The notes under the pieces: generated by a model | Database searches by the model: none | Told to the model about the DNA's origin: nothing | What the model saw: the letters and a program-made list of their open reading frames with translations, nothing else | Position numbers and translations under genes: made by a program | Source of the DNA: Promethearchaeota archaeon | Lineage (GTDB): Archaea; Asgardarchaeota; Heimdallarchaeia; Hodarchaeales; Hodarchaeaceae | Direction of reading: 5' to 3' | Length of the DNA: 64,000 bases | Assembly (NCBI GenBank): GCA_048938105.1 | Contig: JBHLMN010000022.1 | Location: 32,001 to 96,000, forward strand | Shown: one piece after another, positions 1 through 64,000 of the stretch | Layout: every line of letters starts with the position of its first letter | Position numbering within the stretch: position 1 is the stretch's first letter

Positions 1-63
1 ACTCACTCCTCCTTGGTATTGTATAGGTGCTTATGACAATTCGATATAGTTCAAATCATCAAA
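1..63 (+). repeat. Array boundary site, copy 1 (left end cut by window; about 8 bp deleted in core)
   Basis: actcactcctccttggtattgtataggtgcttat matches the site consensus; right flank gacaattcgatatagttcaaatcatcaaa matches the right flank of the copy ending at 4527 (gaaaattcgagagagttcaaatcatcaaa). Confidence 0.8.
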
Positions 64-197
64 GCTTGTTACGCATTAAACGCCAATGAAGAAACAGTAC
101 CAATGTATCAACAAAGATCAAAGCTTTACTTATAGGAGGAGATTCTCAAAAAATTCATTCTTGATAGCTGAAATATGGTTCTTAAATCTAAGATTTT

Positions 198-1412
198 TTA
201 ATAAACCAACGAATCATGGGAGTAAGCAAAGCACACAGGATCTAAGTCTTGAGTAAACAGAAACAATTGCGTAACTCGACCCTCATATCCTGAAAGAGGC
301 CCATATCTTAGAGAATATTGAAACTTTCCTCTAAAAATCCAATAGAATGGAGCCGAGAAATAGTAAAAAGGGGTCTCATTCAATTTACCAACATAAAAGG
401 GTTTTGCTGGCTCCACAGAACCAAGTGAATAGAGTGATCCATTTTGCCACCAACCAAGGTAGTAAAAATCAACAAAGGATTTTTGTATAGTTGTATAAAG
501 AAAAGAAAAAGTTGAGATATTGATAGTAGATAAGGAATTATTAGTCTGAACAACTGAGACTCTCCACTCAAGAGTGACAGACCCCTGTTTTTGATCGTTT
601 GCGTGGGAGAGAAAATAGTTCAATGTGTCATTATTCATATAATTAGTGAGATTATCTCTAGCTTTCAGTGAATCATTACCAATAAAGTCCACGATTGAGC
701 TATTCTCGATATGTTTCAATACGAAAGATGCTTGTGAGTTGGAAGCTTCCCGAGTAATGGAAATTCGCCTATTAACTATATACTCATTCTTCAATAGATA
801 AGGTAAAACAAACCATCCAAACAATACTAGAATAACAAAAACAAAGCTCACCATTCGTATATCCTTCACACGTCTTTTAAACCGTTGAATATCAGATTGT
901 GACATCTTTTGTAGTATTTGACCAAGTCGAACACTTGTCATCAAAGCGATCAAGGGTTCTAGACAGAAAACTAAAACATCAAGAAAGACTACATTAATTT
1001 GGACTATATTTAAAAGGAGAATTGGGAAAGAGAAGACTATTCTAGGAAGAATTAACAGCCCGATGAGGAGAAATAACCACCAACACGTCACACCAACAAA
1101 AAGGTTTGCGATTAACCTATATAGGCTATTTTCTTGGATTGTTATATCCGAGAGAAGAATAGGAGGAAATAACGTGAAAAGAATAGCCCAAATTACCCCA
1201 GAAATAAAAAACCAGAGAAATAAACGTAAAGCTTGAATTTCTAAAGTCACTTTGACCTCTGAACCAAACGATCTCCACTTCTTACTCCACCCAATAGCAA
1301 TCAGTAAACAAAACAACAGAAGGAGAAATACTACAACTAATGGCTTGGGAATGGCCCATTCGAAATTTCCTCCAATAGTAGAAGTTATTGTGTACACACG
1401 AAGCATTTTCAT
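198..1412 (-). CDS. Hypothetical multi-pass membrane protein with C-terminal soluble domain
   Basis: 404-aa ORF; about 5 hydrophobic segments in the N-terminal half. Confidence 0.75.
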   Translation of the reverse strand: MKMLRVYTITSTIGGNFEWAIPKPLVVVFLLLLFCLLIAIGWSKKWRSFGSEVKVTLEIQALRLFLWFFISGVIWAILFTLFPPILLSDITIQENSLYRLIANLFVGVTCWWLFLLIGLLILPRIVFSFPILLLNIVQINVVFLDVLVFCLEPLIALMTSVRLGQILQKMSQSDIQRFKRRVKDIRMVSFVFVILVLFGWFVLPYLLKNEYIVNRRISITREASNSQASFVLKHIENSSIVDFIGNDSLKARDNLTNYMNNDTLNYFLSHANDQKQGSVTLEWRVSVVQTNNSLSTINISTFSFLYTTIQKSFVDFYYLGWWQNGSLYSLGSVEPAKPFYVGKLNETPFYYFSAPFYWIFRGKFQYSLRYGPLSGYEGRVTQLFLFTQDLDPVCFAYSHDSLVY

Positions 1413-1434
1413 TCCATAACTACTGGTATCGTGG

Positions 1435-1460
1435 TATTACTCATGAATTTCAATAGAATT
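1435..1460 (+). repeat. Array boundary site, copy 2 (right half only)
   Basis: tattactcatgaatttcaatagaatt resembles ttactcatgaatatttcaattgaaatt (copy ending 25880); sits exactly between two genes. Confidence 0.6.
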
Positions 1461-2063
1461 TTATACAACTATAATTTCAAATGGAAGCTGAATTGGTGAC
1501 ACATCATCAGAACTGAACGTAAGACATATTCCCGTGGGTAGCGAATCAAGCAAAAAATGATACTTATCAGGGGGAAGAACAGGGATCCAATGATTGACTT
1601 CAAAAGTGGAATTAGTTGGCATTTCCCTCGTGGTTCCTAAATGGATAATATGGATCCCACCAAGCTCATCTCCTTTGTGAAACTCATATACTGGATAACA
1701 GATTTCAGGCCGCTCTCTAAATGGATGCCAAACAACAATATCAGAACTATTACAGATTGCTACCCACCTGAACCACCCAGGATTATAATTAGTGACATTG
1801 TGGTCAGTTAAACAGGTTAGTTGAACAGTTAATGTCATATTTATCCCTATTGTATAAATTGTACGATCGAGAGACGCAGTAAAATTCCATCGTTCAAGAA
1901 AGCCAAGCTCAGAGGGATCTGGAGATGAATTGTTTGAATTAACAATTTCAGTATTATTGGTATTATCATTAGGGTTCATTAGAGTAATAACAATGTATGC
2001 GAAGATAATTGAACAAGTCATAACACCTAAAACTGTAAAAATAAAGACCTTTTTGGATAACAT
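1461..2063 (-). CDS. Hypothetical N-terminally anchored/secreted protein
   Basis: 200-aa ORF; N-terminal TM helix, Asn/Ser-rich linker, beta-rich domain. Confidence 0.75.
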   Translation of the reverse strand: MLSKKVFIFTVLGVMTCSIIFAYIVITLMNPNDNTNNTEIVNSNNSSPDPSELGFLERWNFTASLDRTIYTIGINMTLTVQLTCLTDHNVTNYNPGWFRWVAICNSSDIVVWHPFRERPEICYPVYEFHKGDELGGIHIIHLGTTREMPTNSTFEVNHWIPVLPPDKYHFLLDSLPTGICLTFSSDDVSPIQLPFEIIVV

Positions 2064-2096
2064 TGAGTTATATCAACTCTTCTACTTGTTTAGATG

Positions 2097-2652
2097 TAGA
2101 GTCACCATAATAGTATTCCCAACCTTTCTTGACATAGGGGTTCAGGATTAAGAGGAATAAAATCTTCTTAAAGCTTACTAATGGTCTTAATACAATACCT
2201 TATAAAAAATCGAAATAAAGGTTTCAGACTCTTTCGGAGGATAAGCAATTATCATGATTAGATGATGATTTCAAGTTCTCATTTTCTTGAACTACTAGCA
2301 TGTTTGGTAACCTTGCTTGGTTCCAAGGGGGATCCCAATTTTAGACTAATGAATTCAATCGTCCCAGAAGTTTTTGGCGTCGTTGATTGTATTCTGATTC
2401 AAAGTAACTATCAGTAATTGCAAATGATTCTAGAGAAAAATCGAGATGAAGATCCAGTGCTCCTAATTATTTCTCGGAAAACCTCTTGAAAAACTAGATA
2501 ATATTCTTAAAAACATTTTTTAAAGTGAGAGTCATTTCAGTTTCATGGAGGTTGTCAATATTGAGCAATAACTCAATAAAAGCATTATTTTTTGAAGGAG
2601 AGTTCAATAAAGCGTTAAATTTAATAGACCAATTGCCAGTCAAAGACAAATT
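2097..2652 (+). repeat. ~555-bp direct repeat copy A (partner 7199-7753)
   Basis: Colinear, highly similar sequence; contains the truncated 5' end of the NosD gene, the divergent intergenic region and the first ~30 codons of the TPR gene. Confidence 0.95.
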
Positions 2653-4354
2653 GAAGGGATCTGTCTATAAAAGCGGGATTCTCCTAGCTAAAGGTCAGTA
2701 CCAAGAGTATTTCAATCTGATTGATGAGATTATTGAAAAAGGAAATGAACAAGGAGATCGATTTGCTATTCTAGGAGCTCATTTTTTCAAGTATTTGGCT
2801 TACGATTTTCTCGTGATTTCAAGATGGCTGGGAATAGATATATTTGCCTCATCAGGATTTTTAGAAGAAATATCAAATTTAATTCAGTCATTTGAGCATT
2901 TTAGTGATGAACAAACGCAAGAATGGGTTTCATTACTTTATTGTCACCAATCTTGGATGGAATTACTATATTCTGATTTCAATCATAGTTTAAAATCTGT
3001 TAATAAAGCATTAACCATTGGAAAAAGGATCAAGTCAGCGATTGCAAGATGTATTGCATTAATACAATTGGGGGAACATTATTTCAGGACAGGGGACCTC
3101 TCTTCAGGATTTGAATATACACAACAAGCATTAACCTTGGCTAGCAAGGAAAATCTGAGATTGTTAACCTGTGCATTATATAGAAAACTTGGGAAAGAAT
3201 CAATTCGAAGAAGGGATCTGGTAAAGGCTTCAGAATATCTAAGTGAAGGAATGACTTTAAGCAATGAAATAGCTTATGAAAATATGGTGGAAAGTATCAC
3301 AAAAAGTTTTATATTTTTACATTTGATAAAAGGAGATTATGATAGTGCATTAGAATTTTTAAGGAAAAATTACCAGATAATAAGGGAGAAACATTGGGAT
3401 TGGGAACTAAGGATTATTTACAATCTATTTGGGGAAATTTATAGGTTGAAAGGCGATCTAAAAAACTCTCTAGACAATTATCAAAAAAGCTTGGTAATAG
3501 CGACTAAATTAGAGGATGCATATGGCCAAGCAAGTGCATATAGGCACATTGGAAAAGTCTATTATGATCAAGGAGCATTTCAAGAAGCTTTGGAGATGTT
3601 CCAAAAAGCCCTTCAGAGTTTCAGCCAATTAAAGGGCCCTAAACAATGGGGCTTCCTTAATCAAGCTAGTTGTGTATATGGATTAATCTTAGTAAATGTT
3701 GAATTAAATGACCTTGAACAAGCTAAAATGTATTTGAATAAACTAGAGGAAATTAATAAACTACCAATTAGTAAATTTTCAATTAGACCTAATATTAACC
3801 TGATCTACCAATTTTCAAAAGCTTTAATGCTAAAAGCAAGTAAAAGAATGAGAGATAAAGTAAAAGCCTTGGAAATATTTGAGGCAATGTCAAAAAAAGA
3901 ATCTATCGATCTAGATGACCTTGGTTTTGCATTATTCAATATATGTGACCTTTTACTTTATGAATATAGAACTTCTGGAGAAACAGAGATCTTTCAAGAG
4001 ATTAAAGAAATAACAGAGAGATTATATAATCTGGGAAAAGAAAAGGTCATTCCTCCATTAACAATTAGAAGCATGATAATACAAAGTAAACTTAGTTTAA
4101 TAGAGGGTCAATTAGAAGATGTTGAAAAGATATTAGAAAAAGCTAAAGAGATAGCAATAGAGTTTAATCTTGAGTATTTGCTTAATCTTGTTGAAAAAGA
4201 GCAAAACAATGTTAAAAGTGAATTAGAAAAATGGAAATCATTACTCAAACGAAATGCACCAGTCAATGAACGACTAGAAAAAGCAGACCTAGAAAATTAC
4301 GTCAAGAGTGCGTTACGAGTCGTGAGTACCTTTCATGAAGATATTCAAGGATGA
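2561..4354 (+). CDS. Tetratricopeptide-repeat (TPR) protein, Asgard-type
   Basis: TPR helices (e.g. YNLFGEIYRLKGDLKNSLDNYQKSL, YRHIGKVYYDQGAFQEALEMFQKAL); TTG start chosen from GGAGGT just upstream (ORF track starts 2525). Confidence 0.9.
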   Translation: MSNNSIKALFFEGEFNKALNLIDQLPVKDKLKGSVYKSGILLAKGQYQEYFNLIDEIIEKGNEQGDRFAILGAHFFKYLAYDFLVISRWLGIDIFASSGFLEEISNLIQSFEHFSDEQTQEWVSLLYCHQSWMELLYSDFNHSLKSVNKALTIGKRIKSAIARCIALIQLGEHYFRTGDLSSGFEYTQQALTLASKENLRLLTCALYRKLGKESIRRRDLVKASEYLSEGMTLSNEIAYENMVESITKSFIFLHLIKGDYDSALEFLRKNYQIIREKHWDWELRIIYNLFGEIYRLKGDLKNSLDNYQKSLVIATKLEDAYGQASAYRHIGKVYYDQGAFQEALEMFQKALQSFSQLKGPKQWGFLNQASCVYGLILVNVELNDLEQAKMYLNKLEEINKLPISKFSIRPNINLIYQFSKALMLKASKRMRDKVKALEIFEAMSKKESIDLDDLGFALFNICDLLLYEYRTSGETEIFQEIKEITERLYNLGKEKVIPPLTIRSMIIQSKLSLIEGQLEDVEKILEKAKEIAIEFNLEYLLNLVEKEQNNVKSELEKWKSLLKRNAPVNERLEKADLENYVKSALRVVSTFHEDIQG

Positions 4355-4368
4355 ATCATTGTTTAATC

Positions 4369-4527
4369 AAGACATTAATACTGGAACGATCAACAATGAG
4401 ATGAATGTGTGCGATGTGGAAAGAGGGGGTTGTTTTACCCATGTGAGGGGTGTCTCCAAAGGAAAAATCGAGTTGATGAAATCATTCCTCCTAGATATTC
4501 CTCAGATGCTTATTGACTCATGAAAAT
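4369..4527 (+). repeat. ATPase 5' remnant plus boundary site, copy 3
   Basis: Aligns to ~51362-51519; ends gcttattgactcatgaaaat. Confidence 0.9.
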
Positions 4528-4558
4528 TCGAGAGAGTTCAAATCATCAAAAATTAATT

Positions 4559-7237
4559 TTAATTAGTTATGAGACGCCGACGGATAATCATCATTAATAC
4601 AGCAACGAAAGACAAAATAATTCCTGCATTAGAAATCTGAAAGAAAGGTACTGTATTAGATGTATCAGTTTGGGTAGAGGAGGTGGTTAAGCTAATTTTC
4701 AAACTAGTGGTGGATGGTATTTCCGGAACAATTAATCTAATGGGAGAGACTAAAGGATATTGATCCTGATTGTTTATTGGGCCAGAAATTATATACGGAA
4801 GGTCTACTATCCCATCCTGATTTGTATCTGGTTCCACCCAATCAGCCCAATAATTATGACTAAAGATGTTATTAAGTCCTGCATCATATGCTTGCGTAGA
4901 ATCATTAAGATTATTTTGCCAGAAGTCATTGTACCTAATCTGTGTATTCATAACATTGACTTCTAAATATAATCCGTAATACCCGTTATTAGTAAAGAGA
5001 TTCTGATTGATAATTGTACCATTTGTCGCTTGCAAATGAATTCCATATTGAGCGTTCGCTGAAACGTTATTCATTCTAATAATGGTTGATTCAGTTGAAT
5101 CAAGGAAGATCCCAGAACTGTGAGTATTAGTAATATTGTTTCCTGAAATAATGCATGTTTTTGACGATTTCAGAGTAATAGCGCTAAAATACACCTGTGA
5201 AACAGAGTTATTAATGGTATGAATATTATAAGACGAATCAATAGTAATTCCATAAGCATGAGTTTGAAAAATACTGTTCTTAAAAGTAATATTTGCACAC
5301 CGAATAAGCTTCATTCCATTAAACGACTTACAGATCATAGTATTCGTGATTATTGCGTTTGACACATTATCAAAATATAATGTAAATGTTTCAGGCTGAG
5401 GTAGAAGCCCGCTTGGATCAGGATAAACTATCAGATAGCAGTTGTTCATGAGAAAGTGAAGATCGGTATTTTTAATTGTGAATAGATCTTTGGATGGATG
5501 AGTAATATTCAGATTGTCAATAAGATAGGGATTCTGTACAGTTCCATCCCCTTGCCATCCCTTATTTTGTGCGGTAGCGATAAAATCTTTATTTCCATTA
5601 ATAAAAATAGGTGGATGAGCCCTAGGAAGATAGATCAAATTTTTGACTATAAACTCAGTAGTAAGTCCTTCTGGACACATAGCGACTATTTTTAACTGAT
5701 AATCCGTGCTTTCAGGCAAATCTGGATTGTTCCACACAATACTGGTATTATTGAGGCCCTCTGCGAAATTGGTCCACGTGCTGCCAGAGTCAGGAGAGAA
5801 CGAAACCAAGTAGGACAAATTATTGTGCCAGTAGTCAATGCTTGGTCTCCAGGATACTGTAATTGGTGTGGTCCCATAAAGCGTTGTTCCATGCTTAGGA
5901 GATAGTGAAACAGGTTTTGAGATATAATGAATAAGAACAGGGTTATTCGGTGTGGTTTGTGGATAATAATCTTTTGTACCTGGGTTGCCATATAATGAAT
6001 TTCCAATGTTTTTGGGTATATCTACAATACCATCAGAGTTATTATCAGGACTGATTCGGTTATTCCAATAGTTATAGGCGTAGTAGCTATTATTACGGCC
6101 GTCCTCGCCAGCTTGAGGATACGAATACTTATATCCATTGTCAATGAAATCATTGAACATAATTGTATTTAAATTTGAACCAGAGTAATAAACAGAGATC
6201 CCTTTCCACTTATTATTGATAATAGAATTATTTAGAAAAATATTGTTTCCTGCATGGCATTGTATACCTGTGTCACTACCATCATGAATAGTATTGTTAA
6301 CGATGTAGTTAGAACCAGAATTTATCAGAGAAATCCCAAATCCATTTCGGGACAAGATGTTACCTGATAGAGTGCAATTCTTGGAGCAGAATAAGCAAAT
6401 ACCTATCCTACCATCAGAAAGAACATTTTTTTGTATATTCACGTGAGAACTAAAGGCTACTAATATATTAACGCATTCACTTGAGATATTTTGTCTAATA
6501 ATTGTTATGGTTGAACAATTTACAATGATCACTTGCCCAGCATTAGCAGGTACTGTCCCACCTGCTTGATTCTGCCAATATACTAAGGGTCTTCCATTTA
6601 CTGTATTGTTAGCAACTAATGTTTGAACGTACGTCTTTAAAGAGTCGGCATGAATATAAAGACCCTTATCCATCCTATTTGCTATCAAGCTGTTATTACT
6701 AGAATCCCTTGTAAACCAAATACTTCTTAACCTATTATGAAAAAATGAGTTGTTTACTAAGAAGTTCTCTCGGGAACGAGATAAATGGATACCATCCCAA
6801 TCGTTATAAGATAAGATATTATTAGCCAGATATCCATAATATACATTATCTAAAGCAATCCCTTGTCGTCCTCTGGTCAAAAGACAATTACTTATATTAA
6901 AATAGACTCTAGTATTTTCTATTGAGATTAATTGTTTATTAATGGGCCCAGTTATATTCAGGCCTGAAATGATGTATGGATTAGTTCTTGTCCCAATCCC
7001 AGGCCACCTCTCTGCAGCTGCCTGAGTGGCAAAATCAGCATCCCCATCAATAGAAATAGGATTGTGGGAAACATAATACTGTGTGATTCTTCCTTGAATA
7101 ATTAAAGAGTTTCGTATGAAAGAGGTGGAACTCTTATCACTAGAAGGGATTGAGATGTTTTCAACGATAAATACTTGGCAAGTGAAACATAATAACAGTA
7201 GAGTTATAATAACAGAATTCCCAACCTTTCTTGACAT
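4559..7237 (-). CDS. Secreted NosD/CASH parallel beta-helix surface protein with Ig-like module and C-terminal TM anchor
   Basis: Signal peptide; HNPISIDGD..WPGIGT..NPYII module; N-x-I-x-x-N repeats; NYW..PD.N.DGIVD motif twice; Thr/Ser linker, TM helix and RRR tail. Confidence 0.9.
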   Translation of the reverse strand: MSRKVGNSVIITLLLLCFTCQVFIVENISIPSSDKSSTSFIRNSLIIQGRITQYYVSHNPISIDGDADFATQAAAERWPGIGTRTNPYIISGLNITGPINKQLISIENTRVYFNISNCLLTRGRQGIALDNVYYGYLANNILSYNDWDGIHLSRSRENFLVNNSFFHNRLRSIWFTRDSSNNSLIANRMDKGLYIHADSLKTYVQTLVANNTVNGRPLVYWQNQAGGTVPANAGQVIIVNCSTITIIRQNISSECVNILVAFSSHVNIQKNVLSDGRIGICLFCSKNCTLSGNILSRNGFGISLINSGSNYIVNNTIHDGSDTGIQCHAGNNIFLNNSIINNKWKGISVYYSGSNLNTIMFNDFIDNGYKYSYPQAGEDGRNNSYYAYNYWNNRISPDNNSDGIVDIPKNIGNSLYGNPGTKDYYPQTTPNNPVLIHYISKPVSLSPKHGTTLYGTTPITVSWRPSIDYWHNNLSYLVSFSPDSGSTWTNFAEGLNNTSIVWNNPDLPESTDYQLKIVAMCPEGLTTEFIVKNLIYLPRAHPPIFINGNKDFIATAQNKGWQGDGTVQNPYLIDNLNITHPSKDLFTIKNTDLHFLMNNCYLIVYPDPSGLLPQPETFTLYFDNVSNAIITNTMICKSFNGMKLIRCANITFKNSIFQTHAYGITIDSSYNIHTINNSVSQVYFSAITLKSSKTCIISGNNITNTHSSGIFLDSTESTIIRMNNVSANAQYGIHLQATNGTIINQNLFTNNGYYGLYLEVNVMNTQIRYNDFWQNNLNDSTQAYDAGLNNIFSHNYWADWVEPDTNQDGIVDLPYIISGPINNQDQYPLVSPIRLIVPEIPSTTSLKISLTTSSTQTDTSNTVPFFQISNAGIILSFVAVLMMIIRRRLITN

Positions 7238-7753
7238 AGGGGTTCAGGATTACGAGGAATAAAATCTTCTTAAAGCTTACTAATGGTCTTAATACAATAC
7301 CTTATAAAAAATCGAAATAAAGGTTTCAGACTCTTTCGGAGGATAAGCAATTATCATGATTAGATGATTTTTTCAAATTCTCATTCTCTTGAACTACTAG
7401 CACGTTTGGTAACCTTATTTGATTCCATGGGGACTCCCAATTTTGGATTAATGAATTCAATCGTCCCTGAAGTTTTTGGCGTCGTTGATTGTATTCTGAT
7501 TCAAAGTAACTCTCAGTAATTGCAAATGATTTTAGAGAAAAATCGAGATGAAGAGCCACAGCTCCTAGTTATTTCTCGGAAGACTTCTTGAAAAACTAGA
7601 TAATATTCTTAACACATTTTTTAAAACGAGAGTCATTTCAGTTTCATGGAGGTTGTCAATATTAAGCATTAACTCAATAAAAGCATTATTTTTCGAAGGA
7701 GATTTCAATAAAGCGTTTGATTCAATAGACCAATTGCCAGTCAAAGACAAATT
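7199..7753 (+). repeat. ~555-bp direct repeat copy B; includes truncated TPR 5' end
   Basis: Partner of 2097-2652; TPR start TTG is TTA here and homology stops at ...gtcaaagacaaatt. Confidence 0.95.
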
Positions 7754-7791
7754 ACAACCCCATGATCAATATAAGGTCTCATGTTGTCAAA

Positions 7792-8990
7792 TTATTTATT
7801 CTTTCTTCTAATTAACAAAAATAAACTAAAGAAAATAGCTATCATAAATGAAAATCCTGGAGTATCATCTGTAGTGTGAATTGTTGTCGTATCTGTTGAA
7901 TCATCTATTGTGTAACCAGTTGTTATAGAATTTACTAATGGAAAATGATCTATTCCACTTCCATTCCCACTAATCTCATAAGGAATGTTCCAAATGGTTC
8001 CATCATTGGCTGCACTTGGGTAGTTACTGATATAATCATCACCCCAATAATTCCCTGTGGTGCCATTATCCCAATGATTATCTATGCAATCATCTTTTTC
8101 AAAGGCTTGACCATTCGTATTTCCATAAATATCGTTAAAATAAATCGTATTTTTGTTACTCGAATGCTCTAAATAGATTCCATACTTATTATAACTTGCA
8201 GTATTACCAGAAAGAGTGTTATTGCTCGAAGAAGACAGCCAGATTCCAAAGTCATTCTTATTTACAGTATTCTTGATAAGTGTGTTGTAGTTGTTCGAAG
8301 AAGACAGCTGGATTCCATACTCATTGTAATTTGCAGTATTCCTGGAAAGTGTGTTGTTGTTGCTCGAATAATACAGGTAGATTCCACGACTATTGTTATT
8401 TGCCGTGTTCCTGGAAAGTGTGTTGTTGCTCGAAAGCCCCAAAAAGATTCCAAGACTATTGTTATATGCCGTATTCTTTGAAAGCGTGTTGTTACTCGAA
8501 GTAGATAGATAGATTCCATAAATAGAGTTATTACTTACATTATTCCCTGAAAGCGTGTTTTTGCTCGAAAGCCCCAACCAGATTCCAAGATTATTGTTAT
8601 TTGCAGTATTATTGCTGACATTTACATTTGTGGCATTAAATAAGTGAATTCCATCCATACCTTCAACTTTGCAATTCTGGATGATAAGATAGGCATCTGT
8701 GGATCGAATCTCAATCCCATGCGCAGTACTGGCCTCAATAAAAAGATTTTCAATAATATAAGGGGAAGATTTGGTACCATCCCCACTTAGTCCTTCATCC
8801 TCGATAAAGGTTGCCAATGCGTCATTCCCATCAATGAAAATCGGAGCATGTTTGACCGCAGAATTTAAATTCTCTTCAATGCTAGAATTAATTTCATGAA
8901 TTCTGATACGGTCAGAAGGCCAACTATTCAATCCCAATAACAGAACTGTTAGAATGGTTATAAATAAGAATTTAATTTTTTTAATTTCAA
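7792..8990 (-). CDS. NosD beta-helix surface protein with PGF-type C-terminal anchor; signal peptide apparently frameshifted in an A7 tract
   Basis: ORF 7792-8937 is a close paralog of 35886-37145; KFLFITILTVLLLGL is in frame upstream but the TTG at 8990 is out of frame by one base; C-terminus TPGFSFMIAIFFSLFLLIRRKNK. Confidence 0.8.
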
Positions 8991-9979
8991 TTCCTCTTCA
9001 TTAATCAGTACAATCTAATAGGTTACTCACGGTGCCTCTTGATTGTGTCCCCCTAACAGTTATTTATTTAGGATGGTTATCTGTGGTTGGATGAGGAGGA
9101 TTAAGGATTTTAAGTTATTTTCCTTCGTTTGGTGTTTTTATATAGAATATCCAAACAAGAAGCTTTAACAAGTTAGATCATTCCTCTTTCCCATATTTAT
9201 AGTTTTTCAATATAGGATTTATTAGCCAAGATGGAATAGAATGGATGAAAACCAAATACGGATAAAATTAGAAAAAATAATATAAAAATATTATCAAAGC
9301 AAAATCAGGAAGCTAAAACCATCACGGAGAAGAATGTACTATGTTTTATAAGGGTGAGCATTTAATCATGAAATTCTTAACATATTGAAAGAGTCACTAA
9401 TAAAAGAGGAAGACCTAAGAAATAAAAAAAATTTCAAAGAAGAAAGACAGAAGAGATTATTCAATACTTTTTAGGTCAAACTTAAAACATTAACCAAATA
9501 CAAATCTTAGATAGGAAAATACAAAATGAAGAATATCTCTGAAAGCTCGCCTTTAGAGAGAGATAAACTTAGAGAAAGATATGCTCAACTTCTAAGAATA
9601 GCTTGCATGATATTGTTGGCGCAGAACTCTTTTTTTTCCCCACTAAAAAGTATGACGAAAATCATGTTATTCAGGTGGGTTTCAAAGGTACACAACCCTT
9701 AGAAGAATTTCCATAAGGAGTCAAACAGAATTACAGAAAATAAGTTAGAAATAGTGGAGATCTTATTAGAAAATTTGACCTAGATCTTGTTGTTTCACTT
9801 TGAAAAATACATAATATTATAAGTTGCTTTGTACATATTAAATAGGATGTTTTTGTATTAATTATTTTTTGTTTAAAATGAAAATCTTCAAGAATTAAGT
9901 TGTGAAATGACGAGTAAATAGATTTTTGGATAACCTAAGTATTTTAGGGAAAGTTAAACAACATTAGGAGAGAAATATT

Positions 9980-12900
9980 ATGACAATGAAAAAATATCTG
10001 AAAATATCTTTAATAGCTTTAGGACTTTTGTTTACTTTATCAAATGTTATTAACTATTCTTTGGCTGATCAAGCAATTAACACTAAGAATCACTTAGAGA
10101 CGATGGAAAGCATTACTAATTCTATTGAGAATGGTGATTTCGAATTAGGGACAACAGATGGTTGGGGATTAAAGTATTTAAAGGCGGGAGAAACAAATCT
10201 ATACGAGGTTTCAACTAATAATCCCCATACTGGAACCTATTCTTACTATATGTATGCCATTGCGTACAATCCCACTTACCGGGGATGTGTTATAGAAATT
10301 GGGCAAAATATCACTGTGAATGCTATAAGTAGGTTCAACCTCACAGGAAATGTATACGTCGATCAATGCACCTGTTACACTCCCTATAGTTCATGGGCTG
10401 GAATATATGTTGTATTCTATAATAGTGATCAGGATGAGCTAGGTCGGGTGTACTATCGTTTTGCAGAAAACCGAGAGTGGGGATCTCATGAATATGAGAT
10501 AGAACTATATAACCAATTGGACTCTTGGTTAGAATTTAACCGAAACATCGCCCAAGATTTTGTTAATGAAATCGGAGGGGATAGTAGTGAAATCACGCAA
10601 ATCGAACTGGTATTTAAGGTAATAGCGAGTGATGGAGATCAATCCGGGGATCGAGGGTATTGTGAGGCCTATTTTGATGATTGGAACCTAGAACACCATC
10701 CTGTTGCTAATACTATTGCAAATGGCGATTTCGAATCAGGAGCAACATTTGGTTGGGGATTAAAGTATTTAAAGGCGGGAGAAACAAATCAATACGAGGT
10801 TTCAACCAATAATCCCCATACTGGGACCTATTCATATTATATGTATGCCGTGGCGTATAATCCTACTTACCGGGGATGCTATATAGAATTTGGGCAAAAT
10901 ATCACTGTGAATGCAATTAGCAAGTTCAACCTCACAGGTTATGTATATGTTGATCAATGTTCAAGCGCTAACACGTATCCTTCATGGGTGGGTATCTATA
11001 TTGTTTTTTACAATAACACTCAGAATGAGCTTGGTCGAGTGTACTATCAATTTGCAAGTGATCATCAATATACTGAATTTGATCATGAGATCAACTTATA
11101 CAATCAATTGGACACCTGGCTAAAGTTTGATAGAAATATTACTCAAGATTTTGTCGATGAAATTGGTGGGGATATTAGCGAAGTTTCGCAAATCGAGCTG
11201 GTATTCGACACCCATGCGAGTGATGGAGATCAATCTGGGGATCGGGGATATTGTGAGGCCTATTTTGATGATTGGAACCTTGAACGCCATCCTGTTGCTA
11301 ATACTATTGCAAATGGCGATTTTGAATCAGGGACAACACTTGGTTGGGGATTAAAGTATTTAAAGGCGGGAGAAACAAATCAATACGAGGTTTCAACCAA
11401 TAATCCCCATACTGGGACCTATTCATATTATATGTATGCCGTGGCGTATAATCCTACTTACCGGGGATGCTATATAGAATTTGGGCAAAATATCACTGTG
11501 AATGCAATTAGCAAGTTCAACCTCACAGGTTATGTATATGTTGATCAATGTTCAAGCGCTAACACGTATCCTTCATGGGTGGGTATCTATATTGTTTTTT
11601 ACAATAACACTCAGAATGAGCTTGGTCGAGTGTACTATCAATTTGCAAGTGATCATCAATATACTGAATTTGATCATGAGATCAACTTATACAATCAATT
11701 GGACACCTGGCTAAAGTTTGATAGAAATATTACTCAAGATTTTGTCGATGAAATTGGTGGGGATATTAGCGAAGTTTCGCAAATCGAGCTGGTATTCGAC
11801 ACCCATGCGAGTGATGGAGATCAATCTGGGGATCGGGGATATTGTGAGGCCTATTTCGATGATTGGAGCTTGAAACCAAACTCAATATTCATCAATAACA
11901 ATGCTGATTTTGCTAATTTAGGCTTTCCTGGCACTGGTGTGCTAGAAGACCCATATTTGATAGAGAATTACACCATTACTAACTCGGAGGCCATCTTGAT
12001 AGAAATTCATAATACTACGGCATATTTTCGAATTAAAAACAATCTTCTTGACGGTTTAGAAAGAAATTATAATGGCATCTATCTTCATAACGTCACACAC
12101 GGAACGATCGTCAACAATACTATTCATAGCTGTAAGCAGGGTGTTACAGCAGATTACTATTCCCTTAATAACACCATTACTAACAATTTCATTTCCAACT
12201 GTGCATCATATGCTATTTCTATTCAGGGTGCCTCAGATCTCAATAATGTGACACATAACACTGTTTTTAACAGTGATAGTAGTGGTATTTGGTTGGAATC
12301 AGCTTTCAACACTACACTTCTAAACAATACTATTTCTACCAGCGGTTACGACGGTATTGAGCTATTAGCCTCTGATTATAACGACATTTTTAACAATACG
12401 ATAATAAATAGTACTCGTTATGGCATTAGTCTTATTGGTGGTTCGGCTTGGAATCTCATAGAGTGGAATGATTTCATCAACAACAAAGGTCAAACCTCTC
12501 AGGCTCTTGATGATGTTTCCTTATCTAATACAACTTTCAATTACAACTATTGGGGTGATTGGACAAGCCCCGACAGTGAACCTAATGGTATTGTTGACCA
12601 TCCATACTTGATCGATGGTAATGCAAATAACAACGACCCCTATCCATTAACATCTCCAAACAATCCCATCACAGATCATTCCCTCTCTATCCCTATAGTT
12701 TTATATCCTAACGGTGGCGAAACAATCAGTGGTACTATTGAGATCGAGTGGTCGGCAGCAAGCGATACATGGGGACATCTGATTACTTATACGGTTTATT
12801 ATTCAGCTGATGGTGGAACAACTTGGAACGAATTGGCCTCTGGTTTAACGACTACCTCTTATGACTGGGATACTACCACAGTAGCCGATGGAACCGATTA

Positions 12901-13153
12901 TTTAGTCAAAGTTAATGCTACCTGTGTTGAAGATTTATGGAAAGAGGATATGTCTGATGGCAAATTCTCAATTGATAATCCCGAACCTACAACAACGACT
13001 TCTACTACAACAACACCTATCATAACAACTTCTACTACAACAACAACCACTTCCGAAACTGGTGCTACTTCAGGTTGGACATTTTCCATTCTTCTTCTAT
13101 CAGTGTTAACTGTACTAGTATTGAAAAGAGGAATGAAACCAAAATCCAGCTAA
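9980..13153 (+). CDS. Secreted protein: three tandem CBM/galactose-binding-like domains, NosD beta-helix, PNGGE Ig-like module, Thr-rich linker, TM anchor
   Basis: Three I.NGDFE.G...YFDDW units (jelly-roll CBM-like motif); NosD repeats; TTTTS linker; SGW-TM-basic tail. Confidence 0.88.
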   Translation: MTMKKYLKISLIALGLLFTLSNVINYSLADQAINTKNHLETMESITNSIENGDFELGTTDGWGLKYLKAGETNLYEVSTNNPHTGTYSYYMYAIAYNPTYRGCVIEIGQNITVNAISRFNLTGNVYVDQCTCYTPYSSWAGIYVVFYNSDQDELGRVYYRFAENREWGSHEYEIELYNQLDSWLEFNRNIAQDFVNEIGGDSSEITQIELVFKVIASDGDQSGDRGYCEAYFDDWNLEHHPVANTIANGDFESGATFGWGLKYLKAGETNQYEVSTNNPHTGTYSYYMYAVAYNPTYRGCYIEFGQNITVNAISKFNLTGYVYVDQCSSANTYPSWVGIYIVFYNNTQNELGRVYYQFASDHQYTEFDHEINLYNQLDTWLKFDRNITQDFVDEIGGDISEVSQIELVFDTHASDGDQSGDRGYCEAYFDDWNLERHPVANTIANGDFESGTTLGWGLKYLKAGETNQYEVSTNNPHTGTYSYYMYAVAYNPTYRGCYIEFGQNITVNAISKFNLTGYVYVDQCSSANTYPSWVGIYIVFYNNTQNELGRVYYQFASDHQYTEFDHEINLYNQLDTWLKFDRNITQDFVDEIGGDISEVSQIELVFDTHASDGDQSGDRGYCEAYFDDWSLKPNSIFINNNADFANLGFPGTGVLEDPYLIENYTITNSEAILIEIHNTTAYFRIKNNLLDGLERNYNGIYLHNVTHGTIVNNTIHSCKQGVTADYYSLNNTITNNFISNCASYAISIQGASDLNNVTHNTVFNSDSSGIWLESAFNTTLLNNTISTSGYDGIELLASDYNDIFNNTIINSTRYGISLIGGSAWNLIEWNDFINNKGQTSQALDDVSLSNTTFNYNYWGDWTSPDSEPNGIVDHPYLIDGNANNNDPYPLTSPNNPITDHSLSIPIVLYPNGGETISGTIEIEWSAASDTWGHLITYTVYYSADGGTTWNELASGLTTTSYDWDTTTVADGTDYLVKVNATCVEDLWKEDMSDGKFSIDNPEPTTTTSTTTTPIITTSTTTTTTSETGATSGWTFSILLLSVLTVLVLKRGMKPKSS
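10106..11866 (+). repeat. Intragenic tandem repeat, period 591 bp, 3 copies
   Basis: catcctgttgctaatactattgc at 10697 and 11288; identical shadow ORFs at 10911 and 11502; copies 2 and 3 nearly identical, copy 1 diverged. Confidence 0.95.
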
Positions 13154-13185
13154 CATCTTCCTTCTTCTCCTCCTTTTTTATTTTA
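13154..13185 (+). terminator. Putative archaeal oligo-T/pyrimidine-rich terminator
   Basis: catcttccttcttctcctccttttttatttt directly after the stop codon. Confidence 0.4.
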
Positions 13186-13423
13186 AACAATCCCTATTTA
13201 CAGTATTATACTTGTTTCTTTTGGAAATACACTTTTTTCCTCTAAATAAATCATTTAGCGGGAAAACTCACTTTCTCATTCTATAACTTAAATGCCAATT
13301 TCAAATTTGCATGAAATATGATTTCTATTGTCTAAAGTGCTTTTTTAGGGGGAAATTGAAGAGAAAAGAGAATTATTTCATTCGAGAATTATTCAAATAG
13401 TGATTCTCAAAGGTCTTGATTTG

Positions 13424-13484
13424 TGAATCAACCCCTTTTTTGTATCGGTGTTTAATTACTCATGAAAATCCGAATTGAAATCAG
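13424..13484 (+). repeat. Array boundary site, copy 4 (degenerate left part)
   Basis: tgtatcggtgtttaattactcatgaaaatccgaattgaaatcag; left variant resembles copy 1, right flank resembles copies ending 25880 and 59315. Confidence 0.75.
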
Positions 13485-13502
13485 CAGGAAGAATAAACAT
13501 TA

Positions 13503-13742
13503 TTATGTGGAGCCAGTTTTTATTGAGAATTTCTTCAACAATTTTGCTTCATCATTGACCTTTGTCTGATCTAGTTCATCTACAGATATTCCAAAGAGAG
13601 AAATTTCAACAGTATCGCTATCAAACCATGCGAAGGTGATAACGGTTGAGTGCGTCGTTTTGATAGGTTTCATTATTTTGTACGACAGTAATGACGACAT
13701 TATCCTTCTTTCTGCCAGTGTCAGCTTGGCGATGAGCCGCAA
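13503..13742 (-). CDS. Small hypothetical protein or gene remnant
   Basis: 79-aa ORF in otherwise empty region, ending ~30 bp from a boundary site like other cargo genes. Confidence 0.4.
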   Translation of the reverse strand: MRLIAKLTLAERRIMSSLLSYKIMKPIKTTHSTVITFAWFDSDTVEISLFGISVDELDQTKVNDEAKLLKKFSIKTGST

Positions 13743-14023
13743 TGATCGCCTCTAATCGATAGTGTCTATCGATCACGAGAACTCACCTATACTAAAATGG
13801 TTCTTCTTAACAAATATAACAAAAAGTCCATATATCAATGTGAAATAGTAAGTTCCCACAGGATTAAATTAGTTGTGCTTTAATGACTTATTTATTAATG
13901 ATTAATGTCCATTTTGGAAAAATTAAATAAGAAGCAGTCTAGAAAATATTATATTCTTTGGAATTTACTAAATGTGATAGGTTCAATCACTTTCTTCTTA
14001 TGAAATGTGGACAGGGTGATAAA

Positions 14024-16843
14024 ATGGGACGAGGTCACACTTTTAAGGAGAAAACAAGAATATTATTGCAAGTGTTACGAATTAATCTCAAGAAATCCTT
14101 GATAACACTTGTTGGAATGACAATTGCACTTGCAATAATCACCGCAAGTCTAATTTACTTGGAATCAAATGAAATAGACTATTATATAGGAGTTTTAAAG
14201 AACTCAGAGTTTGAAAAGCAGCTCATATTTCATGTTTATGGAGATTCAGAGGGAAATTACTCTTTTAAAGACATCACTTTGATTCAAAACGCTGTTAATG
14301 AAAAAATTACAGAATTTAACTTGAATAATACTATTATTCAATCAAACTATCCATTTCAATGTAGAATGAACAGAAAAATACTGTTTCGAAACACAAGTGA
14401 ATTGCATTATTTTCGTGGAATCAGTATGGATGAGTCTATAATCAAAGATTGTGTGAAAGGGAGTAAAATTCCAGGTACACCCGATGAAGTGCTTATTTTT
14501 ATACCTAGTAATGACCCAATTGAGCTAGATATAAACGAGACTATCCATTTTTCACTCTTCTATGAGGAAAACAATAACGAAAAATCACACAATATTAGTC
14601 TGAAAATTTCAGGAATGTTAACTGCTTCAAGTATTCGTTCTTCCTCTCAATTATGGTATATGGTGAGTGAGCATAATAGAATTCAAATCATCATGAACAT
14701 AAAGCAGTACTTAGAGTTACTGAACACCTTAAGGACACTATCTGATGAAACTATTTCAAATAGGCTCGAGTTGTATTATTCCTTTGACTTTTCCACGGTG
14801 AATCACCAAAATGCCATCCAAATAATTGATAGATTACTTGAATTCGGTCGGATGGGTTGGGATTTTCAAATTCAGGTTGTGACTCCTCGTGAATCAACGT
14901 GGTATGATATTTACATATCTTCAATGTCATGGTATTATATGATTCAAGATAGTGTTAGTAAATTTAGTATGTTTTTCTTCCTTTTTACAGTCCTTTGTAT
15001 TCCTGCTTTTATCATCACCTTTCTGTTAGTGAATTTTTCACTTGGAGTAATCAATGAAGGCAGAAGAAAAACCCTTACTCTATATAAAATGAGAGGGGTT
15101 TCGAAAAAATTTATTTTAACCATGTTATGTGTGGAAATATTGAGCCTTGCATTTATTGCCTCAATATTAGGATTAATTCTGGGATTACCTGTTTATTTCT
15201 TGATATCAACTACAACTGGCTATCTGAGCTTCGATTTGACAAAATGGCCAAATTTTACAATCGTTTCTCAAGCTACTGTTACGACTGTAATTGGATTCAG
15301 TTTGTGTTTCACCTTCCTTTTACATCTTAGTGCAATAATCAAGCTCGTTAATGCAAGAATTGTCCATTTGGAAGAAGAGGCAAGTAAGAAGAAAAAACGG
15401 AAGAGAGGAACTATCCGTCAAAATATTGATATTTTCTTACTATCTCAAGGAATAATTGGTATTCTTCTTCTCAACCTACTAATGGAAATTTTATATGAGA
15501 CTGGTATGATAGAGAGTGGATTAGCTGTTTACTTTATGGGATTTATTTTCATATTTGCCTTTTTAAGTCCATTATCTCTCTTAGTTGGATTCATTTTCGC
15601 ATTTAATAGATTAATGCCAGTCATGTTGGAAAAATTAGGTGGTTTATTATGGAAAAAGGACTTTAAATTTCTGGCTGTGGCAACTCGTAACTTATTTGTG
15701 AACATAAAGTTAACCACACGTACAACCCTGCTAATAGCTGTTACTGTCAGTTTTTTAATGATTTTGTCTTCGCTTCCCCTCTCATTAAATCAACATATCA
15801 TTAATACGACTTATTATAAGGCTGGAAGTGATCTTGTTATTCAAACATGGGATTTGGTTGATGAAAATGCTATTAGGAATCTTTCAACCAAATTACATGA
15901 ACTTCCTGGTTTAACTACGACGCTTGTTTCATTTAATGATTATGGGGAAATTGAAATTATGGGTATTGAAGATAATTTTGATAATGTGGCATTTTGGAAG
16001 TCACATTATGCAAAACAACCCCTCAGTAATCTCGTATCAGCACTTTATAGCTCTAAAAGTCAATTTCCAGTAATTATTGACTCCTCTTCCGCGAGAATTG
16101 AAAAGATAACTGTCAATGATAATTATCTTCTCAACTTAGATAATCAAAATCCTCTGAGCTTGACAATTGTAAGTAAAACAGACTATTGGCCAGGGTTAAT
16201 TGAGAGACATCGGGATGAGGAAAGATTTCTAATTATTAAAATATCAAATTATTTTGATTTGATAAGCGAGGATGATTCCTATATTTGGTGTAAAATCGAT
16301 CCAAGTTTCGATAAGGATGAAGTTCTTGAACAGGCTAAAAATGTAACCCTGGGATTAGGGGTCGATATTAGGAGCTTTCATCCTACCACTGAAAAATTAG
16401 ATTTAGATCCAAAGTCTCTTGAAGTGAATTTTCTTTGGATCATCACAAATTTTAATTTCCTTGTTGCTCTCTTAGTGTTATTACTCTTTTTATTTTTGTT
16501 TACAATAACACGTATCACAAACCAATTGAAAGAAATTGGATTAAGTAGAGCATTAGGAATGAAATTTCACCAAATCTTTCTCCTAATGTTCATTGAACCC
16601 TTTCTATTGGTTTTAATAAGTGGTTTACCAGGAGGATTAATCGGTTTAGGATTATTAATGACCGTCATAAATTTCGGTCAAGGACCCCCATTCAGCTATG
16701 ATCCTCCATTCATTTTAATGATTGATTTTCCATCTATTTTCCTTATTTTTGGCTCAATTTTAATCACAGCAGTCATGTCTGGATTTATTACCTCGTACCG
16801 AGCAACTAGAGCCGATGTGTCTAAGATTCTCAAAGTGGAGTGA
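14024..16843 (+). CDS. FtsX/MacB-like ABC transporter permease
   Basis: Two FtsX motifs (RRKTLTLYKMRGVS; LKEIGLSRALGM); many TM helices; ATG after GGTGA chosen (ORF track 13958). Confidence 0.88.
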   Translation: MGRGHTFKEKTRILLQVLRINLKKSLITLVGMTIALAIITASLIYLESNEIDYYIGVLKNSEFEKQLIFHVYGDSEGNYSFKDITLIQNAVNEKITEFNLNNTIIQSNYPFQCRMNRKILFRNTSELHYFRGISMDESIIKDCVKGSKIPGTPDEVLIFIPSNDPIELDINETIHFSLFYEENNNEKSHNISLKISGMLTASSIRSSSQLWYMVSEHNRIQIIMNIKQYLELLNTLRTLSDETISNRLELYYSFDFSTVNHQNAIQIIDRLLEFGRMGWDFQIQVVTPRESTWYDIYISSMSWYYMIQDSVSKFSMFFFLFTVLCIPAFIITFLLVNFSLGVINEGRRKTLTLYKMRGVSKKFILTMLCVEILSLAFIASILGLILGLPVYFLISTTTGYLSFDLTKWPNFTIVSQATVTTVIGFSLCFTFLLHLSAIIKLVNARIVHLEEEASKKKKRKRGTIRQNIDIFLLSQGIIGILLLNLLMEILYETGMIESGLAVYFMGFIFIFAFLSPLSLLVGFIFAFNRLMPVMLEKLGGLLWKKDFKFLAVATRNLFVNIKLTTRTTLLIAVTVSFLMILSSLPLSLNQHIINTTYYKAGSDLVIQTWDLVDENAIRNLSTKLHELPGLTTTLVSFNDYGEIEIMGIEDNFDNVAFWKSHYAKQPLSNLVSALYSSKSQFPVIIDSSSARIEKITVNDNYLLNLDNQNPLSLTIVSKTDYWPGLIERHRDEERFLIIKISNYFDLISEDDSYIWCKIDPSFDKDEVLEQAKNVTLGLGVDIRSFHPTTEKLDLDPKSLEVNFLWIITNFNFLVALLVLLLFLFLFTITRITNQLKEIGLSRALGMKFHQIFLLMFIEPFLLVLISGLPGGLIGLGLLMTVINFGQGPPFSYDPPFILMIDFPSIFLIFGSILITAVMSGFITSYRATRADVSKILKVE

Positions 16844-17733
16844 GTGTAATGTTGTTAGAATGTAAAGATCTAATTAAAATTTATCCTTCTCCAGTTGAAG
16901 GTTTGATGTTCCCAGCACTACGAGGACTTGATCTTAAGGTACAAATGGGTGAATTAATTTCGTTAATTGGCCCTTCAGGGGCAGGAAAATCCACTCTTTT
17001 ACGACTTATTTGCACATTCGATCAACCTAGTTCTGGAGAAATCCGGTTTGATGGAAAACTAGTGAATACTTTCACAGACTCCGAATTAGAGGATTATCGG
17101 TTGAATGAGGTTGGTGTCATGTATCAAGCTCCTGAAGACAATCTTATCTGGAGTTTTGATTCACTACAGAATGTTATGTTACCAATGCGTTATTCAGGTA
17201 AATTTGGAGGAAATGAAAAAGATAGAGCCAACGAATTATTGGAAAAAGTTGGATTAAAAGGTAAGGGCCATCGAAAACCATCACAGCTTTCTGGAGGTGA
17301 GCAACAACGAGTCGCGATTGCTGTTGCCCTCGCAAATAATCCCAAACTCCTTTTAGCTGATGAACCTACTGGCGAGTTGGATAGTGGTACCACAGCTGTA
17401 ATTATTGATTATTTCAAGCAATTAAATACTGATGATGGATTAACAATTCTAGTTGCAACTCATGATAAACGCTTTGTGAAAATGACAAACAGAACCTATA
17501 AAATTTTAGATGGAAGGTTAACAACATATCATATTAGGTCTAAGAAGTCACTTGAGATTGATCTCGAAGAAGAAATCGTAATTGTGGACTCTCAGGGCAA
17601 TCTGAGATTACCTCGTGAAGTTTTCCATCAATTCAAAGACTTAACAGCAGTTAAAGTCCAAGTTAAGAATGGGAAAATCGAGTTGATTCCATTTATTGAT
17701 AAACTTAAGAAAAATCAGAGGGATCAGAAATAA
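16840..17733 (+). CDS. LolD/MacB-type ABC ATP-binding protein with C-terminal AbrB-like extension
   Basis: [26 protein letters not shown]; tail [14 protein letters not shown]. Confidence 0.92.
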
Positions 17734-17765
17734 CTGTTAATAAAGCTCTTTATAATTTACAACAG

Positions 17766-18419
17766 GTGTACCGATGGTATGAAAGTAATGTGGAGGTCGT
17801 AAAAGCCGTTGATGGTATCGATCTTCAGATCCGTGCGGGAGAATTTGTTGCAATTTTAGGTCCTTCAGGTTCAGGTAAAACTACATTACTCAACCTTTTG
17901 GCTGGACTTGATAAAACCACAGGGGGAACAATTGTGTTTAATGATTTAAATATGAATAGATTAAGTGATTCAGCTATCTGTGATCTTAGAAGACATGAAA
18001 TAGGTATCATTTTTCAGTTCTATAATATGCATCCTTCGCTAACTGCCCAGGAAAATATTGAATATCCTATGTTGATAGCAGATATTCCTGCAAGTCAAAG
18101 AAACCAACGAGCTACAAATTTACTTAAAAAAATCGGTCTTTTTGGCAAAAAAGATAATTTTCCTACTGAATTGTCAGGTGGAGAAAAACAACGAATTGGG
18201 ATCGCTCGTGCCTTAGCGAATAATCCTCAGGTTATTATTGCTGATGAACCTACTGGAGATCTCGATTCAGAAACTGCTGAAGATATCATTAAATTATTGT
18301 TAAAAGTGAATAAACAGGGGACTACAATCATTATGGTTACTCATGATGAATCCCTCTTAACAGAGGATATGCGAATTTTACACTTAGTTGATGGAAAAAT
18401 AATAAATGAGAAGAAGTAA
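17766..18419 (+). CDS. LolD/MacB-type ABC ATP-binding protein (frame open upstream to ~17730)
   Basis: GPSGSGKTT, LSGGEKQRI, IIADEPTG, VTHD. Confidence 0.92.
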   Translation: MYRWYESNVEVVKAVDGIDLQIRAGEFVAILGPSGSGKTTLLNLLAGLDKTTGGTIVFNDLNMNRLSDSAICDLRRHEIGIIFQFYNMHPSLTAQENIEYPMLIADIPASQRNQRATNLLKKIGLFGKKDNFPTELSGGEKQRIGIARALANNPQVIIADEPTGDLDSETAEDIIKLLLKVNKQGTTIIMVTHDESLLTEDMRILHLVDGKIINEKK

Positions 18420-18529
18420 ATTAGACTATTCATGTGACATATTGAATGAATAGATATAGAAGTAAAGAAACTTCAGAAGAAGTAGAGGAGTGGCGATGAT
18501 ACCTTCGTTGAATTTAATAAACAGGACTT

Positions 18530-18730
18530 GTGAACTTGAATAAGAAAAAAGGTGTCGGAGTAATTCTATCTGTAATTGGAATTATTATAATGTTTATTAC
18601 TAGTTCTATAGAAAGAGAGTTTCTTTCATTTGAACAATTTCTTTGGATATCATCTGGATTAATTTTGGGAATTGGTCTTTCTCTTCTTTTTTCCTTCTCT
18701 TTATTCCAAAAAAAAGAAGGCAATTCTTGA
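18530..18730 (+). CDS. Small two-TM membrane protein (C-terminus runs into an RDD-gene fragment)
   Basis: 66 aa, two hydrophobic helices; decayed second copy at 25487-25700. Confidence 0.5.
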   Translation: MNLNKKKGVGVILSVIGIIIMFITSSIEREFLSFEQFLWISSGLILGIGLSLLFSFSLFQKKEGNS

Positions 18731-18887
18731 TAGTAATAGATTGTTAAGATCCCAGTTATAGAAGATGTCTGTTATTGTCCTCTTTTTCTTGGAATCGCTA
18801 TCAAAAATCAAAAAAAGTAAATGGATTGGAACACCTTTTTGAAAGAATATCTTTGGTAAATAAGATTCTACTCCTCTATAACACCTC

Positions 18888-19892
18888 TCAATACCGATAA
18901 GAGCGTTCTCCTAAAATCTCATCTATTTGATTCATTTGATCGTTTTTCAGTGGACCGAATTCCATTGCCCCAATATTATCTTTAATCTGCTGAGTTGTTT
19001 TAAAACCTGGTATAGGTATTGTCTTCTCACTTCTACCCCAGACCCATGATAATGCACCTTGAGCTAGAGTCCGTCCATCAGTTGTAAGAACATTTTTCAC
19101 GAGATCAAGTTTTTCAAGCCACTCTGGAGCTGGAAACCCATTTTTAAAGTATTTCATCCATTCTGGCTCATTACCGCGGATATCATCCTTGGGTAACTTC
19201 GTCTTTCTGCTATATTTGCCAGTTAATAGTCCCATAGCAAGAGCAGTTCGATTAATACTAGCTAAATTGTGTTCTTCACAAATTGCTATAATTTCAGAAC
19301 CTTCAACTAGAACATTTAGCTCTTGTTGAATAGCTGAACAATTATCATGTTGTGCAAAAAATTCAGCATTTTTTGTCACATCAGTGCTCCACCCATATGT
19401 TTTAATTAACCCATCGTCTATAAGAGTCTCTAGAACTTCTACAACTTTTCTTGCTTCCTCAAGCTCAATTGTCCACAAATGAAGTTGATAAAGATCAATG
19501 TAATCCGTATTTAACCTTTTTAATGAAGCCTGGCAAGCTTGTCGGATATATTCGGGAGAAATGTTAGTTCCAGTCATTTGTTTGCTCTTTTCATCAAATG
19601 TATTCCCAAATTTGGTTGCAATTACCATATCATTTCTTTCATATCCTTCTAAAGCTCGACCCAATACAGTTTCACTATGTCCTGCTCCATACACATCTGC
19701 TGTGTCGAAAAAATTTACTCCTAAATCAATTGCTCTTTGAATTGCTTTAATTGATTCATTATCGTCAATATTTCCCCAACCGTGAGGTTTGTCTCCAGTC
19801 CAAAATGGACCACCGATTGCCCAACATCCAAGACCTAAAGCACTAACTTCAATCCCCGATCTACCAATTTTTCTCTTCATAACAGAGGTCAT
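18888..19892 (-). CDS. Aldo/keto reductase
   Basis: LGLGCWAIGG, FFDTADVYGAGHSE, IATKFG, SLKRLNTDYIDLYQLH, PIPG motifs. Confidence 0.95.
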   Translation of the reverse strand: MTSVMKRKIGRSGIEVSALGLGCWAIGGPFWTGDKPHGWGNIDDNESIKAIQRAIDLGVNFFDTADVYGAGHSETVLGRALEGYERNDMVIATKFGNTFDEKSKQMTGTNISPEYIRQACQASLKRLNTDYIDLYQLHLWTIELEEARKVVEVLETLIDDGLIKTYGWSTDVTKNAEFFAQHDNCSAIQQELNVLVEGSEIIAICEEHNLASINRTALAMGLLTGKYSRKTKLPKDDIRGNEPEWMKYFKNGFPAPEWLEKLDLVKNVLTTDGRTLAQGALSWVWGRSEKTIPIPGFKTTQQIKDNIGAMEFGPLKNDQMNQIDEILGERSYRY

Positions 19893-20328
19893 GATTTCTC
19901 ACATTAGTCAATTATCATCAATCTTTCTTAAATATCTCAGTTAATATTGGTTTTGATATAAACATATTTTTTCTCTATTCTATTACTAAAGATACTAAAT
20001 ATTCTGGAAGATATGTTACCTGAAGAAAAAAAATGTCTAAAAAATAAAGGAGTTGAAAGTATAAAGTAATTTCGGTTAAAAAAAGTAAAATTAGATGTAT
20101 TTTGATATGAGTACTGTTAATCTTTATTGTTCAGAATGATACCTTGAATCTTAGATATCTAGAGGCTTTGAATGCAATTGAGTAATTTTCTAAAGGAAAT
20201 ATTAGAGATAAATGTTATCTAGGAATGGATTATTTGGCAATATTCGCACACTAAAATTCCAAGAAAACTTGAAGATCAGTAAATAAATAGATGATTGAAA
20301 AAAAAGAAGAGGAGAACCGACAGGGAAT

Positions 20329-20886
20329 TTATGGTACGAGGACTGTGGTGTAAAGATCCCACCGAGTAAGGACGGTTGTGTGGAAGGCTAAGACCCCAAC
20401 ATATAACTGGGTCTCGGCTTGAAGCGGAAAGCGAGATTGAAACTCAAGGCGAACCTCCTCGTGTGCTGAAAGGCGGAAATCACCAAAGAGGACTGTGGTA
20501 CATTCGACGTTTTGGATATCACCTAACGACTCATTGAACTCTACCAAGTCATCTTTCAGACATACAAACACCTTTGCAATCTGAAATAGATCGTTTTCTG
20601 GGATGGGAAATCCACCATAGCTATTAAAGTCACAATAAACTGTGAAACGGATTGTCCCGTTGGTATACACTTCTTCATCAGTTAGAATAAGGCCGAAACT
20701 GGCCCGTGGGCCATATGGGTCCTCAGTTTCATCATTGCTTGTTTGTAACCCATGAATATACAAGTTAATCAAAGCTGTTGTGCTGATGGTTAGGATAATC
20801 ACCAGTGCTCCGACACTGATGACTTTTGTGCGGGAACTCGCTTTCTGCCATTGAGCTGTTAATTTACGGACTTGAGACCATTTCAT
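20329..20886 (-). CDS. Hypothetical single-TM membrane-anchored protein
   Basis: 185-aa ORF with one TM near the N-terminus. Confidence 0.7.
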   Translation of the reverse strand: MKWSQVRKLTAQWQKASSRTKVISVGALVIILTISTTALINLYIHGLQTSNDETEDPYGPRASFGLILTDEEVYTNGTIRFTVYCDFNSYGGFPIPENDLFQIAKVFVCLKDDLVEFNESLGDIQNVECTTVLFGDFRLSAHEEVRLEFQSRFPLQAETQLYVGVLAFHTTVLTRWDLYTTVLVP

Positions 20887-20969
20887 CCTGATCTACCCCA
20901 AAGAATTCATTATACGAGTATGTAAACGAGGGCATCCCAAGCATCAATAATACTATGTCCATAATAATT

Positions 20970-21458
20970 TTAAATATTCTGTTCCCGAAGTTTAATGATT
21001 TTTTCCTTAAATTCTGGATCCACTGGATTCAAAATAGGGATGATTTCTAAGTTCCCACGAAAATCACTGTCAAAAGTAATAAACGACTTAACCTGGGAAG
21101 CTAAGGCGATAGCTGCATGTAACGCATCAGCTGCGTAAAGATTGTGGTCAAAAATTTGTTTTCGGGATGCCATGATAGCAGATCGTGTTACAGGGATTAT
21201 CTTTAGCACTTTTTCTTCAACCATTTCTCCGAGTTCAGAGAGGAAGAAATCCAAAGCTAATTTTGCAGCTTTTTCTTCAATCTTCCCGAGATTGGCTTGT
21301 TTTTTTAAAGCACGAAACATTTCAAGTATAGTCCATTCACAAGTAATCCCCTGAAAGTTAGGAGTCAATTGATTAAGTAACCAGTCTGCAAGAGCATTAT
21401 TTTCAACAGGACAGTAGGCATTATAAAAAATATTTGTATCTAAATACACCCCCATCAT
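20970..21458 (-). CDS. vapC: PIN-domain (VapC-like) toxin
   Basis: VYLDTNIF...E...LYAADALHAAIA...FITFDSDF acidic PIN motifs; overlaps upstream antitoxin by 4 bp. Confidence 0.88.
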   Translation of the reverse strand: MMGVYLDTNIFYNAYCPVENNALADWLLNQLTPNFQGITCEWTILEMFRALKKQANLGKIEEKAAKLALDFFLSELGEMVEEKVLKIIPVTRSAIMASRKQIFDHNLYAADALHAAIALASQVKSFITFDSDFRGNLEIIPILNPVDPEFKEKIIKLREQNI

Positions 21459-21691
21459 TCTTCTCCTCGTACCGATCGAATAACTTCAACTCCATCTTGA
21501 AACGGCCCCTTCTGTTTACTTTGCAGATATTCTTTCAATTCTTTACGGTTTTTAATTCCTAACTTGTCTTTAATATAAACATATATGCCGCCACGAACCG
21601 CTTCACTTCTAGAATTGATAATCCCGTCTTTTATCAGTTGGTCAATCCACTCTAAAAGCTCCTCATCAATAGAAATGGAGATACTTGTCAT
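21455..21691 (-). CDS. Ribbon-helix-helix (CopG/NikR-like) antitoxin
   Basis: ISISIDEELLEWIDQLIKDG..NSRSEAVR; directly upstream of the PIN gene. Confidence 0.85.
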   Translation of the reverse strand: MTSISISIDEELLEWIDQLIKDGIINSRSEAVRGGIYVYIKDKLGIKNRKELKEYLQSKQKGPFQDGVEVIRSVRGEE

Positions 21692-21881
21692 AATTGCACC
21701 TTAGAATTAGTACTATCTGAAATGCTATTATATTAATAATACAAAATCAGTATCATTAAAATGTTACTATTACAATTTAATTTTCATCTAAATCAGGAGC
21801 ATAGATCCTCGAACACTTAAATCAAGGAATAGCATTTGATTAGGCTTGGAAAAAATCCGTTTCTTGGGGCATCAATGAAAT

Positions 21882-21969
21882 GGATTAAATTGTTAAGTTG
21901 TAAGGGAGGATGTCTTGTAATTCTTGGATTTCGGCAATTTGAACCAGATTCACATGTATCAGGGGATTA
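21882..21969 (-). pseudogene. Remnant of the 3' end of the LRR gene (57573-57660)
   Basis: ggattaaattgttaagttgtaagggaggatgtcttgta...caggggatta aligns without gaps to 57573-57660. Confidence 0.85.
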
Positions 21970-22099
21970 CACTGAGGAAGTCAAGGAGTCATTCATTGAT
22001 CAATACAAGGATAGGATCGAGAGTACTAGCTGTGAATTAACAGATCTGTGCAATTAAACCCAAGTCCAAAGATGAATTTTCTACAGAAATCAGATTTTG

Positions 22100-24055
22100 T
22101 TATTTTCTTCTCTTGACAATTTCTTTATGTAGTATTAAAGCTGCAGTTATTAGTACAATGATAATCAACCCTCCAATAACATTACTAGGATAATTATTGG
22201 CATCTTTTCTTGTGCCACTGACACTTGTACTAGTAGATTCCCCCAAGCTTGTGATAATAGTCGTATAACGAGAATTATTGATTGTGAATGTATTGTCAGA
22301 TGTATCAACATTCCAGATCCCTTCAGCACAGCTCACATTCACTTTGATCAAATAGTTGGTACCATCCGCTACAGTAGTAGTATCCCAGACATACCAGGTA
22401 CTCGTATAACGCGATCCTAGCGTGACCCATGTAATCCCACTATCGAACGAATAATAAACGGAATAACTTACTGAATGACCCCACGAATCAATACAATCTG
22501 TCCATAGAATCATGATTCGGCCTGAAAATGTCTCTCCACCATTAGGATACAACACTGTCAGACCAACTATAAAGTGATTTTGAGGCCTATTCGAAGATGT
22601 GAGCGGATAGATATCTTGGTTATTCACTGAACCAGCAATATCATAGGGTTCATCTACAATACCATCAGTATCATTATCTGGGGTTGTCCAGTCATTCCAA
22701 AAGTTAAAGGTGAAAATGTTACTTGAGCCATTATCTGCTGCTTGAGACCCCGTGGCAATGTTTCCAGAAAAATCATTGAATAGGACTCTATTATTATAAG
22801 AACCACCTTGAAGAGAAACCCCATATCCATAATTATTGGTAATGGTATTGTTGGATATTATACCATTATCAGAGGATTCAAAGTTTATTCCGTAGCCGCT
22901 GTTATTCGCAATGATATTGCTAGACAAGGTACAACTGTCAGAGTCAGATATGCTAATTCCACTATCATCGTTGTTGGTAACATTATTATCGAACAGAGAA
23001 TTTTCAGTAGAAGATCTCAGAGAAAATCCAGTTTTATTGTTGCTAGCGATAGTATTGCCAGAAAATACATTACCATCTGAAAGATAAACTAGAATTCCAG
23101 CCCTGTTGTTATTACTGATGGTATTACCAGATAAAATGTTAGAAAATGAAAGATCAAGACGAATTCCGTCCTCTTTGTTATTGACAACGGTATTGTTAGA
23201 GATTCTAGCTGTAGAGGTGGCTAGACTAATTCCAGTTTCGTTGTTGTGAGCGACAATATTTTCAGATATAGCAGCATTATCAGTGTTAAAAAGGCTAATT
23301 CCAATTTCGTTGTTGTGAGCGACAATGTTTTCAGATAAAGCAGTATTATCAGAGTTAGAAAGAGTAATTCCATCATCACCGTTGTTGTTGATGATATTGG
23401 TGGATAAAAGATTGTTAAAAGAGTTAGAAAGGCTAATTCCTTCCCTTTGGTTATAGCTAATAGTATTATTGAACAAATGATTGTTAAAAGAGTCAGAAAG
23501 GTGAATTCCCTCCCAGTGGTTATTGTTAACAGTATTATTGAACAGAGTGATACGCCCAGAATGAAGAATGTCAATTCCTCTCACGTTGTTCTTGGTGATT
23601 ATATTATTGGATAATTGTCCATTTGTCACATTACCAAAATAGATACCATCTTGGCCCAGACAAAAAAAGCAGTTACTAATTCGAAAATGTATATTAGTAT
23701 CTTGAATATTTATCAAATTATTTTCAAAGGGGCCTGTAATATTAAGATTACAAATAAGAATAGGAGACGAGGGGGTGCCATTACCAGGCCAATTATTTAC
23801 TTTTGCTAGTGTAATGAAATGAGCATTCCCCTCAATCCAGATTGGAGAATGGGTTTTATATTGGGTTAAGACATACGAAGAGGTTCGAAGCTTGTTTACT
23901 GAAGCCGACCAGGCCAATCCGCATACTTCAGATCCAGAATAATTCCTTGATCTATCGAAAAACCAATAATAAACTGTCACGGGGTAAATTAAGATTAAAC
24001 TGACAAGACAGAACATACTAATCAGCGCGAAACTAGACTTACTAGCTCTTCCCAT
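22100..24055 (-). CDS. NosD beta-helix surface protein with PNGGE Ig-like module and TM anchor (paralog of 55410-57110)
   Basis: Signal peptide, HSPIWIEGN..WPGNGT module, NosD repeats, PSNVIGGL-TM-basic tail. Confidence 0.9.
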   Translation of the reverse strand: MGRASKSSFALISMFCLVSLILIYPVTVYYWFFDRSRNYSGSEVCGLAWSASVNKLRTSSYVLTQYKTHSPIWIEGNAHFITLAKVNNWPGNGTPSSPILICNLNITGPFENNLINIQDTNIHFRISNCFFCLGQDGIYFGNVTNGQLSNNIITKNNVRGIDILHSGRITLFNNTVNNNHWEGIHLSDSFNNHLFNNTISYNQREGISLSNSFNNLLSTNIINNNGDDGITLSNSDNTALSENIVAHNNEIGISLFNTDNAAISENIVAHNNETGISLATSTARISNNTVVNNKEDGIRLDLSFSNILSGNTISNNNRAGILVYLSDGNVFSGNTIASNNKTGFSLRSSTENSLFDNNVTNNDDSGISISDSDSCTLSSNIIANNSGYGINFESSDNGIISNNTITNNYGYGVSLQGGSYNNRVLFNDFSGNIATGSQAADNGSSNIFTFNFWNDWTTPDNDTDGIVDEPYDIAGSVNNQDIYPLTSSNRPQNHFIVGLTVLYPNGGETFSGRIMILWTDCIDSWGHSVSYSVYYSFDSGITWVTLGSRYTSTWYVWDTTTVADGTNYLIKVNVSCAEGIWNVDTSDNTFTINNSRYTTIITSLGESTSTSVSGTRKDANNYPSNVIGGLIIIVLITAALILHKEIVKRRK

Positions 24056-24666
24056 TCTCTTTCCCTATGAATTCATTCTATGAGTAAGAGAATATAAAGA
24101 TTCACTTAATTTACTGTATTTTTTTTGGGATTTCCTAATTGGAAAGGATTAAGATAAACCCAATTAGTCCAATACAAATTCACATCACATCGATAGCTTT
24201 TCTGTCAGTTAGTTTTCGCGTCTCTCATTTTCTACAATGAATTATTCCTTAGTTATAATAGCATTCTTTCTTCTTTCAAGGTTTAAGCAAGATGAAAGTT
24301 GAATTTTAAGGCGATTTTAATTTTATTGATACAGTCGTTTGACCAAGTTAATTTTATCAGTCGTCACCATCTTTATCTAGGTTTAGTTTTGATAATTCAA
24401 TGTCTGAATAAGATTAAAATATCGCGAAATCAGAATGACTACCAATCTTAGAACAAGTACCCCCAAATGAAAACCCAGACCACATACAGACTTATTTAAA
24501 GAGAAAGCAATCACAATTGACATTATCTTTTGCTAAACATAAAGCAATTTTAGATAGTAAAAATGTAATTTTATCATCCAATTGGACTTTAATACTAAAC
24601 TTCAATTAAAAAAGAGGAATAGTTTTATATGTGGAATTGAAAGGATAAGAAGTATTTTTTCACAAT

Positions 24667-25293
24667 ATGTTGTTAATGAGGATGGATAAGATGAGTAAGT
24701 TAAATAATGCAAAAAAATGGATAGATCCAGAAAAAACAGACATTAATTGGGGTACAACCCTCGTATGGTTACTCCTTATGATTTTTTTATGGGCAGTAGC
24801 ACTGATACAAATCTTTGAATGGGATATTGCCATTTCTTCGGAAATTTTTCTTATTTTAACTGGAGGAATTGGGTCATATTTCATTGGAAAAACAGCCAGT
24901 GATGCAGAAAAGGAAAAAAATCAGTACTACAACAAAACCGTTAAAACCACCTTTGGAATAAGGCCTAAACTAGCGAGAACATTGTTGGCTCTTTCTCTAA
25001 CTGTGATTTATCTTTATCTCCTAGCTTTAAAGATGACAACAGATGCAAGTTTAACAATTTTTATTGACCAAACAAAATATGAAACCATCAGCACATTATT
25101 TTGGGCTGTTGTGGGTTTCTATATTCCAACTTTCTACTCCTTACTCATGGGACACCGAGAGTTACCTGTCGATATCGAAACAAAAATTAGGGGCTTAAAA
25201 GATCAAGGAAAAGATGCAGGAGCCATACAGAAAAATTTAGCGGAAGAAAATATAACTGTTCCTTTGAAGATGATATCTCAGTATCTCGAATGA
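24667..25293 (+). CDS. Hypothetical four-TM membrane protein
   Basis: 208-aa ORF with two pairs of TM helices. Confidence 0.75.
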   Translation: MLLMRMDKMSKLNNAKKWIDPEKTDINWGTTLVWLLLMIFLWAVALIQIFEWDIAISSEIFLILTGGIGSYFIGKTASDAEKEKNQYYNKTVKTTFGIRPKLARTLLALSLTVIYLYLLALKMTTDASLTIFIDQTKYETISTLFWAVVGFYIPTFYSLLMGHRELPVDIETKIRGLKDQGKDAGAIQKNLAEENITVPLKMISQYLE

Positions 25294-25486
25294 ATAAAAC
25301 AATCATTACTATTATAGAAAATAGCATTTCAAGAGGTAGAAGTCTAGAAATTTAAAATATTCACAAGTTCCTGGTTATAAGTAATTATATCAAATTGGAA
25401 GTACAGTGGCTCTTGAAAGAATCATTCAAGGTGACTGGGAGGAATATCTCCAGAATAAGCTCCCCACTATATCAAACAAGTTATAT

Positions 25487-25700
25487 TAAACAGGACTTGA
25501 GAACTTGAATAAGAAAAAAGGTGTCGGAGTAATTCTATCTGTAATGGGGATTATTCTAATGTTTATTACTAGTTCTATAGAAAGAGAATTCTTTTCATTT
25601 GAACAATTTCTTTAGATATCATCTGGATTAATTGTGGGAATTGGTCTTTCTCTTCTTTTGAACTTTTCTTTATTCCAAAAAAAAGAAGGTAATTCTTAAT
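25487..25700 (+). pseudogene. Decayed duplicate of the small membrane gene 18530-18730
   Basis: Colinear with 18518-18731; GTG start changed to GAG, TGG changed to TAG. Confidence 0.85.
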
Positions 25701-25760
25701 AATAATAGTAGAAAACTCGGTGATAAGATCGCTGGAATGATGGTCATAAAAGATCATTAA
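25692..25760 (+). pseudogene. Remnant of RDD gene 3' end (42536-42604)
   Basis: tcggtgataagatcgctggaa...gtcataaaaga...ttaa shared with the RDD gene. Confidence 0.85.
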
Positions 25761-25772
25761 CCCCCAGTTATA

Positions 25773-25880
25773 GGAAAGATGACATAGGGTTACTCCTAGG
25801 AGGGGTCTCTCCAAGGAAGAATGCGAGATGAGGACTCACTCCACCTAAATATTGCATGAGTGCTTCTTTACTCATGAATA
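25773..25880 (+). repeat. ATPase 5' remnant plus boundary site, copy 5 (full dyad)
   Basis: CATGAGT(25855-25861)-GCTTCTTT-ACTCATG(25870-25876); followed by a short GTPase-3' fragment to ~25927. Confidence 0.92.
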
Positions 25881-26261
25881 TTTCAATTGAAATTCATATA
25901 TGGTCTTGTTTTTGTAATACCTCAATCTTTCTTTTCTTTCCTGAATCCATTCAGTGCTCCGTTAAAAGTTGGTGAGCTTTACGATAAGTTTTTTTGTTTA
26001 AAGATTACGCTATATCCTTTTTTTTAATCCATTGACTCTTGTTTTTTTAACTTCCAACTCCAAATACAATTAATACTCCCCCGAATCCTATAAGGAAGTA
26101 AGCTCTGAACCTCAGGATTATTTTGATGGGTTTCGTGTACTCAGAAAATAAGTAGCTAGAACTTGATTAGTCTAATTCTAGGTGAGGTTTTTAAAGTAGA
26201 AAAATGTCCGTAATAAAATAAAAGCTTGAAAAAACCAATTTGATATCATTTCGAGTAAGGA

Positions 26262-27653
26262 GTGAGAGTCTTCTCATTGAACAGAATCTATTTGTCATTC
26301 GTGGTAATGGTGAGTGTTTTAGCTACAATAATGGTTCAATATGATGACAGCTCGCTTAGTTGTGCTCAATGTGTACATTGGAAACAATCACTTCCCCCCA
26401 AGAATAATGACCTGATTTCTGCCTCCTCTGAGATTGAAAATGAACTTTATAATGTAACTTTTAGGAATAATAGTTCTTATGCAATAGAAGAAGGAAATTT
26501 GCTTATCTGTAATCAGTGTCAAGCACTTAACAAGAGTAATATCACTTTCACTGGAAATGGCACCCTTCTTATCAAGAATTCGTATCTTTATTATATTAAA
26601 TTATGGGAAGACCTAGAAATCAAGGTCATAAATAGCACCATAGAATTCACGGAGATTGGCGGACATTCTAACGCCTTGTATCAAAATGTCCATTGTCAGC
26701 AAATCTTCTCGGAGGGAAATGCGACTATTATATTGATAGATTCTAAATTGTTAGCCAATGGGGATTCTCCGATCCCTGGATCGCCTTCTAGTGGGGTTTT
26801 CTTCCAAGCACAAGACTATAGTCGAATAATCTCAGCGTTTGATAAGAAAAACTGGAGTGGTGGACTTTGGGGAAAACCACGGGCAGGTATTATTTGTTGG
26901 ATAAATGGTTTAAGTTATAATGAGACTGATACATGTTATTATTTGAGGGGGAAAGGGGAACATGGGGAATTAGTTAAATTCGCATTCTACTTAGAAAGTA
27001 TGAGTTATAGCAAAGTGTATATTTTTCTTGACAATGTTTTGGATTCGATGATAAGCATCCAGAAATGGAGAGGATCTTATCTATTTAATACATCAAAGTA
27101 TGAAAACAGGAAATATACACTAAGGATCGTTATAAATAATTCTCACGCTGAAAATTCAATAAGGTTGGAAGTCAACATTGATGATCATCTCCTTACACGG
27201 CCGACAATTTTGACCCCTAATGGTGGAGAAATTTTATCAGGAGACGCTAAAATTCGATGGGAACCTATTATTTGTTCTGCAGGGCATTTTGTCAGTTATA
27301 CCATATCTTTTTCTAGGAATGCAGGATTATCCTGGTGGATAGAGGAGTCAGGTATATCTGATAACATGTATGTTTGGGATACCTCCATTAGAGTCGATGG
27401 TTCAAACTATTTGATCAAAGTGAATGCGAGCTGTACTGATGACGCATGGGTAGTAGACACTTCTGATGGAATATTCCAGATCCAAAATACTCCTCCTCCT
27501 ACGATTACGATTACAAATCCCGGAAGAAGGATCTCTTCTAATACAATTATCGATGGTATTCCTGTTATGCCTAGCAATGTTATTTCAGGATTATTAATTC
27601 TGGGGATAATAATAACTGTGATAATTCTACGAAAAATGATCGATCGAAGATAG
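26262..27653 (+). CDS. Secreted surface protein with PNGGE Ig-like module and PSNVISGL-TM anchor
   Basis: Signal peptide; TPNGGE...NYLIKVNASC...DTSDG module shared with 9980, 22100 and 55410 proteins. Confidence 0.82.
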   Translation: MRVFSLNRIYLSFVVMVSVLATIMVQYDDSSLSCAQCVHWKQSLPPKNNDLISASSEIENELYNVTFRNNSSYAIEEGNLLICNQCQALNKSNITFTGNGTLLIKNSYLYYIKLWEDLEIKVINSTIEFTEIGGHSNALYQNVHCQQIFSEGNATIILIDSKLLANGDSPIPGSPSSGVFFQAQDYSRIISAFDKKNWSGGLWGKPRAGIICWINGLSYNETDTCYYLRGKGEHGELVKFAFYLESMSYSKVYIFLDNVLDSMISIQKWRGSYLFNTSKYENRKYTLRIVINNSHAENSIRLEVNIDDHLLTRPTILTPNGGEILSGDAKIRWEPIICSAGHFVSYTISFSRNAGLSWWIEESGISDNMYVWDTSIRVDGSNYLIKVNASCTDDAWVVDTSDGIFQIQNTPPPTITITNPGRRISSNTIIDGIPVMPSNVISGLLILGIIITVIILRKMIDRR

Positions 27654-28148
27654 ATATTCCAGCTACCTGGATCGATATATTCGTCATATCAACCCTCAAA
27701 GTGAGTACATAATCAGTAGTAAATCTCCCTCCAGTAAATATGTCCAAACCATTTATTCAGTAGAATAATTCCAATGAATGTGGATATGAATACATCCGTC
27801 ATGAAACCCAAAAAGATAATTGAAACCTTTTGATTAATATTTATCAAACTTCCAACCACTCTAGAATTTCTAGATTTCCCCCCATAAAAACCTTGATACA
27901 AATCTAATATAATACTAGTCTGGGATCTCTCGACTGGTAAGCTCCTCCTGACTCTCTCAGGGAAAAATAATAATGAACTTTCATCTATGAACAAATAGTC
28001 ATCCTCTAAGTAATAAGAATATTTACGATTTCAAGAAATTAACTACCCAAATATTTTAATAAGAGGAGAGGTCATTGATGTCATAGAAAATATATATCGA
28101 TAGTTATAATATTGATATTAATTTGGAGGAGATTTTATCTTAACGAGT

Positions 28149-29294
28149 TTGAAATGGAGTCGAAAACGTAATTATCGTAAATACAACGTTTTTCTTACCC
28201 TACGGTTAACTTTGACTATTTCATTCTTTATAACAATAACAGTAATTCCTTTAACAAGCATATTGAGCTACACTTCATCCAGTCTTATAACAATAAAAGA
28301 GCGTAGGTTTGAGGGAAATGAAGGAACAAGGATTACTACAAACTTGAACGATACTTTCTGGGAAAAAGGCCCCCCATTGCCAATCAATGATACAGGATAT
28401 GCTCATGCCTATAAGGGGAAAATCTATTTTGTTGGAGGAAAAGCAGTTCAAAAATACGATCCCTGGAAAGAACAATGGACAGTGATAAAACAAGAAGGCT
28501 TGGGTTATCACCCATTTAGCGGTGATAGTGCCTTAATAGGTGATAGAATTTATATGGTTCATGGATGGACTGATCGGAACACAACATATTATGATATATC
28601 ATCAAACTCCTTGGAAAGTTTTAGTCATCCGCAAAAAATGCGGTTAGATGTAGCTGTTGCCGCTGTCGATGATATTCTATATGTTTCGGGAGGATGGATT
28701 AGTGGAGGATCTGCTGTTAGAACAGTTGAAGCTTATAATCCTAAAACTGATAAATGGAGTTCGGTTCAGTCAATGAGTACTACTAGAAAGCAACACGAAA
28801 TGGTAGCTGCTGGAGGATTTCTCTATGTGATTGGAGGGTACAGTGGATCAGGATATAGAACTCGGACAAAAACAGTAGAAAAATATGACCCATCAACTGA
28901 TGAGTGGGAATATTTAGAAGATGTCCCAGCTTATTATACACAACATGGATCAACAACTACGCATGATGAAAGCATCATCATATCGAGTATCAAGAGGTCT
29001 ACCCATGTTTATAATTCTTCAGAAGAAAAATGGGTTCTAGGGCCAAGATATCCAGAACATTCAGGTATTATTTACTGGGCAAATTCTCTAACTTTTTTTA
29101 ATGGTAAAGTATATTCTATAGGATTGCGTGATTCACCAGGAAATTATTATAATTCAGTTTGGATAACCAAAATCTCTGAACCGACTGAATCAGAACCTCA
29201 AAGTTCATCTTTTGGCTCTCTAACGTTCATTTTTTCTCTGATTATCTTAGTTTTATTTGTAAATAAGTGTTTACGATCTAACGAGAAAACCTGA
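28149..29294 (+). CDS. Kelch-repeat beta-propeller protein, secreted/C-terminally anchored
   Basis: IYFVGG, LYVSGG..VEAYNP..DKW, LYVIGG..VEKYDP..DEW; N- and C-terminal TM. Confidence 0.9.
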   Translation: MKWSRKRNYRKYNVFLTLRLTLTISFFITITVIPLTSILSYTSSSLITIKERRFEGNEGTRITTNLNDTFWEKGPPLPINDTGYAHAYKGKIYFVGGKAVQKYDPWKEQWTVIKQEGLGYHPFSGDSALIGDRIYMVHGWTDRNTTYYDISSNSLESFSHPQKMRLDVAVAAVDDILYVSGGWISGGSAVRTVEAYNPKTDKWSSVQSMSTTRKQHEMVAAGGFLYVIGGYSGSGYRTRTKTVEKYDPSTDEWEYLEDVPAYYTQHGSTTTHDESIIISSIKRSTHVYNSSEEKWVLGPRYPEHSGIIYWANSLTFFNGKVYSIGLRDSPGNYYNSVWITKISEPTESEPQSSSFGSLTFIFSLIILVLFVNKCLRSNEKT

Positions 29295-29357
29295 TGTTAC
29301 TCACTGCTGAAAACTTGAATCCTTGAAGAGTTTCTAAACAAAAAATTATATGGCAGA

Positions 29358-29476
29358 TACTCAATCAGATTTCTTTCGCTTATCTTTAACATAAATTGCC
29401 AGGACTGCCTTCAACACCACGTTCGTCAATTTCAAAGAGCTCAACAGCTTTGAACCTTTTATAACCATAATTACGC
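29358..29476 (-). pseudogene. Remnant of NYN/OST-HTH gene 3' end (40712-40847) with small deletions
   Basis: tcaatttcaaagagctcaa and ttttataaccataattacg shared; includes the stop codon. Confidence 0.85.
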
Positions 29477-29518
29477 CAGTTATAGGAAAGATGGCATAGG
29501 CTTACTCCTAGGAGGGGT
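29476..29518 (+). repeat. 43-bp copy of the junction at 25764-25806 (ATPase 5'-derived)
   Basis: ccagttataggaaagatggcataggcttactcctaggaggggt, 41/43 identical. Confidence 0.85.
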
Positions 29519-29646
29519 ACTATTAACAATATTATGTAAAATAATTGTACCATAAACAATAAAAGTTTTCAAACAAAAATATATTAGGGATGGTGATCCA
29601 TAACTCAATAGCCTTTATATTATATGTGTCTTAGGAGGAAAAGAGG

Positions 29647-32600
29647 TTGAGATTTCTTCAACTGCGGATGACATTCAGTTTAGCTTGGCGAAACGTAACT
29701 AGATCTAGATATCGGAGCTTTCTCTTGATACTAGGCATTCTCCTCACAGTTGCTTTAGAAACAGGGATTGCAGTAAGTGTAGATACACTTTATGATGATT
29801 TTTTATTAGAAAATAGAAATAATAATTATACTGATATTACTGTGAATCCTGTAACTTGGCAAGATTCAGCTAGTTTAGAGGTGTTAGCAAAAGAAGTCCG
29901 TCAGATATCTGGAGTCTCTAAAGCTAGTCCAGCTTTGTTTTTGAGTGTTAATCAATTTATATCGCAGCAAGTGTCTCAAAATGTACTAGTATATGGGATT
30001 GATCCCAAGAATCACCCAGATATGGCTCATTTAGATCTAATTTCAGGATCAAGAACTCTCCAGAGTGATACGATTATTATTTCAGAACATTTATCTACAG
30101 TGTCAGGATTCCAAGTGGGGGACTCTGTTGATCTATCTTCTATAAGAGATGACCTTAATATTCTCAGAGTAACCATAGGGGGGATAATTTCAGATAAATC
30201 TTGTATTGGTAATAAAATAGGCTTTCTTTTCATCCTAGTTGATTTTCAGACTTTATTAAGAGTCATTCCAGAGGGATTGAGGTCTCATATCTTAATACAG
30301 GAGATAGATGTCTCAGTGAAAGATCTCTTAAGAATAAATGGAATAGCAGAGAAGATTGAAGATAAAGTGGGCCTAAACAATTATGTTTTCGTTGAGAAAG
30401 ATATTTCAGAAATTAAATCAGCTGGAATTCGTGCATACCAAACCGCCATGAATCTTGTGATCATAGCATCTTTTGTCGTAGAATTTTTATTCATTACTAA
30501 CATTCTAGCTATCGCTATTAAAGACAGGCAAAAAGAATTAGGTATTTTGAGAGCTACAGGAGCAAATTCTTGGCAATTCATCAAGTTTATAGGGGTAGAA
30601 GTTTTAATATACGCAATCATTGGGAGTACCTTTGGTATATTCGTTGGAATCGGGTTTTCTCAGATTTTAGTTGATTTCATGGACAACTATTATACAAGCA
30701 TTGAGTTTCAATCCATTTCATTACACTTTTCATCAATATTCGCAACTTTCCTGTCAGGAATTATCGTCGCCTTAATTTCAGGGCTTTACCCCATATTCTT
30801 AGCCCAAACATTACCTGTGGTTCAGAATATTCATTCACGGATGACAACAGCTAAATCTCATAATATTTTCACAGTTACAATGTGGAAATACACAATAGGA
30901 TCAGGAGTCTCTCTTGCAATTACTGCATTTATCTTACAGATCTTCATTGGCCCTTCTCGTTTTCTGGATTTTTCCCTTCTTTCCGCTCATTTTCTAACAG
31001 TTGTAATGATTTTTTCAGGGACTCTATTGATAGAAATAGGAATCCTGGCGTTTTTACCTCGAATTGCTATGAGAGTTCTTTTTTGGTTTGATATCATTAC
31101 ACGAACCATTTCAATTCGGAATATTGCTAGGGAATTTCAAAAATCGTTATTTACAATTATGACAGCTGCTTTAGCTCTAACTTTTATAATCATAGTAGGA
31201 ACAGTATCTGCAGCAATCATTGAAGAAGTTCCCGATTATTTTCAGAGTCAATGGGGAAGCATCGACGCAATAGTCGAGGCACGAGATGACAATCTCCTTC
31301 CCATCAATAGTACTCAGCTTCTTGAGAAACGAGGAGTCATTGCCAAAGCTGCCTTTATCCAAGAAACACGGACTCAAATAGACTCAACAAATGGATATAT
31401 CTATGGTGTTGATCCCACTCAATATAGCTTTTTTGCTGAACCCATATTAACCTCAGATTATGATCTACCATCATATTTAATCCTAAATGCATCAACAACA
31501 AACACAATTAATGGCTTAGTCTCTCAGATTCTCTTTCAACAGTTACGTTCGCCGTTAGGATCTAGCGTCTTAGTCAAAATAGCTGATAATAGTACAGTAA
31601 ATGTTACTCTGGCAGCAGTCATCAAAGCAAATATCTTCCTTGGAAGTGGAGAGTACTTATATATTAGTTCCGGTCATTTCCAAGATTATTTCAATTCTAC
31701 AATGGCTAAATGGTTTTTATGTAAACAAAGTGGTGAATCAGCTTCCATTGAGGGAGCTATTAAACTTGCTCTTCCAGAGATAAAAGAAATCACAATGATT
31801 AATTCCATTGCTGAACTTGTGGAAGAAACATTGCTATTTCAATCGGCTATTTTTCAGGTTTTGTTTATAGAATCATTTGTTCTTGCAGCAATCGCCCAAT
31901 TTGTTTGTATTCTCATGTCTACTTTACGTATGGAACGAGAAATGGGTATTATGCGTAGTCTTGGATTATCGAAAGAAAAAGTGTTTTCTATTTTTATGTG
32001 TGAATCAACTGCTTTAGGTATTACATCTCTAATTGTTGGATTTTTAGATGGTTTCTTGGGTTCAATCCTTCTAATATGGTATATTTCTCAAAGTATTCCA
32101 ATTACATTCTATTTACCTCTCGAACGCGTTGCATTTTGGGTTGGTGTTTCATTCTTAATTACTATAGCAAGTACAATTGTACCTTCTTATCGTTCAAGTC
32201 AAAAAAATGTAGTAGCAACTATATATGGAAGACCAATGAGAAAGAGCTATATAGAAAAAATCGAAGAACCAATTTTCTTTGAAGAAGAGGAATTATTACC
32301 TCAAAGGAAGAGGAAAGAGGTACTCACAGTATATGATGAACCTAAAGAATATCAAACCTCCTTCCAAATCGGAAAAAGCTTACTGAAGGCTAATAAACAA
32401 AAAATTAGGAATATCTTTGTTGTGTTATTGGCAGTATGTCTTTTAAATTATATTTTAGATTCTTATCTGCCTCACAGGGGCCTCATTCCTTTTGATTTGA
32501 TTACTTCATCTTTTTTCTCTGGAGGGGATTTTATGTTTCAATATTATAGCATAAGAAAAAGATACCTGATTTTACTTAATCCTCTTCTTTTTTTCATGGG

Positions 32601-33198
32601 ATTAGCATTAATATCACCTATTAGCACTTATCTGAGCGATCAAAAAAAAGAAAATTATCAACTGACGATAAGACTACTAAAAAGCTTATTAGAAGGATTT
32701 TTCTTGATGATGATACTTGTTATTATAGGAATTCTCCTATTAATTAGCCCAGCATTGATTTATCTTTTCATAACAACAATATTCAACCCAGAAGGTTTCT
32801 ATTACACAGATGACCTTTGGTTTTATACTGTATCTTTTTTAAACTTTGGAATAGAGTTAATTCTTTTTCAAAGAGTATGGGTTTTTCTGGTTCTTCGTGG
32901 TTTGAAATTGGAGCTTAATTTCAAAGAAACATTCGCGTTAACGCGGAATACAGCCTTTGAAGGCCAATTAGGATTCATTACATTACTTATTATTCACACA
33001 CTGATTCAGATTATTATAACCATGATTTTTCGTTATCCTATAGCTCGAAGTTCTTCCATTTCCTTTAGTCAACAATTATTCTTTCCGCCACTCCATCCCA
33101 TTTCATTTCTTGCACTAATGAGTTTTGAAATAGGATTTTTCGTAATATTAATAATTTATCAACATATCCAACTAAAAAAGCAGCTTATTGTCACATGA
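29647..33198 (+). CDS. Large FtsX/MacB-like ABC permease with extra C-terminal TM domain
   Basis: LAWRNVTRSRYRSFL, RQKELGILRATGA, REMGIMRSLGLS motifs. Confidence 0.88.
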   Translation: MRFLQLRMTFSLAWRNVTRSRYRSFLLILGILLTVALETGIAVSVDTLYDDFLLENRNNNYTDITVNPVTWQDSASLEVLAKEVRQISGVSKASPALFLSVNQFISQQVSQNVLVYGIDPKNHPDMAHLDLISGSRTLQSDTIIISEHLSTVSGFQVGDSVDLSSIRDDLNILRVTIGGIISDKSCIGNKIGFLFILVDFQTLLRVIPEGLRSHILIQEIDVSVKDLLRINGIAEKIEDKVGLNNYVFVEKDISEIKSAGIRAYQTAMNLVIIASFVVEFLFITNILAIAIKDRQKELGILRATGANSWQFIKFIGVEVLIYAIIGSTFGIFVGIGFSQILVDFMDNYYTSIEFQSISLHFSSIFATFLSGIIVALISGLYPIFLAQTLPVVQNIHSRMTTAKSHNIFTVTMWKYTIGSGVSLAITAFILQIFIGPSRFLDFSLLSAHFLTVVMIFSGTLLIEIGILAFLPRIAMRVLFWFDIITRTISIRNIAREFQKSLFTIMTAALALTFIIIVGTVSAAIIEEVPDYFQSQWGSIDAIVEARDDNLLPINSTQLLEKRGVIAKAAFIQETRTQIDSTNGYIYGVDPTQYSFFAEPILTSDYDLPSYLILNASTTNTINGLVSQILFQQLRSPLGSSVLVKIADNSTVNVTLAAVIKANIFLGSGEYLYISSGHFQDYFNSTMAKWFLCKQSGESASIEGAIKLALPEIKEITMINSIAELVEETLLFQSAIFQVLFIESFVLAAIAQFVCILMSTLRMEREMGIMRSLGLSKEKVFSIFMCESTALGITSLIVGFLDGFLGSILLIWYISQSIPITFYLPLERVAFWVGVSFLITIASTIVPSYRSSQKNVVATIYGRPMRKSYIEKIEEPIFFEEEELLPQRKRKEVLTVYDEPKEYQTSFQIGKSLLKANKQKIRNIFVVLLAVCLLNYILDSYLPHRGLIPFDLITSSFFSGGDFMFQYYSIRKRYLILLNPLLFFMGLALISPISTYLSDQKKENYQLTIRLLKSLLEGFFLMMILVIIGILLLISPALIYLFITTIFNPEGFYYTDDLWFYTVSFLNFGIELILFQRVWVFLVLRGLKLELNFKETFALTRNTAFEGQLGFITLLIIHTLIQIIITMIFRYPIARSSSISFSQQLFFPPLHPISFLALMSFEIGFFVILIIYQHIQLKKQLIVT

Positions 33199-33438
33199 AA
33201 TTAAGAAATGCTACAATTTCACGAAAATTGTTAAAGCAAAAGAAAAAGTCAAACAAACCCCCTAATTCTCCGTAATTGAGCTGTGCGCCAAAAATCACCG
33301 CGAAATTCGCATTGACTTCAATCACAATCCTCCAAACACCATAGTAGAGGAAGGAATCCTTCATATGAGTAGGCCAAATAATCAAGTAGAAAAGCTTTCA
33401 ACCTTAAAATTGTTAAAAATCATCATGCACATTGTCCA

Positions 33439-33462
33439 CTTTTGTACTCATGTTAATTCAGA
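33439..33462 (+). repeat. Array boundary site, copy 6 (degenerate)
   Basis: cttttgtactcatgttaattcaga vs cttatttactcatgaaaattcaga (37562); followed by a GTPase remnant as in copies 7 and 8. Confidence 0.65.
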
Positions 33463-33628
33463 TCTATAGATGAAAACTTGTTTTTGTAATACCTTAATCG
33501 CTAGATCATAAAAAATTGTATCGATAGTTTTTTTGTCGGTTAGGTTGGACTCATAATACGAAACTCCTAATTCTCTCGCTAAATTCTGGCCCTCTTCTGT
33601 TATTACAGTTCCTGATTCAATAATGAAC
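33463..33628 (-). pseudogene. Rab/Ras-like small GTPase C-terminal remnant
   Basis: VITEEGQNLARELGVSYYESNLTDKKTIDTIFYDLAIKVL resembles the alpha4-G5-alpha5 region of Rab/Ras GTPases; no P-loop present. Confidence 0.75.
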
Positions 33629-33706
33629 TTTTCAGGGGGACAATTTGGAGTAGAAATCATACCAATGGAATTCATTTATATTGTGGCATCACTTGGATGT
33701 CTGGCT

Positions 33707-33785
33707 CTATTAGCTTTCACCTATACTCTACGAGACAAATTTAAGACAAAAAGCTGAAAAAGAATTCAAAATGGGTGTATTCGGA
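33707..33785 (+). repeat. 79-bp repeat (partner 57317-57395); looks like the 3' end of a lost TM-anchored gene
   Basis: ctattagctttcac...atgggtgtattcgga shared; both copies lie beside GTPase remnants. Confidence 0.85.
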
Positions 33786-33843
33786 AAAAATTTTTTATAG
33801 TCTTCAGATTCTTTGATCGCTTCAATTATAGCTGAATTAATAT

Positions 33844-35349
33844 ATGGAAAAATTCAGAGAGAAACTAGGGAAATTAATGTGTCAAAAGAGAGTGATGAGG
33901 GGATTCTTAACCAGCCTTGTTATTATTTTGAGCCTACAAATTCCTTGGATGAAAGCTATTAAAAATGAAAGTGGAGATTCAATAGAAGGTCATATCACAA
34001 ATGAAGAGATAAATATTATCCAAATTCAACTAAACCAAACCTTTGGTGGGCTAGAAAGAGATTTTGGTTCTTCAGTTATTCAAACAGTTGATGGGGGGTT
34101 CCTCATTGCTGGTTCCACTGATTCGTATTCAAGTAAAGAGAATTTGGATATGTGGTTAGTGAAAACAAATACTAGCGGATATGTGGAATGGAATCAGACT
34201 TACGATCTTTCACTATACGATCTGGTTTCTGACCTCATCCAGACCATAGATCAGAATTTCCTCTTAATTGGATCCTGTTTTGACGGTTGTGCTCCTTGTC
34301 TTGATTGGGGATCAGCTTTAAAGTTATTCGCTAATGGAACAGTCGAATGGTGTCAGTTTTATCAATATGGCGAAAGGGGGGGCGCCTGGGTGGACTCAGA
34401 TGAACATTGCTTAGTTCATGCGGTAGTTCAGACGACAGATGGTGGGTTCCTCTTTGCAGGCGAAACAGTAGACTATTTAGTCGGTGACACTGGGCCTAAT
34501 AATATGGATATGTGGCTGGTGAAGACTGATGATAATGGATCTGTTGAATGGAATCAGATCTATGGGTCAAGGGATGATGGTGGTTACTCCGTAATTCAGA
34601 CGACTGATGAGGGGTTCCTCATTGCGGGTGTAACGATAGATTATCATTACGTGGTAGACAATGACTCTAGAGTTTTCATATATCCCCATAATGCTGATAT
34701 GTGGCTTGTGAAATTATACGCCAATGGCTCTGTGGAATGGGATCAAGCCTACGGGGGAACAGGAAGTGATTATGCCTTCAATGTTATTCAGACTGTTGAT
34801 GGCGGATTCCTCTTGGCTGGGGTAACAAATTATTGGTCTAATAATTCGGATATGTGGCTGGTGAAAACTGATGCCAATGGTTCTGAAGAATGGGATCAAA
34901 CTTATGGGGGATCGGGACATGATCATGCATCTTCAGTTCTTCAGACTGCTGATGGGGGATTCCTCATTGTTGGTGACACTGAATCTTATGGAGCTGGTGA
35001 GGAGGATATATGGCTTGTAAAGACTTATAGTAATGGAACAATCAAATGGAATCAAACCTTTGGTGGATCAGAAAGAGATCGTGGTAAATCAGTTATTCAG
35101 ACTGCTGATAGTGAATTTCTTGTTGTAGGTTCCACAGAATCCTTTGGAGCAGGTGATTCGGACATATGGCTTTTAAAACTCTCTGAATCAATCGAAACTA
35201 CCACTGAATTAATGAGCAAAACAAGTCCAACGAGTACTGTGCCCACAAATCCAAGTGAGTCGAAGGATTCATCAATTCTTGGATTTGAGATATTTTCACT
35301 TTTTGTAGGACTCTTACTCATTGTAATTATCCAAAAACAAAGAAAATAA
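33844..35349 (+). CDS. Secreted beta-propeller-type repeat protein with C-terminal anchor
   Basis: About 7 repeats of QT.DGGFLIAG...DMWLVKTD.NG..EW.Q.YGG; Ser/Thr linker; GFE-TM-basic tail. Confidence 0.88.
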   Translation: MEKFREKLGKLMCQKRVMRGFLTSLVIILSLQIPWMKAIKNESGDSIEGHITNEEINIIQIQLNQTFGGLERDFGSSVIQTVDGGFLIAGSTDSYSSKENLDMWLVKTNTSGYVEWNQTYDLSLYDLVSDLIQTIDQNFLLIGSCFDGCAPCLDWGSALKLFANGTVEWCQFYQYGERGGAWVDSDEHCLVHAVVQTTDGGFLFAGETVDYLVGDTGPNNMDMWLVKTDDNGSVEWNQIYGSRDDGGYSVIQTTDEGFLIAGVTIDYHYVVDNDSRVFIYPHNADMWLVKLYANGSVEWDQAYGGTGSDYAFNVIQTVDGGFLLAGVTNYWSNNSDMWLVKTDANGSEEWDQTYGGSGHDHASSVLQTADGGFLIVGDTESYGAGEEDIWLVKTYSNGTIKWNQTFGGSERDRGKSVIQTADSEFLVVGSTESFGAGDSDIWLLKLSESIETTTELMSKTSPTSTVPTNPSESKDSSILGFEIFSLFVGLLLIVIIQKQRK

Positions 35350-35427
35350 GTTCAGAATCCGTTAAAATAAAAAAAAATACATTCTAGTCAAAGATCAGTA
35401 GTAACTGCTTCATCAGTCAAGTTTTCG

Positions 35428-35554
35428 AGAGGATTTTTTCGAAGTGGAAAGAGGGGGTCGTTTTACTCATGGGAGGGGCTTCTCCAAGGAAGATTTTGAT
35501 ATGAGGACTCACTCCTCCTAAATTTTCCTCAGATGCTTATTGATTCATGAAAAT
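35428..35554 (+). repeat. ATPase 5' remnant plus boundary site, copy 7
   Basis: ttcgaagtggaaagagggg...gactcactcctccta...cctcagatgcttattgattcatgaaaat. Confidence 0.92.
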
Positions 35555-35825
35555 TCAGAATGAAATTCATATATCGCCTTTTTTTCGTAATACCTCAATA
35601 GCTAAATCATGAAAAATGGTTTCAATAGATTTTCTCTCAGTTAGGTTGGACTCATAATACGAAACTCCTAATTCATTCGCTAAATTCTGGCCCTCTTCTG
35701 TTGTTACAGTTTCCGATTCAGTGATAAACCCCAGGATCGCAATCGGAACTGAAGATTCAGGAATTTGATGAACTAAATTTCTTATTCAAATCTTTAACGG
35801 CTTTGAACGATGCCCTATCATCATA
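35555..35825 (-). pseudogene. Longest small-GTPase C-terminal remnant
   Basis: DDRASFKAVKD (frameshift) ...VPIAILGFITESETVTTEEGQNLANELGVSYYESNLTERKSIETIFHDLAIEVL. Confidence 0.78.
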
Positions 35826-35885
35826 GTATGGGGGGGAAAGCCTGATCTGAGGCTGTTTTCGATGGTTATGACTTGCGGTGTCAAG

Positions 35886-37145
35886 TTATTGATTCTTTCT
35901 TCTAATTAACAAAAATATACTAATGAAAATAACTACCATGAATGAAAATCCCGGAGTCTCATCTGTGGTGTAATCAGTTGTTATAGAATTTACTAGCGGA
36001 AAATGATCTACTCCATTCCCATCTCCAACGATTTCATAAGAAATATTCCAAATTTTTCCATCGTTTGTAGCACTTGTATAATTATTGGTATAATCATCTC
36101 CCCAGTAATTCCCTGTGGTTCCATTATCCCAGCGATTATCCATGCAATCATATTTTTCATAAGCCTGACATTTCGTATTTCCATAAATATCATTAAAATA
36201 AATTGTATTGTTGTTGCTCGAAAAAATCAGACCGATTCCAACCCAATAGTTATAACTTACATTATTCCCAGAAAGAATGTTGCTGCTTGAATTAGCCAGA
36301 TAGATTCCATTACCATTGTAAATTGTAGAATTCCCCGAAACTTTGTTGTTGTTTACAGAATTCCCCAAAAGTGTGTTGTTTTTTGAACAATCCAACCAGA
36401 TTCCAACCCAACCATTATACCTTACTTTATTCCCAGAAAGGAGGTTGTCACCCGAAGAATACAGGTAGATTCCATTTAAACATTCGTTTTCAGAATTCCC
36501 CAGAAGTGTTTTGTTGTTTATAGAATTCCCCAGAAGCGTATTCTTGTTCAAAAAAAATAGGCCGATTCCTGCAATATTTTTATATCCAGAATTCTCGGAA
36601 AGAATGTTGTTGCTTGAATTAACCAGAGCGATTCCATAAAAATTGTAAATTAAAGAATTCCCCGAAAGCGTGTTGTTGGTTGATTTCCACAGATAGATTC
36701 CAAAAGGATTATTGGGGAGTAGATTATTGCGGATAGTTACATGTGCAGTATTATTTAAGAGAATTCCAACTGGAGTAATTCTAGGAAAACTTCCATTTCC
36801 ATCCTTCGCCCCACCTTCGATTAAGCAATTCTGGATGATAAGATAGGCATCCGTGAATCGTATCTCGATCCCAAACGCTGTACTGGCATTAATGATAAAA
36901 TTTTCAATAATATAAGGAGAGGCAGGAGTACCCTCCCCACTAAGTCCTTCATCCTCGATAAAGGTTGCCAACGCGTCATTCCCCTCAATATAAATCGGTG
37001 CATGACTCCCCACAGATTTAGAATTCCCTTTAAAGCTAGAATTATTTTCAGGTCGCGCAGGAAGGTCTGCAGGCCAACTCGTCAATCCAAGTAATAGAAT
37101 TGTAAGAATGGATATCAACAAGAATTTAGAACGGTTCAAGTTCAT
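35886..37145 (-). CDS. NosD beta-helix surface protein with PGF-type anchor (paralog of 7792-8990)
   Basis: HAPIYIEGNDALATFIEDEGLSG; NosD repeats; TPGFSFMVVIFISIFLLIRRKNQ; ORF track starts 37199. Confidence 0.9.
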   Translation of the reverse strand: MNLNRSKFLLISILTILLLGLTSWPADLPARPENNSSFKGNSKSVGSHAPIYIEGNDALATFIEDEGLSGEGTPASPYIIENFIINASTAFGIEIRFTDAYLIIQNCLIEGGAKDGNGSFPRITPVGILLNNTAHVTIRNNLLPNNPFGIYLWKSTNNTLSGNSLIYNFYGIALVNSSNNILSENSGYKNIAGIGLFFLNKNTLLGNSINNKTLLGNSENECLNGIYLYSSGDNLLSGNKVRYNGWVGIWLDCSKNNTLLGNSVNNNKVSGNSTIYNGNGIYLANSSSNILSGNNVSYNYWVGIGLIFSSNNNTIYFNDIYGNTKCQAYEKYDCMDNRWDNGTTGNYWGDDYTNNYTSATNDGKIWNISYEIVGDGNGVDHFPLVNSITTDYTTDETPGFSFMVVIFISIFLLIRRKNQ

Positions 37146-37342
37146 TTCCCCTTCCATAGTACAGCTAAGATCATAACGAAATTCTAGTAAGCTAGACATC
37201 TTCTATATATATATTTAGCTAGAGTTCGAGTTAATCATTTACATAGTTTCATAATCTGCAGAAACAATTCTGGGTAAATGAACATCAGAAGGGAGGAGAA
37301 CATAGAGTTAGGAACCGAAAAATATCTATTTGGGGTCATCAG

Positions 37343-37560
37343 TGGTAAGAATTTCTTGAATGGGATTAAAAAACATCTCTTGATAAGAAGCTCGTAATTG
37401 ACTCTGAAACGGACGGTGGGACAACTCCTAGAGGGAAATCTGCCCATTGATCGAAACGATACAACGGCGTTCGTCGCGTTTGGCTTTCAAGAGCTGACGT
37501 AATTGCTCATATTCATTCCGAGGGAAGCCCAAGAGGTTTGCAATGTCAAAGGGATTGAAT
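37343..37560 (-). pseudogene. ATPase 3'-end remnant fused directly to the boundary site
   Basis: Aligns to ~49287-49552 (tgacgtaattgctcatattcat exact); joined at gaat|gcttat, so ~1.95 kb of the gene is missing. Confidence 0.88.
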
Positions 37561-37580
37561 GCTTATTTACTCATGAAAAT
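37559..37580 (+). repeat. Array boundary site, copy 8
   Basis: atgcttatttactcatgaaaat, exact core. Confidence 0.92.
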
Positions 37581-37683
37581 TCAGAATAAAATTCATATGT
37601 CGCCTTTTTTTCATAAAACCTCAATAGCTAAATCCTGAAAAATGATTTCGATAGTTTTTCTGTCAGTCAATTTGGACTCAAAA
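37581..37683 (-). pseudogene. Small-GTPase 3' remnant
   Basis: Colinear with 35555-35657. Confidence 0.78.
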
Positions 37684-37817
37684 AAAGGAAATTAACAAGG
37701 AAATTTCTTTTTCTCAGATAACCTTTTTAGATGATCAAGCAACATGAATAGAAGTAAGATTTATTCAATGGGTTGGACATGGGAAATGAAATTATTCATA
37801 CTGGAGCAGTTTAGATA

Positions 37818-39506
37818 ATGGAAATTGGGACTTATCAAGGAAAAAAATTAGTGCAAAGTGAAATCAATGTACTAAAAGAAATTGAGAAGAGTATAGGGAC
37901 ACCCGTTCCTTATTTTAAGCATCAGGTTATTAATCTAGGGTTTAGTACTGAAGGAAATCATATTAAACAGCTTATTCTAAATTATATAGAATTAGAATCT
38001 TTACCAAAGAATATTGGAAACTTAATTCATCTTATTGAATTACACTTGAAGGGTAATAATCTCAAAAAACTTCCAGAAACTTTCGGTCAATTAAGACAAC
38101 TGAAGTATCTTGTTTTGTCTAAAAACAATTTGGAAGTTCTTCCCGATAGTTTTAATCTTTTAACGAATTTAGAAGATGTAAGGTTGCGAGAAAACAATCT
38201 AAAAAAGCTTCCTGAAGAATTGAGTGGTTTAGAGAATCTAGAAGTCTTAGATCTAGGTCAAAATAACCTTACTTCTCTTCCAGAATCGTTGTGTACCTTA
38301 CCAAAATTAGGGAGTCTTACACTGGATAATAACTCTTTGGCATCATTACCAGACAATTTGTATCAATTAGAAAATTTAACTTATCTGGATGTCAATTCTA
38401 ATACTTTGAAAGAACTTCCTGACTCTTTTGGAAAATTAACAAACCTAAATGTCTTTAAGGCTAATGATAACAAATTAAGGAAACTCCCTTATAATTTTGG
38501 GAAGTGCATTAAGTTACAACAAATACAACTAGCAAGAAATGATCTTAAATCATTACCAGACTCCCTAATTGATATCGAGAAGTTGACAAGGTTGCGATTG
38601 TCCTATAATCAAATTGAAAAGCTATCTTATGAACTTTGGGAAACTTTCAGTCAGATTAGTATTTTCTCTATCTCTGAGAATCCCTTAAATTTTGCTGACT
38701 TCAGACGAATAAGATGGAAAGTAGACTCCACTAATCAGAAGTTTATACAGTTCTTAATAGGCATAGGAACATCAGTCTTTACAGAAGTTCCTATCCATGA
38801 ATTGGAGGAGATAATCGAACCTGATGATAAAATTTCCCGTTTAGCACATAAGTCTGCTCATCAAAACTATCTTAATTTAGGAACCTCACTCACTCGTGCA
38901 TTTTATGCGACGATGATTGGATCTGGTTTACTTCGCTATTATGATACATCTCTCTCCGAGGCGTTAAACTTACCAATATATTTCTTAATTCTAATTCCAT
39001 TATTACTCGGGTTTAGCTTGACACTTCGTCTCTCAGTTCAGAAGGAAAATGAAATTAGTGATCTACGCCAACAGTTTGTTCACAAATCGTTAGGTCATCC
39101 TGCGTATAATTTAGATATTTTTGAAGAACTCCTTAAAGAAAAATATTTTAGTCTGGAATCAGAGTTAAAATCCTCTCGATATAATGCGGAGATAGGATTT
39201 TTCTCCAATCTAATTATCTCCTGCATTACAACTGTCATTTTCACCGTCTTGGCGGTAGCAGGGACAAATTATATCAATGTAATCGTTTTATTATTTAGTC
39301 CAAGTATGTGGCCCCCATCTTTTATACCAATAATCATCGTTCTTATCTGTTTGACACTTATTTCTATGCCTATTCTTTGGTACTTATTCTCGAAATCATT
39401 ACCAAGTCTAAACTTTGAATTAAGGTCCCTCCTCATAAAATATATAGAAGACTATGATATAGAGAGAGAAAAACATGAAAGAGAAGAATCTAGAATGAAA
39501 TATTAG
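37818..39506 (+). CDS. Leucine-rich repeat protein with C-terminal multi-TM domain
   Basis: About 10 LxxLxLxxNxLxxLP repeats followed by about 4 hydrophobic helices. Confidence 0.9.
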   Translation: MEIGTYQGKKLVQSEINVLKEIEKSIGTPVPYFKHQVINLGFSTEGNHIKQLILNYIELESLPKNIGNLIHLIELHLKGNNLKKLPETFGQLRQLKYLVLSKNNLEVLPDSFNLLTNLEDVRLRENNLKKLPEELSGLENLEVLDLGQNNLTSLPESLCTLPKLGSLTLDNNSLASLPDNLYQLENLTYLDVNSNTLKELPDSFGKLTNLNVFKANDNKLRKLPYNFGKCIKLQQIQLARNDLKSLPDSLIDIEKLTRLRLSYNQIEKLSYELWETFSQISIFSISENPLNFADFRRIRWKVDSTNQKFIQFLIGIGTSVFTEVPIHELEEIIEPDDKISRLAHKSAHQNYLNLGTSLTRAFYATMIGSGLLRYYDTSLSEALNLPIYFLILIPLLLGFSLTLRLSVQKENEISDLRQQFVHKSLGHPAYNLDIFEELLKEKYFSLESELKSSRYNAEIGFFSNLIISCITTVIFTVLAVAGTNYINVIVLLFSPSMWPPSFIPIIIVLICLTLISMPILWYLFSKSLPSLNFELRSLLIKYIEDYDIEREKHEREESRMKY

Positions 39507-39738
39507 AGAAATGTGAGAAAAGTTGTGTTACAAGATGCAACAGATGAGAGCTTAGACCATGACCATCTTCTTTTAAAATTATGATCATTAAAAAGAGTAA
39601 ATAGGGTTAACCTTGAACTCCTCTGAAAAATTCGATAAGATAAGACAGCTTCTGAATGGAGATCCTCTTCAGAGGCTTAAAAAGCTTCAATGCCTTAAAC
39701 TCATTCTTTCAATGTAAAATTTCCTAAGTGGTAGAAGA

Positions 39739-40578
39739 TTACTCTTTGTAAGAATCCTCAATAGAATGAAATTCATTCGTAGTGAAAATCGCTTGATTGG
39801 AGTAAATATATTTGATAATTATAACAGCCATCACAAGAGAAAATACTAATTGCATGACAGGATCAACCAGTGCTTCAGGGAACGTAATGGCTATCAAAAA
39901 TGTCCCAAAAATATTGAGAACATAAAGTATCATTACCGCCCACCCTGCCCATGGTTTTAAACGCCGTAAGCCATATACTACTCCAATTTGAAATACACCA
40001 ATGAAAAGTACCCAAAAAGGGAGCCAAGGAATGTTACTTAAATATGGATCAGATAAAGCACTGATGCCAGTAACTATATTTAGAATCCCACCCACAACAA
40101 GAAGCCCCATTATGATGTTTATTCCTAATGGTCTACGAGGAAGTGAAGGAAATGGATATCCACATTGTGGACAAAAGTAAGTGCCTGATATCCTTACAGA
40201 CCCACAATTTCCACAATAATGTTCCCCCAATCTACCAGAAGAAGGGGGGATCTTTGGTTTAAGACTTACTATTTTTTCAGGAGTGTATTCAAATTGACTC
40301 AATTGGTCTAGAGAAGGAAAAGGGAAGAGTTGGTCTTGAGGAATTTTGACTTCTGACATAAAAAACGTATAAAGACTTTTCAATTGGTTGTAAAACGCTT
40401 CTGGGGAAATAGTTTTTTGCAGAAAGCGCATTTTCACTTTATCATACCAAGTTCTCCATTTATCCCAGGGTTCCTGATCTACTTTAAGTTTGACTAACTG
40501 ATCATTAAATAAATCATCAAACTGTTTGACAATTTCCTCAAACGAGGTAATCTCAGTTTTTAATTCATCTTCTGTCAG
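39739..40578 (-). CDS. Zinc-ribbon plus four-TM membrane protein (probable CTG start)
   Basis: CGNCG...CPQCG; 4 TM helices; frame open 47 codons upstream of the ORF-track start 40437, with GAGGGA before the CTG. Confidence 0.75.
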   Translation of the reverse strand: MTEDELKTEITSFEEIVKQFDDLFNDQLVKLKVDQEPWDKWRTWYDKVKMRFLQKTISPEAFYNQLKSLYTFFMSEVKIPQDQLFPFPSLDQLSQFEYTPEKIVSLKPKIPPSSGRLGEHYCGNCGSVRISGTYFCPQCGYPFPSLPRRPLGINIIMGLLVVGGILNIVTGISALSDPYLSNIPWLPFWVLFIGVFQIGVVYGLRRLKPWAGWAVMILYVLNIFGTFLIAITFPEALVDPVMQLVFSLVMAVIIIKYIYSNQAIFTTNEFHSIEDSYKE

Positions 40579-40714
40579 TACAATCCCTCGTTTTACTTTG
40601 AAAAAGCTCTGAGTATCACCTTATCTATTACAGTAAAGTCCCGTTAATAACCTCGACAGTCTCATAATGAAACCTCCAACCAGTTTTTCTGCAATAAGTT
40701 GACCTTTGGGGTAC

Positions 40715-41461
40715 TCAATCAGATATTTTTCGTTTATCCTTGACATAAATTGATTTACCGGGACTACCTTTAACACTACGTTCATCAATTTCAAAGAGCT
40801 CAATAGCTTTAAACAATTCGTTGAGCTTTTTATAACCATAATTACGCGGATCGAATTCAGGACTTTGATTCATCAAATTTGTACCAACTACAGCCAAATT
40901 TGCCCAACCGCTTTCATCTGTAGAAGATTCTACAGCATTTCTTAATAAGGTGACAAGCTTTGTGTCTCCTTTAAGTTGTTTAGTAGTCTTTTTGGAAGGT
41001 GGTTGGCCAGACTCATCTTTACGTAAGATCTCAGTGAAAATAAATTTGTCACAAGCTCCAACAAAGGGTTTAGGGGTCTTTTTCTCACCAAATCCATATA
41101 CAATAAGGCCCGACTCACGAATTCTTGACGCTAATCGTGTGAAATCACTATCACTGGAGATAATACAAAAGCCATCAAGAGTCTCAGTATACAACAAATC
41201 CATGGCATCAATTATCATGGCACTATCCGTAGCATTTTTACCAACAGTGTATCCAAACTGCTGTATGGGTTGGATAGCATATTCCAACAAGACCTCCTTC
41301 CACCCCTTTAGGTCTGGAGTTGTCCAATCCCCATAAATCCTCTTAACTGTAGCAGTTCCATATTTAGTAATTTCTGCTAACAGATCATCAATGATACTTG
41401 GTTGGGCGTTTTCTGCATCAATAAGAACTGCTAATTTCCTTAAGTTTTGATCTTCACTCAT
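40715..41461 (-). CDS. NYN (LabA/DUF88, PIN-fold) protein with C-terminal OST-HTH/LOTUS domain
   Basis: LAVLIDAENA, KRIYGDW, GKNATDSAMIIDAMD, ISSDSDF, FDPRNYGYKKLNEL. Confidence 0.92.
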   Translation of the reverse strand: MSEDQNLRKLAVLIDAENAQPSIIDDLLAEITKYGTATVKRIYGDWTTPDLKGWKEVLLEYAIQPIQQFGYTVGKNATDSAMIIDAMDLLYTETLDGFCIISSDSDFTRLASRIRESGLIVYGFGEKKTPKPFVGACDKFIFTEILRKDESGQPPSKKTTKQLKGDTKLVTLLRNAVESSTDESGWANLAVVGTNLMNQSPEFDPRNYGYKKLNELFKAIELFEIDERSVKGSPGKSIYVKDKRKISD

Positions 41462-41499
41462 AAAAAAAACCTTCTCACTGTTCATTAAGCAAGGAATAA

Positions 41500-41631
41500 T
41501 CACTTTCTTTTCTTCGCTGCAGCTCTCATAGCTCGAGCTTTAAAGCCCTGATTTTTACCTGAACGATCAGCAGCAATTTGAATTCTACGAGCAGATGCTT
41601 TGGTCATGGAAGTTTTGCGTTTAGTACCCAT
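41500..41631 (-). CDS. 43-aa basic small protein, SMP/LEA-like
   Basis: MTKASARRIQIAADRSGKNQGFKARAMRAAAK; GTGAGG Shine-Dalgarno upstream of the ATG at 41631. Confidence 0.65.
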   Translation of the reverse strand: MGTKRKTSMTKASARRIQIAADRSGKNQGFKARAMRAAAKKRK

Positions 41632-41995
41632 ACTAATTGTAACCTCACTTATTTCTGCAATAAAGGGATGACCGTGCACGAGTGCGTTATCCCACCCACT
41701 ACGCGCGCGATAGAAGCACACAGCCGAACTGCGCCACTCCTTCTATCTCAGATCTCTCTTCGATCCCTGACCATAATTACGTGTTATTTAAGGTTTCTCA
41801 TGAGATTATTCTTCTAAGAGAGAAGATTTAGTCATCAAATATATCCAAACGAGGATATAACTGGAAAAAGATATGTTTTTTACTTATCATTAGGAAGAAT
41901 TTCTTCAATGGGATAAAAAAATCAACAAGTAAAGAGACAATCAAAAGCAGAAATGATCTTAGTTTTTAGTGAAATAAATTTTAGCGCCTTTATTT

Positions 41996-42009
41996 AAAAC
42001 TTTATAATA
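41996..42009 (+). promoter_or_regulatory. Putative BRE/TATA box for RDD gene
   Basis: aaaactttataata about 40 bp before the ATG, with GGAG in between. Confidence 0.35.
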
Positions 42010-42049
42010 CTCTAATGACTCAATATCTACTATAGCAGGAGCGGATCAA

Positions 42050-42604
42050 ATGAAGCGTTTTTGTCCATATTGTGGCAATCAGATTGACAAAACTGACATT
42101 TATTGTCTGTATTGCGGGAAAAAAATACCTGAGGAAGCAAAACGCCCTGAGAAGGAAGTATCTTGGAAACCACAGACCATGTATACCACTCCACCAGCCA
42201 CTCCATATCCTGTTCCCCCTCGATCCCGATATCAACCACGAACTTTTCATCCAACTCAACAAGCAACACTTGGAGATCGGTGCTTTGCATTATTCATCGA
42301 TAATTGTATTAGTTATAGCATTAGCGTGGTATCGTGCCTGATCTTGTGTATCCCTTTGGGATACGCTTATGATTGCATCAAAGATGGGATTCGAGAGGGA
42401 CAATCATTTGGGAAGGGGGGGATGCACCTAAGGGTTGTTGATTTTCGAACAGGGAGGCCAGCTACAATAGGACAATCAATGATTCGCAACTGTCTCTGTG
42501 GATCATGCGATTCTTCGACCTGTTATTGCTTTGCGATTCTTGATAGTAATGGTAGAAGAATCGGTGATAAGATCGCTGGAACAGTCGTCATAAAAGACTA
42601 TTAA
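42050..42604 (+). CDS. RDD-family membrane protein with N-terminal zinc ribbon
   Basis: CPYCG..CLYCG; ATLGDRCFALFID; GQSFGK..MHLRVV; RRIGDKIAGTVVI. Confidence 0.9.
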   Translation: MKRFCPYCGNQIDKTDIYCLYCGKKIPEEAKRPEKEVSWKPQTMYTTPPATPYPVPPRSRYQPRTFHPTQQATLGDRCFALFIDNCISYSISVVSCLILCIPLGYAYDCIKDGIREGQSFGKGGMHLRVVDFRTGRPATIGQSMIRNCLCGSCDSSTCYCFAILDSNGRRIGDKIAGTVVIKDY

Positions 42605-42626
42605 TCGCCAGGGGTAAAAATAGGAA

Positions 42627-42696
42627 TCATTCTTTGGTCAAAATTTCTCGAATGGGATCAAAATACAACTGTTGATAGGACTCACGTAATTGTTTC
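42627..42696 (-). pseudogene. ATPase extreme 3'-end remnant
   Basis: tctttggtcaaaatttctcgaatgggatcaaaatacaactgttgata aligns to ~49279-49348 including the stop position. Confidence 0.85.
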
Positions 42697-43095
42697 GTTA
42701 AAAAATTCAGAGTTAATCCTCAGGTAAAATTGTGTCACATTACTTTTCAACATTATTACAATAGATAAGATCCAACCCCTCATTCCTCTGATCGGTCTTT
42801 CTTGTATTGAAATAAGAAAATTATTAATTCTTAGTACTGATTTCAATGTTTTGAATAATTAATGAGTATGATCCATCAAGATCTAAGGATTTAATAAGGA
42901 GAGAATAATCAAAAAAAAGCATTTTTACCGAGATAATTTGCATACTTTTCCAAAATCAATGAAAATTATTTCCCTATTAGCTCACCAAACGAATAAGGCA
43001 TTAGAATGGACTTCGAGGGAATAGATAGATATTTGGTACAGTCAACATCATTGAGTTTTCTTAAAAATCCCTTGAAATGGACTTCAACATTGATT

Positions 43096-43341
43096 CTATC
43101 GCTCTATTCTCAGAAAAATTTCCCAATTCAAATGGGAAAGAATTTCATCCTCTTCTGGCATAAGAGGATCACGATAAATTGACCATTTTCCTTTTGAATT
43201 CTTAATTGTTATTCTACCTTTCTCAATTGTTTTAATTTCATTTAATTCTTTTACTAAGATGGTAGCCCAATATCCACACTTGGGACAATAATACCCCTTG
43301 CCTTGAGCCACTAGTTGAGATTTACAAAATCGACACTTCAT
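43096..43341 (-). CDS. Small zinc-ribbon protein
   Basis: MKCRFC...YYCPKCGY; GAAGGTGA Shine-Dalgarno before the ATG at 43341. Confidence 0.65.
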   Translation of the reverse strand: MKCRFCKSQLVAQGKGYYCPKCGYWATILVKELNEIKTIEKGRITIKNSKGKWSIYRDPLMPEEDEILSHLNWEIFLRIER

Positions 43342-43616
43342 TTTTTCACCTTCCTTCCGTTTGAGGATGGTTATTTTTATAAAAAAAACCGATAGTGACA
43401 CGATATGTTCTCAAATAGACCTCCTGTGAAACCCCACTTATATTTTCCTGTAATTATTCAACCAGGAGAAAGCTTCTAATACTCCTCATTCATCCCGGAA
43501 AACGCTTTCGATCTTTAAACAACCTTTTTATATTTAACTACACCTTTAGGACTTTCAAGTGGATTCATATATTCTCCATATTCTTTTATATGTTAATAAT
43601 TCATTAGTAACTTCTT

Positions 43617-45032
43617 TCAATAAGTTGAAGATCCGCGCATCTTCGATAGTATCGCCCCAACATTAAGAAGCCCTTTGAAAATGAGGCCTGGTTCACCAAG
43701 CTGTAAGGCTTTGTATTGAATTCTTAGCAGTCTACGGGGATTTTTATAGAAATATTTGGTAAAACTATTCTTTATTCCTGATATTTCTTCTGATGAATAA
43801 TTGGATAATCGTTTATCAGCCCGAACAAAAAGCTCGCTCTCATCAATAACACCTTTTTTAACCGCATTTATCCATAACTGTGTGCCTACCACATAGGTTA
43901 AATCGTAACAACTAATTAAATCTAGAGGTACGGTATCAAAATATTCCAAATTTTGCTTAATGTGCTTTTCTGTTTCAAATGGGGCTCCTATAATGAAAAA
44001 TCCTACTGTTATTAAGCCTGCTTTATTAGCTAATTTTATTGCGTTTATTCCTTGCTCTACTGTCGTTCTTTTATTGTAAAAGTCAAGTACGTCTTGATTA
44101 GCGCTTTCAATCCCAAAAAATACTGCGATTACTCCTGCTTTTCGCATTTTCTGAAATAAATTAAAATCCACTGAGTCCACTCTTCCTTGAACAGCCATCT
44201 TGATCTTTATCTTCTCTCCAATGATTCTGTCCATAATTTTGTGAACTCGCTTCTTATTCAGTAAGAAATTGTCATCACCAAAAGCAATATATCTGTATCC
44301 TTGCTTAACTAAACATTTTATCTCATTGACAACATTATCAACACTCCTTGCACGGTACTGGCTATATATCATACGAGCACAAAAATGACAATTAAAGGGG
44401 CATCCTCGCGTGCTCATGAGCCATGCGAGATTAAGTCGTGCATTACCAAGATACCCATACTTTTTTTTATCAATTAATTCCCAAGCGGGGAATATACTCG
44501 AATCCAGGTTTTTGACTTGCATGACCCCAGGATTTTTTATTATTTTTCCATCTTTCTTGTAAATTAATCCAGGAATATCTTCTAAGGATGTTTTTTGCAC
44601 AATAGAGTTGAGAATATGTGTAATGTAGCCTTCTGCTTCTCCTAAACAGGTTAGAAAAGACCCTTCAATATATTTATGAGTAATGTTACAATGTGGCCCA
44701 CCACATAATATGAATCCTTTTGGATTCACCTCCTGTATATCTTTGATGATCTTTTGGACATTATTCAGTACAAGAGTATAACAGGTAATCAAGATGAAGT
44801 CTTGTACTGTAATAATCTTCAGAAATTCTTTCCTTGAGAGCTTGTCAACATTTAAATCAAGAAATGTTACATTATACCCTTCTCTTAGTAGTGGAGCCCC
44901 AAGATAGAGGAGCCCGAGAGGAGGAGCTAAGCTCTTATTTGCTTTCCATCTTTTTCCAAATGAATATTCATTAAATGGTGCGTGTAAAAGTAATACGTTC
45001 TTACTCCGTCCTTTTTCCAATTTAATGTCCAC
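43617..45032 (-). CDS. Cobalamin-binding radical SAM protein
   Basis: PPLGLLYL and GGPH in the B12-binding domain; TRGCPFNCHFC CxxxCxxC; GIESANQ. Confidence 0.93.
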   Translation of the reverse strand: MDIKLEKGRSKNVLLLHAPFNEYSFGKRWKANKSLAPPLGLLYLGAPLLREGYNVTFLDLNVDKLSRKEFLKIITVQDFILITCYTLVLNNVQKIIKDIQEVNPKGFILCGGPHCNITHKYIEGSFLTCLGEAEGYITHILNSIVQKTSLEDIPGLIYKKDGKIIKNPGVMQVKNLDSSIFPAWELIDKKKYGYLGNARLNLAWLMSTRGCPFNCHFCARMIYSQYRARSVDNVVNEIKCLVKQGYRYIAFGDDNFLLNKKRVHKIMDRIIGEKIKIKMAVQGRVDSVDFNLFQKMRKAGVIAVFFGIESANQDVLDFYNKRTTVEQGINAIKLANKAGLITVGFFIIGAPFETEKHIKQNLEYFDTVPLDLISCYDLTYVVGTQLWINAVKKGVIDESELFVRADKRLSNYSSEEISGIKNSFTKYFYKNPRRLLRIQYKALQLGEPGLIFKGLLNVGAILSKMRGSSTY

Positions 45033-45426
45033 TCCTCGTTAAAAGTGCGTTTTAGATCTAAACCAAAAGGATAACACTTAAACTAGAATAGAAAATAAAA
45101 AGTAGTAAGGGATAAGAAATTACAATTTTCTCTTGAAATTTTGATGAAAATTGCTCCCAAGAAAATGTATTCCTATTGCAATTTTTCTGAAAAAATCGTT
45201 CTCTAGCATTTTTTCTTTTTCAGCTAGAATGGTTTGCCATTTTTCTACCAGAATGTCAATTAACTGTTTGAATATCTTATTTACATAGTCGAGATTCGGA
45301 TATAATGGGATAAAAGCATTAGTTGCAGTAAAGATTCAATAAATCACATTCACTCTTTAAATTTCTTGACTTAAGGATTTCTCTGACCATTATGTGTACT
45401 ATTTCACTACCTCTGATTTTATCGCA

Positions 45427-45918
45427 TTAATCGAATGGGGAAGGAATATGAGATGTCCAATTGTTTGGTAGAGGGTCAACTTTTCCAGTAAGAGGAACTT
45501 CCCATACCTCCGTGACCATCTCCCCTTTATGAGTCGAAAAAACTCCATTAGCTACAAAGATCGCACCAGCTAAATCTTTTACTCCAAGTATTGGGAATAA
45601 AAGTCGGTTTTTCGTCTGTGTACTTGGTTCTGCTTCCCAGTCAAACATCAATGGATCGCTTGATTCTATTTCTTGATTACTTAATTTAATAATAATACGT
45701 TCCCATCTCAAATATCCCATTCGATCCCCGATATTTTGAATGAGAATTATTACATCGATATTTTCATGGCGTCTTTTTGTTACACGAGCTTCTGTAAGAT
45801 TGAATTGTGGCCCACGAATTCGGTTGTGCCACGTATTATAAATTGACAGTATCAAAGCAATAAAGCCTAGTAGTAGCCCTCCAATAGCTGCAATACTTGT
45901 AAGAAGATCATTTGCCAA
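45427..45918 (-). CDS. Hypothetical N-terminally anchored protein
   Basis: 163 aa; N-terminal TM; GGAGG upstream. Confidence 0.75.
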   Translation of the reverse strand: MANDLLTSIAAIGGLLLGFIALILSIYNTWHNRIRGPQFNLTEARVTKRRHENIDVIILIQNIGDRMGYLRWERIIIKLSNQEIESSDPLMFDWEAEPSTQTKNRLLFPILGVKDLAGAIFVANGVFSTHKGEMVTEVWEVPLTGKVDPLPNNWTSHIPSPFD

Positions 45919-46487
45919 TTTCTTCGCCTCCTTTATGTTCTAATGATCTCACATTTTCTTTTCGCGCCGACCTATTTAAATTCTATAGAGTAAGAAAATG
46001 ACAATTTTTATTAGGAAGATTGTTGAAAAATCTACATCTAAAATTAACTTAAGTAAGTTTCAATTGACTTGTCTAGACTTTCAGGAACCTCTTTCTGTAT
46101 GGATTTAAGATATAATTATAGCTATCCTTTATTGATATCCTATAAATCTCTTTAATGAATAATCAGACCCAAAAAGGATAATGGGAGAGAAGAATGGGTT
46201 GCTTAAATCAGGAGAATTAGTAAAGAGATTGAAACAGTCCTAAAAACATTCAACAGTTTTTTCGTGATAATTTGTAATTTTTTATTCCTATTGGCTTTAA
46301 ATAATAAGCTTGACAGTTATCAAAATGTGTGTGATATTCATTTATCTCTGAAAGAAGCCTACTTTGGGACCCTCGCAAAGACAACACATATTGATATCAA
46401 CTTTTACAACATAGTCATGATGAAGTGAGTTTTCTTGAGTTATGAGAAGGTGTATGGTGTGAAAAAAGGATTATTGAGGGGATTCCC

Positions 46488-46805
46488 TTGAAAGATACTC
46501 ACAAGGTTTTCATCTCTGATGAGACATGGCAATTAATAAGAGGATTTTTACCTGTTGCCCGTAAAGTAATGAGAGCTCCAGATTTTTCGGAGATAGATTT
46601 AGTAGAACTAGTTATCCAGCAGGGCTTAGGCCAGATGCTCACCGATATTGTTTCTGAGGGCCCAGATGTCTTGCTAGAGAGTTTCAAGCACATACATCTA
46701 GAAGATCCTGAAGAATTGGGCAGGATCATCGTTGATAAATTGAAAAAAAGAGAGACGAGAACACTGTCAAAAAAATGGAGAAAACAGATGTCTAGATTTA
46801 TCTAA
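46488..46805 (+). CDS. Hypothetical small protein (possibly DNA-binding)
   Basis: 105 aa; GAGGGG upstream; N-terminal strand-helix pattern HKVFISDETWQLIR. Confidence 0.65.
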   Translation: MKDTHKVFISDETWQLIRGFLPVARKVMRAPDFSEIDLVELVIQQGLGQMLTDIVSEGPDVLLESFKHIHLEDPEELGRIIVDKLKKRETRTLSKKWRKQMSRFI

Positions 46806-46846
46806 TATTCAAATAATTATGATAATGAAATAAATCAATAGTAATA

Positions 46847-47536
46847 GTGGAATCAATTGTTTTAAAAGATGATAGAATGTCAGACAATGAGAAACATAAG
46901 CCTGAAGAAAAGGAAAAAAATAAAGAAAGAAAGAAAACTGATGAAAATAAATTTGAGGAGTTAAAATTTTTCATCCAGATATGGCAACATCACGACACGA
47001 TGTTTTGGAATAGATTCACAACCTTTATTGCTGCCGCCTCGATATTGATAACATTTTTAGGTGCAGTTGTTCTTTTCGGCATAAGTAATCAAAATCTAAG
47101 AAATGAAAACCTACTATCAACGCGAATATCAGCCATAATAGTTCTAATGGCGGGAGCTTTTGTGGTAATTACGATTTTTTGGTATTTCATGTTGAACCAC
47201 ATTTTTATATGGGTAGATTTTTACTTAAAAAAAGCTAGGGCTTCTCAAAAGGAACTTGGTATGAAAATACTTTTTAATAATAGTGAAGGGCCAATATTTC
47301 CTTTTCTAGCAAAAATTCCAAGTATTCGTATTATGGACTTTCTCTTTAGCTTTTTCTGTATATGTGGAATCTTGGTGGTAATTCAGCATTTTTTGATGGT
47401 TCATTTCTCTTCATGGTCAATTGATAATCCTGCAATATTCATTGGAATCATAGTTATTACACCAATCGGAACACTGGTAAGCCAACACTTGTTGAATCAG
47501 TGGCGTTCAAATAAAATTAAAGCATTTGAATTTTAA
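46847..47536 (+). CDS. Hypothetical four-TM membrane protein
   Basis: Charged N-terminus then 4 TM helices. Confidence 0.75.
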   Translation: MESIVLKDDRMSDNEKHKPEEKEKNKERKKTDENKFEELKFFIQIWQHHDTMFWNRFTTFIAAASILITFLGAVVLFGISNQNLRNENLLSTRISAIIVLMAGAFVVITIFWYFMLNHIFIWVDFYLKKARASQKELGMKILFNNSEGPIFPFLAKIPSIRIMDFLFSFFCICGILVVIQHFLMVHFSSWSIDNPAIFIGIIVITPIGTLVSQHLLNQWRSNKIKAFEF

Positions 47537-47620
47537 CCTCTGAGGATAGTTCAAATTCCTTTTTCTTTATTTTTCTAGGAAAACGTATCCCGTTTAACAT
47601 CAATGAATCATTATCAACAA

Positions 47621-48067
47621 CAGTATCCAAGCCTTTCTTGCGAAACCACCCATGTTCCAAAGGACTTATGTAGATGTGGATCGATTTCGGATCAAAAATG
47701 GCATACTTCAACGAAAAGGTTTCTTTGACATGCTGGAAGACGTTAATACTGGAACGATCAACATTAAGAGGAATGTGTGCAAAGTGGAAAGAGGGGATCG
47801 TTTTTCTCATGGGAGAGGCCTCTCCAGAGAAGAAATCACTAAGGTTACTCACTCCTCCTAGGTATGGAAAAAGCGCTTATTTACTCATGAAAATGATTTC
47901 ATCGTGAGATAAACCTTTTTTAAGGCTCAAAGAGCTATTAACCTGTAGTTGGGATTTGGTTCAAAAGGGAAACCACCTTGAGGTATAGTAAAGTGGTTCT
48001 CATTTTAATGCTTTTCATTTGTCTAGTTGTCTGTGGATTATCCCAAGAGCTTCCCTTTACCCCTGAA
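47621..48067 (+). repeat. 447-bp direct repeat of 51246-51692: ATPase 5' remnant, boundary site copy 9 (ends 47894) and signal-peptide fragment
   Basis: Constant offset of 3625 bp; ORF 47517-47852 shares SPM.K.IPSFHF.HIPLNVDRSSIN with the ATPase N-terminus. Confidence 0.95.
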
Positions 48068-48124
48068 GACCAGAAAAATTTCTTATCTTGGGTCATCCTT
48101 GGGACAGATAAATACCATTTGTAA
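47978..48124 (+). pseudogene. Orphan signal-peptide ORF, truncated paralog of the 51603 gene
   Basis: MRYSKVVLILMLFICLVVCGLSQELPFTPED vs MKWSTTVLILMLFIWLLVCGKSQELSFTPEN. Confidence 0.75.
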
Positions 48125-48238
48125 GGGTGGGGTGATTGTTCGTCCAGCATCCATGTTTATATGCCACGTAAGGTGAAACTTTTATAAGAGAAAATGACAA
48201 CAATAACAGGATAATTGCATTCATGAGGGAAAGATACA

Positions 48239-49042
48239 ATGAGAATAACCCATTTGATTAATAATCAAGAAGAAATTGATATTCTTCGATGGTTTAATAG
48301 AAAAAAACCAAAAAAGAGTAAAGAACTGCTATTACCTATACTTTTACTGTCAATACTCGTCTCGAATCCATATTATCATGTTCTTGCTGATCAGACTCAG
48401 GAAAAAAGAATTAATCCAGAACACTTTACAATAGCTGTTCAGGTTGGCGATTGGAGGGAATATAATGTGTCGAAATATTATAATCCCACTGGGATGGGTA
48501 GACTGTACACAGAGGAAGGGCAAAGACTCCTTGTCACAATAATTAATATTACACACAACTTCATAGAATATCGGGTTGAGATAATTCTAGTAAGTGGGGA
48601 GGTCAAAAATCAATCTTCTCAACCAAAAATAAATAGGGCATTTTACCCATGGGTTGGACACCATGTGACAACTACAAATAGAACACTGTTAGAACAAGCC
48701 TTAAAGAGAGACGAAATTCTGATATATGAATTTAAGGAGCATGAATTAAATGTGCAATGGATACGGAACTCTACGTTTTACCCAGGGATCTTTGAGGAAA
48801 ATCACACGTTTATTGAAGAGTGGAATGTCGATCTGAAAACAGGTTGGTTAAATCATTATAAGTACAAAGTAACAATCAATGGAACGATAACACGAGAAAT
48901 CTTTATCGAAACAATAAGAAGTGTGGAACCAGTTAATACAACAACTGGGGACTCTTTCGCTTTAATTGTGATTCCAATCATAACAATTTATATTAGGAGA
49001 CGAGTAAAGAGGAAGAAGAAGGATTCATCAGAATTCACTTGA
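48239..49042 (+). CDS. Hypothetical secreted protein with C-terminal TM anchor
   Basis: Hydrophobic signal segment; VQVGDWREYNV; W.VDLKTGWL; TM plus RRRVKRKKK tail. Confidence 0.78.
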   Translation: MRITHLINNQEEIDILRWFNRKKPKKSKELLLPILLLSILVSNPYYHVLADQTQEKRINPEHFTIAVQVGDWREYNVSKYYNPTGMGRLYTEEGQRLLVTIINITHNFIEYRVEIILVSGEVKNQSSQPKINRAFYPWVGHHVTTTNRTLLEQALKRDEILIYEFKEHELNVQWIRNSTFYPGIFEENHTFIEEWNVDLKTGWLNHYKYKVTINGTITREIFIETIRSVEPVNTTTGDSFALIVIPIITIYIRRRVKRKKKDSSEFT

Positions 49043-49278
49043 TAATAAAAAAATATAAATAATATGAAAAGGATGTATGAGGATAATTAAAGGAGGAAAA
49101 AGCAAGGCCGTTAATGTGTATTGTTTACTTACACTGGATAAAGACAGTGAACGAAAAGTGAAGGCGAAAAAGCATCATATTAAACCTTATTCCCAATGTT
49201 GATCATCCTACAAGAATATCAGCTAGGGGAGCACAAGCCAGAGGCACCATTAATAAACTAATTACTCCTCAAGGAGAA

Positions 49279-51495
49279 TTATTCTTTGGTCAGAATTTCC
49301 TGAATGGGATCAAAATACAATTGTTGATAAGAGTCACGCAATTGTTTCTGAAATGAAAGATTAGATAATTCATCTAAATCCATAGACAAGTCAGGATCTA
49401 AGAGAAACTCATTAGTCTTCAAGAGGGAAATCTGACCGTTGACCGAAATGATACAGCGGCGTTCATCTTGTTTAGCTTTTAATAATTGACGTAATTGCTC
49501 ATATTCATCCTTTGGAATACCTAAGAGATTCGAAACCTCGAAAGGGTTGAATTTCGTGAAGAAAAGAGTCAACAGGCCAGTGTTTGTTAACATAGGTTGG
49601 TCAATAATAGGTTCCGTGCCAATAAAAATCATAGAAATGTCATATGCACGTAAGGTCCAAGGGCCACGTCCAATCATAGATTCAGGAGATTTCGAACGGA
49701 AATTCTTCGCAGGAGCGAGCTTTTGGATCTCATCCAACACGAAGACATTTTTCGGCAACGATTCTTCTTTGAAAGGAGCTCGAAAGGTACGAACATAATA
49801 ATATAAATTCTGAAAGACCACATTTAGAAAAATCTCCCGCCCGCTTTGATCCTCCATAGCCTCAAAGGCAGAGAGGTCAATAATGGCATTCCGATCAAGG
49901 AGGTTGGCAACCTCAAAGGTGGTCTTTGATACCGTGAAACACCGCCCCGTATTACCAAAGAAGAGTTTTTCGACACGATTCAAGATGCCTGTCGCAGTAT
50001 TCTCAAGATAAGCCCCCTTCATTCCCAACTCATCGGGATTCTCCAGATAGAAAAGAAACCTCCGAAAATCCCCCTGATCTTTCACTGTTTGAATAACAGT
50101 AAGATGAAGCATCCGCCGCATCTGGGGAGATACAGCATCCTCATTATCAAAAATATGTTCTAGAATGGAGACCGCAAATTGGATATGGTCTTCAACAGGG
50201 ATAAGAGGTTGACCTGCATCATTCAGAGGAATTTGGAAGATATTAATCCCCCAAGGGAAGGAGGCAGACCCAGGCTTTAAGTAGAGAAAATCATCACAAA
50301 AAGTCCTAACAGGGGAAAGATACTCCCCTTTCGGATCAAAAATGAGAAATTTGACCCCTTTTTGGTGAAATTCGTTGATTAAACCATAAATGAAACGACT
50401 TTTGCCCTCACCTGTCATACCAAAAACAGCCATGTGCCGACAGAGGTCTTTCCCGTCAATTAATAAAGGAACATTAGAGGTTTTGCCGCTAATAATGGGA
50501 ATCCCAAGGTTGATGGCACGTTGAGGAGAAGTTTCACTTATACCCGTGGATAAGGTGTAATCAGATTTGTTGGGGACGAGAGTATACCCCTCGTGGGAGA
50601 ATTGCCGCTGAGGAGGAGCAATGAAACTCATTAGAGACGAACCATCCAAAGTAATGGGGGACACCAGCTTTCTGGAAACACACAACTTCCTGAGGGAAGG
50701 AAAACGTCTGAAAAAAGTGGGATAAGAGCGAGCTTTAAGTCCCTTAGAGACAAATAAGACAGATAAACGATTAAGCTTGGCTTTTAACAACTCAGGACTG
50801 GTTTCCACAACTAAAATCCGAGGAGAGAAGCGAAAACAACCAGCTTCCTCCATGATGTTCATTCGCTGAGGTTGGAAACGGCGTTCGACTTTACCCTGTT
50901 GAATATCAAAACGGACATGACTCAGATGCCGTTCCTGATCATCATCAGATTGGAACTTCTTGGGGACTTTGATGGATTTGAAGACAAATTGAAGAAAAGC
51001 AAATTGAGGATTGTCCGTCAAAATTTCAAGCAGATGATCAGTGAAACCATCAGCTGTGGTAAAAGGAGGTTCTGCAGTGCCCTCTAAACCAAGGATTCCT
51101 CCACAGAAAAAAGTAGGGCCATCTGTACTAACCTGAAAAGACTTAGTCAAAAGGTCAAGAAGCACATGAATCGGGGTGGGTTCAATCTTGTGAAAGTCAG
51201 GATGTAAGCCCATGGCAATAGCAAACTGCTGAATGGTGGCGATACCAGTATCTAAGCTTTTCTTGCGAAACCACCCGCGTTCAAGGGGACACATGTGGAT
51301 GTGGACAGATTTTGGATCAAAAATGGTATACTCCAACGAAAAGGTTTCTTTGGCATGCTGGAAGATGTTAATACTAGACCGATCAACATTAAGAGGAATG
51401 TGTTCGAAGTGGAAAGAGGGGATCGCTTTGCTCATGGGTGAGGCCTCTCTAAGGGAAAAATCGAGTTGATGACTCACTCCTCCTAGGTATTGCAT
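49279..51495 (-). CDS. HerA/FtsK/VirB4-superfamily P-loop ATPase (DUF87-like); only intact copy in the window
   Basis: RHMAVFGMTGEGKS (Walker A), FLIFDPKGEY, VFVLDEIQKL (Walker B); visibly GC-richer than its neighbours. Confidence 0.88.
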   Translation of the reverse strand: MQYLGGVSHQLDFSLREASPMSKAIPSFHFEHIPLNVDRSSINIFQHAKETFSLEYTIFDPKSVHIHMCPLERGWFRKKSLDTGIATIQQFAIAMGLHPDFHKIEPTPIHVLLDLLTKSFQVSTDGPTFFCGGILGLEGTAEPPFTTADGFTDHLLEILTDNPQFAFLQFVFKSIKVPKKFQSDDDQERHLSHVRFDIQQGKVERRFQPQRMNIMEEAGCFRFSPRILVVETSPELLKAKLNRLSVLFVSKGLKARSYPTFFRRFPSLRKLCVSRKLVSPITLDGSSLMSFIAPPQRQFSHEGYTLVPNKSDYTLSTGISETSPQRAINLGIPIISGKTSNVPLLIDGKDLCRHMAVFGMTGEGKSRFIYGLINEFHQKGVKFLIFDPKGEYLSPVRTFCDDFLYLKPGSASFPWGINIFQIPLNDAGQPLIPVEDHIQFAVSILEHIFDNEDAVSPQMRRMLHLTVIQTVKDQGDFRRFLFYLENPDELGMKGAYLENTATGILNRVEKLFFGNTGRCFTVSKTTFEVANLLDRNAIIDLSAFEAMEDQSGREIFLNVVFQNLYYYVRTFRAPFKEESLPKNVFVLDEIQKLAPAKNFRSKSPESMIGRGPWTLRAYDISMIFIGTEPIIDQPMLTNTGLLTLFFTKFNPFEVSNLLGIPKDEYEQLRQLLKAKQDERRCIISVNGQISLLKTNEFLLDPDLSMDLDELSNLSFQKQLRDSYQQLYFDPIQEILTKE

Positions 51496-51519
51496 GAGTG
51501 CTTATTTACTCATGAAAAT
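51471..51519 (+). other. Array boundary site, copy 10 (reference copy; putative recombination site)
   Basis: CATGAGT(51493-51499)-GCTTATTT-ACTCATG(51508-51514); overlaps the first ATG of the ATPase ORF. Confidence 0.85.
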
Positions 51520-51602
51520 GATTTCATCGTGAGATAAACCTTTTTTAAGGCCCCAAGAGCTAAGACCAATAGTCTGGGATTTGGATCAAAAGGGAAACCA
51601 CA

Positions 51603-54600
51603 TTGAAATGGAGTACCACAGTTCTCATACTAATGCTTTTCATTTGGCTATTGGTCTGTGGAAAAAGCCAAGAGCTTTCATTCACCCCTGAAAATCAACT
51701 CTCTAATGGTCAGGCTGCTGATCCTCGGTTTGGTAATTCCAAAATACATCAATACACTCCCCATGATCCCATTATTATTACAAGAAATAGTGATTTTGCC
51801 TCCCAAGGATATCCTGGTTCAGGAACTATTGATGATCCATATTGGATTAAGGGATTTAATATTACTTCTCCTGATGGTGATTTAATTGCCATTAGTGATA
51901 CTACTGCATATTTCTGTATTGCTAACAACTATCTCAATGGATTATCCACAGCGTGGGGAGGTATCGTCCTGAACAACGTTATTAACGGAATAATCGAAGA
52001 CAATCTCGTGTTAAACCATGAATATTTAGGAATAGTGACTTATTCCTCATCCAATATTGTTATAGTTAACAATATTGCTTTCAATAATGGTTTGAACGGA
52101 ATTCGACTTGAAATGGAATCAAATAATAACCTACTTGAAAACAATACTGTTCTGGATAACAAAGCAGATGGGATTTGGATGGGAATTTCATGTAACTATA
52201 ATAGGATTATCAATAATACGGTCTATGCTAACATTGGGATTGGAATCTATTTTGGTTTGGAAGATTTTTCATATACTGGGTGTAGTGATAGCTTCATTTT
52301 CCGTAATTTTATTTACAATAACAGCTATGGCATAAAATTCGAGTCTTCAGATAATAACATAATCATTGGTAATAAAATTTCCAATAATACTCATCATGCC
52401 ATTTATCTTGACGCTACGTCTGATAGTAACAGAATAGCAATTAATAATTTTTTTAACAATAATCTAGGGGAGCAGTCTCAAGCTTATGACGATGGAGCTG
52501 CCAATGTAATTTTTGCAAATCATTGGGACGACTGGATCACACCAGATGACGATGGAGATGGGATTGTCGACGCCCCCTACAATATCAGTGGTCTATCAAC
52601 AACACAAGATGGATTTGCACATGTATCTGCTATCATACCGCACAGCGACATTTCTATTGATGGAGATGCGATGTTTCATGCTACTGCGGCTGCCGAAAAT
52701 TGGCCTGGGAACGGAACCTTGTCAAATCCCTATATCATTGAGAGACTTATCATGATTGACATAAGGAATCGGACATTGATTGAAATTGCCAACACAAGCA
52801 TCCATTTTCAAATAAGAGACAGCTTACCTTGGGGAGGATCTATCGTTTTCTCTAAGGTTTCACATGGAATAATTCACAATAATACTATGGTTCGGAGTGG
52901 GATAGCCATTTATTCCTCCAGAAATTGTACCGTGTCAGATAATTTAGTAACTGGTGACTCAGGAGACGGAATACACCTCCTAAACTCCAATCACACATCC
53001 ATTCTTAGTAATCAAGTGTTCAATAATCAAGGTCAGGGAATTTCCATTGACACCTCTTGGGATAGCACCATCTCTGGAAATACTGTAAACAACAACAACG
53101 AAGACGGAATTCGCTTTAAGGATTCTACAGCCATTATTATTTCTAACAACACGGTTTCCCAAAACGGGGTTGGAATTTATCTTGGGAGTTCTAATAATAG
53201 CACTATTTCTAACAATATAGTCACCGACAACAAACACAATGGAATTTTTCTTGAGGATTCATCTAATAGCGCTATTTCCAACAATACAATCACTGGTTCT
53301 CCGTGGAGTGGAATTCGGCTATTAAATTCTAGTGAAAGTACCTTGGGAAATAATTCGATCACCGAATGTAGTGATGGAATTTCGGTTGATGAGTCGGAAA
53401 CACTCACCCTGACCAATAATATGGTCACTAGCAACAGTGCGGATGGAATTGACCTTTTTTATTCAGGGAATAGCATCCTATCGGGGAATATGGTCTCTAA
53501 TAATGGTGGTAATGGATTTAATATTTTTGATTCAGAGACCAGTGTTCTGACTGCCAATACAGCCTCTAATAACAATGACCTTGGAATTTTTCTTAGAGAT
53601 TCTACAGACATTACCCTTTCCAACAATACAATCAAGAGCAACAGCGGTGGAATTTTTCTTTGGTATTCTGGGAATAACACACTTGTGAGCAACACTATCA
53701 CAAACAATGGAAACATAGGAATAATCCTTGCTACTTCCAAAAACAATACGATTTTAGATAATATTTTGGTAAATAATGATCTTTTCATCGGGCATGCCGA
53801 AATTAATTGGGATATGCATGTGACATCTCCTACTCTAACTGATTATTTTCAAGCTGATGTAATGAACAATTCTATAAACGGGAAACCGCTCGTATATTGG
53901 CAACATGCTGCAGGTGGAACAATACCAGCTGGAGCTGCCCAGGTCATTCTGGTGAACTGTACGGCAGTAACAGTGGCGAATCAAGATCTTTCAAATGTCT
54001 TGTTTGGTTTACAAACGATTTCCAGCTCATGCGTGTCCATCTTAAACAATGTCATAGTTAATACTAGTATATCTGGAATCTATCTTCTAGATTCTATTAA
54101 TAGCACGATTGCTGATAATAAAATTACACACAACTATGGACTTGGAATTTTTCTTCAGGATTCTAATTCTAGCGCTATTTCCAACAATACGGTCACCAAC
54201 AACAGACACAATGGAATTTTTCTTGAGGATTCTAACAATAGCAATAGTTCAAAGAATGTTGTCACCGACAATGATGGTCATGGATTTTATCTTGGGAATT
54301 CTAAGAATTGTATGATTTCATCAAACATTATTTCTTACAATCGTGGAAAGGGAGTCGAAGTTAATGATTCTACCAACATCATCATTTCCAGCAATACCAT
54401 CTCTAGTAACGACAATGGGATTCATCTTGAGAATTCATGCAATAGCGTTATCTCTGACAATACAATAAACTACAATGAGGAAGACGGAATTCTATTTAGG
54501 GCCTCGGAGAATAGCACTATTTCCAACAATACGGTATCCAATAACATGAAAGGAATTATTCTTGGGGCCTCTGGGAATTGTGTTATTTATAACAATACAA

Positions 54601-55190
54601 TCACTGACCATGATTTTCAGGGAATCGAAATTCATCGTTCTACAGCTATTACTATTTCCAACAATATAGTCTCCAACAACGACAACAATGGAATTATCCT
54701 TGAGAATTCATCCAATAGCGTTATTTCTGACAATACAATAAACTACAATAGCGGAAACGGAATTGTATTTTGGTACGATGAAATCTTAATTTCTAAAAAT
54801 AACTTAATTTCTCATAATACAGTGTCTAACAATAGTGGATATGGTATTTTTATAGGTGGATCATCTAAGTTTTGCAATGTATCGTGGAACATTTTTAATG
54901 GGAATAATCGTGAGGGAACATCTCAAGCTAAAGACGATGGAAGAAATAATACCTTTGAACATAATTACTGGGACGATTGGACGGAACCCGACACGGACGG
55001 GGATGGGGTTGTTGATACACCTTATGATATTGATGGTGATGCAGAGAATCAAGATATGTACCCACGCGTTTCTCCAAATCCTGTTTCCACCCCATTTTTG
55101 AGCGAAAATATCCTCATGGGGTTAGTTTTTCTCGTACTCATCCTTCCTGTCCTGGGGATCTTAATTCGCAAGCAGAAGAGAAATTTTTGA
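51603..55190 (+). CDS. Large NosD/CASH beta-helix surface protein with TM anchor
   Basis: Signal peptide, two HxxIxI/GxGTxxNPY modules, many beta-helix repeats, TPFL-TM-RKQKR tail. Confidence 0.92.
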   Translation: MKWSTTVLILMLFIWLLVCGKSQELSFTPENQLSNGQAADPRFGNSKIHQYTPHDPIIITRNSDFASQGYPGSGTIDDPYWIKGFNITSPDGDLIAISDTTAYFCIANNYLNGLSTAWGGIVLNNVINGIIEDNLVLNHEYLGIVTYSSSNIVIVNNIAFNNGLNGIRLEMESNNNLLENNTVLDNKADGIWMGISCNYNRIINNTVYANIGIGIYFGLEDFSYTGCSDSFIFRNFIYNNSYGIKFESSDNNIIIGNKISNNTHHAIYLDATSDSNRIAINNFFNNNLGEQSQAYDDGAANVIFANHWDDWITPDDDGDGIVDAPYNISGLSTTQDGFAHVSAIIPHSDISIDGDAMFHATAAAENWPGNGTLSNPYIIERLIMIDIRNRTLIEIANTSIHFQIRDSLPWGGSIVFSKVSHGIIHNNTMVRSGIAIYSSRNCTVSDNLVTGDSGDGIHLLNSNHTSILSNQVFNNQGQGISIDTSWDSTISGNTVNNNNEDGIRFKDSTAIIISNNTVSQNGVGIYLGSSNNSTISNNIVTDNKHNGIFLEDSSNSAISNNTITGSPWSGIRLLNSSESTLGNNSITECSDGISVDESETLTLTNNMVTSNSADGIDLFYSGNSILSGNMVSNNGGNGFNIFDSETSVLTANTASNNNDLGIFLRDSTDITLSNNTIKSNSGGIFLWYSGNNTLVSNTITNNGNIGIILATSKNNTILDNILVNNDLFIGHAEINWDMHVTSPTLTDYFQADVMNNSINGKPLVYWQHAAGGTIPAGAAQVILVNCTAVTVANQDLSNVLFGLQTISSSCVSILNNVIVNTSISGIYLLDSINSTIADNKITHNYGLGIFLQDSNSSAISNNTVTNNRHNGIFLEDSNNSNSSKNVVTDNDGHGFYLGNSKNCMISSNIISYNRGKGVEVNDSTNIIISSNTISSNDNGIHLENSCNSVISDNTINYNEEDGILFRASENSTISNNTVSNNMKGIILGASGNCVIYNNTITDHDFQGIEIHRSTAITISNNIVSNNDNNGIILENSSNSVISDNTINYNSGNGIVFWYDEILISKNNLISHNTVSNNSGYGIFIGGSSKFCNVSWNIFNGNNREGTSQAKDDGRNNTFEHNYWDDWTEPDTDGDGVVDTPYDIDGDAENQDMYPRVSPNPVSTPFLSENILMGLVFLVLILPVLGILIRKQKRNF

Positions 55191-55326
55191 GGTAAAATAT
55201 ACGACATAAAAAGCATTTAAGCCTCAAAAAGCTACAACCCGTAATTTGGGATTAGGTCCAAAGGTGATTCTCTGGGGAAAAAAAAAAAGGTATTTCTCAA
55301 AAAAAGGGATGAGTATGTGATATGCA

Positions 55327-55375
55327 GACTCACTCCTCCTAGGTATTGAAAAAGCGCTTATTTACTCATGAAAAT
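55327..55375 (+). repeat. Array boundary site, copy 11
   Basis: gactcactcctcctaggtattgaaaaagcgcttatttactcatgaaaat. Confidence 0.93.
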
Positions 55376-55409
55376 TCGCAGGAAGTGTAAACAGTGAATA
55401 AGCTATATG

Positions 55410-57110
55410 TCATTCTTTTCTTTTAATAATTCCTTTTTGTAGTATTAGAGCGACAGTTATTAGTACAGTGATAATCAATCCGCCTATAACATTACCAGGA
55501 AAACCATTGGCATTTGTTCTAGTACTAGGAGTACTATTGACACTTGTACTAGTAGATTCCACCAAGGTTGTGGTAATAGTTGTATAACCAAAATTAATGA
55601 TTGTGAATGTATTATCAGATGTATCAGTATTCCAGACCCCATCAGCACAGCTCGCGTTTACTTTGATCAAATAGTTGGTGCCATTAGGTACTGTGGTGAT
55701 ATCCCATATATACATGGTTCCAGTAAAACCTGACTCCAAGGTAACCCACGATGTCCCCCCATCAGCGGAAAAAGAGACAGAATACGTGATTGAATGAGCC
55801 CAGGAATCAACACCATCTGTCCAAAAAATCGCGATTTCGTCTGAAAATGTCTCTTCACCATTAGGATGCGATACTGTTAGACCGAATATAAAGTGATTTT
55901 GAGGTAGATTCGAGGACGTGAGCGGATAGATATCTTGGTTATTCACTGAACCAGCAATAGGATAGGATTCATCTACAATACCATCCGTATCATTATCTGG
56001 GGTTGTCCAGTCACTCCAATAGTTAAACACGAAAATATTATTCGAACCATTATCAACTGCTTGAGATCCCGTATCAATGTTTCCAGAGAACTCATTGAAT
56101 AGAACTCTGTTATTAACAGAGCCATCTCGAAGTGAAACTCCATACCTATAGTTGTTGGTGAGAGTATTGTTGGATATCATACTGTTCTCAGAGTATTTAA
56201 AGCTAATTCCGTCCCCATTGTTGTCGTTAATACTATTGTCAGAGAGAATACAATTCTCAGAAGTACGAAGGGAAACTCCAGATTGATTGTTATTGTTGAT
56301 AGTATTGCCAGATAAAGTGTTATTAAATGAGGCAGTAAGACGAATTCCGTATTTAGTATTATTGGTAACGACATTGTCAGAGATGATACTATCCTCAGAG
56401 GAGCTGAGCCAAATTCCATTTCCACTGTTGTCGGTGACAACATTGTTGGTTAAAGTAGAATTCCCAGAAGTGATGAGACGAATTCCAAATCTACTGCTGT
56501 TGACAACAATATTATTGAACAGAGTAATACTTCTAGAGTAAAGAATCTCAATTCCTCCCAAACAATTGTTGGTAATTATATTATTAGATAATTGTCCATT
56601 AGTCACATTTTCTAGATAAATTCCAAATTCTCCTTGGTTTATTATACAGTTACTGATTCGAAAATATAAATTAGTATCCAGAATAGTTATCATGTTATAA
56701 TCATAGGAGCCAGAAATATTAAAATCATCAATGAGAATCGGAGACGAGGGGGTTCCATTACCAGGCCAATTATTCTTACTTGCTTGGGCAATGAAAAGAG
56801 AATCCCCCTCTATATAGATATAAGGATATTGTTTGGTTTCATTTATCACGTCTGCTTCGAATTTATCACGCAATTCCTGATTGAAACTCAAGATCTCTTG
56901 AGAAGAATCACTAAGGATCCAAGGACATGCTTCTATATCATCCTGGGTTTGACCAGGAAATTGAGATGCTAGATCATTTGAATAAAGGCATTTGGATTGA
57001 ACCATTATAGGACTGACCAAAAGGCTAAAAATACTCATGAATAGTACAAAATACAAAATGAATAGTTTTAACAAGGAGTATATAATTTGAATTTTATGAA
57101 ACTTCATCAT
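55410..57110 (-). CDS. NosD beta-helix surface protein with Ig-like module and PGNVIGGL-TM anchor (paralog of 22100-24055)
   Basis: Long near-identical blocks with the 22100 protein, fewer beta-helix turns. Confidence 0.9.
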   Translation of the reverse strand: MMKFHKIQIIYSLLKLFILYFVLFMSIFSLLVSPIMVQSKCLYSNDLASQFPGQTQDDIEACPWILSDSSQEILSFNQELRDKFEADVINETKQYPYIYIEGDSLFIAQASKNNWPGNGTPSSPILIDDFNISGSYDYNMITILDTNLYFRISNCIINQGEFGIYLENVTNGQLSNNIITNNCLGGIEILYSRSITLFNNIVVNSSRFGIRLITSGNSTLTNNVVTDNSGNGIWLSSSEDSIISDNVVTNNTKYGIRLTASFNNTLSGNTINNNNQSGVSLRTSENCILSDNSINDNNGDGISFKYSENSMISNNTLTNNYRYGVSLRDGSVNNRVLFNEFSGNIDTGSQAVDNGSNNIFVFNYWSDWTTPDNDTDGIVDESYPIAGSVNNQDIYPLTSSNLPQNHFIFGLTVSHPNGEETFSDEIAIFWTDGVDSWAHSITYSVSFSADGGTSWVTLESGFTGTMYIWDITTVPNGTNYLIKVNASCADGVWNTDTSDNTFTIINFGYTTITTTLVESTSTSVNSTPSTRTNANGFPGNVIGGLIITVLITVALILQKGIIKRKE

Positions 57111-57316
57111 TCCCCTTCAACTTGTTACTCCGACTTTCTTGATAAATAGGAAGATAGGAAAAACTTCCCATTATTATTTTAATTCTGATCAAACACATTA
57201 CTTTGAGTTTTATTATAACAACCCTAATGAATACTGTCTAAGGATAATCATTAAATGATAATTAAAAAGAGCTCCTTGGTTCTAGTCATTTTTTTTTTCT
57301 TTATGACTCTTTAGTC

Positions 57317-57395
57317 CTATTAGCTTTCACTTATACTTTACGAGACCAATTTAGGACAAAAACCTGAACAAGAATACAAGATGGGTGTATTCGGA
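57317..57395 (+). repeat. 79-bp repeat (partner 33707-33785)
   Basis: Gap-free alignment with 33707-33785. Confidence 0.85.
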
Positions 57396-57397
57396 TT

Positions 57398-57549
57398 GAA
57401 ATTTACAGGTCGCCTGTGTTTCGTAAAACCTCAATCGATAAATCATGCAAAATTGTTTCGATAGTTTTTCTGTCAGTTGGTGTAGACTCAAAATACAGAA
57501 CTCTCAACTCATCCGCTAATTCAGGCCCTCGTCAGTTGTTACAGTTTCC
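57398..57549 (-). pseudogene. Small-GTPase 3' remnant
   Basis: acctcaatcgataaatcatg...gatagtttttctgtcagt...gttgttacagtttcc colinear with ~35562-35714. Confidence 0.75.
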
Positions 57550-57575
57550 CTTACATGAATTATTATTAAGACGGA

Positions 57576-58922
57576 TTAAATCCTTAAGTTGTAATGGAGG
57601 GTGTCTTGTAAATCTTGGATTTCTGCAATTGGAACTTGATTCACATGTGTCAGGGGATTATCGGTTAGAATAACATATTTTAAAGCGGGACAGGAGTCTA
57701 GCGGGGAGAGATCAATGGTTTCCAACGAATTCCTATTAAAGAATAACTCCCATAACGACGGATGATTCCTGAACGGGGATAGATCAATGGAGGTAATAGC
57801 ATTATCACCCAACCTGAGTTCACGAAATTTAGGACAGTGCTGCAAGGGGGAAAGGTCTATGGTCTGAAAACGATTGTGGCTCAAGTCGAGATCTTTGAAT
57901 TCAGGTAACTGTGCCAACGGGGAAAGGTCAAGAGCGGTTAATTCATTGTCTTTCAATGAAATTTCTTCTAGATGGTCACAATTTCTGAGGGGGGAGAGGT
58001 CAAGACTTTGAAGTCCGTTATTAAATATAGTTATATCTTCTAGACTGTTTTTCGGAGGCATGGGGGGTAACACAACGGATGTCAAGGTTCTTAAAGAAAG
58101 AATTCCAATATATCTTAGGACAGGGAGGTGAGCTAATGGGGTCAAGTCAAGAGTCTGAAAATCGGTTCCTTCCGATAATTCGAAGTGGGTCAATTTCTGA
58201 CAATATCGAATCAGGTCAAAACAGACCATATCAATGATGTTCAAGTTTTCAGGGATCTTGAATTCGGTGATATCTCGTGTTTCCTTGAGTGGTTCCAAGG
58301 AGATGTACGGAAAGTCAAGGAATACATTCTTAATGAATGTTTCTTCAATGATCCGTGTAGGTGGGAAGAATCTTTCCATGAACAGAGTACACGGGACATA
58401 AGCATTCCCTGTTTCTTCATCTCGAATGACCCGATAATCAGTAAATGTTGAGATAAGGCGCGCCTGATCAATAATCTCAGATAATGTCAGGTCAATCTTC
58501 TCTGGTATTTCGGGATAAATAATCAATTGACTCTTTCGCCCAAAGACATACCCGCTATATTTTATTTCTAATTCTTCTGGATCAAAGATTGTTTCTGAGA
58601 TTGGCATCCAAACAGGTCTTTCTAGAACTTCGTTGATAGAGATCCGTTCATAGTTTTTCTTCATCTTTTCTTTACTAATCGTGGTTAAGGGACAAAGATA
58701 AAATACTAGATCCTGGTCACGGTATTCTAACACGGTATACAGATAATTCGTGGGATCGCCGAGATTCACGTTGAGTTCTTGGGCGACTAATGTGGCAATG
58801 ATAGAATCATCTTTGTCATACCGCAATTCACGCCTTGTTTGAGCAATCTTCTCGCTTATTTCCGCCTTCGAGAGTTGTTTCTGTTCGTGGATCTTCCTGA
58901 TTACCTGTTCCTTACTCTGCAT
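57576..58922 (-). CDS. LRR protein with N-terminal helical domain resembling the archaeal RPA/DUF2240 N-terminus
   Basis: Repeated N.L..LDLSPL..C..L; N-terminus EQVIRKIHEQKQLSKAEISEKI...IATLVAQELNVNL. Confidence 0.85.
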   Translation of the reverse strand: MQSKEQVIRKIHEQKQLSKAEISEKIAQTRRELRYDKDDSIIATLVAQELNVNLGDPTNYLYTVLEYRDQDLVFYLCPLTTISKEKMKKNYERISINEVLERPVWMPISETIFDPEELEIKYSGYVFGRKSQLIIYPEIPEKIDLTLSEIIDQARLISTFTDYRVIRDEETGNAYVPCTLFMERFFPPTRIIEETFIKNVFLDFPYISLEPLKETRDITEFKIPENLNIIDMVCFDLIRYCQKLTHFELSEGTDFQTLDLTPLAHLPVLRYIGILSLRTLTSVVLPPMPPKNSLEDITIFNNGLQSLDLSPLRNCDHLEEISLKDNELTALDLSPLAQLPEFKDLDLSHNRFQTIDLSPLQHCPKFRELRLGDNAITSIDLSPFRNHPSLWELFFNRNSLETIDLSPLDSCPALKYVILTDNPLTHVNQVPIAEIQDLQDTLHYNLRI

Positions 58923-59189
58923 CCCGAGCCCTCATGCTACGCGTTTTCCACCCATACCTGCTTGAGTTGAATATATTTTTGATCATTCTGATGATTGATC
59001 TCAACTTCTCTTACCTCCATAAATACCCTTTGTTTTTATGTCTGCTATGGTGATTTGTCTCTATCACGAATCAGTTCAGTCATCCAATAGTATAAGGGGC
59101 CAAAGAACATCCCAAAAAGTCCGACCACGAAAAGTACAGGGGAGACTAAGGTAAGGTCAACTCCATAAACGAATTCCCAATAAGATCGC

Positions 59190-59315
59190 GAGGAATGTGT
59201 TCGAAGTGGAAAGAGGGAGTCGTTTTACTCATGGGAGGGGTCTCTCCAAGGAAAATTCTACGATGTAGCTTACTCCTCCTAGGTATTGCAGAGGTTCTTA
59301 TTTACTCCTGAAAAT
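59190..59315 (+). repeat. ATPase 5' remnant plus boundary site, copy 12
   Basis: gaggaatgtgttcgaagtggaaagaggg exact to the ATPase; ends cttatttactcctgaaaat. Confidence 0.92.
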
Positions 59316-59350
59316 TTCAATTGAAATTCAGATCCCACCAAATATAGTTT

Positions 59351-59612
59351 TCATTTGCATTTCCAACGAAATCTTTTGGAAACAATGGAAACGAGAAGAA
59401 TGAGGAAAAGTAAACTGAAGGAAGAAAAGGGTAACGAAAAGGAGGCTGGTTGATAGTGGTAGACATCAGATCAGACCTCAGGCCATGTACTATAGATTTT
59501 GGAGGATGAGACATGGAACTCTTCTATGATATCGTCTACATCAAGGAGCACCCACGTGTCAACGGTACATGGTAGACAGGTGAAGTTTTCACCCCAATAT
59601 TGGTACGGGAAG
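59351..59612 (-). pseudogene. 3' remnant of a C-terminally anchored protein gene
   Basis: Frame reads FPYQYWGENFTCLPC...WPEV*SDVY...SLLFLILLVSIVSKRFRWKCK*; one internal stop, no start found. Confidence 0.5.
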
Positions 59613-59677
59613 GTAATATGAAAGAAGACGAAAAACTACTATACTGGAACTCGTCGTTGTATCCCTGAAAGCGTACC

Positions 59678-60664
59678 TTAATTTTGACTCCCTTTTTTCC
59701 ATTGAAATAACGGCTTTAACTTGTCCCTCTTTTTCTGGAACTTATTGTTTTCTTCTACAATAAATATAACAGAATCTTCTGCTTCTAATTTCTCCCAGAG
59801 AACGTTTAACTCTAATTTATATTCACCAGGTTCAAGTTTATACAAAATCGCATTCTGTGTTTCAGCTATTAATTCGTTGTTTATCTTCCATGTGTATTTG
59901 GGTTTATTTATTATCGTCTTTTTTCCAGTAAAATAACTTAGAGAACGTAATTTTACTGGAGGAGAGATGGCTTCATCTCCTTGTTTTGGGGACATGATTT
60001 TTGCGACCAACTGCAGAGGCTTAGCATCTGGTACTTTTAAGGTGGAACTAATCGTATTTACATTATTATATGCTATTATTTCTATTAAACAGTTTTCACC
60101 ACCAATTAAAGCTTCTTTTTTGATCATAATTTCGTTGATTGTCAATCTTGAAGCAATTCTTCGCCAGTTAATTCCCCCATCTGCACTTGTTCGAACAGTA
60201 AAATACAGGGGAATAGATTCTGAATGAGTAGCTTTCCAATAGACTCTATATGTATCTTCATCCCTCTCTTCTATCTTGACTTCTTCTTCAAAAATCGGTT
60301 TTCCAGCTGGTATAATAATTTCATGAATTTCAATATCTTTGAAAATAAATGTTATTCTATTTGCTCCCTCTGGAAAGGGTATTTTTGACTTAACAAATAA
60401 TGTCTCATTTGTCACTAATCTTTTAAATTTATCTTTATTCTCAAAAAGTTTTGGATAAGTTCTTGAACCCAAGTTTGCACCCCATTGTAGCAACAGTTGT
60501 TCATCATTATACAACGCGATTGTTAATGGGCTTTCTTCAAAATTTTTTACTCCCATAGAGTTCAAAGTTAGGTATGAGGGTCGTAAATACAGCTTATTAT
60601 CAGGGGATAAATATCCTGAAATACTTAAATATTGAACAGGTTTGTTTTTATCTTTTCCTTTCAC
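59678..60664 (-). CDS. Hypothetical beta-sandwich (Ig/FN3-like) protein, partner of upstream protease
   Basis: 328 aa; VRTSADGGINW motif; 17 bp downstream of 60682-63510. Confidence 0.78.
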   Translation of the reverse strand: MKGKDKNKPVQYLSISGYLSPDNKLYLRPSYLTLNSMGVKNFEESPLTIALYNDEQLLLQWGANLGSRTYPKLFENKDKFKRLVTNETLFVKSKIPFPEGANRITFIFKDIEIHEIIIPAGKPIFEEEVKIEERDEDTYRVYWKATHSESIPLYFTVRTSADGGINWRRIASRLTINEIMIKKEALIGGENCLIEIIAYNNVNTISSTLKVPDAKPLQLVAKIMSPKQGDEAISPPVKLRSLSYFTGKKTIINKPKYTWKINNELIAETQNAILYKLEPGEYKLELNVLWEKLEAEDSVIFIVEENNKFQKKRDKLKPLFQWKKGSQN

Positions 60665-60681
60665 TTTTCTACATCCTCTAA

Positions 60682-63510
60682 TTATCCAATCTCGAAAGCG
60701 TCTAAACTACCAGCAAGGTCATTTTCAGCACAGAAAGCTACGACTAAAAAGAACCTTTCTAAAGATGACTCAATACCATTGATAAAATACATAACCCACA
60801 TGTACTCTGGAGCATTAATCCATCTTCTATTCGATGACGACTTCATCATTTGGTCAGTTGAAGCCGATATATCACAATCTTCAAATCTACCCCATAAGAA
60901 GCGAGTATCTGCTCCTCGGATAAGGGTACTTCCACTTTCTTGATCATTAAGATTCATTGCATGTCCAATCTCATGTGCTTCAAGGTAACTATTCCTCTCT
61001 GGTTTAGCACACCAATAGGCAATGGGAAAAGGCGTTCCGCCAAGGAAATCGGGTGGACCTGGCCACCCGATTCCTTTTTCTCTATCTCTTGCTTCTTTTG
61101 GAATAATCGCGCAATAAATCACTCCATCTTCGTAATCACCATTACTTAAGTGATCATCAAAGACGTCAAAGAAATCTGTTGACCAAAAAGCAGTTTGATA
61201 GAAATCATCATTATCGTTGAAATCAAAGTTGTTGTCACTAACATCTAGAGTTTCTATTCCTACAACATTAATACCATCCTCTAATGAAACTGGAAAAATC
61301 GAATGTAACTTCTCTATGCAGACATCTATCTCCTCATCCGAAGTTTCAAGACCATTAGTTTTAACTTTAAACATATAGATCTTCAAAGGAGATTTCTCTT
61401 CAAAGTTAACTGTCGTTGTAAATTCTACAGGTTGCCATGAAGCCCAATCATCAGTAGAAAACAATCTCACTTTCAGTTCTAGAGTTCCTTGTGAATAATT
61501 CTCTCTCAAGATGAATTTTAATCTAGGTCTACTGTTCTCCACGCTGTTATCTGGGGGTAAAGAATCCTCGGAAGGATAAGAAGTAACAATGTAGGGCCCT
61601 AATACTTCATCTCCGAGATATTGAGTAACATATAAGTAACCTGTGACATGATCCAGATTCGAACTCTTCCCAGATCCTGCGTAAACGCGAACAACAGTTT
61701 CCTTCCCTTTTATAAGTGGGATAATATTAGTTTTGGATGGTTCATCCATATTAAAACTCTGTATGGCTTGATTGACTTCTATGCTATATATTGTAACTTC
61801 AGTTGATTCTCTCAAATGAACAGTACTAATACTTTCCACGCTTCCACAACTATTCTCCGCTTCAATTCTTATTCTATAGTCATTATCAGTTGTTTCATTA
61901 TAAATTATTGTTATTGTTCCTGTAACTTCATTTCCACCATAATGACGTTCAATTTCTTCAAAAATTGTTGCCATTCCTCTATCAACTTCTTTTAAGATCC
62001 TGATTGATTCTGTTCCTGAATCTGCACTAATAACCTTCCAATCTACAACCAATGTGCCGTCTGGTTGAATAGAAGTTTCTTCTTCTCCATTAAGAACCAT
62101 AGTAATCTCAGGAATTGTCCCCCAGAACATATTAACAGCTGTCAATGGAGGTGTTGGGAAAACTGATACCTCTGTAAGAGCAAATGTTGGTCTCACTTCT
62201 ATTCCACAACTATGAAATTGGTTTCCTTCGTCCCTACCGTTAATTTTTCCTCGAGAAGTCCAAAGGATGTCTCCTACCCATTCTCTAAAAATAGCTAAAT
62301 CTTGGAACACTTGTTCATCTAGAAATCCGATAGGTCCACTTCTCGCCCATTCTGGGCACTCCAATTCAATAGAAATATCACTCCAATTATGATCTTCTAC
62401 TTCTGCACAGCGCCAAACCTTACCATAACCTGGAACTTCAAATGGCAAAAGAAGTCTTAAATTAGAATCCTCTGGGTGCATTCCAAATCCTTCTCCCTCT
62501 ATAGTAAGTGTATCACCAGAACATAAATGCCGAGGAGAAACATTAGTGATAATATCTGAAATTAAATAAGGAGAATCTGCAGGAAGGTGGTAAAACAAAG
62601 CTTTATAATTAAAAAATATTTCAAAAGCTATAAATCGTAATACTGAATAACAAAATATCCTATACTGTGTCGCGATTTCATAAAAATCAATATGAGGAAG
62701 ATCCTTGGGAGTAATATCTCTATCAAGACCTAAGTCTAAGATATCTTCTTGATCATCTTGAAAAGGATCAACAGGAGGGAGCTCACCATCAGGTGGGAAT
62801 CTACCACCTCTAGGATTAAAATCATCAGGACACATGCCTGGGATATCTTCTCCCCAATTACCTTCTCTTCCAAAGAAATTCATTTTATCGACAAATGGAT
62901 CTTTAATCCCTCTTTCCCTGAAATCATGTAAATCTCTATCAATAGATGTGATAATTTCATTACGCAAAAATAATGTATCTATTCTTCTTTGTATATCTAG
63001 CCATTCTTTTTCACTCCGAGCGGTCATTAATCCTGCTAATGTTAATTCAGTAAACATTGGTATATCTTTAACACAATTCTCTAAACAGAAAGATCCCCGT
63101 GGTTTAAAGAATCCCCTTTTCCATTTTCTCCCTCTAAAATCATTTGAAAATCCATAAAAGGGTTTGATACGAGATATCCACCTACGAAACTTAGAAACAG
63201 CTTGTGGTTCGAGAGCATAAACTCTTGGTGCTAGTTTTGACAAGGCATTTAATTCTGCAAGATCTTTTTGTATAGCTGTTCTTAATGATTTCCCAGTCCA
63301 AGGGAGGTTTTCTTCTACACTTATGATATCCATCGATTTTTCTATCTGGTCAAGTACTTCTTTACGTAAGACCCTTGGTGTTAATGCAGAAACATATTGA
63401 GGTAGTTTAGGTTTTTTTTTAAAATGAAAATCAATTTTTTTTCTCTTTTTCTTCTCAAGATATTGTTTAAAATAAAAAAATTCTCTTCTATACATCCCAA
63501 TCTCTTCCAT
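60682..63510 (-). CDS. Large protein with IPT/TIG-like domain and HEXXH zinc-metallopeptidase-like C-terminus
   Basis: ITNVSP..LCSGDTLTIEGEGFG (IPT/TIG); IEVNQAIQ...LIKGKETVVRVY; AHEIGHAMNL. Confidence 0.8.
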   Translation of the reverse strand: MEEIGMYRREFFYFKQYLEKKKRKKIDFHFKKKPKLPQYVSALTPRVLRKEVLDQIEKSMDIISVEENLPWTGKSLRTAIQKDLAELNALSKLAPRVYALEPQAVSKFRRWISRIKPFYGFSNDFRGRKWKRGFFKPRGSFCLENCVKDIPMFTELTLAGLMTARSEKEWLDIQRRIDTLFLRNEIITSIDRDLHDFRERGIKDPFVDKMNFFGREGNWGEDIPGMCPDDFNPRGGRFPPDGELPPVDPFQDDQEDILDLGLDRDITPKDLPHIDFYEIATQYRIFCYSVLRFIAFEIFFNYKALFYHLPADSPYLISDIITNVSPRHLCSGDTLTIEGEGFGMHPEDSNLRLLLPFEVPGYGKVWRCAEVEDHNWSDISIELECPEWARSGPIGFLDEQVFQDLAIFREWVGDILWTSRGKINGRDEGNQFHSCGIEVRPTFALTEVSVFPTPPLTAVNMFWGTIPEITMVLNGEEETSIQPDGTLVVDWKVISADSGTESIRILKEVDRGMATIFEEIERHYGGNEVTGTITIIYNETTDNDYRIRIEAENSCGSVESISTVHLRESTEVTIYSIEVNQAIQSFNMDEPSKTNIIPLIKGKETVVRVYAGSGKSSNLDHVTGYLYVTQYLGDEVLGPYIVTSYPSEDSLPPDNSVENSRPRLKFILRENYSQGTLELKVRLFSTDDWASWQPVEFTTTVNFEEKSPLKIYMFKVKTNGLETSDEEIDVCIEKLHSIFPVSLEDGINVVGIETLDVSDNNFDFNDNDDFYQTAFWSTDFFDVFDDHLSNGDYEDGVIYCAIIPKEARDREKGIGWPGPPDFLGGTPFPIAYWCAKPERNSYLEAHEIGHAMNLNDQESGSTLIRGADTRFLWGRFEDCDISASTDQMMKSSSNRRWINAPEYMWVMYFINGIESSLERFFLVVAFCAENDLAGSLDAFEIG

Positions 63511-63980
63511 TTATTGAAATGGATATAATAGTCTAGTATTTGTAGCATAATTTATAAACTTTTTACCATAAATTATCAATATACGATGTTCTGTAAACCT
63601 AAAATGCTTCTAGTTTAATTTTCCTATTGAAGATTGGCATTATCAATTTCTTCTTTCACGGTATTCACTCCCATAGCTTAAATTTTAATGAATAGTATAA
63701 AAATGTCAATAGAAAGGTTTAACACGATTGTTCTCTGCTCAAAAGCTTGAAATATTAATTTATTTAAAAGAAATTCCAATTAAAGAAGTTTGAAACTGTA
63801 TTCAAAAATTACTTTCTTATTGCCTAAGTTCCTGAAGAGAAAATAGTAGTAACCTCTGTCCCCCAATATCATATAAACCCAATCACCACGTACTTCGGAT
63901 CTCCAATCAAATGCGTGGGTGAAGAAAAAACGAAATCATTGAGGAAAGTGGCAACATTGAATGACCTATCTTCTGATTAA

Positions 63981-64000
63981 AGTGATTATTTACTCATGAA
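63981..64000 (+). repeat. Array boundary site, copy 13 (cut by window end)
   Basis: agtgattatttactcatgaa. Confidence 0.7.

Follow-up and report, generated by a model that had tools for sequence, protein, structure and literature searches.

Recombination at a short repeated site, probably the promoter of a VirB4/HerA-like ATPase gene, in a surface-protein gene array of a Hodarchaeales archaeon

Introduction

Why should one short sequence recur, always in the same orientation, between gene units of differing content in an archaeal genome? The question arises from a 64-kb stretch of DNA (hereafter the window; 64,000 nt, positions 32,001 to 96,000 of contig JBHLMN010000022.1, assembly GCA_048938105.1) from a member of the Hodarchaeales, which are among the closest known archaeal relatives of eukaryotes. 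To our knowledge, little is known about gene gain and reshuffling in the large genomes of this order. An earlier note, made from the letters of the window alone, had described about 13 copies of the site, tied them to a HerA/VirB4-like ATPase gene, and proposed either an integron-like platform for gene capture or a pile-up of one integrative element. Here we describe the site, the gene to which it belongs, the evidence for recombination at it, and the mechanisms that may have built the array.

Results

A 20-nt core recurs in one orientation at unit borders

The repeated core is a 20-nt sequence, GCTTATTTACTCATGAAAAT, which is matched nine times in the window at three or fewer mismatches, always on the plus strand (core ends at 4527, 13469, 25881, 35554, 37580, 47894, 51519, 55375, and 59315), against a chance expectation of 0.01. 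A tenth copy with one mismatch (63984–64003) crosses the window end, and three degenerate copies lie at 1–34, 1437–1448, and 33438–33457; all of the sites in the earlier note thus exist. As that note had also stated, every copy lies on the plus strand between genes, and the units so delimited, 1.4–12.4 kb in length, differ in gene content. At 11 unit borders the core is found with two or fewer mismatches, co-oriented throughout and hence in the form of direct repeats.

When the whole genome (5.85 Mb) was scanned with a 55-nt nhmmer profile at a cut-off of E<0.01, 14 copies were found, all on the plus strand of the 108-kb contig that carries the window (C37; positions 5914–97834), and none elsewhere. 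The motif is confined to a single contig and a single strand, so there is no genome-wide scatter in both orientations. The array had been thought to run off both ends of the window; copies do continue past them, but the array stops inside the contig, spanning ~92 kb with at least 14 co-oriented junction copies, or about 18 with degenerate ones included.

The core is the near-invariant part of a 48-nt motif, in which it is followed by 8 variable nucleotides and an 18–20-nt block containing AGGAGG; the minus-strand reading of the resident motif at 51472–51519 is ATTTTCATGAGTAAATAAGC-N8-AATACCTAGGAGGAGTGAG. Some cores are broken internally (at −7014, at window 1–34, and in the copies of locus L141). 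The units hold 1–10 genes each, in either orientation, and are rich in NosD/β-helix, LRR, Kelch, and Heimdall-CTERM surface proteins, with at least 12 NosD paralogues on the contig. The site copies, gene stubs, and key genes of the window are as follows.

1–34, plus: degenerate motif copy; second block intact, core with internal deletion; sister of the 4508 copy, with identical right-flank class
1437–1448, plus: degenerate core remnant; only TTACTCATGAAT left, then the beginning of a GTPase-tail flank
4341–4480, minus: ATPase 5′ relic; 5′ UTR and about 28–48 codons, stop at end
4481–4527, plus: 48-nt motif copy; core 4508–4527, one mismatch
13450–13469, plus: core copy, two mismatches; left flank unrelated, right flank class R-C
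25773–25881, plus: ATPase 5′ relic and motif copy; core 25862–25881; palindrome CATGAGT-N8-ACTCATG
33438–33628, plus: degenerate core (33438–33457, 14 of 20 positions) and Ras-GTPase 3′ relic, residues about 120–167, read on the minus strand
35425–35554, plus: ATPase 5′ relic (about 11 codons) and motif copy; core 35535–35554
35555–35822, minus: Ras-GTPase 3′ relic, residues about 88–171; stop 14 nt before the core
37338–37560, minus: ATPase 3′ relic, residues about 647–718, with in-frame stop and deletion; abuts the core directly
37561–37683, plus: exact core copy (37561–37580) and GTPase-tail relic
42627–42696, minus: isolated ATPase 3′-end relic; last 22 codons, 89% nucleotide identity
47622–47894, plus: ATPase 5′ relic (63 homologous codons) and exact motif copy; core 47875–47894
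47895–48072, plus: R-B flank stub, comprising the leader and initial codons of a NosD-type surface gene on the plus strand
49279–51435, minus: intact VirB4/HerA-like ATPase gene; 718 aa, ATG at 51435; the sole intact one in the array
51472–51519, minus: resident 48-nt motif, proposed ATPase core promoter; core end 64 nt and motif end 36 nt upstream of the ATG
51520–55327, plus: core-to-core unit with R-B leader, 1195-aa NosD/β-helix surface gene, and L2 tail flank; paralogous to 64004–65786 (window numbering continued)
55328–55375, plus: exact motif copy, 47/48 identical to the 47847–47894 copy
57389–57612, minus: Ras-GTPase 3′ relic without a core; its break corresponds to the right edge of the core
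59186–59315, plus: ATPase 5′ relic (about 14 codons) and motif copy; core 59296–59315, two mismatches
63984–64000, plus: core copy crossing the window end, one mismatch; R-B leader and 525-aa NosD gene beyond the window

The site is the upstream end of an ATPase gene

The product of the one intact ATPase gene matches Pfam DUF87 at 2e-17 and carries a Walker A motif, G-M-T-G-E-G-K (residues 339–345), that is invariant among 40 homologues, the following Ser (346) being conserved in at least 90%. Its predicted structure (pLDDT 84) matches full-length TrwK/VirB4 best (E 2e-19), then DndH-C and HerA, and as modeled the protein belongs to the VirB4/HerA-FtsK superfamily. A look-up of the ATPase by identity returned the source-run contig as the only match.

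The core lies 20–70 nt upstream of the ATPase ATG in this genome (G000) and in G009, G011, G008, G014, G017, L139, and L140, and is degenerate in L141. The tie between site and ATPase gene made in the earlier note was borne out: the repeat is co-oriented and restricted to this locus, and in five genomes (G009, G011, G008, G014, and G017) a single core copy stands directly upstream of the ATPase orthologue. The flanks of the core cannot be aligned among congeners. Homology of G009 and G011 to G000 begins at the outer core edge (window 51519/51518) and extends as far as the ATPase stop codon (49283) for G009, stopping two bases short of it for G011. No core was found upstream of distant ATPase homologues (52–65% identity), which confines the site to a genus-level clade. 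Judged from these alignments, the repeated site is the conserved upstream end of the VirB4/HerA-like ATPase gene.

By position and sequence, the site reads best as the core promoter of that gene. It has a promoter-like layout, with an A/T-rich, TATA-like TAAATAAG, 8 variable nucleotides, and then a conserved AATAMCTAGGAGGAG. In the five species compared, the core hardly varies, whereas the 8 nt that follow do; the second block is kept in the four with the ATPase. A promoter consensus was sought in the upstream regions of tRNAs (n = 14), but these were too few and too A/T-rich to provide a calibration of the TATA reading. The ATPase gene of G009 shares 4 nt with the beginning of a NosD gene, an overlap that suggests a single operon.

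Gene stubs at the joints are remains of maintained genes

Many core copies are bordered by stubs, 5′ or 3′ for the ATPase and 3′ for the GTPase; no GTPase 5′ stub was found among the relics. The earlier note had proposed a recurrent unit plan with a GTPase remnant at one end and an ATPase remnant at the other, which holds insofar as stubs occur at many copies but is loosened by stub lengths that range from 0 to about 250 nt. The ATPase stubs contain stops and deletions, yet their dN/dS relative to the resident ATPase is 0.34 for the 5′ relic at 47622, 0.08 for the 3′ relic at 37338, and 0.07 for the 3′-end relic at 42627. The ATPase relics diverged under purifying selection, and the fragments of ATPase and GTPase at the joints are the remains of once complete, selectively maintained genes. 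The ATPase relic at the 37561 core is roughly equidistant from all orthologues.

Intact copies of this type of junction gene number one ATPase and one GTPase. The intact GTPase, a Ras-like protein encoded upstream of the ATPase in this lineage, has its stop codon inside the core; it stands at one end of the array, and displaced GTPase tails lie within. A search of the array ends had been advised for an intact GTPase gene and a recombinase, and only the former was found on the contig. In the relative G003 (contig C180), the core and an ATPase relic come after a GTPase orthologue (90%), next to a syntenic right flank, and the comparison indicates that the order GTPase–core–ATPase is ancestral.

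Divergence in relic copies is ~6% in the core versus ~19% in the adjoining stubs. Solo copies could accordingly still be functional sites, but the comparison is not decisive because functional orthologues show the same ratio.

Recombination occurs at the cores

The left and right flanks of the cores fall into classes that occur in the combinations L1/R-A, L1/R-B, L1/R-C, L2/R-C, L2/R-A, and X/R-B. The motifs at 47847–47894 and 55328–55375, identical at 47 of 48 positions, are unrelated in both flanks. The unit core–R-B–NosD–L2–core is present twice, with 51497–51877 matching 63981–64361 and 54639–55377 matching 65149–65836, and the two copies are homologous from 3 nt beyond the first core to 2 nt beyond the second. 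Reassortment of the flanks, together with the duplication of a unit from core to core that ends at the outer core edges, identifies the cores as real recombination joints. Recombination occurs at the cores.

Several independent breakpoints fall within a few nucleotides of the left core edge at 13450, 33457, 37561, and 63984, and of the right core edge at 4508, in the R-B class, at 55356, and at 57389; the homology common to several joints is just 20–48 nt. Small co-oriented arrays of core and ATPase stub are also found in independent assemblies (L139 from JGI, L141 from ENA, G003, G012, and G014). Between G000 and its closest relative, G003, gene order is not identical: synteny breaks, and it does so at places without a core as well. 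The NosD genes have a leader, signal-peptide region, and C-terminal tail in common and differ in their interiors, of which allelic variants are present in the source sample.

Searches for a recombinase and for known site types

Profile searches of contig C37 returned no match to PF00589, PF00239, PF07282, PF01867, or PF01609, and no tyrosine or serine recombinase, TnpB, Cas1, or DDE transposase was found on it. Scans with Pfam, NCBIfam, and PHROGs of the window ORFs and most flanking contig ORFs gave no integrase, and PADLOC, NCBIfam, and PHROGs gave no recombinase and no phage function for the unknown ORFs. The absence of a recombinase reported for the window therefore extends to the whole contig; likewise, none adjoins any core in nine related loci. 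Genome-wide, PF00589 has three matches (C14:174285, C56:201681, and C45:377), which are tyrosine recombinases outside C37.

Single-strand folds of seven copies had no hairpin in common (z-scores of +0.5 to −3.1, with differing structures), neither the site nor the window has an Rfam match, and no tRNA lies in the window. Together with the spacing of the copies, these checks upheld the earlier note in excluding an attC, a CRISPR repeat, and a tRNA end: an attC/integron site was rejected for want of an attC-like fold and of an IntI-type recombinase beside the array, absent throughout C37, and a CRISPR array was rejected on the 1.4–12.4 kb spacing with genes between copies. We also rejected dif/Xer-like sites, of which C37 has no full example and single arms only at background density. 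A GC-rich 160-nt repeat on contig C52 is unrelated to the array. Inverted arms, CATGAGT-GCTTATTT-ACTCATG (7-8-7), occur only in the copies at 51500, 25862, and G003:C110; the symmetry is not kept across species, the left arm differing in all other copies and species.

In species-representative genomes, an exact scan for the core found only G009 (CP070695.1) and five chance bacterial matches, and exact matches at 118 loci in metagenome contigs were dismissed as chance, none having further homology to C37. The k=31 Logan contigs of the likely source run, which break at every core, hold no excision or circle junction and one back-joint, from 59257 to 55318. This joint and another (X4, 47790 to 59235) were rejected as evidence of circles or deletions, since they link paralogous positions; the simplest account of both is that contigs from other L1 copies were aligned as chimeras, for example from the 35535 copy, which reads ...CCAAGGAAGATTTTGATATGAGGACTCACTCC, and the back-joint is explained by a paralogous copy outside the stretch to which the contigs were aligned.

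Discussion

How could an array of this kind have been built? We give about an even chance to host recombination acting on short portable homology, and favor it over a dedicated site-specific capture system. The junction of GTPase, promoter, and ATPase would have been reused in this genome as a recombination joint, and crossovers between direct repeats, within the short motif and the adjoining stubs, would duplicate, insert, or exchange gene modules, some of them probably from diverged relatives. The enzyme would be the general recombination machinery of the host and not a dedicated recombinase, in keeping with the lack of the latter on C37. Against this, a joint homology of 20–48 nt is short for efficient general recombination, and clustering of breakpoints at the core edges is what a site-specific enzyme would be expected to leave.

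Such an enzyme is a possibility to which we give some weight, without thinking it probable. The core would be an att-type identity segment and the recombinase encoded elsewhere or not recognizable, the locus being either a capture platform or a tandem pile-up of elements with a decayed ATPase/GTPase backbone. In its favor, the 20-nt core has sharp edges that were used repeatedly on either side, the flank classes of the two sides combine freely and one unit is duplicated core to core, polarity is strict (14/14 copies), the intact GTPase at the array end with tails inside recalls tandem islands at gene 3′ ends, three copies have 7-bp inverted arms with an 8-bp spacer, and the genome does encode three tyrosine recombinases elsewhere. 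No recombinase, however, lies on the 108-kb contig or beside the cores of the nine related loci, the inverted arms are missing from most copies and from other species, stubs vary from 0 to about 250 nt with some cores broken internally, and no fold is conserved; the core is, moreover, near-invariant even where there is no array and it stands just once, ahead of the ATPase, and G000/G003 gene-module breakpoints lie away from cores too. Of the two readings in the earlier note, the pile-up with retained cargo fits the anatomy better than the integron-like platform; for the latter, recombination at the site is real, but capture is one possible mechanism and is not demonstrated. A further proposal, which we regard as doubtful, is that the core is the cis-acting site of a capture or shuffling process undescribed in Asgard archaea, served by an unrecognized recombinase or by DNA transfer linked to the VirB4-like ATPase, with the promoter of that gene as an att- or oriT-like site.

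Readings that deny the cores any role in recombination fare worse. An old tandem duplication of promoter–ATPase–NosD operons with random loss of the ATPase, leaving the cores as leftover promoters, would accommodate the translational coupling of ATPase and NosD gene in G009, the NosD paralogues (at least 12 on the contig), purifying selection on the relics before truncation, and the decay of some cores. We consider it unlikely: random deletion does not explain why nearly all relics center on the junction (5′ ATPase and 3′ GTPase stubs, but no GTPase 5′ stub), nor are the core-edge ends of the duplicated-unit homology and the flank reassortment accounted for. Gene stubs and reassorted flanks are equally unexplained if the copies function as cis-regulatory elements (promoters or operators, perhaps bidirectional) selected to co-regulate surface-protein units. 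Most solo copies would also have nothing to drive, being opposite a convergent gene or only a dead stub, and several are degenerate. This we hold to be quite improbable, even though the core of solo copies is better conserved than the flanks, three copies directly adjoin the leaders of plus-strand NosD genes (R-B class), and the solo copies at 37561 (NosD), 59296 (LRR), and 63984 (942 aa) have a minus-strand gene downstream. Finally, the array could be an assembly collage in which versions of one locus from different strains were strung together by way of the common motif, as might be suspected from Logan contigs that break at every core and cannot confirm unit order, unit depths of 11 to 19, same-run contigs with variant ends absent from the genome bin, and a bin contamination estimate of 7%. 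Exact repeats at the cores are nevertheless at most 62 nt, depth is fairly uniform, tangles in an assembly graph as a rule lead to fragments and not to a 92-kb co-oriented chain, and independent assemblies of relatives carry similar small arrays, which together make a collage very improbable. With exact repeats between core regions no longer than 62 nt, the unit order is within reach of ordinary assembly from long reads or with large k.

Set beside known systems, the array resembles several and matches none in full. Integrons, including those of archaea (Ghaly et al. 2022, PMC9668308), and CALINs likewise consist of a co-oriented series of sites separating unrelated gene units, in CALINs without an adjoining integrase. 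Unlike them, the array lacks IntI, a foldable attC-like site, and attI/Pc organization; its site is a promoter region (as proposed above) with gene stubs on both sides, and its units reach 12 kb. Tandem (composite) islands form when elements integrate one after another at the 3′ end of a gene for a tRNA or a protein, as in archaeal SSV/pTN3-type elements and Prochlorococcus tycheposons. The array shares with them one intact target gene at one end (here the GTPase), displaced 3′ tails and a direct repeat of the target at unit borders, and a decayed backbone with cargo kept, but its units have no integrase, stubs of the downstream gene (ATPase) are repeated too, stubs are irregular in length, and the repeat is, as we propose, the promoter of the neighboring gene. 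In the pdif modules of Acinetobacter plasmids, which depend on Xer, short sites similarly bound gene modules without their own recombinase; the array core, in contrast, lacks the 11-6-11 geometry. Loci of surface-protein variation whose 5′ and 3′ ends are conserved (Campylobacter fetus sap and Mycoplasma vlp/vsa, for example) are like the NosD genes in their constant ends and differing interiors, but the array has no invertible promoter or single expression site, and its repeat belongs to the ATPase gene.

For the Hodarchaeales, the locus offers one concrete route of gene gain and reshuffling, in which a short, conserved gene-border motif serves as the reusable joint for a 92-kb surface-protein island that is still polymorphic in the source population. 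Defined junction sequences are now at hand for testing, whichever enzyme is at work. Should a dedicated enzyme act on the core, the array would represent a new system of gene capture, separate from integrons; should host recombination be the only agent, promoter-sized portable homology would suffice to build integron-like arrays.

Copies of the core and their distribution

The window covers positions 32001-96000 of contig C37 in a bin placed in Hodarchaeales by the names that homologous proteins carry. The 20-nt core GCTTATTTACTCATGAAAAT matched nine positions in the window at up to three mismatches, all on the plus strand, against a chance expectation of 0.01. A tenth copy spans the window end, and degenerate copies at 1-34, 1437-1448 and 33438-33457 are the remaining three of the 13 sites listed in the earlier note. 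The profile scan proposed there, run with a 55-nt profile over the whole Hodarchaeales bin (G000; 5.85 Mb in 65 contigs), returned 14 copies with E < 0.01, all on the plus strand of contig C37 between 5.9 and 97.8 kb; none was found at that threshold on any other contig. Adding weaker remnants (C37:7741; window positions 1437, 33438 and 57389) brings the total to about 18. The array had been described as running off both ends; both ends in fact lie within the 108-kb contig. The longest exact repeat common to the core regions is no more than 62 nt. In addition, a GC-rich 160-nt repeat unrelated to the array occurs three times at a spacing of about 3.6 kb on another contig of the bin (C52:482357-482516, 486056-486215 and 489549-489707) and also in the closest relative, G003 (L143:5598-5757).

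The core as the upstream region of an ATPase gene

Read on the minus strand, the 48-nt motif consists of ATTTTCATGAGTAAATAAGC, eight variable nucleotides and AATACCTAGGAGGAGTGAG. In the resident copy, the start codon of a VirB4/HerA-like ATPase gene, the sole intact copy of this gene in the array, lies 64 nt past the core end and 36 nt past the motif end.

ATPase gene and 3' fragments in the array
49279-51435, minus strand: intact ATPase gene, 718 aa, ATG at 51435
37338-37560: ATPase 3' end in place of the 5' side, fused directly to a core
42627-42696: isolated ATPase 3' end

Five congeneric genomes (G008, G009, G011, G014 and G017) and a metagenomic contig (L140) likewise have the core immediately in front of their ATPase orthologue; a JGI contig (L139) has one such core plus one relic copy, and an ENA contig (L141) has a degenerate core in this position plus two relic copies. 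Upstream of more distant homologues (52-65% identity) the core is absent. A comparison of five species showed an almost invariant core followed by 8 variable nt; the second block is kept in the four species that carry the ATPase. Homology of G009 and G011 to G000 starts at the core's outer edge; in G009 it extends to the ATPase stop codon, in G011 to 2 bases short of it. The TAAATAAG element, its position and the conserved downstream block would fit an archaeal TATA, proximal element and start-site layout. Immediately upstream in both G000 and G003 is a Ras-family GTPase gene whose stop codon falls within the core. On G003:C180 the GTPase, the core and an ATPase relic adjoin a right flank that is syntenic with G000, and GTPase-core-ATPase is probably the ancestral order.

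The ATPase contains a DUF87/HerA domain with a G-M-T-G-E-G-K sequence (residues 339-345) that is invariant in 40 homologues and followed by a serine conserved in at least 90%. Its structure model (pLDDT 84) best matched full-length VirB4/TrwK, then DndH-C and HerA. In the complete genome G009 (L004:10118-14487), the first 4 nt of a 724-aa NosD/beta-helix gene overlap the ATPase gene, an arrangement suggesting that the two form a single operon and that the ATPase is functionally linked to surface proteins. The family looks chromosomal rather than plasmid-borne, since homologues in more distant Hodarchaeales (L140, L147, L149) neighbor ribosomal-protein or RNA-polymerase genes. A second intact paralogue in G000 (C18:127214-129358; 70% identity) has no upstream core; the motif was apparently lost or replaced there, because its closest relatives in the compared C-terminal segment (G008, G017) have one.

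Flanks, relics and recombination joints

Left of most cores, on the side that is downstream for the ATPase gene, is the L1 flank, comprising the ATPase 5'UTR and 11 to ~83 codons interrupted by stops or by abrupt loss of homology. To the right, several cores are followed by GTPase 3' tails of 6 to ~85 codons (R-A). The leader of plus-strand NosD genes (R-B) occurs three times and their downstream region (L2) twice; R-C is a further class. Compared with the resident ATPase gene, dN/dS was 0.34 for an N-terminal relic of 63 codons and 0.08 and 0.07 for two C-terminal relics, where dS reached as much as 1.5, and the relic at 37561 is about equidistant from all ATPase orthologues of the genus. The relics therefore stem from diverged gene copies that were once functional, being old paralogues or else imported from relatives.

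Flanks are reassorted across the cores in the combinations L1|R-A, L1|R-B, L1|R-C, L2|R-C, L2|R-A and X|R-B. A core-R-B-NosD-L2-core unit is present twice, with homology that passes the outer edge of one core by 3 nt and that of the other by 2 nt, and the motif at 47847-47894 agrees with that at 55328-55375 in 47 of 48 positions although both flanks are unrelated. Together, these three observations indicate that the cores have served as joints in recombination. Breakpoints are concentrated at both core edges without being perfectly fixed, and some copies are broken within the core; for the 37561 junction, a microhomology deletion at ATTCAAT is an alternative explanation.

Cargo of the units

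Cargo carried between cores
Surface proteins: NosD/beta-helix, LRR, Kelch and one Heimdall-CTERM
FtsX/ABC transporter set
PIN toxin gene with a small ORF upstream
NYN-LOTUS nuclease
Radical-SAM enzyme
Aldo-keto reductase
TPR protein
Several proteins without a family match

Within a 1057-aa NosD/DUF3047 gene, three 591-nt tandem repeats (10034-11874) suggest recent intragenic expansion, because the last two are identical over 517 nt. A 557-nt direct repeat (93% identity) lies upstream of the TPR gene (2096-2652) and of an 892-aa NosD gene (7198-7753). A 501-aa protein with five internal repeats of ~155 nt (33844-35349) has at its C-terminus a weak, sub-threshold match to the Heimdall-CTERM sorting signal (NF045529, E 0.007). 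The PIN gene (20970-21458) is 89% identical to a copy on G003:C204 (L007:9254-9705), with homology stopping at the stop codon; a solo core lies ~330 nt downstream of that copy, and the nearest core in G000 is 4.4 kb away.

Origin of the array

We favor, at about an even chance, a recombination hot spot at the junction of GTPase gene, putative promoter and ATPase gene, where the short, strongly conserved sequence and the stubs would provide portable homology for module duplication, insertion and exchange. A dedicated site-specific system is rather unlikely by our estimate and stays a serious rival because of the clustering of breakpoints at core edges and the strict polarity of the copies. The earlier note found no recombinase in the window, and this extends to all of C37, where searches for tyrosine and serine recombinases, TnpB, Cas1 and DDE transposases gave no match; on other contigs of G000 there are three tyrosine recombinases and four matches of resolvase type, two of which contain internal stops, as well as 23 matches of TnpB type. 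No fold of the site is conserved, neither Rfam nor tRNA searches matched it, and dif-like sites are not enriched in the array. The integron analogy drawn previously describes the layout well, but the defining features of integrons, tested in the array, were not found. Beyond the array, in its right flank, C37:104132 (window equivalent 72132, minus strand) carries a good dif-like arm with its spacer, CCAACGTTATACGACAT, which is 92% identical to a G003:C204 site (L007:19700-19735).

The remaining readings are less likely than either the hot spot or a site-specific system. Passive paralogy is improbable, and a purely regulatory role of the copies slightly more so. Divergence among G000 copies is ~6% in the core versus ~19% in L1; since functional orthologues show a parallel pattern, this is no proof that solo cores remain functional. 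An assembly collage of strain variants is the most doubtful reading. The read evidence consisted of k=31 contigs of sequencing runs; those of the likely source run are broken at each core and match every unit without differences, at depths of 11-19. Joints between non-adjacent positions among these contigs were accounted for by paralogous copies. Loose contig ends missing from the bin are allelic NosD variants in the same sample; at 52571-53740, 55421 and 56608 contigs of the likely source run include sequence that the bin lacks, which represents such surface-gene variants of the same population. Depth is lower over unit 51522-55003 (12.4 versus ~17).

Arrays in related genomes

At up to two mismatches, genomes of the genus contain 0-3 cores each. 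Small co-oriented sets of cores and ATPase stubs occur in G003, G012, G014, L139 and L141; these are independent assemblies, and the process is therefore recurrent, with G000 as its most extreme example. Genes around the ATPase are arranged differently from species to species, and single array genes, for example the radical-SAM gene and the block 45410-46753, have very different surroundings in G003. The G000/G003 breakpoints of these two are gene ends without cores, and module shuffling in the genus therefore reaches beyond the core.

Follow-up and report, generated by a model that had tools for sequence, protein, structure and literature searches.

Short, discontinuous recombination tracts are known from the genetics of Sulfolobus, and the toxin genes of Rhs/CDI systems are adjoined by orphan arrays of displaced gene ends, namely 3′ tips with immunity genes. 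A repeated site was analyzed here in an Asgard (Heimdall-group) archaeon, in a window (the whole stretch of DNA analyzed) of 64,000 nt that forms part of a 108-kb contig. The core of this site, (G)AATTTTCATGAGTAAATAAG, makes up the upstream end of a module fronting a HerA-like ATPase gene. The intact gene and its module comprise the following features.

49279..51435, minus strand: intact HerA/DUF87-type ATPase gene, 718 aa (Pfam DUF87, E = 2.4e-17; homologues; genome tblastn)
51436..51519, minus strand: promoter/leader module of the intact gene (read directly)
51500–51519, minus strand: core ATTTTCATGAGTAAATAAGC of this module, 20 nt
51490–51499, minus strand: spacer L1 of this module, 10 nt
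51472–51489, minus strand: conserved block TACCTAGGAGGAGTGAGT (P2) of this module, 18 nt
51452–51471, minus strand: spacer V2 of this module, 20 nt
51436–51451, minus strand: GGAG-type leader end, a Shine-Dalgarno-like run, before ATG

Genome tblastn identified this gene as the only full-length copy on the contig. The family is conserved across Heimdall-group Asgard archaea; 72 homologues were found, and those with a named source came from Heimdallarchaeota, Hodarchaeales, Promethearchaeota or Thorarchaeota. The core sits 83–85 nt ahead of the start codon in 11 of the 13 loci measured, the window's own gene included. The core and the conserved block also front HerA-like genes or their 5′ relics on other public contigs and in eight other genomes of the same genus, where the module is present at one or two copies each; spacer L1 varies between species, and the core and block are retained. 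Conservation of this kind, in sequence and in location ahead of the start codons of orthologues, is characteristic of an archaeal promoter/leader, and on the contig the module stands ahead of the one intact gene and of several decayed 5′ ends. The core contains a putative TATA-like octamer, TAAATAAG, preceded by a possible BRE or operator-like half-palindrome, and transcription is predicted to start within the conserved TACCTAGGAGGAGTGAGT block. A search for the genome's own TATA consensus upstream of the 14 tRNA genes found showed no obvious pattern by eye.

The ancestral unit, which lies entirely on the minus strand, consists of a Ras-like GTPase gene, a short gap, the core, and the HerA gene. 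The 3′ end of the GTPase gene is the main right flank type, and an intact Ras-family GTPase gene (173 aa) ends at the core of copy 65834, copies being referred to by their positions. One genome of the same genus shows the matching arrangement of GTPase (89.5% identical), core and HerA relic. Relics of the GTPase 3′ end make up the right flanks of 35544 and 37570; two others, at 33484 and 57421, are solitary, and HerA 3′ relics occur at 37338 and 42630. The window holds, besides the one intact HerA gene, 11 direct copies or relics that are truncated, and two more lie just past its end; on the whole contig, a single intact HerA gene and a single intact GTPase gene are joined by no fewer than 13 other copies or relics of the junction, all direct. 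The relics are present on either side of the intact HerA gene and bound blocks of 2–12 kb, and internal deletions have trimmed each junction copy to a different depth, with truncation from +24 to +273. Two degenerate copies, at about 33439–33458 and at 57389, were missing from the list in the earlier note. The copies and relics of the window are given below.

1..41, minus strand: relic clipped by the window edge; core with a 6-nt deletion; right flank type A; start codon, further left on the contig, decayed to ATA
4369..4527, minus strand: relic of module and 24 codons, then a stop; right flank type A; L1 identical to that of 35544, V2 resembling that of 51509
13437..13469, minus strand: relic of core and spacer L1 only; homology ends at ~+33; L1 9/10 with copy 1
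25773..25881, minus strand: relic of module with decayed start (AGG for ATG); right flank a GTPase-proximal piece to −45; L1 identical to that of the intact copy, V2 resembling that of 35544
33439..33627, minus strand: GTPase 3′ relic (aa 120–167), then the degenerate core (about 33439–33458)
35428..35770, minus strand: relic of GTPase 3′ end (aa 106–171, 35573–35770), 22-nt gap, and module with 11 codons
37338..37685, minus strand: collapsed unit of GTPase 3′ relic and core with 6 nt of L1 (37555–37580), joined directly to the HerA 3′ end (aa 624–718, internal stop)
42630..42695, minus strand: isolated HerA 3′ relic (aa 697–718, 91% identical), convergent with an RDD-family gene
47517..47894, minus strand: relic of module and 63 conserved codons, reading as a 97-aa ORF; 84% identical to the intact copy over 448 nt, L1 and V2 excepted
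55327..55375, minus strand: relic of core, L1 and conserved block; homology no longer clear beyond about +48 to +65; 500-nt paralogy with copy 65834 (outside the window)
57389..57612, minus strand: GTPase 3′ relic; homology stops ≤2 nt from the expected core start and no core follows
59186..59315, minus strand: relic of module and 14 codons, ~300 nt upstream of an LRR gene
63979..64000, minus strand: edge of a further copy with its core from 64003, just outside the window; right flank type C; cut at ~+24

The region, 66 kb in extent, is dense in beta-helix, LRR, TPR and Kelch genes, which are arranged around at least 14 direct junction relics. Within the sequence index that was compared, similar stretches were confined to this genome.

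The 11-mer CTCATGAAAAT (≤1 mismatch) occurred 13 times, always on the plus strand, against 4.8 expected, and none of 100 shuffles reached 13; the adjoining 20-mer ACTCACTCCTCCTAGGTATT (≤3 mismatches) occurred eight times against 0 expected. All strings quoted in the earlier note were found where it had placed them. Its observation that left variants are paired and right variants grouped otherwise was borne out, the discordance being evident from spacer identities and shared flank lengths. On the left, spacers are identical in the pairs 4517/35544 and 25871/51509 (10/10 each) and agree at 9/10 in 47884/55365 and 1/13459, and the TCAATAAG variant moves together with the spacer of 4517/35544, as had been noticed. 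On the right, copies 1 and 4517 have 22 nt in common, copies 47884, 51509 and 64003 share 173–358 nt, and copies 35544, 37570 and 65834 share 103–268 nt; the flanks of 25871 and 59305 share 18 nt mutually and 18–45 nt each with 35544.

It was proposed earlier that this pattern reflects strand exchange at the site, beyond block duplication. The copies are indeed mosaics that recombination best explains; recombinase-type exchange found no support. We consider it fairly probable that the site is the promoter and leader of the HerA-like ATPase gene and that its copies were shuffled by homology-driven recombination. The right flank, spacer L1 and spacer V2 lie between short conserved blocks, and patches of ~10–25 nt would have been exchanged among them, through gene conversion among the copies, through allelic recombination of diverged alleles before the units were deposited here, or through both. 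The blocks would be conserved because they are promoter and leader elements, and in the exchange they would serve only as homology bounding the patches.

Two four-gamete cycles are closed at adjacent junctions. The first, flank versus spacer, is formed by copies 4517, 1, 35544 and 13459, the flank of 13459 being counted as the GTPase-proximal kind (~12/15 positions, by eye). The second, L1 versus V2, is formed by copies 4517, 35544, 25871 and 51509 and places breakpoints inside the 18-nt TACCTAGGAGGAGTGAGT block. The Hudson–Kaplan minimum was Rm ≥ 11 events over 130 nt, with 233 of 496 site pairs incompatible. A PHI-type permutation test on seven copies gave p = 0.003–0.004 (k = 5 or 8), and p = 0.02–0.07 on the six that remain without the damaged copy at 1; incompatibility rose with distance. 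Block-wise identity tables showed that the nearest neighbor differs among R, L1, P2, V2 and the coding start. Adjacent segments with conflicting groupings, together with incompatibility growing with distance, are what is expected of recombining paralogous repeats. The clearest patch of the intact copy is V2, which shows 11 mismatches to that of 47884 in 20 positions, where the background rate is 14% (binomial p = 2.6e-5), and matches that of 4517 at 18 of 21; the comparison with the same 84%-identical neighbor also showed an excess of mismatches in L1 (p = 0.008). Matching donors for both the L1 and V2 patches exist elsewhere on the contig, which is rich in direct paralogous segments (76 direct vs 9 inverted HSPs).

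These results do not agree with the mapping of exchange to a single core site in the earlier note. The second four-gamete cycle lies away from the core, and the best-supported patch ends at +46/+49 and +68/+75. Since reassortment also affects L1 versus V2, 30–50 nt from the core, the breakpoints are scattered, a pattern that the earlier note itself had named as contrary to its view. Right flanks of different types have no detectable similarity; hence, there is no common right tree, and a switch between such types at the module edge is a matter of definition that does not map a crossover.

The same strings could have arisen with no exchange between copies, if segmental duplication, independent deletions or insertions and point mutation were at work and the short matches represented retained ancestry or parallel change in unconstrained spacers. 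Flank types do recur between neighbors (1/4517; 33443/35544/37570; 47884/51509), the outcome expected of local duplication. Divergence of ~20% permits homoplasy, and part of the incompatibility is therefore plain homoplasy, a point against the promoter-and-recombination reading. Further points against it are that the conserved blocks of 18–20 nt are short substrates for homologous exchange and that the triplet tests (3SEQ-like p = 0.001–0.0015) lose significance once Bonferroni-corrected for 120 triplets. In the tree comparison suggested by the earlier note, the left part gave a star with 0/4 inner branches supported, and AU tests, which have no power here, do not reject grouping by right flank (p = 0.15–0.48). 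However, a history of duplication and mutation alone is unlikely, as the two 10/10 and two 9/10 spacer matches join copies with unrelated flanks and other pairs agree at 2–8/10; the four-gamete cycles are closed at two adjacent junctions and incompatibility rises with distance; and a recent duplicate pair that is 84% identical over 448 nt differs at 11/20 positions in V2, where a distant copy matches at 18/21.

False repeats and chimeras would likewise result if metagenome assembly had linked strain or species variants of a single locus into one contig. The genome is a bin of 65 contigs with an estimated contamination of 7.25%, its size is 5.85 Mb against 1.4–4.9 Mb in relatives, and it holds two HerA paralogues, conserved synteny being found with the one on contig C18. 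Even so, such an artefact is extremely improbable. The copies are just 62–92% identical and each is set among unique genes; their identical blocks measure 18–20 nt, and usual assembly k-mers are longer than this; and mis-joins in an assembly graph cannot yield patches of 10–20 nt. Relics of this type are also found in relatives whose genomes were assembled independently.

The layout of the relics also bears on whether the core is a dedicated att-like site at which gene blocks are exchanged or inserted by a recombinase whose gene lies elsewhere in the genome, the array being a cassette platform and the flank reassortment a footprint of strand exchange. All copies are direct and bound the 2–12 kb blocks, and relatives, too, have direct 5′ relics within a few kb of an intact gene. 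Several non-homologous flanks (types A, C and D) meet the module at the same position to within 3 nt, which is also the exact end of one GTPase relic, and direct copies of the module's first 25–49 nt bracket a beta-helix gene twice. The sharp junctions and the bracketed gene speak at the same time against the promoter-and-recombination reading, as does the retention of the core in ~12 of 16 relics of the ~2.8-kb unit, above random sub-intervals, although this excess is partly ascertainment because the copies were located via the core. Inverted arms forming a 7-bp dyad around an 8-nt spacer, also in line with an att-like site, are fully complementary (7/7) only in copies 25871 and 51509. The same dyad scored 6/7 in the same-genus copy L011, with the register shifted by one, but the other 27 of 30 copies, orthologous ones among them, scored 3–5 of 7. 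Seven copies folded as single-stranded DNA gave differing structures (z −3.3 to +2.2) with no hairpin common to them. A Pfam scan of 64 ORFs across the contig (C37), 45 of them ORFs of ≥80 aa inside the window, revealed no integrase, resolvase or transposase family; a genome search with PF00589 gave matches confined to contigs C14, C56 and C45, with none on C37; and the blocks between copies contained no mobile-element genes. Exchange is required also between L1 and V2 and farther downstream, upstream junctions occur also at −14, −18, −45, ~−103 and ~−268, and the distance from core to start codon is fixed in genomes with one or two copies, as for a promoter. Taken with these observations, a dedicated recombination site appears quite unlikely.

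Two specific site types fit the locus poorly: a tyrosine-recombinase core site (loxP/FRT/dif/att type), given the lack of conserved arms, of a recombinase on the contig and of a single breakpoint position (breakpoints being required in the core, in P2 and around V2), and an integron attC array, given the lack of a conserved hairpin and of an integrase on the contig.

It is very doubtful, too, that the GTPase/HerA junction is a recurrent targeted insertion point in Heimdall-group archaea, where a recombinase in trans or another mechanism would add or swap blocks (largely surface-protein genes) at the promoter core, each event leaving a core copy. The centering of relics on the core, the three flank types joining within 3 nt, the twice-bracketed beta-helix gene and the direct relics in at least four related assemblies would fit it, and the junction would then be a platform of the integron or additive-island type that encodes no integrase in cis.

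On the promoter-and-recombination reading, the region documents, in concrete and datable form, the growth and decay of a flexible stretch of genome in the archaea most closely related to eukaryotes, in which whole GTPase–HerA units would have been duplicated or imported, collapsed via deletion and swapped short patches. The region further supplies a well-defined candidate promoter/operator motif for the HerA-like ATPase, which is conserved but uncharacterized. Its value is mainly corrective, in that a conserved promoter acting as passive homology accounts better for a repeat resembling a recombinase site; were the minority reading true, Asgard archaea would possess, in this array, a new cassette platform.

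Among known systems, the locus resembles integron attC and loxP, FRT or dif sites in its same-orientation repeat between gene blocks and in the 7-8-7 dyad of two copies. It differs from integrons and tyrosine-recombinase sites in having no IntI-type gene nearby and no conserved hairpin or dyad, and in that its blocks are multi-gene and bidirectional and its site is a promoter conserved in one-or-two-copy genomes. Similar to tandem islands with att repeats at tRNA genes or gene ends, it shows gene-end direct repeats at block boundaries, one intact gene, many partial ones and diverged relic alleles; unlike integrated islands, it has no integrase found, no mobile-element genes and relics on either side of the intact gene, its truncation ranges from +24 to +273, and exchange occurs at more than one position. 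As in Rhs/CDI orphan arrays, diverged direct fragments lie near an intact copy, each with a short stretch usable as replacement homology, but here 5′ ends and the promoter are displaced and there is no sign of toxin or immunity function. Mosaics with 10–25 nt patches between conserved blocks, same-contig donors and greater compatibility of nearby sites are shared with ectopic gene conversion and short-patch recombination; in contrast to gene conversion among paralogues, most participants are dead relics, the homology blocks are only 18–20 nt, and the shuffling may partly or wholly predate the arrival of the copies. The usual archaeal promoter is not left behind more than 12 times without its gene, as would be the case here, where the start site and factor binding are predicted. 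The module nevertheless is comparable to an archaeal BRE/TATA promoter with its leader, an AT-rich octamer following a short conserved element, then a variable spacer of ~10 nt and a conserved block at the predicted initiation site, and, as in the promoter of a single gene family, it keeps a constant distance from the start codon among orthologues.

The 11-mer CTCATGAAAAT (≤1 mismatch) occurred 13 times in the window, always on the plus strand, against an expectation of 4.8, and no shuffled sequence gave 13; the adjoining 20-mer ACTCACTCCTCCTAGGTATT (≤3 mismatches) was observed 8 times with 0 expected. Alignment of the copies on the minus strand revealed one module, which leads into the coding start of a HerA/DUF87 ATPase gene. 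Copies are named by window position (labels differing by 10, e.g., 4517 and 4527, denote the same copy), and offsets are counted from the core start, positive downstream into the gene and negative upstream, the upstream side being the right flank.

Elements of the module in order along the minus strand
Core, 20 nt, minus strand: ATTTTCATGAGTAAATAAGC
L1, 10 nt, minus strand: variable spacer after the core
P2, 18 nt, minus strand: conserved block after L1, TACCTAGGAGGAGTGAGT
V2, ~20 nt, minus strand: variable stretch after P2
Leader end, minus strand: CCTTGGAGAG..CCCCTCCC after V2, then ATG
Conserved coding start after the ATG: MSKTxPSFHFEHIPLNVDRSSIN

The full gene was found behind the module only at copy 51519 (49279-51435, minus strand), where it encodes a 718-aa product with a DUF87/HerA central domain (Pfam, E = 2.4e-17). 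The homology of the remaining copies ended at varied depths in the minus-strand alignment.

End of homology in the truncated copies
Copy 64003: ~+24
Copy 37580: +26
Copy 13469: +33
Copies 55375 and 65834: +48 to +65
Copy 25881: ~+90 to +108
Copy 35554: ~+115
Copy 59315: ~+127
Copy 4527: +158
Copy 47894: +273
Copy 1: ~+99, past the window edge, start codon decayed

A transposon end or MITE was rejected as the identity of the repeat, since it reaches into the start of a coding sequence and has one copy that comprises the entire gene. Across the genome (5.85 Mb, 35% GC, 65 contigs), 16 near-matches to the 20-nt core (≤3 mismatches) were detected, 11 of them on C37, the contig holding the window (C37:32001-96000), and all of these on its minus strand; the C37 total rises to 12 with the damaged position-1 copy, and the set takes in copies 64003 and 65834 just beyond the window end. 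Two further copies are degenerate (~33439-33458 and 57389), and the only clear copy off C37 is a diverged module with a 12-codon coding start at C63:104945-105060. Rfam, applied to the full window at gathering thresholds, gave no match, and ARAGORN identified neither tRNA nor tmRNA in the window; hence, a tRNA-type att target is absent.

The right flanks showed what lay upstream of the module. An intact Ras-family GTPase gene (173 aa; Pfam Ras, E = 7.8e-25) lies directly upstream of copy 65834, with its stop codon within the core of that copy, and remnants of both the GTPase and HerA 3' ends are scattered over the window.

3' relics in the window
Right flank of 35554: GTPase, aa 106-171
Right flank of 37580: GTPase, aa 143-166
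33484-33627: GTPase, standing alone
57421-57612: GTPase, standing alone
37338-37580: HerA, joined straight to the core
42630-42695: HerA

In the longer GTPase relics, the gene ends 22 nt short of the core. The same order, i.e., GTPase (89.5% identical), core, and decayed HerA gene, was present in a same-genus genome. These 3' relics of both genes, together with the relative's arrangement, therefore indicate an ancestral unit of GTPase, core, and HerA on one strand, and the copies are collapsed units of this kind. The proximal 14-18 nt of the GTPase flank also occur in copies 25881, 59315, and 13469 and in one relative's copy, beyond which each adjoins different DNA. The relic peptides are 63-91% identical to the resident gene, about as distant as orthologues in other assemblies, and some score nearer to those orthologues than to the resident gene, which makes the units old paralogues or imports and not products of one recent amplification.

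The ATPase has 72 homologues, and those with a named source are labelled Heimdallarchaeota, Hodarchaeales, Promethearchaeota, or Thorarchaeota. Searches against PADLOC and PDB sequences returned only weak HerA-type matches (mad8, E = 2.6e-10; 8j4u, E = 9e-4), which allowed no assignment to a defence or transfer system. In two relatives, a conserved block (two genes, L6 and S8 ribosomal proteins, then a proteasome-activating ATPase) has the HerA gene at its edge, and the DNA upstream of the gene is variable. A 70%-identical paralogue in the studied genome (contig region C18:119000-130000) holds this ribosomal-protein synteny but has no core motif. The C37 gene (49279-51435) shows 82% identity to the relatives' syntenic gene and is closer to it than is the C18 paralogue. 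The pair may reflect a mixed bin (estimated contamination 7.25%) or allele replacement. At least four related assemblies carry truncated 5' HerA relics that lie a few kb from, and in the same direction as, an intact copy, and in one a decayed HerA gene comes after an intact GTPase; relic formation is therefore lineage-wide. Loci with the relic/intact pattern in related assemblies include L022:3517-3964 with 9981-12220 and L026:6730-6843 with 452-2605, as well as loci in L002 and L012.

Of 40 related genomes sampled, eight of the same genus matched the module, at one or two places each, and most such sites, along with others on public contigs, precede HerA-like coding starts or 5' relics. Retained at these sites are (G)AATTTTCATGAGTAAATAAG and, 10-11 variable nt later, AATA(C/A)CTAGGAGGAG; after another variable stretch come a GGAG-type run and the ATG. 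The core-to-ATG distance, obtained by combining core positions with tblastn starts, was 83-85 nt in 11 of 13 loci and 56 and 67 nt in the others. As L1 varies among species and the core and P2 are retained, the module behaves as a cis-regulatory element with unconstrained spacers. Judged by sequence, TAAATAAG is a putative TATA-like box, and GAATTTTCATGAG, preceding the TATA-like octamer, a putative BRE or operator; standard archaeal promoter geometry would place the transcription start within P2. No TATA consensus pattern was evident upstream of the 14 tRNA genes found in the genome. In most right flanks, the core's own GAATTTTCA is preceded, 12-14 nt upstream, by a second TGAA(A/T)TTCA-like half-palindrome, and the type C flank (copies 47884, 51509, and 64003) contains a degenerate inverted core copy directed towards a divergent beta-helix gene.

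Regions with the second half-palindrome
51520-51545
47895-47920
25882-25900
59316-59335
35555-35580

The pairing of half-palindromes suggests a candidate repeated operator for a dimeric regulator.

With respect to a recombinase site, the 7-8-7 dyad was complete only in copies 25871 and 51509; one relative's copy carries it as well, and it was absent from the other 27 of 30 copies, orthologous ones included. No common hairpin or other structure was found among seven copies folded as single-stranded DNA. Pfam searches of 64 ORFs over the whole 108-kb contig detected no integrase, resolvase, or transposase family, and the three PF00589 matches in the genome, which are tyrosine recombinases, all lie on other contigs (C14:174285, C56:201681, and C45:377). 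Genes in the blocks between copies are of the beta-helix/NosD, LRR, TPR, Kelch, FtsX/ABC, PIN, NYN, and radical-SAM kinds, and none is a mobile-element gene.

Certain features do point to a particular role of the junction between flank and module. The core is present in relics of the ~2.8-kb unit at a much higher rate than expected of random pieces, although ascertainment accounts for part of this; flank types A (copies 1 and 4517), C, and D join the module within 3 nt of one position, and one GTPase relic terminates exactly there. A NosD/beta-helix gene is flanked twice by direct copies of the module's first 25-49 nt (51519/55375 and 64003/65834); it is 1195 aa in one place and 525 aa in the other, with the same leader and 3' region, and has the appearance of a cassette that was inserted or duplicated.

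Bracketed beta-helix intervals
51519-55375
63979 to 65834, past the window end (C37:96003-97834)

Such a pattern could result from Campbell-type insertion via homology, from tandem duplication followed by deletion, or from a trans-acting recombinase. By comparison with a related genome's copy, loss of 12 nt between two cgaATTT repeats accounts for the D flank, and further upstream junctions lie at -14, -18, -45, ~-103, and ~-268; the clustering at zero is therefore just partial.

The reassortment of left and right flanks among copies, described in the earlier note, proved real and non-random, nearest neighbours changing block by block.

Groupings of copies by block
Right flank: {1, 4517}; {35544, 37570, 65834, partly 25871, 59305, 13459}; {47884, 51509, 64003}
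L1: {4517, 35544} 10/10; {25871, 51509} 10/10; {47884, 55365} 9/10; {1, 13459} 9/10
V2: {4517, 51509} 18/21; {35544, 25871} 16/20; {47884, 1} 16/20; {55365, 65834} identical

Copies 4517, 1, 35544, and 13459 form a four-gamete cycle between flank and L1 if the 13459 flank is taken as the GTPase-proximal kind (~12/15 positions, by eye). It is reasonable to conclude that recombination shuffled the copies. The further proposal of strand exchange at the core itself is unsupported: breakpoints also lie 30-50 nt from it, the scatter that the note had taken to speak against exchange at the site. A second four-gamete cycle, between L1 and V2 (4517, 35544, 25871, and 51509), places breakpoints in or beside P2, at that distance from the core. 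Among seven copies, 233 of 496 informative-site pairs were incompatible, the Hudson-Kaplan minimum was 11 events across 130 nt, and a PHI-type permutation gave p = 0.003-0.004 at k = 5 or 8, and 0.02-0.07 without the damaged copy; compatibility was higher between near sites than far ones.

The intact copy 51509 is the clearest patch case. It shares 84% identity with 47884 along 448 nt (14% mismatches outside the spacers) but departs from it at 5 of 10 L1 positions (p = 0.008) and 11 of 20 V2 positions (p = 2.6e-5); its L1 is identical to that of 25871, and its V2 matches that of 4517. A 3SEQ-like scan described it as 47884-like with ten consecutive 4517-like sites from +49 to +68 (triplet p = 0.0015), the best values of such scans (p = 0.001-0.0015) being non-significant after correction for 120 triplets. 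In the tree comparison suggested in the note, the left-part tree was an unresolved star and AU tests did not reject grouping by right flank (p = 0.15-0.48), a result that speaks neither for nor against; since the right-flank types share no detectable similarity, there is no common right tree.

Self-comparison of the contig gave 76 direct and 9 inverted HSPs of 65-94% identity. Flank type tends to be common to neighbouring copies, which is consistent with duplication of local segments and subsequent exchange of short patches among more distant copies. Direct segmental repeats of 92-93% identity also occur off the site (2096-2652 with 7198-7753; 18515-18739 with 25484-25708), so recent local duplication is general in the region. 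Several beta-helix/NosD genes, mutual paralogues of 65-84% identity, carry 66-69-nt repeats (22-23 aa) in runs, and the gene at 33844-35349 contains ~150-190-nt repeats with the motif DMWLVKTD..NG..EWNQ.

Beta-helix/NosD repeat runs
8137-8632
22811-23425
36209-36681
53035-54734
56130-56471

The best reading of the site is that of a conserved promoter and leader surviving in collapsed gene units and providing passive homology. Searches of the full-text literature and for terms in Wu et al. (2022; PMC8813620) yielded no description of relic arrays or of this ATPase in Heimdall-group genomes. The array is thus without a prior description found in the literature, and the process is of a known kind.

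Follow-up and report, generated by a model that had tools for sequence, protein, structure and literature searches.

The 3′ fragments of a Rab-like small GTPase gene found in the 64,000-nt stretch of DNA analyzed here (the window) are, in the reading that we favor at somewhat better than even chance, pseudogene scars in a genomic island that grew by addition, its GTPase-ATPase junction being duplicated with each added block. As such, they would document, dated and in order, the assembly of a ~66-kb island of surface-protein genes in an Asgard archaeon, a close relative of eukaryotes. At a single gene junction, DNA apparently derived from diverged relatives would have been added repeatedly, which bears on the gain of accessory genes in Asgard archaea. 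The window lies on contig C37 of the genome under study (G000). Window coordinates are used unless a contig prefix is given, and features are listed in Table 1.

Stubs of a Rab-like gene downstream of a single intact copy

The first-pass annotation had described five minus-strand remnants of a small GTPase 3′ end, all truncated on the 5′ side, and no intact copy within the window. All of this was borne out. The remnants are homologous to each other (78-88% identity; blastn, E 1e-10 to 1e-45) and to one intact 173-aa gene of the Ras/Rab family (blastn, E 1e-26 to 1e-59), which sits just outside, 1.8 kb past the window's right end (G000:C37:97828-98346, window-equivalent 65828-66346). The TGA stop of this intact gene is contained in one of the 20-nt cores of the repeated site described below, i.e. 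the gene ends beside a site at the end of the array. A tblastn search of contig C37 with the intact protein gave no N-terminal GTPase relics; it recovered r35k (E 5e-19), r57k (1.6e-14), r33k (aa 120-167, 2.9e-14), and r37k (aa 143-166, 3e-5). The 47-nt stub r25k was recognized solely through its junction, which aligns with 35463-35599 of the r35k copy (138 nt, 81% identity, E 1.7e-28).

Two of the five remnants (r35k and r57k) are longer than had been delimited earlier. Four had been said to abut the site; a canonical core adjoins r25k, r35k, and r37k, whereas the core of r33k is degenerate (6 of 20 positions mismatched) and that of r57k is gone, homology stopping exactly where the core would start. 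By blastn, r33k shares 86% identity with r35k and 79% with the intact gene, and r37k is 88% identical to r35k. The longest relic, r35k, retains a 72-aa open frame (35570-35785) that matches the Pfam Ras profile with 24 bits (E 3.3e-5; cut-off 21.6), while the corresponding match of 33451-33675 (17.9 bits) stays under this cut-off. Upstream of its open frame, r35k is frameshifted and internally deleted; past the frameshift it reaches ~35822 (DRASFKAVKD) and possibly 35885, the abutting stop of a NosD-like gene. Beyond the five stubs, there are two vestiges consisting of the post-stop tail only (19 nt each), a weak, possible one at 13469-13487 and one within a segment, 59186-59333, that aligns with 35425-35572 at 78.5% identity. 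The stubs vary in length between 16 and ~320 nt.

Table 1. Features of the array in window coordinates
Feature	Position	Strand	Remarks
Reference site copy	51472..51518	-	core (20 nt), variable hexamer, 21-nt box
Core, reference copy	51499-51518	-	20 nt; TTTTCATGAGTAAATAAGCA
Box	within 51472..51518	-	21 nt; CAATACCTAGGAGGAGTGAGT
Other cores	4507-4526, 13449-13468, 25861-25880, 35534-35553, 37560-37579, 47874-47893, 55355-55374, 59295-59314, 63983-64002		
Core copy with 8-nt deletion	about 1-40		
GTPase 3′ stub r25k	25881..25927	-	last ~10 codons (IEVLQKQDHI, stop) and post-stop tail; adjoins core 25861-25880
GTPase 3′ stub r33k	33463..33675	-	homology 33477-33628; then degenerate core 33437-33456
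GTPase 3′ stub r35k	35567..35885	-	longest relic; tail 35554-35566; core 35534-35553
GTPase 3′ stub r37k	37581..37683	-	in-frame TGA; adjoins core 37560-37579
GTPase 3′ stub r57k	57398..57612	-	1-nt deletion; core lost
Post-stop tail vestige, relic-type GTPase (r59k)	59315..59333	-	precedes core 59295-59314
Possible tail vestige (weak)	13469..13487	-	precedes solo core 13449-13468
Intact HerA/DUF87-type ATPase	49279..51435	-	718 aa from conserved ATG; ORF open to 51495
ATPase 5′ stub	35425..35508	-	far side of the r35k core
Further ATPase 5′ stubs	25773-25835, 47621-47847, 59186-59269, 4369-4479, window start		
ATPase 3′ stub	37338..37560	-	fused directly to core 37560-37579; tblastn aa 644-738, E 6.7e-24
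Second ATPase 3′ stub	42630-42695		tblastn aa 717-738

The intact protein is Rab-like in sequence and degenerate in its motifs

The Ras-superfamily identity claimed for the remnants was confirmed on the intact copy, which aligned with positions 1-160 of the 162 of the Pfam Ras profile PF00071 (87.8 bits, cut-off 21.6; E 7.8e-25) and has Rab23, Rab11, and Sec4 as its closest relatives of solved structure in the PDB (E ~1e-19). In both the intact copy and its orthologue in genome G012, the G1 P-loop (GxxxxGK[ST]) reads GTPNELKT and lacks the second glycine, compared with GSGSVGKT in the canonical paralogue on contig C52, located at C52:423315-423836. The G3 position (DxxGQ) reads DTSGKE, in which Asp and Gly are retained and Gln is replaced by Lys. 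At G4 (NKxD), the GFITE noted earlier in the relic is present in r35k and in the intact gene alike, with GFIT[N/E] or GFISD in the paralogues on contig C8. The protein ends in ...EVLRVKSEFS, with no Cys for the C-terminal prenylation characteristic of the Rab subfamily. Judged by these motifs, the protein is probably not a guanine-specific switch. As a side result, the conserved subfamily with ruined G1 and G4, which has at least eight paralogues in G000, is a candidate archaeal 'pseudo-GTPase' family. When the intact GTPase and ATPase proteins were looked up by exact match, 100%-identical sequences came only from short contigs of the same organism; these stop within about 50 nt of core repeats and confirm the sequence, not the arrangement.

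It had been proposed that the array might be a route for expansion of GTPase copy number. This idea did not hold up: none of the extra copies is more than a dead 3′ stub, and no core follows any intact paralogue examined (six on contig C8). Since only dead ends arise at this array, the expansion of small GTPases is left unexplained by it. A different repeat follows three of the six C8 paralogues and occurs at four places on C8 in all.

The repeated site belongs to the ATPase gene

Twelve copies of the site, all on the minus strand, are confined to one stretch of ~66 kb, and within G000 the core is present solely on contig C37. The reference copy is made up of upstream and leader sequence belonging to the intact ATPase, which matches Pfam DUF87 with E 2.4e-17 and has orthologues with 72-87% identity in relatives. 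Among the G000 copies, conservation is 0.87 for the core, 0.43 for the hexamer, 0.81-0.85 for the box, and 0.68 for the leader. The corresponding values among intact orthologous promoters across species are 0.93, 0.43, 0.73, and 0.45, and the two profiles mirror each other. The core is a conserved upstream element of the HerA/DUF87 ATPase gene, and its position and conservation suggest that it may act as a promoter. Conserved inverted arms, as expected for a tyrosine recombinase site, were not found: the left half is conserved at 0.87 and the right-arm hexamer, the least conserved part of the site, at 0.43, with ACTCATG occurring in only 3 of 16 copies.

Four relatives (G011, G016, G019, and G020) carry the core once each, directly upstream of the orthologous ATPase and preceded by unrelated DNA without a GTPase. 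The suggestion that the site targets the end of the GTPase gene is therefore not sustained: the core belongs to the ATPase and occurs in single copy, with no GTPase beside it, in these relatives. A second HerA paralogue on contig C18 (70% identity) has neither core nor GTPase upstream, so that the pairing of the two genes is not general. By contrast with those four species, G012 carries an intact GTPase (90% aa identity), the core, and an ATPase with an internal deletion side by side, and the flanks are syntenic to window-equivalent 66.4-72.1 kb. Because G012 carries this order, GTPase-site-ATPase is ancestral for the lineages of G000 and G012, as had been proposed; G012 retains the junction with the ATPase as a relic, and three junctions in the window have both flanks.

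A search of metagenomes with a 19-nt core gave nine matches, all attributable to chance and none accompanied by ATPase or GTPase. A crude scan for dif-like sites of the type CGTTGG-spacer revealed no family, and neither C37 nor C8 had a match. PADLOC, applied to the ATPase and its neighbors, called no defense system and returned weak generic HerA matches only.

Layout and breakpoints of the array

The junction was copied at least seven times in G000. Units are ordered as (i) core with ATPase 5′ stub, (ii) cargo, and (iii) GTPase 3′ stub with core, and this layout recurs in six consecutive units from 59.3k to 13.4k. The upstream end of the array is the intact GTPase; all relics follow downstream in the same orientation, and the one intact ATPase lies inside the array. 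The cargo comprises mostly surface proteins (NosD/CASH beta-helix, LRR, and Kelch) and FtsX permeases, whose genes occupy unrelated places in sister genomes. The junctions of r25k, r35k, and r59k each align as a single piece over both flanks and the core, indicating that flanks and core were copied together. The ATPase 3′ stubs show that entire ATPase genes were formerly present in some units, which also fits whole-unit duplication or elements bearing both genes.

In many independent junctions, homology breaks within a few bases of the edges of the core, on the upstream side at 4526, 47893, 51518, 55374, and 64002, and on the downstream side at 13468, 37579, 64002, and G012:C204. Flank types thus switch near the core edges of co-oriented copies, as they would at a tyrosine recombinase site. 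Random homologous exchange would be expected to give less regular breaks, and the regularity observed fits site-specific cutting. Searches for tyrosine recombinase, serine recombinase, and TnpB genes (PF00589, PF00239, and PF07282) found none on C37; all matches were on other contigs, and a recombinase might act in trans. Aloposons, tRNA-targeting elements with giant genes (PMC8813620), are unrelated.

Divergence of the relics

Between relics and the intact gene, dS was 0.36-0.59, compared with 0.13 between the G000 and G012 orthologues over the same 49 codons. Relic dN/dS was 0.35-0.48, i.e. below 1, on a basis of only 48-49 codons. Relics with a surviving end share a longer C-terminus and tail, absent from the resident gene of both G000 and G012. 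From these comparisons, the stubs appear to be truncated remains of diverged, previously constrained alleles, a pattern that suggests import from related lineages. A search with the 72-aa frame of r35k turned up no intact donor of the relic type, neither in 20 genomes of the genus nor, among longer proteins, in a collection of 5.8 billion proteins. Its best matches, only 69-72% identical to the relic, were sequences of the resident type (70-72%) together with a 168-aa protein (69%). Orthologous stubs at ~90% identity were not seen in G012, whose assembly is 83% complete.

Origin of the array

The favored history would start from an ancestor in which, on the minus strand, the degenerate Rab-like gene was followed by the promoter and leader of the HerA-type ATPase (the site) and by the ATPase itself. 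Blocks of foreign or relocated genes would have been inserted repeatedly at this GTPase-ATPase junction, each insertion doubling the junction segment, i.e. the GTPase 3′ end, the core, and the ATPase 5′ end. Single-crossover (Campbell-type) integration of circular DNA bearing a copy of the junction is one possible route; unequal crossing-over between junction copies could yield the same product. The outcome would be the co-oriented units described above, with stub alleles imported from related lineages and the GTPase itself without a role. Most likely the GTPase is no more than a bystander, with a 3′ end that happens to lie in the duplicated junction; possibly, the element carries the GTPase.

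The strongest competitor, which we nevertheless regard as unlikely, takes the ~20-49-nt site as an attachment site for a recombinase encoded elsewhere, with circular units integrating serially at the core. These units would have carried either GTPase, core, and ATPase or cargo with stubs of these, and the GTPase stubs would be leftovers of the elements' own GTPase genes. The confinement of 12 co-oriented copies to one stretch and the change of flanks at the core edges speak for such integration, as do solo cores (13468 and G012:C204) and CASH genes enclosed between two direct copies of the site (51518/55374 and 64002/65833). However, C37 has no recombinase gene, conservation is lowest in the right inverted arm (43% identity), the core is single-copy in four species with a promoter-like pattern of conservation, and clean exchange alone would leave unexplained why stubs of variable length (16-320 nt) occur on both sides. 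A related and likewise improbable reading has the ATPase promoter core double as the attachment site of a recombinase acting in trans, in a Hodarchaeales cassette system that stacks surface-protein modules and in which the GTPase and ATPase stubs would be hitchhiking arms of the mobile units.

We are more doubtful still of a purely internal history, in which an ancestral segment from ATPase to GTPase was tandemly duplicated several times in situ and redundant copies then degenerated as parts were deleted and cargo was replaced, without import of alleles. Such a history would account for the ATPase 3′ stubs as whole genes once present in some units, for the grouping of G000 and G012 copies against those of other species in the leader region, and for paralogous NosD genes in several units. 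Yet the copies are 12-30% apart, several times the divergence of G000-G012 orthologues, and they keep the constraint profile of a functional promoter along with dN/dS below 1. Moreover, the cargo of neighboring units is unrelated and found elsewhere in sister genomes, and G012, although incompletely assembled, shows no orthologous stubs at ~90% identity. Far less credible than any of these is that the stubs serve as silent cassettes varying the C-terminus of the resident GTPase through gene conversion. The co-oriented, promoterless, 5′-truncated copies downstream of an expressed copy do recall a pilS-type layout, but several stubs contain stops or frameshifts or just 10-30 codons, the single type of C-terminus common to the G000 and G012 resident genes occurs in no stub, and there is no obvious need for C-terminal variation in a cytoplasmic Ras-fold protein.

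Comparison with known systems

Like eukaryotic and Asgard Rab GTPases, the G000 protein aligns with the Ras fold over its full length; it differs from them in G1, G4, and the missing C-terminal Cys. Integron cassettes and pdif/Xer modules resemble the array in that co-oriented short sites divide accessory genes and mark the points where flanks change. In contrast to these, the G000 site has no conserved dyad, stubs on both sides, no integrase nearby, and a counterpart in sister species as a single-copy promoter element of a conserved gene.

Duplicated 3′ gene ends are found at prophage and island junctions, such as those of e14 and phage 21 in icd of E. coli, and islands at tRNA genes have repeated att sites and form tandem, 'additive' arrangements. 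As in these islands, the G000 array has an intact target at one end, co-oriented, 5′-truncated, and diverged copies of its 3′ end at the far junctions, and serially stacked inserted blocks. Unlike them, it has no fixed crossover point inside the gene and no integrase in the element or elsewhere on the contig, its stubs vary in length, its block of identity lies at or after the stop codon as part of the next gene's promoter, and matching 5′ stubs of the downstream gene are present.

Orphan C-terminal modules occur downstream of rhs and cdiA genes. There, too, diverged 5′-truncated 3′ ends displaced by incoming DNA pile up, co-oriented, downstream of a single intact gene. In rhs and cdiA, however, the variable tip is the selected payload (a toxin with its immunity gene), whereas in G000 the stub would be the bystander and the payload the unrelated cargo between the stubs.

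GTPase relics and the intact gene

The five minus-strand fragments of a Rab-like GTPase described in the first-pass annotation were all recovered by MAFFT alignment, a repeat finder and self-blastn of the contig (78-88% identity between copies, E down to 1e-45). Only their extents needed small corrections: the longest relic (r35k), whose 72-aa open frame at 35570-35785 (IRNLVHQIPESSVPIAILGFITESETVTTEEGQNLANELGVSYYESNLTERKSIETIFHDLAIEVLRKKGDI) scores above the Pfam Ras cut-off, runs on via a frameshift to ~35822 and perhaps to 35885, and the relic at ~57.4k (r57k) extends to 57612. The relic at ~37.6k (r37k) contains an in-frame stop, that at ~33.5k (r33k) adjoins only a degenerate site core, and at r57k the core is gone, with the break exactly at the core edge. 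Two extra vestiges, ahead of the cores at 59314 and 13468, consist of a 13-19-nt post-stop tail only. N-terminal GTPase relics were not found on contig C37, which holds the window. A 79-nt segment, 90% identical between its two places, lies upstream of r33k (33707-33785) and directly after r57k, where the core would be expected (57317-57395); this segment may represent part of the promoter of the NosD gene at 55410-57110.

A whole-genome search located an intact 173-aa Rab-like gene 1.8 kb past the right end of the window, with a full-length match to Pfam Ras (E = 7.8e-25). Its TGA stop falls within the core of a site copy, so that an intact gene indeed ends beside a site at the array end. The orthologue in a species of the same genus (G012) is 92% identical in DNA, and the full-length dN/dS of 0.29 indicates conservation. 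Stubs differ from this resident gene by dS 0.36-0.59 (dN/dS 0.35-0.48; 49 shared codons), compared with a dS of 0.13 between the G000 (source genome) and G012 orthologues. All stubs with a surviving end share a longer C-terminus (…EVLRKKGDI*) and a 13-nt tail; the resident gene has a shorter end running into the core in both genomes. These differences argue against recent copying from the resident gene: the stubs come from a diverged allele class that was constrained before truncation. An intact donor of this class was searched for and not found.

The site and the ATPase

The 20-nt core, TTTTCATGAGTAAATAAGCA on the minus strand, occurs 12 times at ≤2 mismatches, always in the same orientation and only on C37 (window positions ~1 to 65.8k). 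It is followed by a variable hexamer, a conserved box (CAATACCTAGGAGGAGTGAGT), ~45 nt and the ATG of a 718-aa HerA/DUF87 ATPase. The core is present in 6 of 20 genomes of the genus. In G011, G016, G019 and G020 it lies immediately ahead of the ATPase orthologue (72-87% identity), and the DNA preceding it is unrelated and without a GTPase. Conservation in orthologous intact promoters was 0.93 for the core, 0.43 for the hexamer, 0.73 for the box and 0.45 for the leader; among the G000 copies, stub-only copies counted, the values were 0.87, 0.43, 0.81-0.85 and 0.68. From this position and conservation profile we infer that the site is the native ATPase promoter/leader, with a TATA-like TAAATAA ~23 nt before CTAGGAGGAG. 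Since the core is an ATPase feature, the proposal that an element targets the end of a GTPase finds no support. The CATGAGT/ACTCATG dyad rests on the variable hexamer and was seen in only 3 of 16 copies.

The 330-aa N-terminal region of the ATPase has no Pfam match, and two paralogue lineages occur in nearly all 20 genomes. Neighbouring genes differ in each species examined; thus, the ATPase lies in variable DNA everywhere.

Ancestral junction and array anatomy

G012 (GCA_029856365.1 and sister metagenome contigs) carries the orthologous GTPase, then the core, then an internally deleted ATPase, and the genes upstream of its GTPase are syntenic with 66.4-72.1 kb in window numbering extended past the right end. 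Each of the junctions at 25.9k, 35.5k and 59.3k aligns in one piece from GTPase end through core to ATPase start. Together these observations bear out GTPase-site-ATPase as the ancestral order in the G000/G012 lineage. A shared NosD-gene end (…tgtttacacttc[c/t]tgcgaa) is found in G012:C110 (L021) and at window 55355-55394 and 57398-57420; it meets the core directly in G000, whereas in G012 a 12-nt GTPase tail intervenes. The sequence before the core is …CGAA at all junctions. For the NYN gene found among the cargo, the position in the G012 lineage is ~2.7 kb downstream from the GTPase junction.

At least six consecutive units were delimited, reading on the minus strand as core plus ATPase 5' stub, cargo, and GTPase 3' stub plus core. 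Two genes for CASH/NosD beta-helix surface proteins each lie between direct copies of the site (51518/55374 and 64002/65833). Their leaders (51497-51877 vs 63981-64361) are 80% and their 3' regions (54639-55377 vs 65149-65836) 73% identical; their interiors differ. In sister genomes the cargo genes are found elsewhere, at unrelated positions.

Coordinates of array units, cargo genes, ATPase loci and Rab-like genes in G000
Feature	Position	Content
Unit	from 59314	core + ATPase 5' stub / LRR gene / r57k (core lost)
Unit	from 47893	core + ATPase 5' stub / 37.8-47.5k cargo / r37k + core 37579
Unit	from 37579	core + ATPase 3' stub / NosD gene / r35k + core 35553
Unit	from 35553	core + ATPase 5' stub / 501-aa gene / r33k + degenerate core
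Unit	from degenerate core (33437-33456)	no ATPase stub / FtsX, Kelch, 463-aa genes / r25k (relic at ~25.9k) + core 25880
Unit	from 25880	core + ATPase 5' stub / cargo / tail vestige + core 13468
Bracketed CASH/NosD gene	window 51472-55377	
Bracketed CASH/NosD gene	window 63979-64000	continues to ~65836 outside the window
PIN-domain gene and NYN + OST-HTH/LOTUS gene	window 20970-21458 and 40715-41503	cargo
HerA/DUF87 ATPase	window 49279-51495	
HerA/DUF87 ATPase	C18:127214-129358	
HerA/DUF87 ATPase	C38:6792-7661	
Rab-like gene, degenerate motifs	C37:97828-98346 (-)	intact resident gene
Rab-like genes, degenerate motifs	C8:9175-9675, 48695-49192, 52212-, 40851-41360, 41440-, 42151-	
Rab-like gene, degenerate motifs	C42:86044-	

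G000 is a metagenome assembly (5.85 Mb, 65 contigs; window at C37:32001-96000). The region has a G+C content of 32-42% and carries many genes for surface proteins (NosD/beta-helix, LRR, Kelch, TPR) and FtsX permeases. Divergence of 12-30% between the copies rules them out as assembly duplicates. A second, independent assembly, from a single run, matched 3.6-3.7 kb beside two cores at 100% identity, but its contigs stop within ~50 nt of the repeats.

Origin of the array

We consider it somewhat probable that the array is an additive island anchored by homology. A circle with a junction copy would integrate by a single crossover and give the observed layout; alternatively, unequal exchange between junction copies would have the same outcome. 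Either process would duplicate the junction and leave the insert between a downstream gene lacking its 3' part and an upstream gene lacking its 5' part. The main rival, site-specific recombination at the core, would explain the many homology breaks at core edges, but we regard it as unlikely: the dyad is missing, searches of C37 for tyrosine recombinase, serine recombinase and TnpB genes were negative, the stubs are variable, and in sister species the core is a single-copy, putative promoter. Pure in-situ duplication with decay seems rather improbable, as the depth and constrained pattern of divergence do not fit it, although the ATPase 3' stubs do.

The Rab-like subfamily

The array had also been suggested as a route for GTPase copy-number expansion; this idea is unsupported, as the array yields dead stubs only and the core is absent at the intact paralogues on contig C8. 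Four Rab-like places there, three of them intact paralogues, have a different ~90-nt repeat after the stop. On C8 this intergenic element recurs 16 times in one orientation (~6.6-54 kb, outside the window), and C18 has three more copies; the one copy read through continues into the start of the next Rab-like paralogue. The arrangement resembles a tandem or modular array of its own.

At least eight paralogues in G000, six of them on C8, share degenerate motifs (G1 G..xELKT; G4 GFIT[E/N/D]SE). The resident gene reads GTPNELKT at G1, DTSGKE at G3 and GFITE at G4, and its protein has no C-terminal cysteine. The nearest canonical paralogue (C52:423315-423836) has GSGSVGKT and NKKDL. On their motifs, members of the degenerate subfamily are candidate pseudo-GTPases. 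A 584-aa LRR-plus-Ras protein in ENA (P0003) has a degenerate G1, and its G4 (VGIITESE) is related. Among solved structures, the closest to the resident gene are Rab23, Rab11 and Sec4 (E ~1e-19).

Follow-up and report, generated by a model that had tools for sequence, protein, structure and literature searches.

Archaeal core promoters, the targets of TBP and TFB, have a pair of conserved blocks with a freely varying gap in between, and they keep a fixed distance from the start codon and the strand of their gene. TBP and TFB bind the BRE/TATA element, and transcription starts about 25 nt downstream of it. Core sites of tyrosine recombinases (loxP, FRT, lambda att, Xer/dif) are built of inverted binding arms around an overlap of 6-8 bp, a layout that the sites of one system have in common. 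The attC sites of integrons are imperfect palindromes that form single-stranded hairpins, and the integron integrase is encoded at the head of their array. Arrays of relics formed by sequential displacement are known from Rhs and CdiA-CT orphan modules and from the orphan immunity arrays of the Vibrio cholerae T6SS. The archaeal dif site is 28 bp long and has imperfect inverted arms of 11 bp around a spacer of 6 bp; it lies in the replication termination region and occurs once in each Thermococcales genome examined (PMC2958812).

The stretch of DNA analysed here, called the window in the following, is 64,000 nt long and belongs to a 108-kb contig (C37) of a MAG with 99% completeness and 7% contamination. 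It carries an island in which a single ATPase gene of the VirB4/HerA superfamily is intact (49279-51435, minus strand, 718 amino acids). The gene product, a HerA/FtsK-superfamily ATPase, matches the Pfam families DUF87 and TrwB_AAD_bind and, weakly, CedD/VirB4, while its N-terminal 330 amino acids are without any Pfam match. An AlphaFold model of the protein, built on 23 homologues, has a mean pLDDT of 72; its match to TrwK/VirB4 from the type IV secretion system of R388 reaches an E value of 1e-15 and extends over the full length. The model contains no nuclease or recombinase domain. The listed open reading frame covers 49279-51495; comparison of homologues places the conserved start at 51435, and the ATG at 51495, inside the left arm of the dyad discussed below, is simply the earliest in-frame start codon available. 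The remaining genes of the island code for NosD/beta-helix, LRR, Kelch and TPR proteins and FtsX/ABC transporters, besides housekeeping genes.

Upstream of the ATPase gene and on its strand lies a conserved core of 20 nt (51500-51519, minus strand), in which the AT-rich octamer TAAATAAG follows a conserved stretch of 11-12 nt. The octamer, together with these nucleotides upstream of it, contains the best-conserved letters of the core, whose columns carry 1.2-1.8 bits each. A second conserved block of 21 nt (51472-51492, minus strand) is AT-rich at first and continues into a GGAGG-containing run; in almost all loci it begins 14 nt past the octamer. The gap between the two blocks is 7-8 nt long and free to vary, and it is occupied here by a variable heptamer (51493-51499, no strand assigned). 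Block, heptamer and core together constitute a 49-nt unit, found in 8 of the 11 local copies with a recognisable core; the second block recurs with constant spacing at orthologous loci as well. With at most 2 mismatches, the 5.85-Mb genome contains 11 copies of the core, every one on the + strand of C37. A profile of the 52-nt region (nhmmer, E<0.1) detects 13 copies, all of them on C37, co-oriented and spanning C37:24985-97834 (about 73 kb). The preliminary description had called the right arm of this site nearly invariant, and both counts bear this out for the arm together with its A-rich tail. A structured 5' leader or a hairpin sequestering the SD sequence is not predicted by RNAalifold, with pair counts no higher than in shuffled sequences. 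A known RNA or a tRNA target was ruled out, as the whole window gave no Rfam match at the gathering threshold, the surroundings of the site had none at E<=1, and no tRNA gene is present in the window.

The reading that we favour, at a little better than even confidence, is that the 49-nt unit represents the core promoter and leader start of the VirB4/HerA-like ATPase gene of Hodarchaeales, its other copies being relics of a gene module. The core would be a BRE/TATA-type element, followed by a proximal or initiator region and the start of the leader; we propose that the second block lies where the start site or the leader start is expected. We infer promoter activity and the position of the start site from the likeness to archaeal promoters: an AT-rich octamer, extended upstream by conserved nucleotides, occupies a fixed upstream position, is oriented with the gene and is followed, after a gap, by a conserved block in proximal position. 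Compared with the BRE consensus, the conserved nucleotides ahead of the octamer form a longer and less purine-rich stretch, and, unlike in the promoters compared, many copies here are without a gene to drive. AT-rich boxes of a composition like that of the octamer are also present 20-40 nt upstream of the tRNA genes of this genome. The octamer is mildly enriched in divergent versus convergent intergenic regions (1.6x), and a genome-wide k-mer test for a TATA consensus gave weak enrichment.

The position of the core was compared within the genus (Hodarchaeales/Heimdallarchaeia), represented among others by G009 (CP070695.1) and by the Hodarchaeota MAG G017. The core occurs one to three times in 6 of 20 congeners, as opposed to 0-1 hits for a reversed control pattern. 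In the nine closest homologues that carry it, the core lies 62-64 nt upstream of the conserved ATG, and at intact ATPase homologues it is always on the strand of the gene. A distant paralogue with 58% protein identity has the same distance of 64 nt, to an upstream ATG (hand count). A core-like motif precedes 17 of the 30 homologues in the genus. Where the core is missing and the second block kept, in a sub-clade whose upstream gene ends some 40-60 nt before the ATG, the loss fits read-through or co-transcription from that gene; a promoter would likewise be lost where the ATPase gene is probably co-transcribed with its neighbour. Orphan cores are present in G003, G011, G012 and G014 too, and synteny among G000, G003 and G009 is broken into small blocks.

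The site had first attracted attention by an inverted repeat, described as a recombinase-type crossover site with 7-bp arms around an 8-bp spacer or, alternatively, as an operator overlapping the ATPase start. The 22-mer dyad is present at 51493-51514, with pairing at 9 of 12 positions when the arms are lengthened (hand count), and its second occurrence at 25855-25876 differs by one mismatch, located in the spacer; a weaker third match to the 22-mer lies at 37554. Perfect 7-bp inverted repeats with an 8-bp spacer number 10 in the window versus 7.7 in shuffled sequences, and those pairing at 9 or more of 12 positions number 48 versus 48.2. The geometry thus occurs at chance frequency, which deprives the dyad of statistical weight. 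Full complementarity of the left arm to the right one (7/7) is limited to 2 of the 13 local copies, those at 51493-51499 and 25855-25861; a site on C110 of G003 reaches 6/7. Across 28 sites from 10 genomes the mean complementarity is 3.2/7 versus 1.83 for random heptamers. Information content across these sites separates the informative core from a left arm with about 0-0.6 bit per column, in agreement with the variability already noted for this arm.

The preliminary description had named, as an outcome that would refute the crossover site, a dyad not conserved 5' of orthologous ATPase genes. This is what is observed: none of the intact orthologous loci has a complementary left arm, and at eleven sites 5' of ATPase homologues in other genomes this arm matches at 1-5 of 7 positions. 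The repetition of the 22-mer, which alone has statistical weight, reflects the paralogy of two copies rather than a conserved dyad, and the dyad itself is incidental, an accident of the unconstrained gap. What survives of the proposed crossover site is its right-hand 20-nt element, where flanks do switch; the inverted-arm geometry is not supported, given an uninformative left arm, its frequency in shuffled sequence and a 108-kb contig without a recombinase gene. The proposed operator comes near to the promoter reading in placing a regulatory site at the 5' end of the ATPase gene, but the element lies about 64 nt upstream of the true start and does not overlap it.

The copies of the core in the window, all on the minus strand, differ widely in their surroundings. 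ATPase 5' sequence accompanies five of them. The copy at 4508-4527, between convergent gene ends, adjoins a stub at 4369-4479. The copy at 25862-25881, which contains the second full dyad, adjoins a relic of the ATPase 5' leader (25773-25861) and has a short relic of a GTPase 3' end to its right, whereas the copy at 35535-35554 is placed between a stub at 35425-35507 and a relic of a GTPase C-terminus at 35567-35785. The copy at 47875-47894, with a stub at 47621-47852 and the 5' stump of a NosD gene, is part of a segmental duplicate of 51246-51692 with 84% identity. The copy at 59296-59315 has a stub at 59186-59268 and is located upstream of an LRR gene on the same strand (57576-58922); the copies at 37561 and 63984, described next, likewise precede genes of their own strand. 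At 37561-37580 the left neighbour is instead a fragment of the ATPase 3' end (37430-37560, 78% identical to 49422-49552), and a GTPase relic follows on the right. The left flanks of the core-only copy at 13450-13469 and of the copy at 63984-64000 are unrelated; the latter runs 3 nt beyond the window end, and on its right it is flanked by 5' sequence of a second NosD gene. A degenerate copy at 1-34 retains an intact second block and has an internal deletion in the core. A full 49-nt unit lacking ATPase sequence contains the core copy at 55356-55375, with the tail of a NosD gene on its left and, on its right, sequence like the native upstream flank in G003. The gene in question, identified by Pfam as coding for a NosD/beta-helix surface protein (51603-55190, plus strand), is enclosed by the units 51471-51519 and 55327-55375, which form direct repeats with 92% identity over 49 nt. 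In total, four copies sit between convergent gene ends. Several copies are bordered on the right by the 3' end of a same-strand gene for a small GTPase.

Self-comparison of the contig reveals where homology between copies begins and ends. Each of the five ATPase 5' stubs, which vary in length and start at 4369, 25773, 35425, 47621 and 59186, directly adjoins the 49-nt unit, and homology mostly ends at the outer edge of this unit (51519 +/-2). Left-type homologies that pass 51519 run into a GTPase-side flank common to both copies. Right-type homologies start 0-7 nt left of the core (approximately 51493-51500), at no fewer than three independent junctions; the copies at 37561, 63984 and 13450 have nothing in common beyond the core and the 0-7 nt next to it towards the ATPase. 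Four classes of left flank can be distinguished (ATPase 5' end, NosD tail, ATPase 3' fragment, unrelated sequence) and four of right flank (GTPase 3' end, NosD 5' region, the "native" flank that G003 has too, and a NosD 3' end belonging to a gene on the minus strand). For two left and two right classes all four combinations are present. Variants of the heptamer are common to differently flanked copies and differ between similarly flanked ones. Since flank homologies switch exactly at the core, recombination at the element is real and has taken place repeatedly. Such a pattern of flanks would be expected of short-homology exchange just as much as of exchange at a recombinase core site.

The copies are old: the relic stubs are 60-84% identical to each other, about the distance between orthologues of different species, and near-identity between two copies is limited to one pair of 48-nt sites (47847-47894 versus 55328-55375). 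Taken together, the cores of the four copies at convergent gene ends have 5 mismatches in 80 positions, versus about 26% divergence in the adjoining stubs (hand counts). In one stub dN/dS is about 0.36 (hand count), so the core could have stayed conserved while the copies were still functional.

Under the promoter reading, the ATPase gene would ancestrally have stood directly downstream of the small-GTPase gene, with the GTPase stop codon inside the block; in the intact GTPase gene C37:97825-98358, the stop codon is found inside the core. A module of GTPase, ATPase and surface-protein genes would have undergone repeated duplication, import or overwriting, always in one orientation, and this turnover would have left 13 promoter copies, most of them with short ATPase 5' stubs. 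As to the recombination mechanism, we infer unequal crossover, Campbell-type insertion of excised circles and gene conversion as the modes of exchange. If the promoter were the only stretch kept similar between diverged modules, exchanges would resolve inside it and flanks would switch there. With no recombinase on the contig, no conserved attC-like fold and no phage or plasmid partner site, short-homology exchange between promoter copies would suffice.

In several respects such an island resembles the orphan arrays formed by displacement. In both, incomplete copies of a conserved gene end point the same way, vary in length and stop at one common boundary to a variable part, and in both the copies have diverged like alleles of different lineages. 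In contrast to those arrays, the conserved piece is here the promoter and gene 5' end instead of the 3' core of a gene, and the cargo consists of surface proteins instead of toxin-immunity pairs. Relics are moreover present on both sides of the intact gene 49279-51435, so that the one-sided order of displacement is not observed.

Against the promoter reading stand the sharp breakpoints, at 51519 +/-2 in most pairs, the occurrence of two left and two right flank classes in every combination, and the four copies at convergent gene ends, where a promoter would serve no gene. Homology-driven exchange alone cannot create the first junctions with non-homologous DNA, which fall exactly at the edges of the core, and the promoter model does not explain the heptamer variants common to copies with different flanks. 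Because of these unexplained junctions and shared variants, a dedicated site-specific mechanism is retained, as an unlikely one. In its more general form, the core would be a site of att or cassette type, served by a recombinase whose gene lies on another part of the genome; units of one or a few genes, for instance the NosD unit 51520-55375, would be excised as circles and re-inserted at other cores, giving rise to an integron-like, co-oriented array inside the ATPase promoter. We consider this possible, yet unlikely. It would account for 13 co-oriented copies within about 73 kb of one contig, for breakpoints clustered at both edges of a core that left- and right-type homologies have in common, for the 49-bp direct repeats bracketing a single gene, for all four flank combinations and for the orphan cores with unrelated ATPase-side flanks in G003 and G011. 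Tyrosine-recombinase core sites likewise combine a short common core, flank exchange and direct repeats around an inserted unit; unlike them, the present site has neither conserved inverted arms nor a linked recombinase. It also differs from dif as described for Thermococcales: 13 copies within 73 kb replace a unique site, and the 7+8+7 dyad is limited to two of them.

Searches for the machinery gave the following picture. Pfam searches of the 108 kb of C37 for four families found no tyrosine or serine recombinase, Y1 transposase (TnpA) or TnpB, whereas genome-wide all matches to integrases, resolvases, Y1 transposases and TnpB are on other contigs; the PF00589 matches, three tyrosine recombinase genes that count in favour of the site-specific alternative, are confined to C14 (174285-174773), C56 (201681-202088) and C45 (377-844). 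An 18-mer scan of viral contigs returned unrelated contexts, and metagenome contigs, scanned with a 20-mer, yielded four hits, with unrelated sequence in the contexts displayed for them. Among the records retrieved by a scan of genome contigs, two were recognised as Hodarchaeal or Heimdall (the G009 chromosome and YT1_021) and most others were bacterial. Mobility of the NosD unit between genomes was rejected, since its flanks were found in this genome alone, and the lack of any near-identical pair of copies beyond the 48-nt site gives no sign of recent activity. The distance to the ATG, fixed even in distant paralogues, is what would be expected of a promoter and not of an att site. In the published account of circularised Heimdallarchaeum genomes (PMC8813620) there is no mention of VirB4, HerA, attachment sites or direct repeats.

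A more specific form of this idea, to which we give slightly less credence, sees the island as an integron-like platform without linked integrase: the 20-bp core in the promoter of the VirB4-like ATPase gene would be the crossover site at which an unlinked or unknown recombinase shuffles surface-protein cassettes, and with them the cell-surface repertoire. As in integrons, co-oriented repeated sites lie between units of one to a few genes, and the units contain no recombinase. Unlike in integrons, there is no IntI beside the array, the genes are in both orientations with promoters of their own, and what the sites share is their sequence, not a structure. A folded single-strand structure is lacking too: attC-like folding was rejected after DNA folds of seven copies gave z values from -2.5 to +1.5, with a hairpin in the two dyad copies only.

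More doubtful is an operator at the dyad or in the conserved nucleotides ahead of the octamer, where a transcription factor overlapping the TATA-like box would repress or activate the ATPase gene. Where the full dyad is present, in two copies, its spacer is exactly the region of the AT-rich octamer; the conserved stretch beside it, with its 11-12 nt, exceeds a typical factor B recognition element and contains a 6-bp palindrome. The left half-site, however, is conserved at none of the 11 sites upstream of ATPase homologues in other genomes, and no regulator gene is conserved beside the ATPase. That the copies are inert debris of segmental duplication, their sharp boundaries being alignment artefacts around a short conserved island in saturated non-coding DNA, is very improbable: alignments between species do naturally stop at the last conserved element, and several cores have decayed (window 1-34, C37:24985, 33432 and 57369), but within the genome 80-90% identical flanks stop abruptly at the core and give way to unrelated sequence, and the cores at convergent gene ends have remained far better conserved than their adjoining stubs.

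Should the promoter reading be true, the site would be an ordinary cis-regulatory element of practical value. For Hodarchaeales, which are closer to eukaryotes than any other archaeal group, it would be one of few promoter candidates that are conserved and can be tested. It would also serve as a marker for dating and ordering the turnover of the surface-protein island. A true crossover site at the core would mean a new type of cassette system in Asgard archaea; unless the core shows recombinase activity, interest in it is modest. The ATPase orthologue of G009 is 87% identical to the protein described here and is encoded beside an ABC ATPase-like gene, the gene of a 553-aa protein and a NosD-like gene. 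Outside C37, an additional weak relic of the element, with an ATPase stub of 12 codons, is located on C63 of the same genome.

The product of the 'HerA'-type ATPase gene at 49279-51435 (minus strand) has a predicted structure resembling a full-length, two-domain VirB4/TrwK protein (Foldseek, E 1e-15). In the congeneric genome G009, the ATPase gene and the start of the downstream 724-aa ORF overlap by 4 nt, and the stretch with this ORF is matched by NosD-like ORFs of the window contig (C37). Taken together, the modelled fold and this gene arrangement hint at a role of the ATPase in secretion or surface assembly rather than in DNA repair.

The NosD units probably carry a promoter of their own. 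In the three paralogous NosD 5' regions (51541-51610, 47916-47990 and, past the window end, C37:96004-96182), a T-rich box is retained some 55 nt ahead of the TTG start codon, which is itself conserved. In a fourth paralogue, at C56:142429-142550 on another contig of the source genome, the similarity is confined to the signal peptide and the ~25 nt immediately preceding the start. Within the NosD/beta-helix genes, periodic repeats (8137-8632, 36209-36688 and 53035-54734) have a period of 66-69 nt, corresponding to 23-residue beta-helix turns, and repeat blocks are common to genes lying 28 kb apart.

Two more relics of the GTPase 3' end are located at 33432-33628 and 57369-57549. One is accompanied by a degenerate copy of the core, the conserved 20-nt element at 51500-51519; the other has unrelated sequence at exactly the expected core position. 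One more relic lies beyond both the window and the rearranged surface-protein island, on contig C63 of the source genome (104940-105030), and consists of a core-like block, the second block (51472-51492 at the ATPase gene) and the leader, together with an ATPase stub of 12 codons whose allele type is that of G009/G014. An orphan core is also present on contig C72 of G011; from ~100 nt away from this core, its upstream-side flank shares 93% identity with the DNA beside the C63 relic.

Among genomes of this genus, as in the comparison of G003 contigs C110, C180 and C204 with the source genome, synteny is limited to short blocks of 1-3 kb dispersed across many contigs, so that rearrangement is very frequent genome-wide and not in the island alone.

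The heptamer between second block and core (51493-51499 and its equivalents) occurs as discrete variants that recur in copies whose flanks differ. The copies at 47875 and 55356 have one variant in common and those at 4508 and 35535 a second; the variant of the dyad flagged in the preliminary description is found at 25862, 51500 and on G003 C110. Copies whose flanks are 84-90% identical have heptamers mismatched at 4-6 of the 7 positions.
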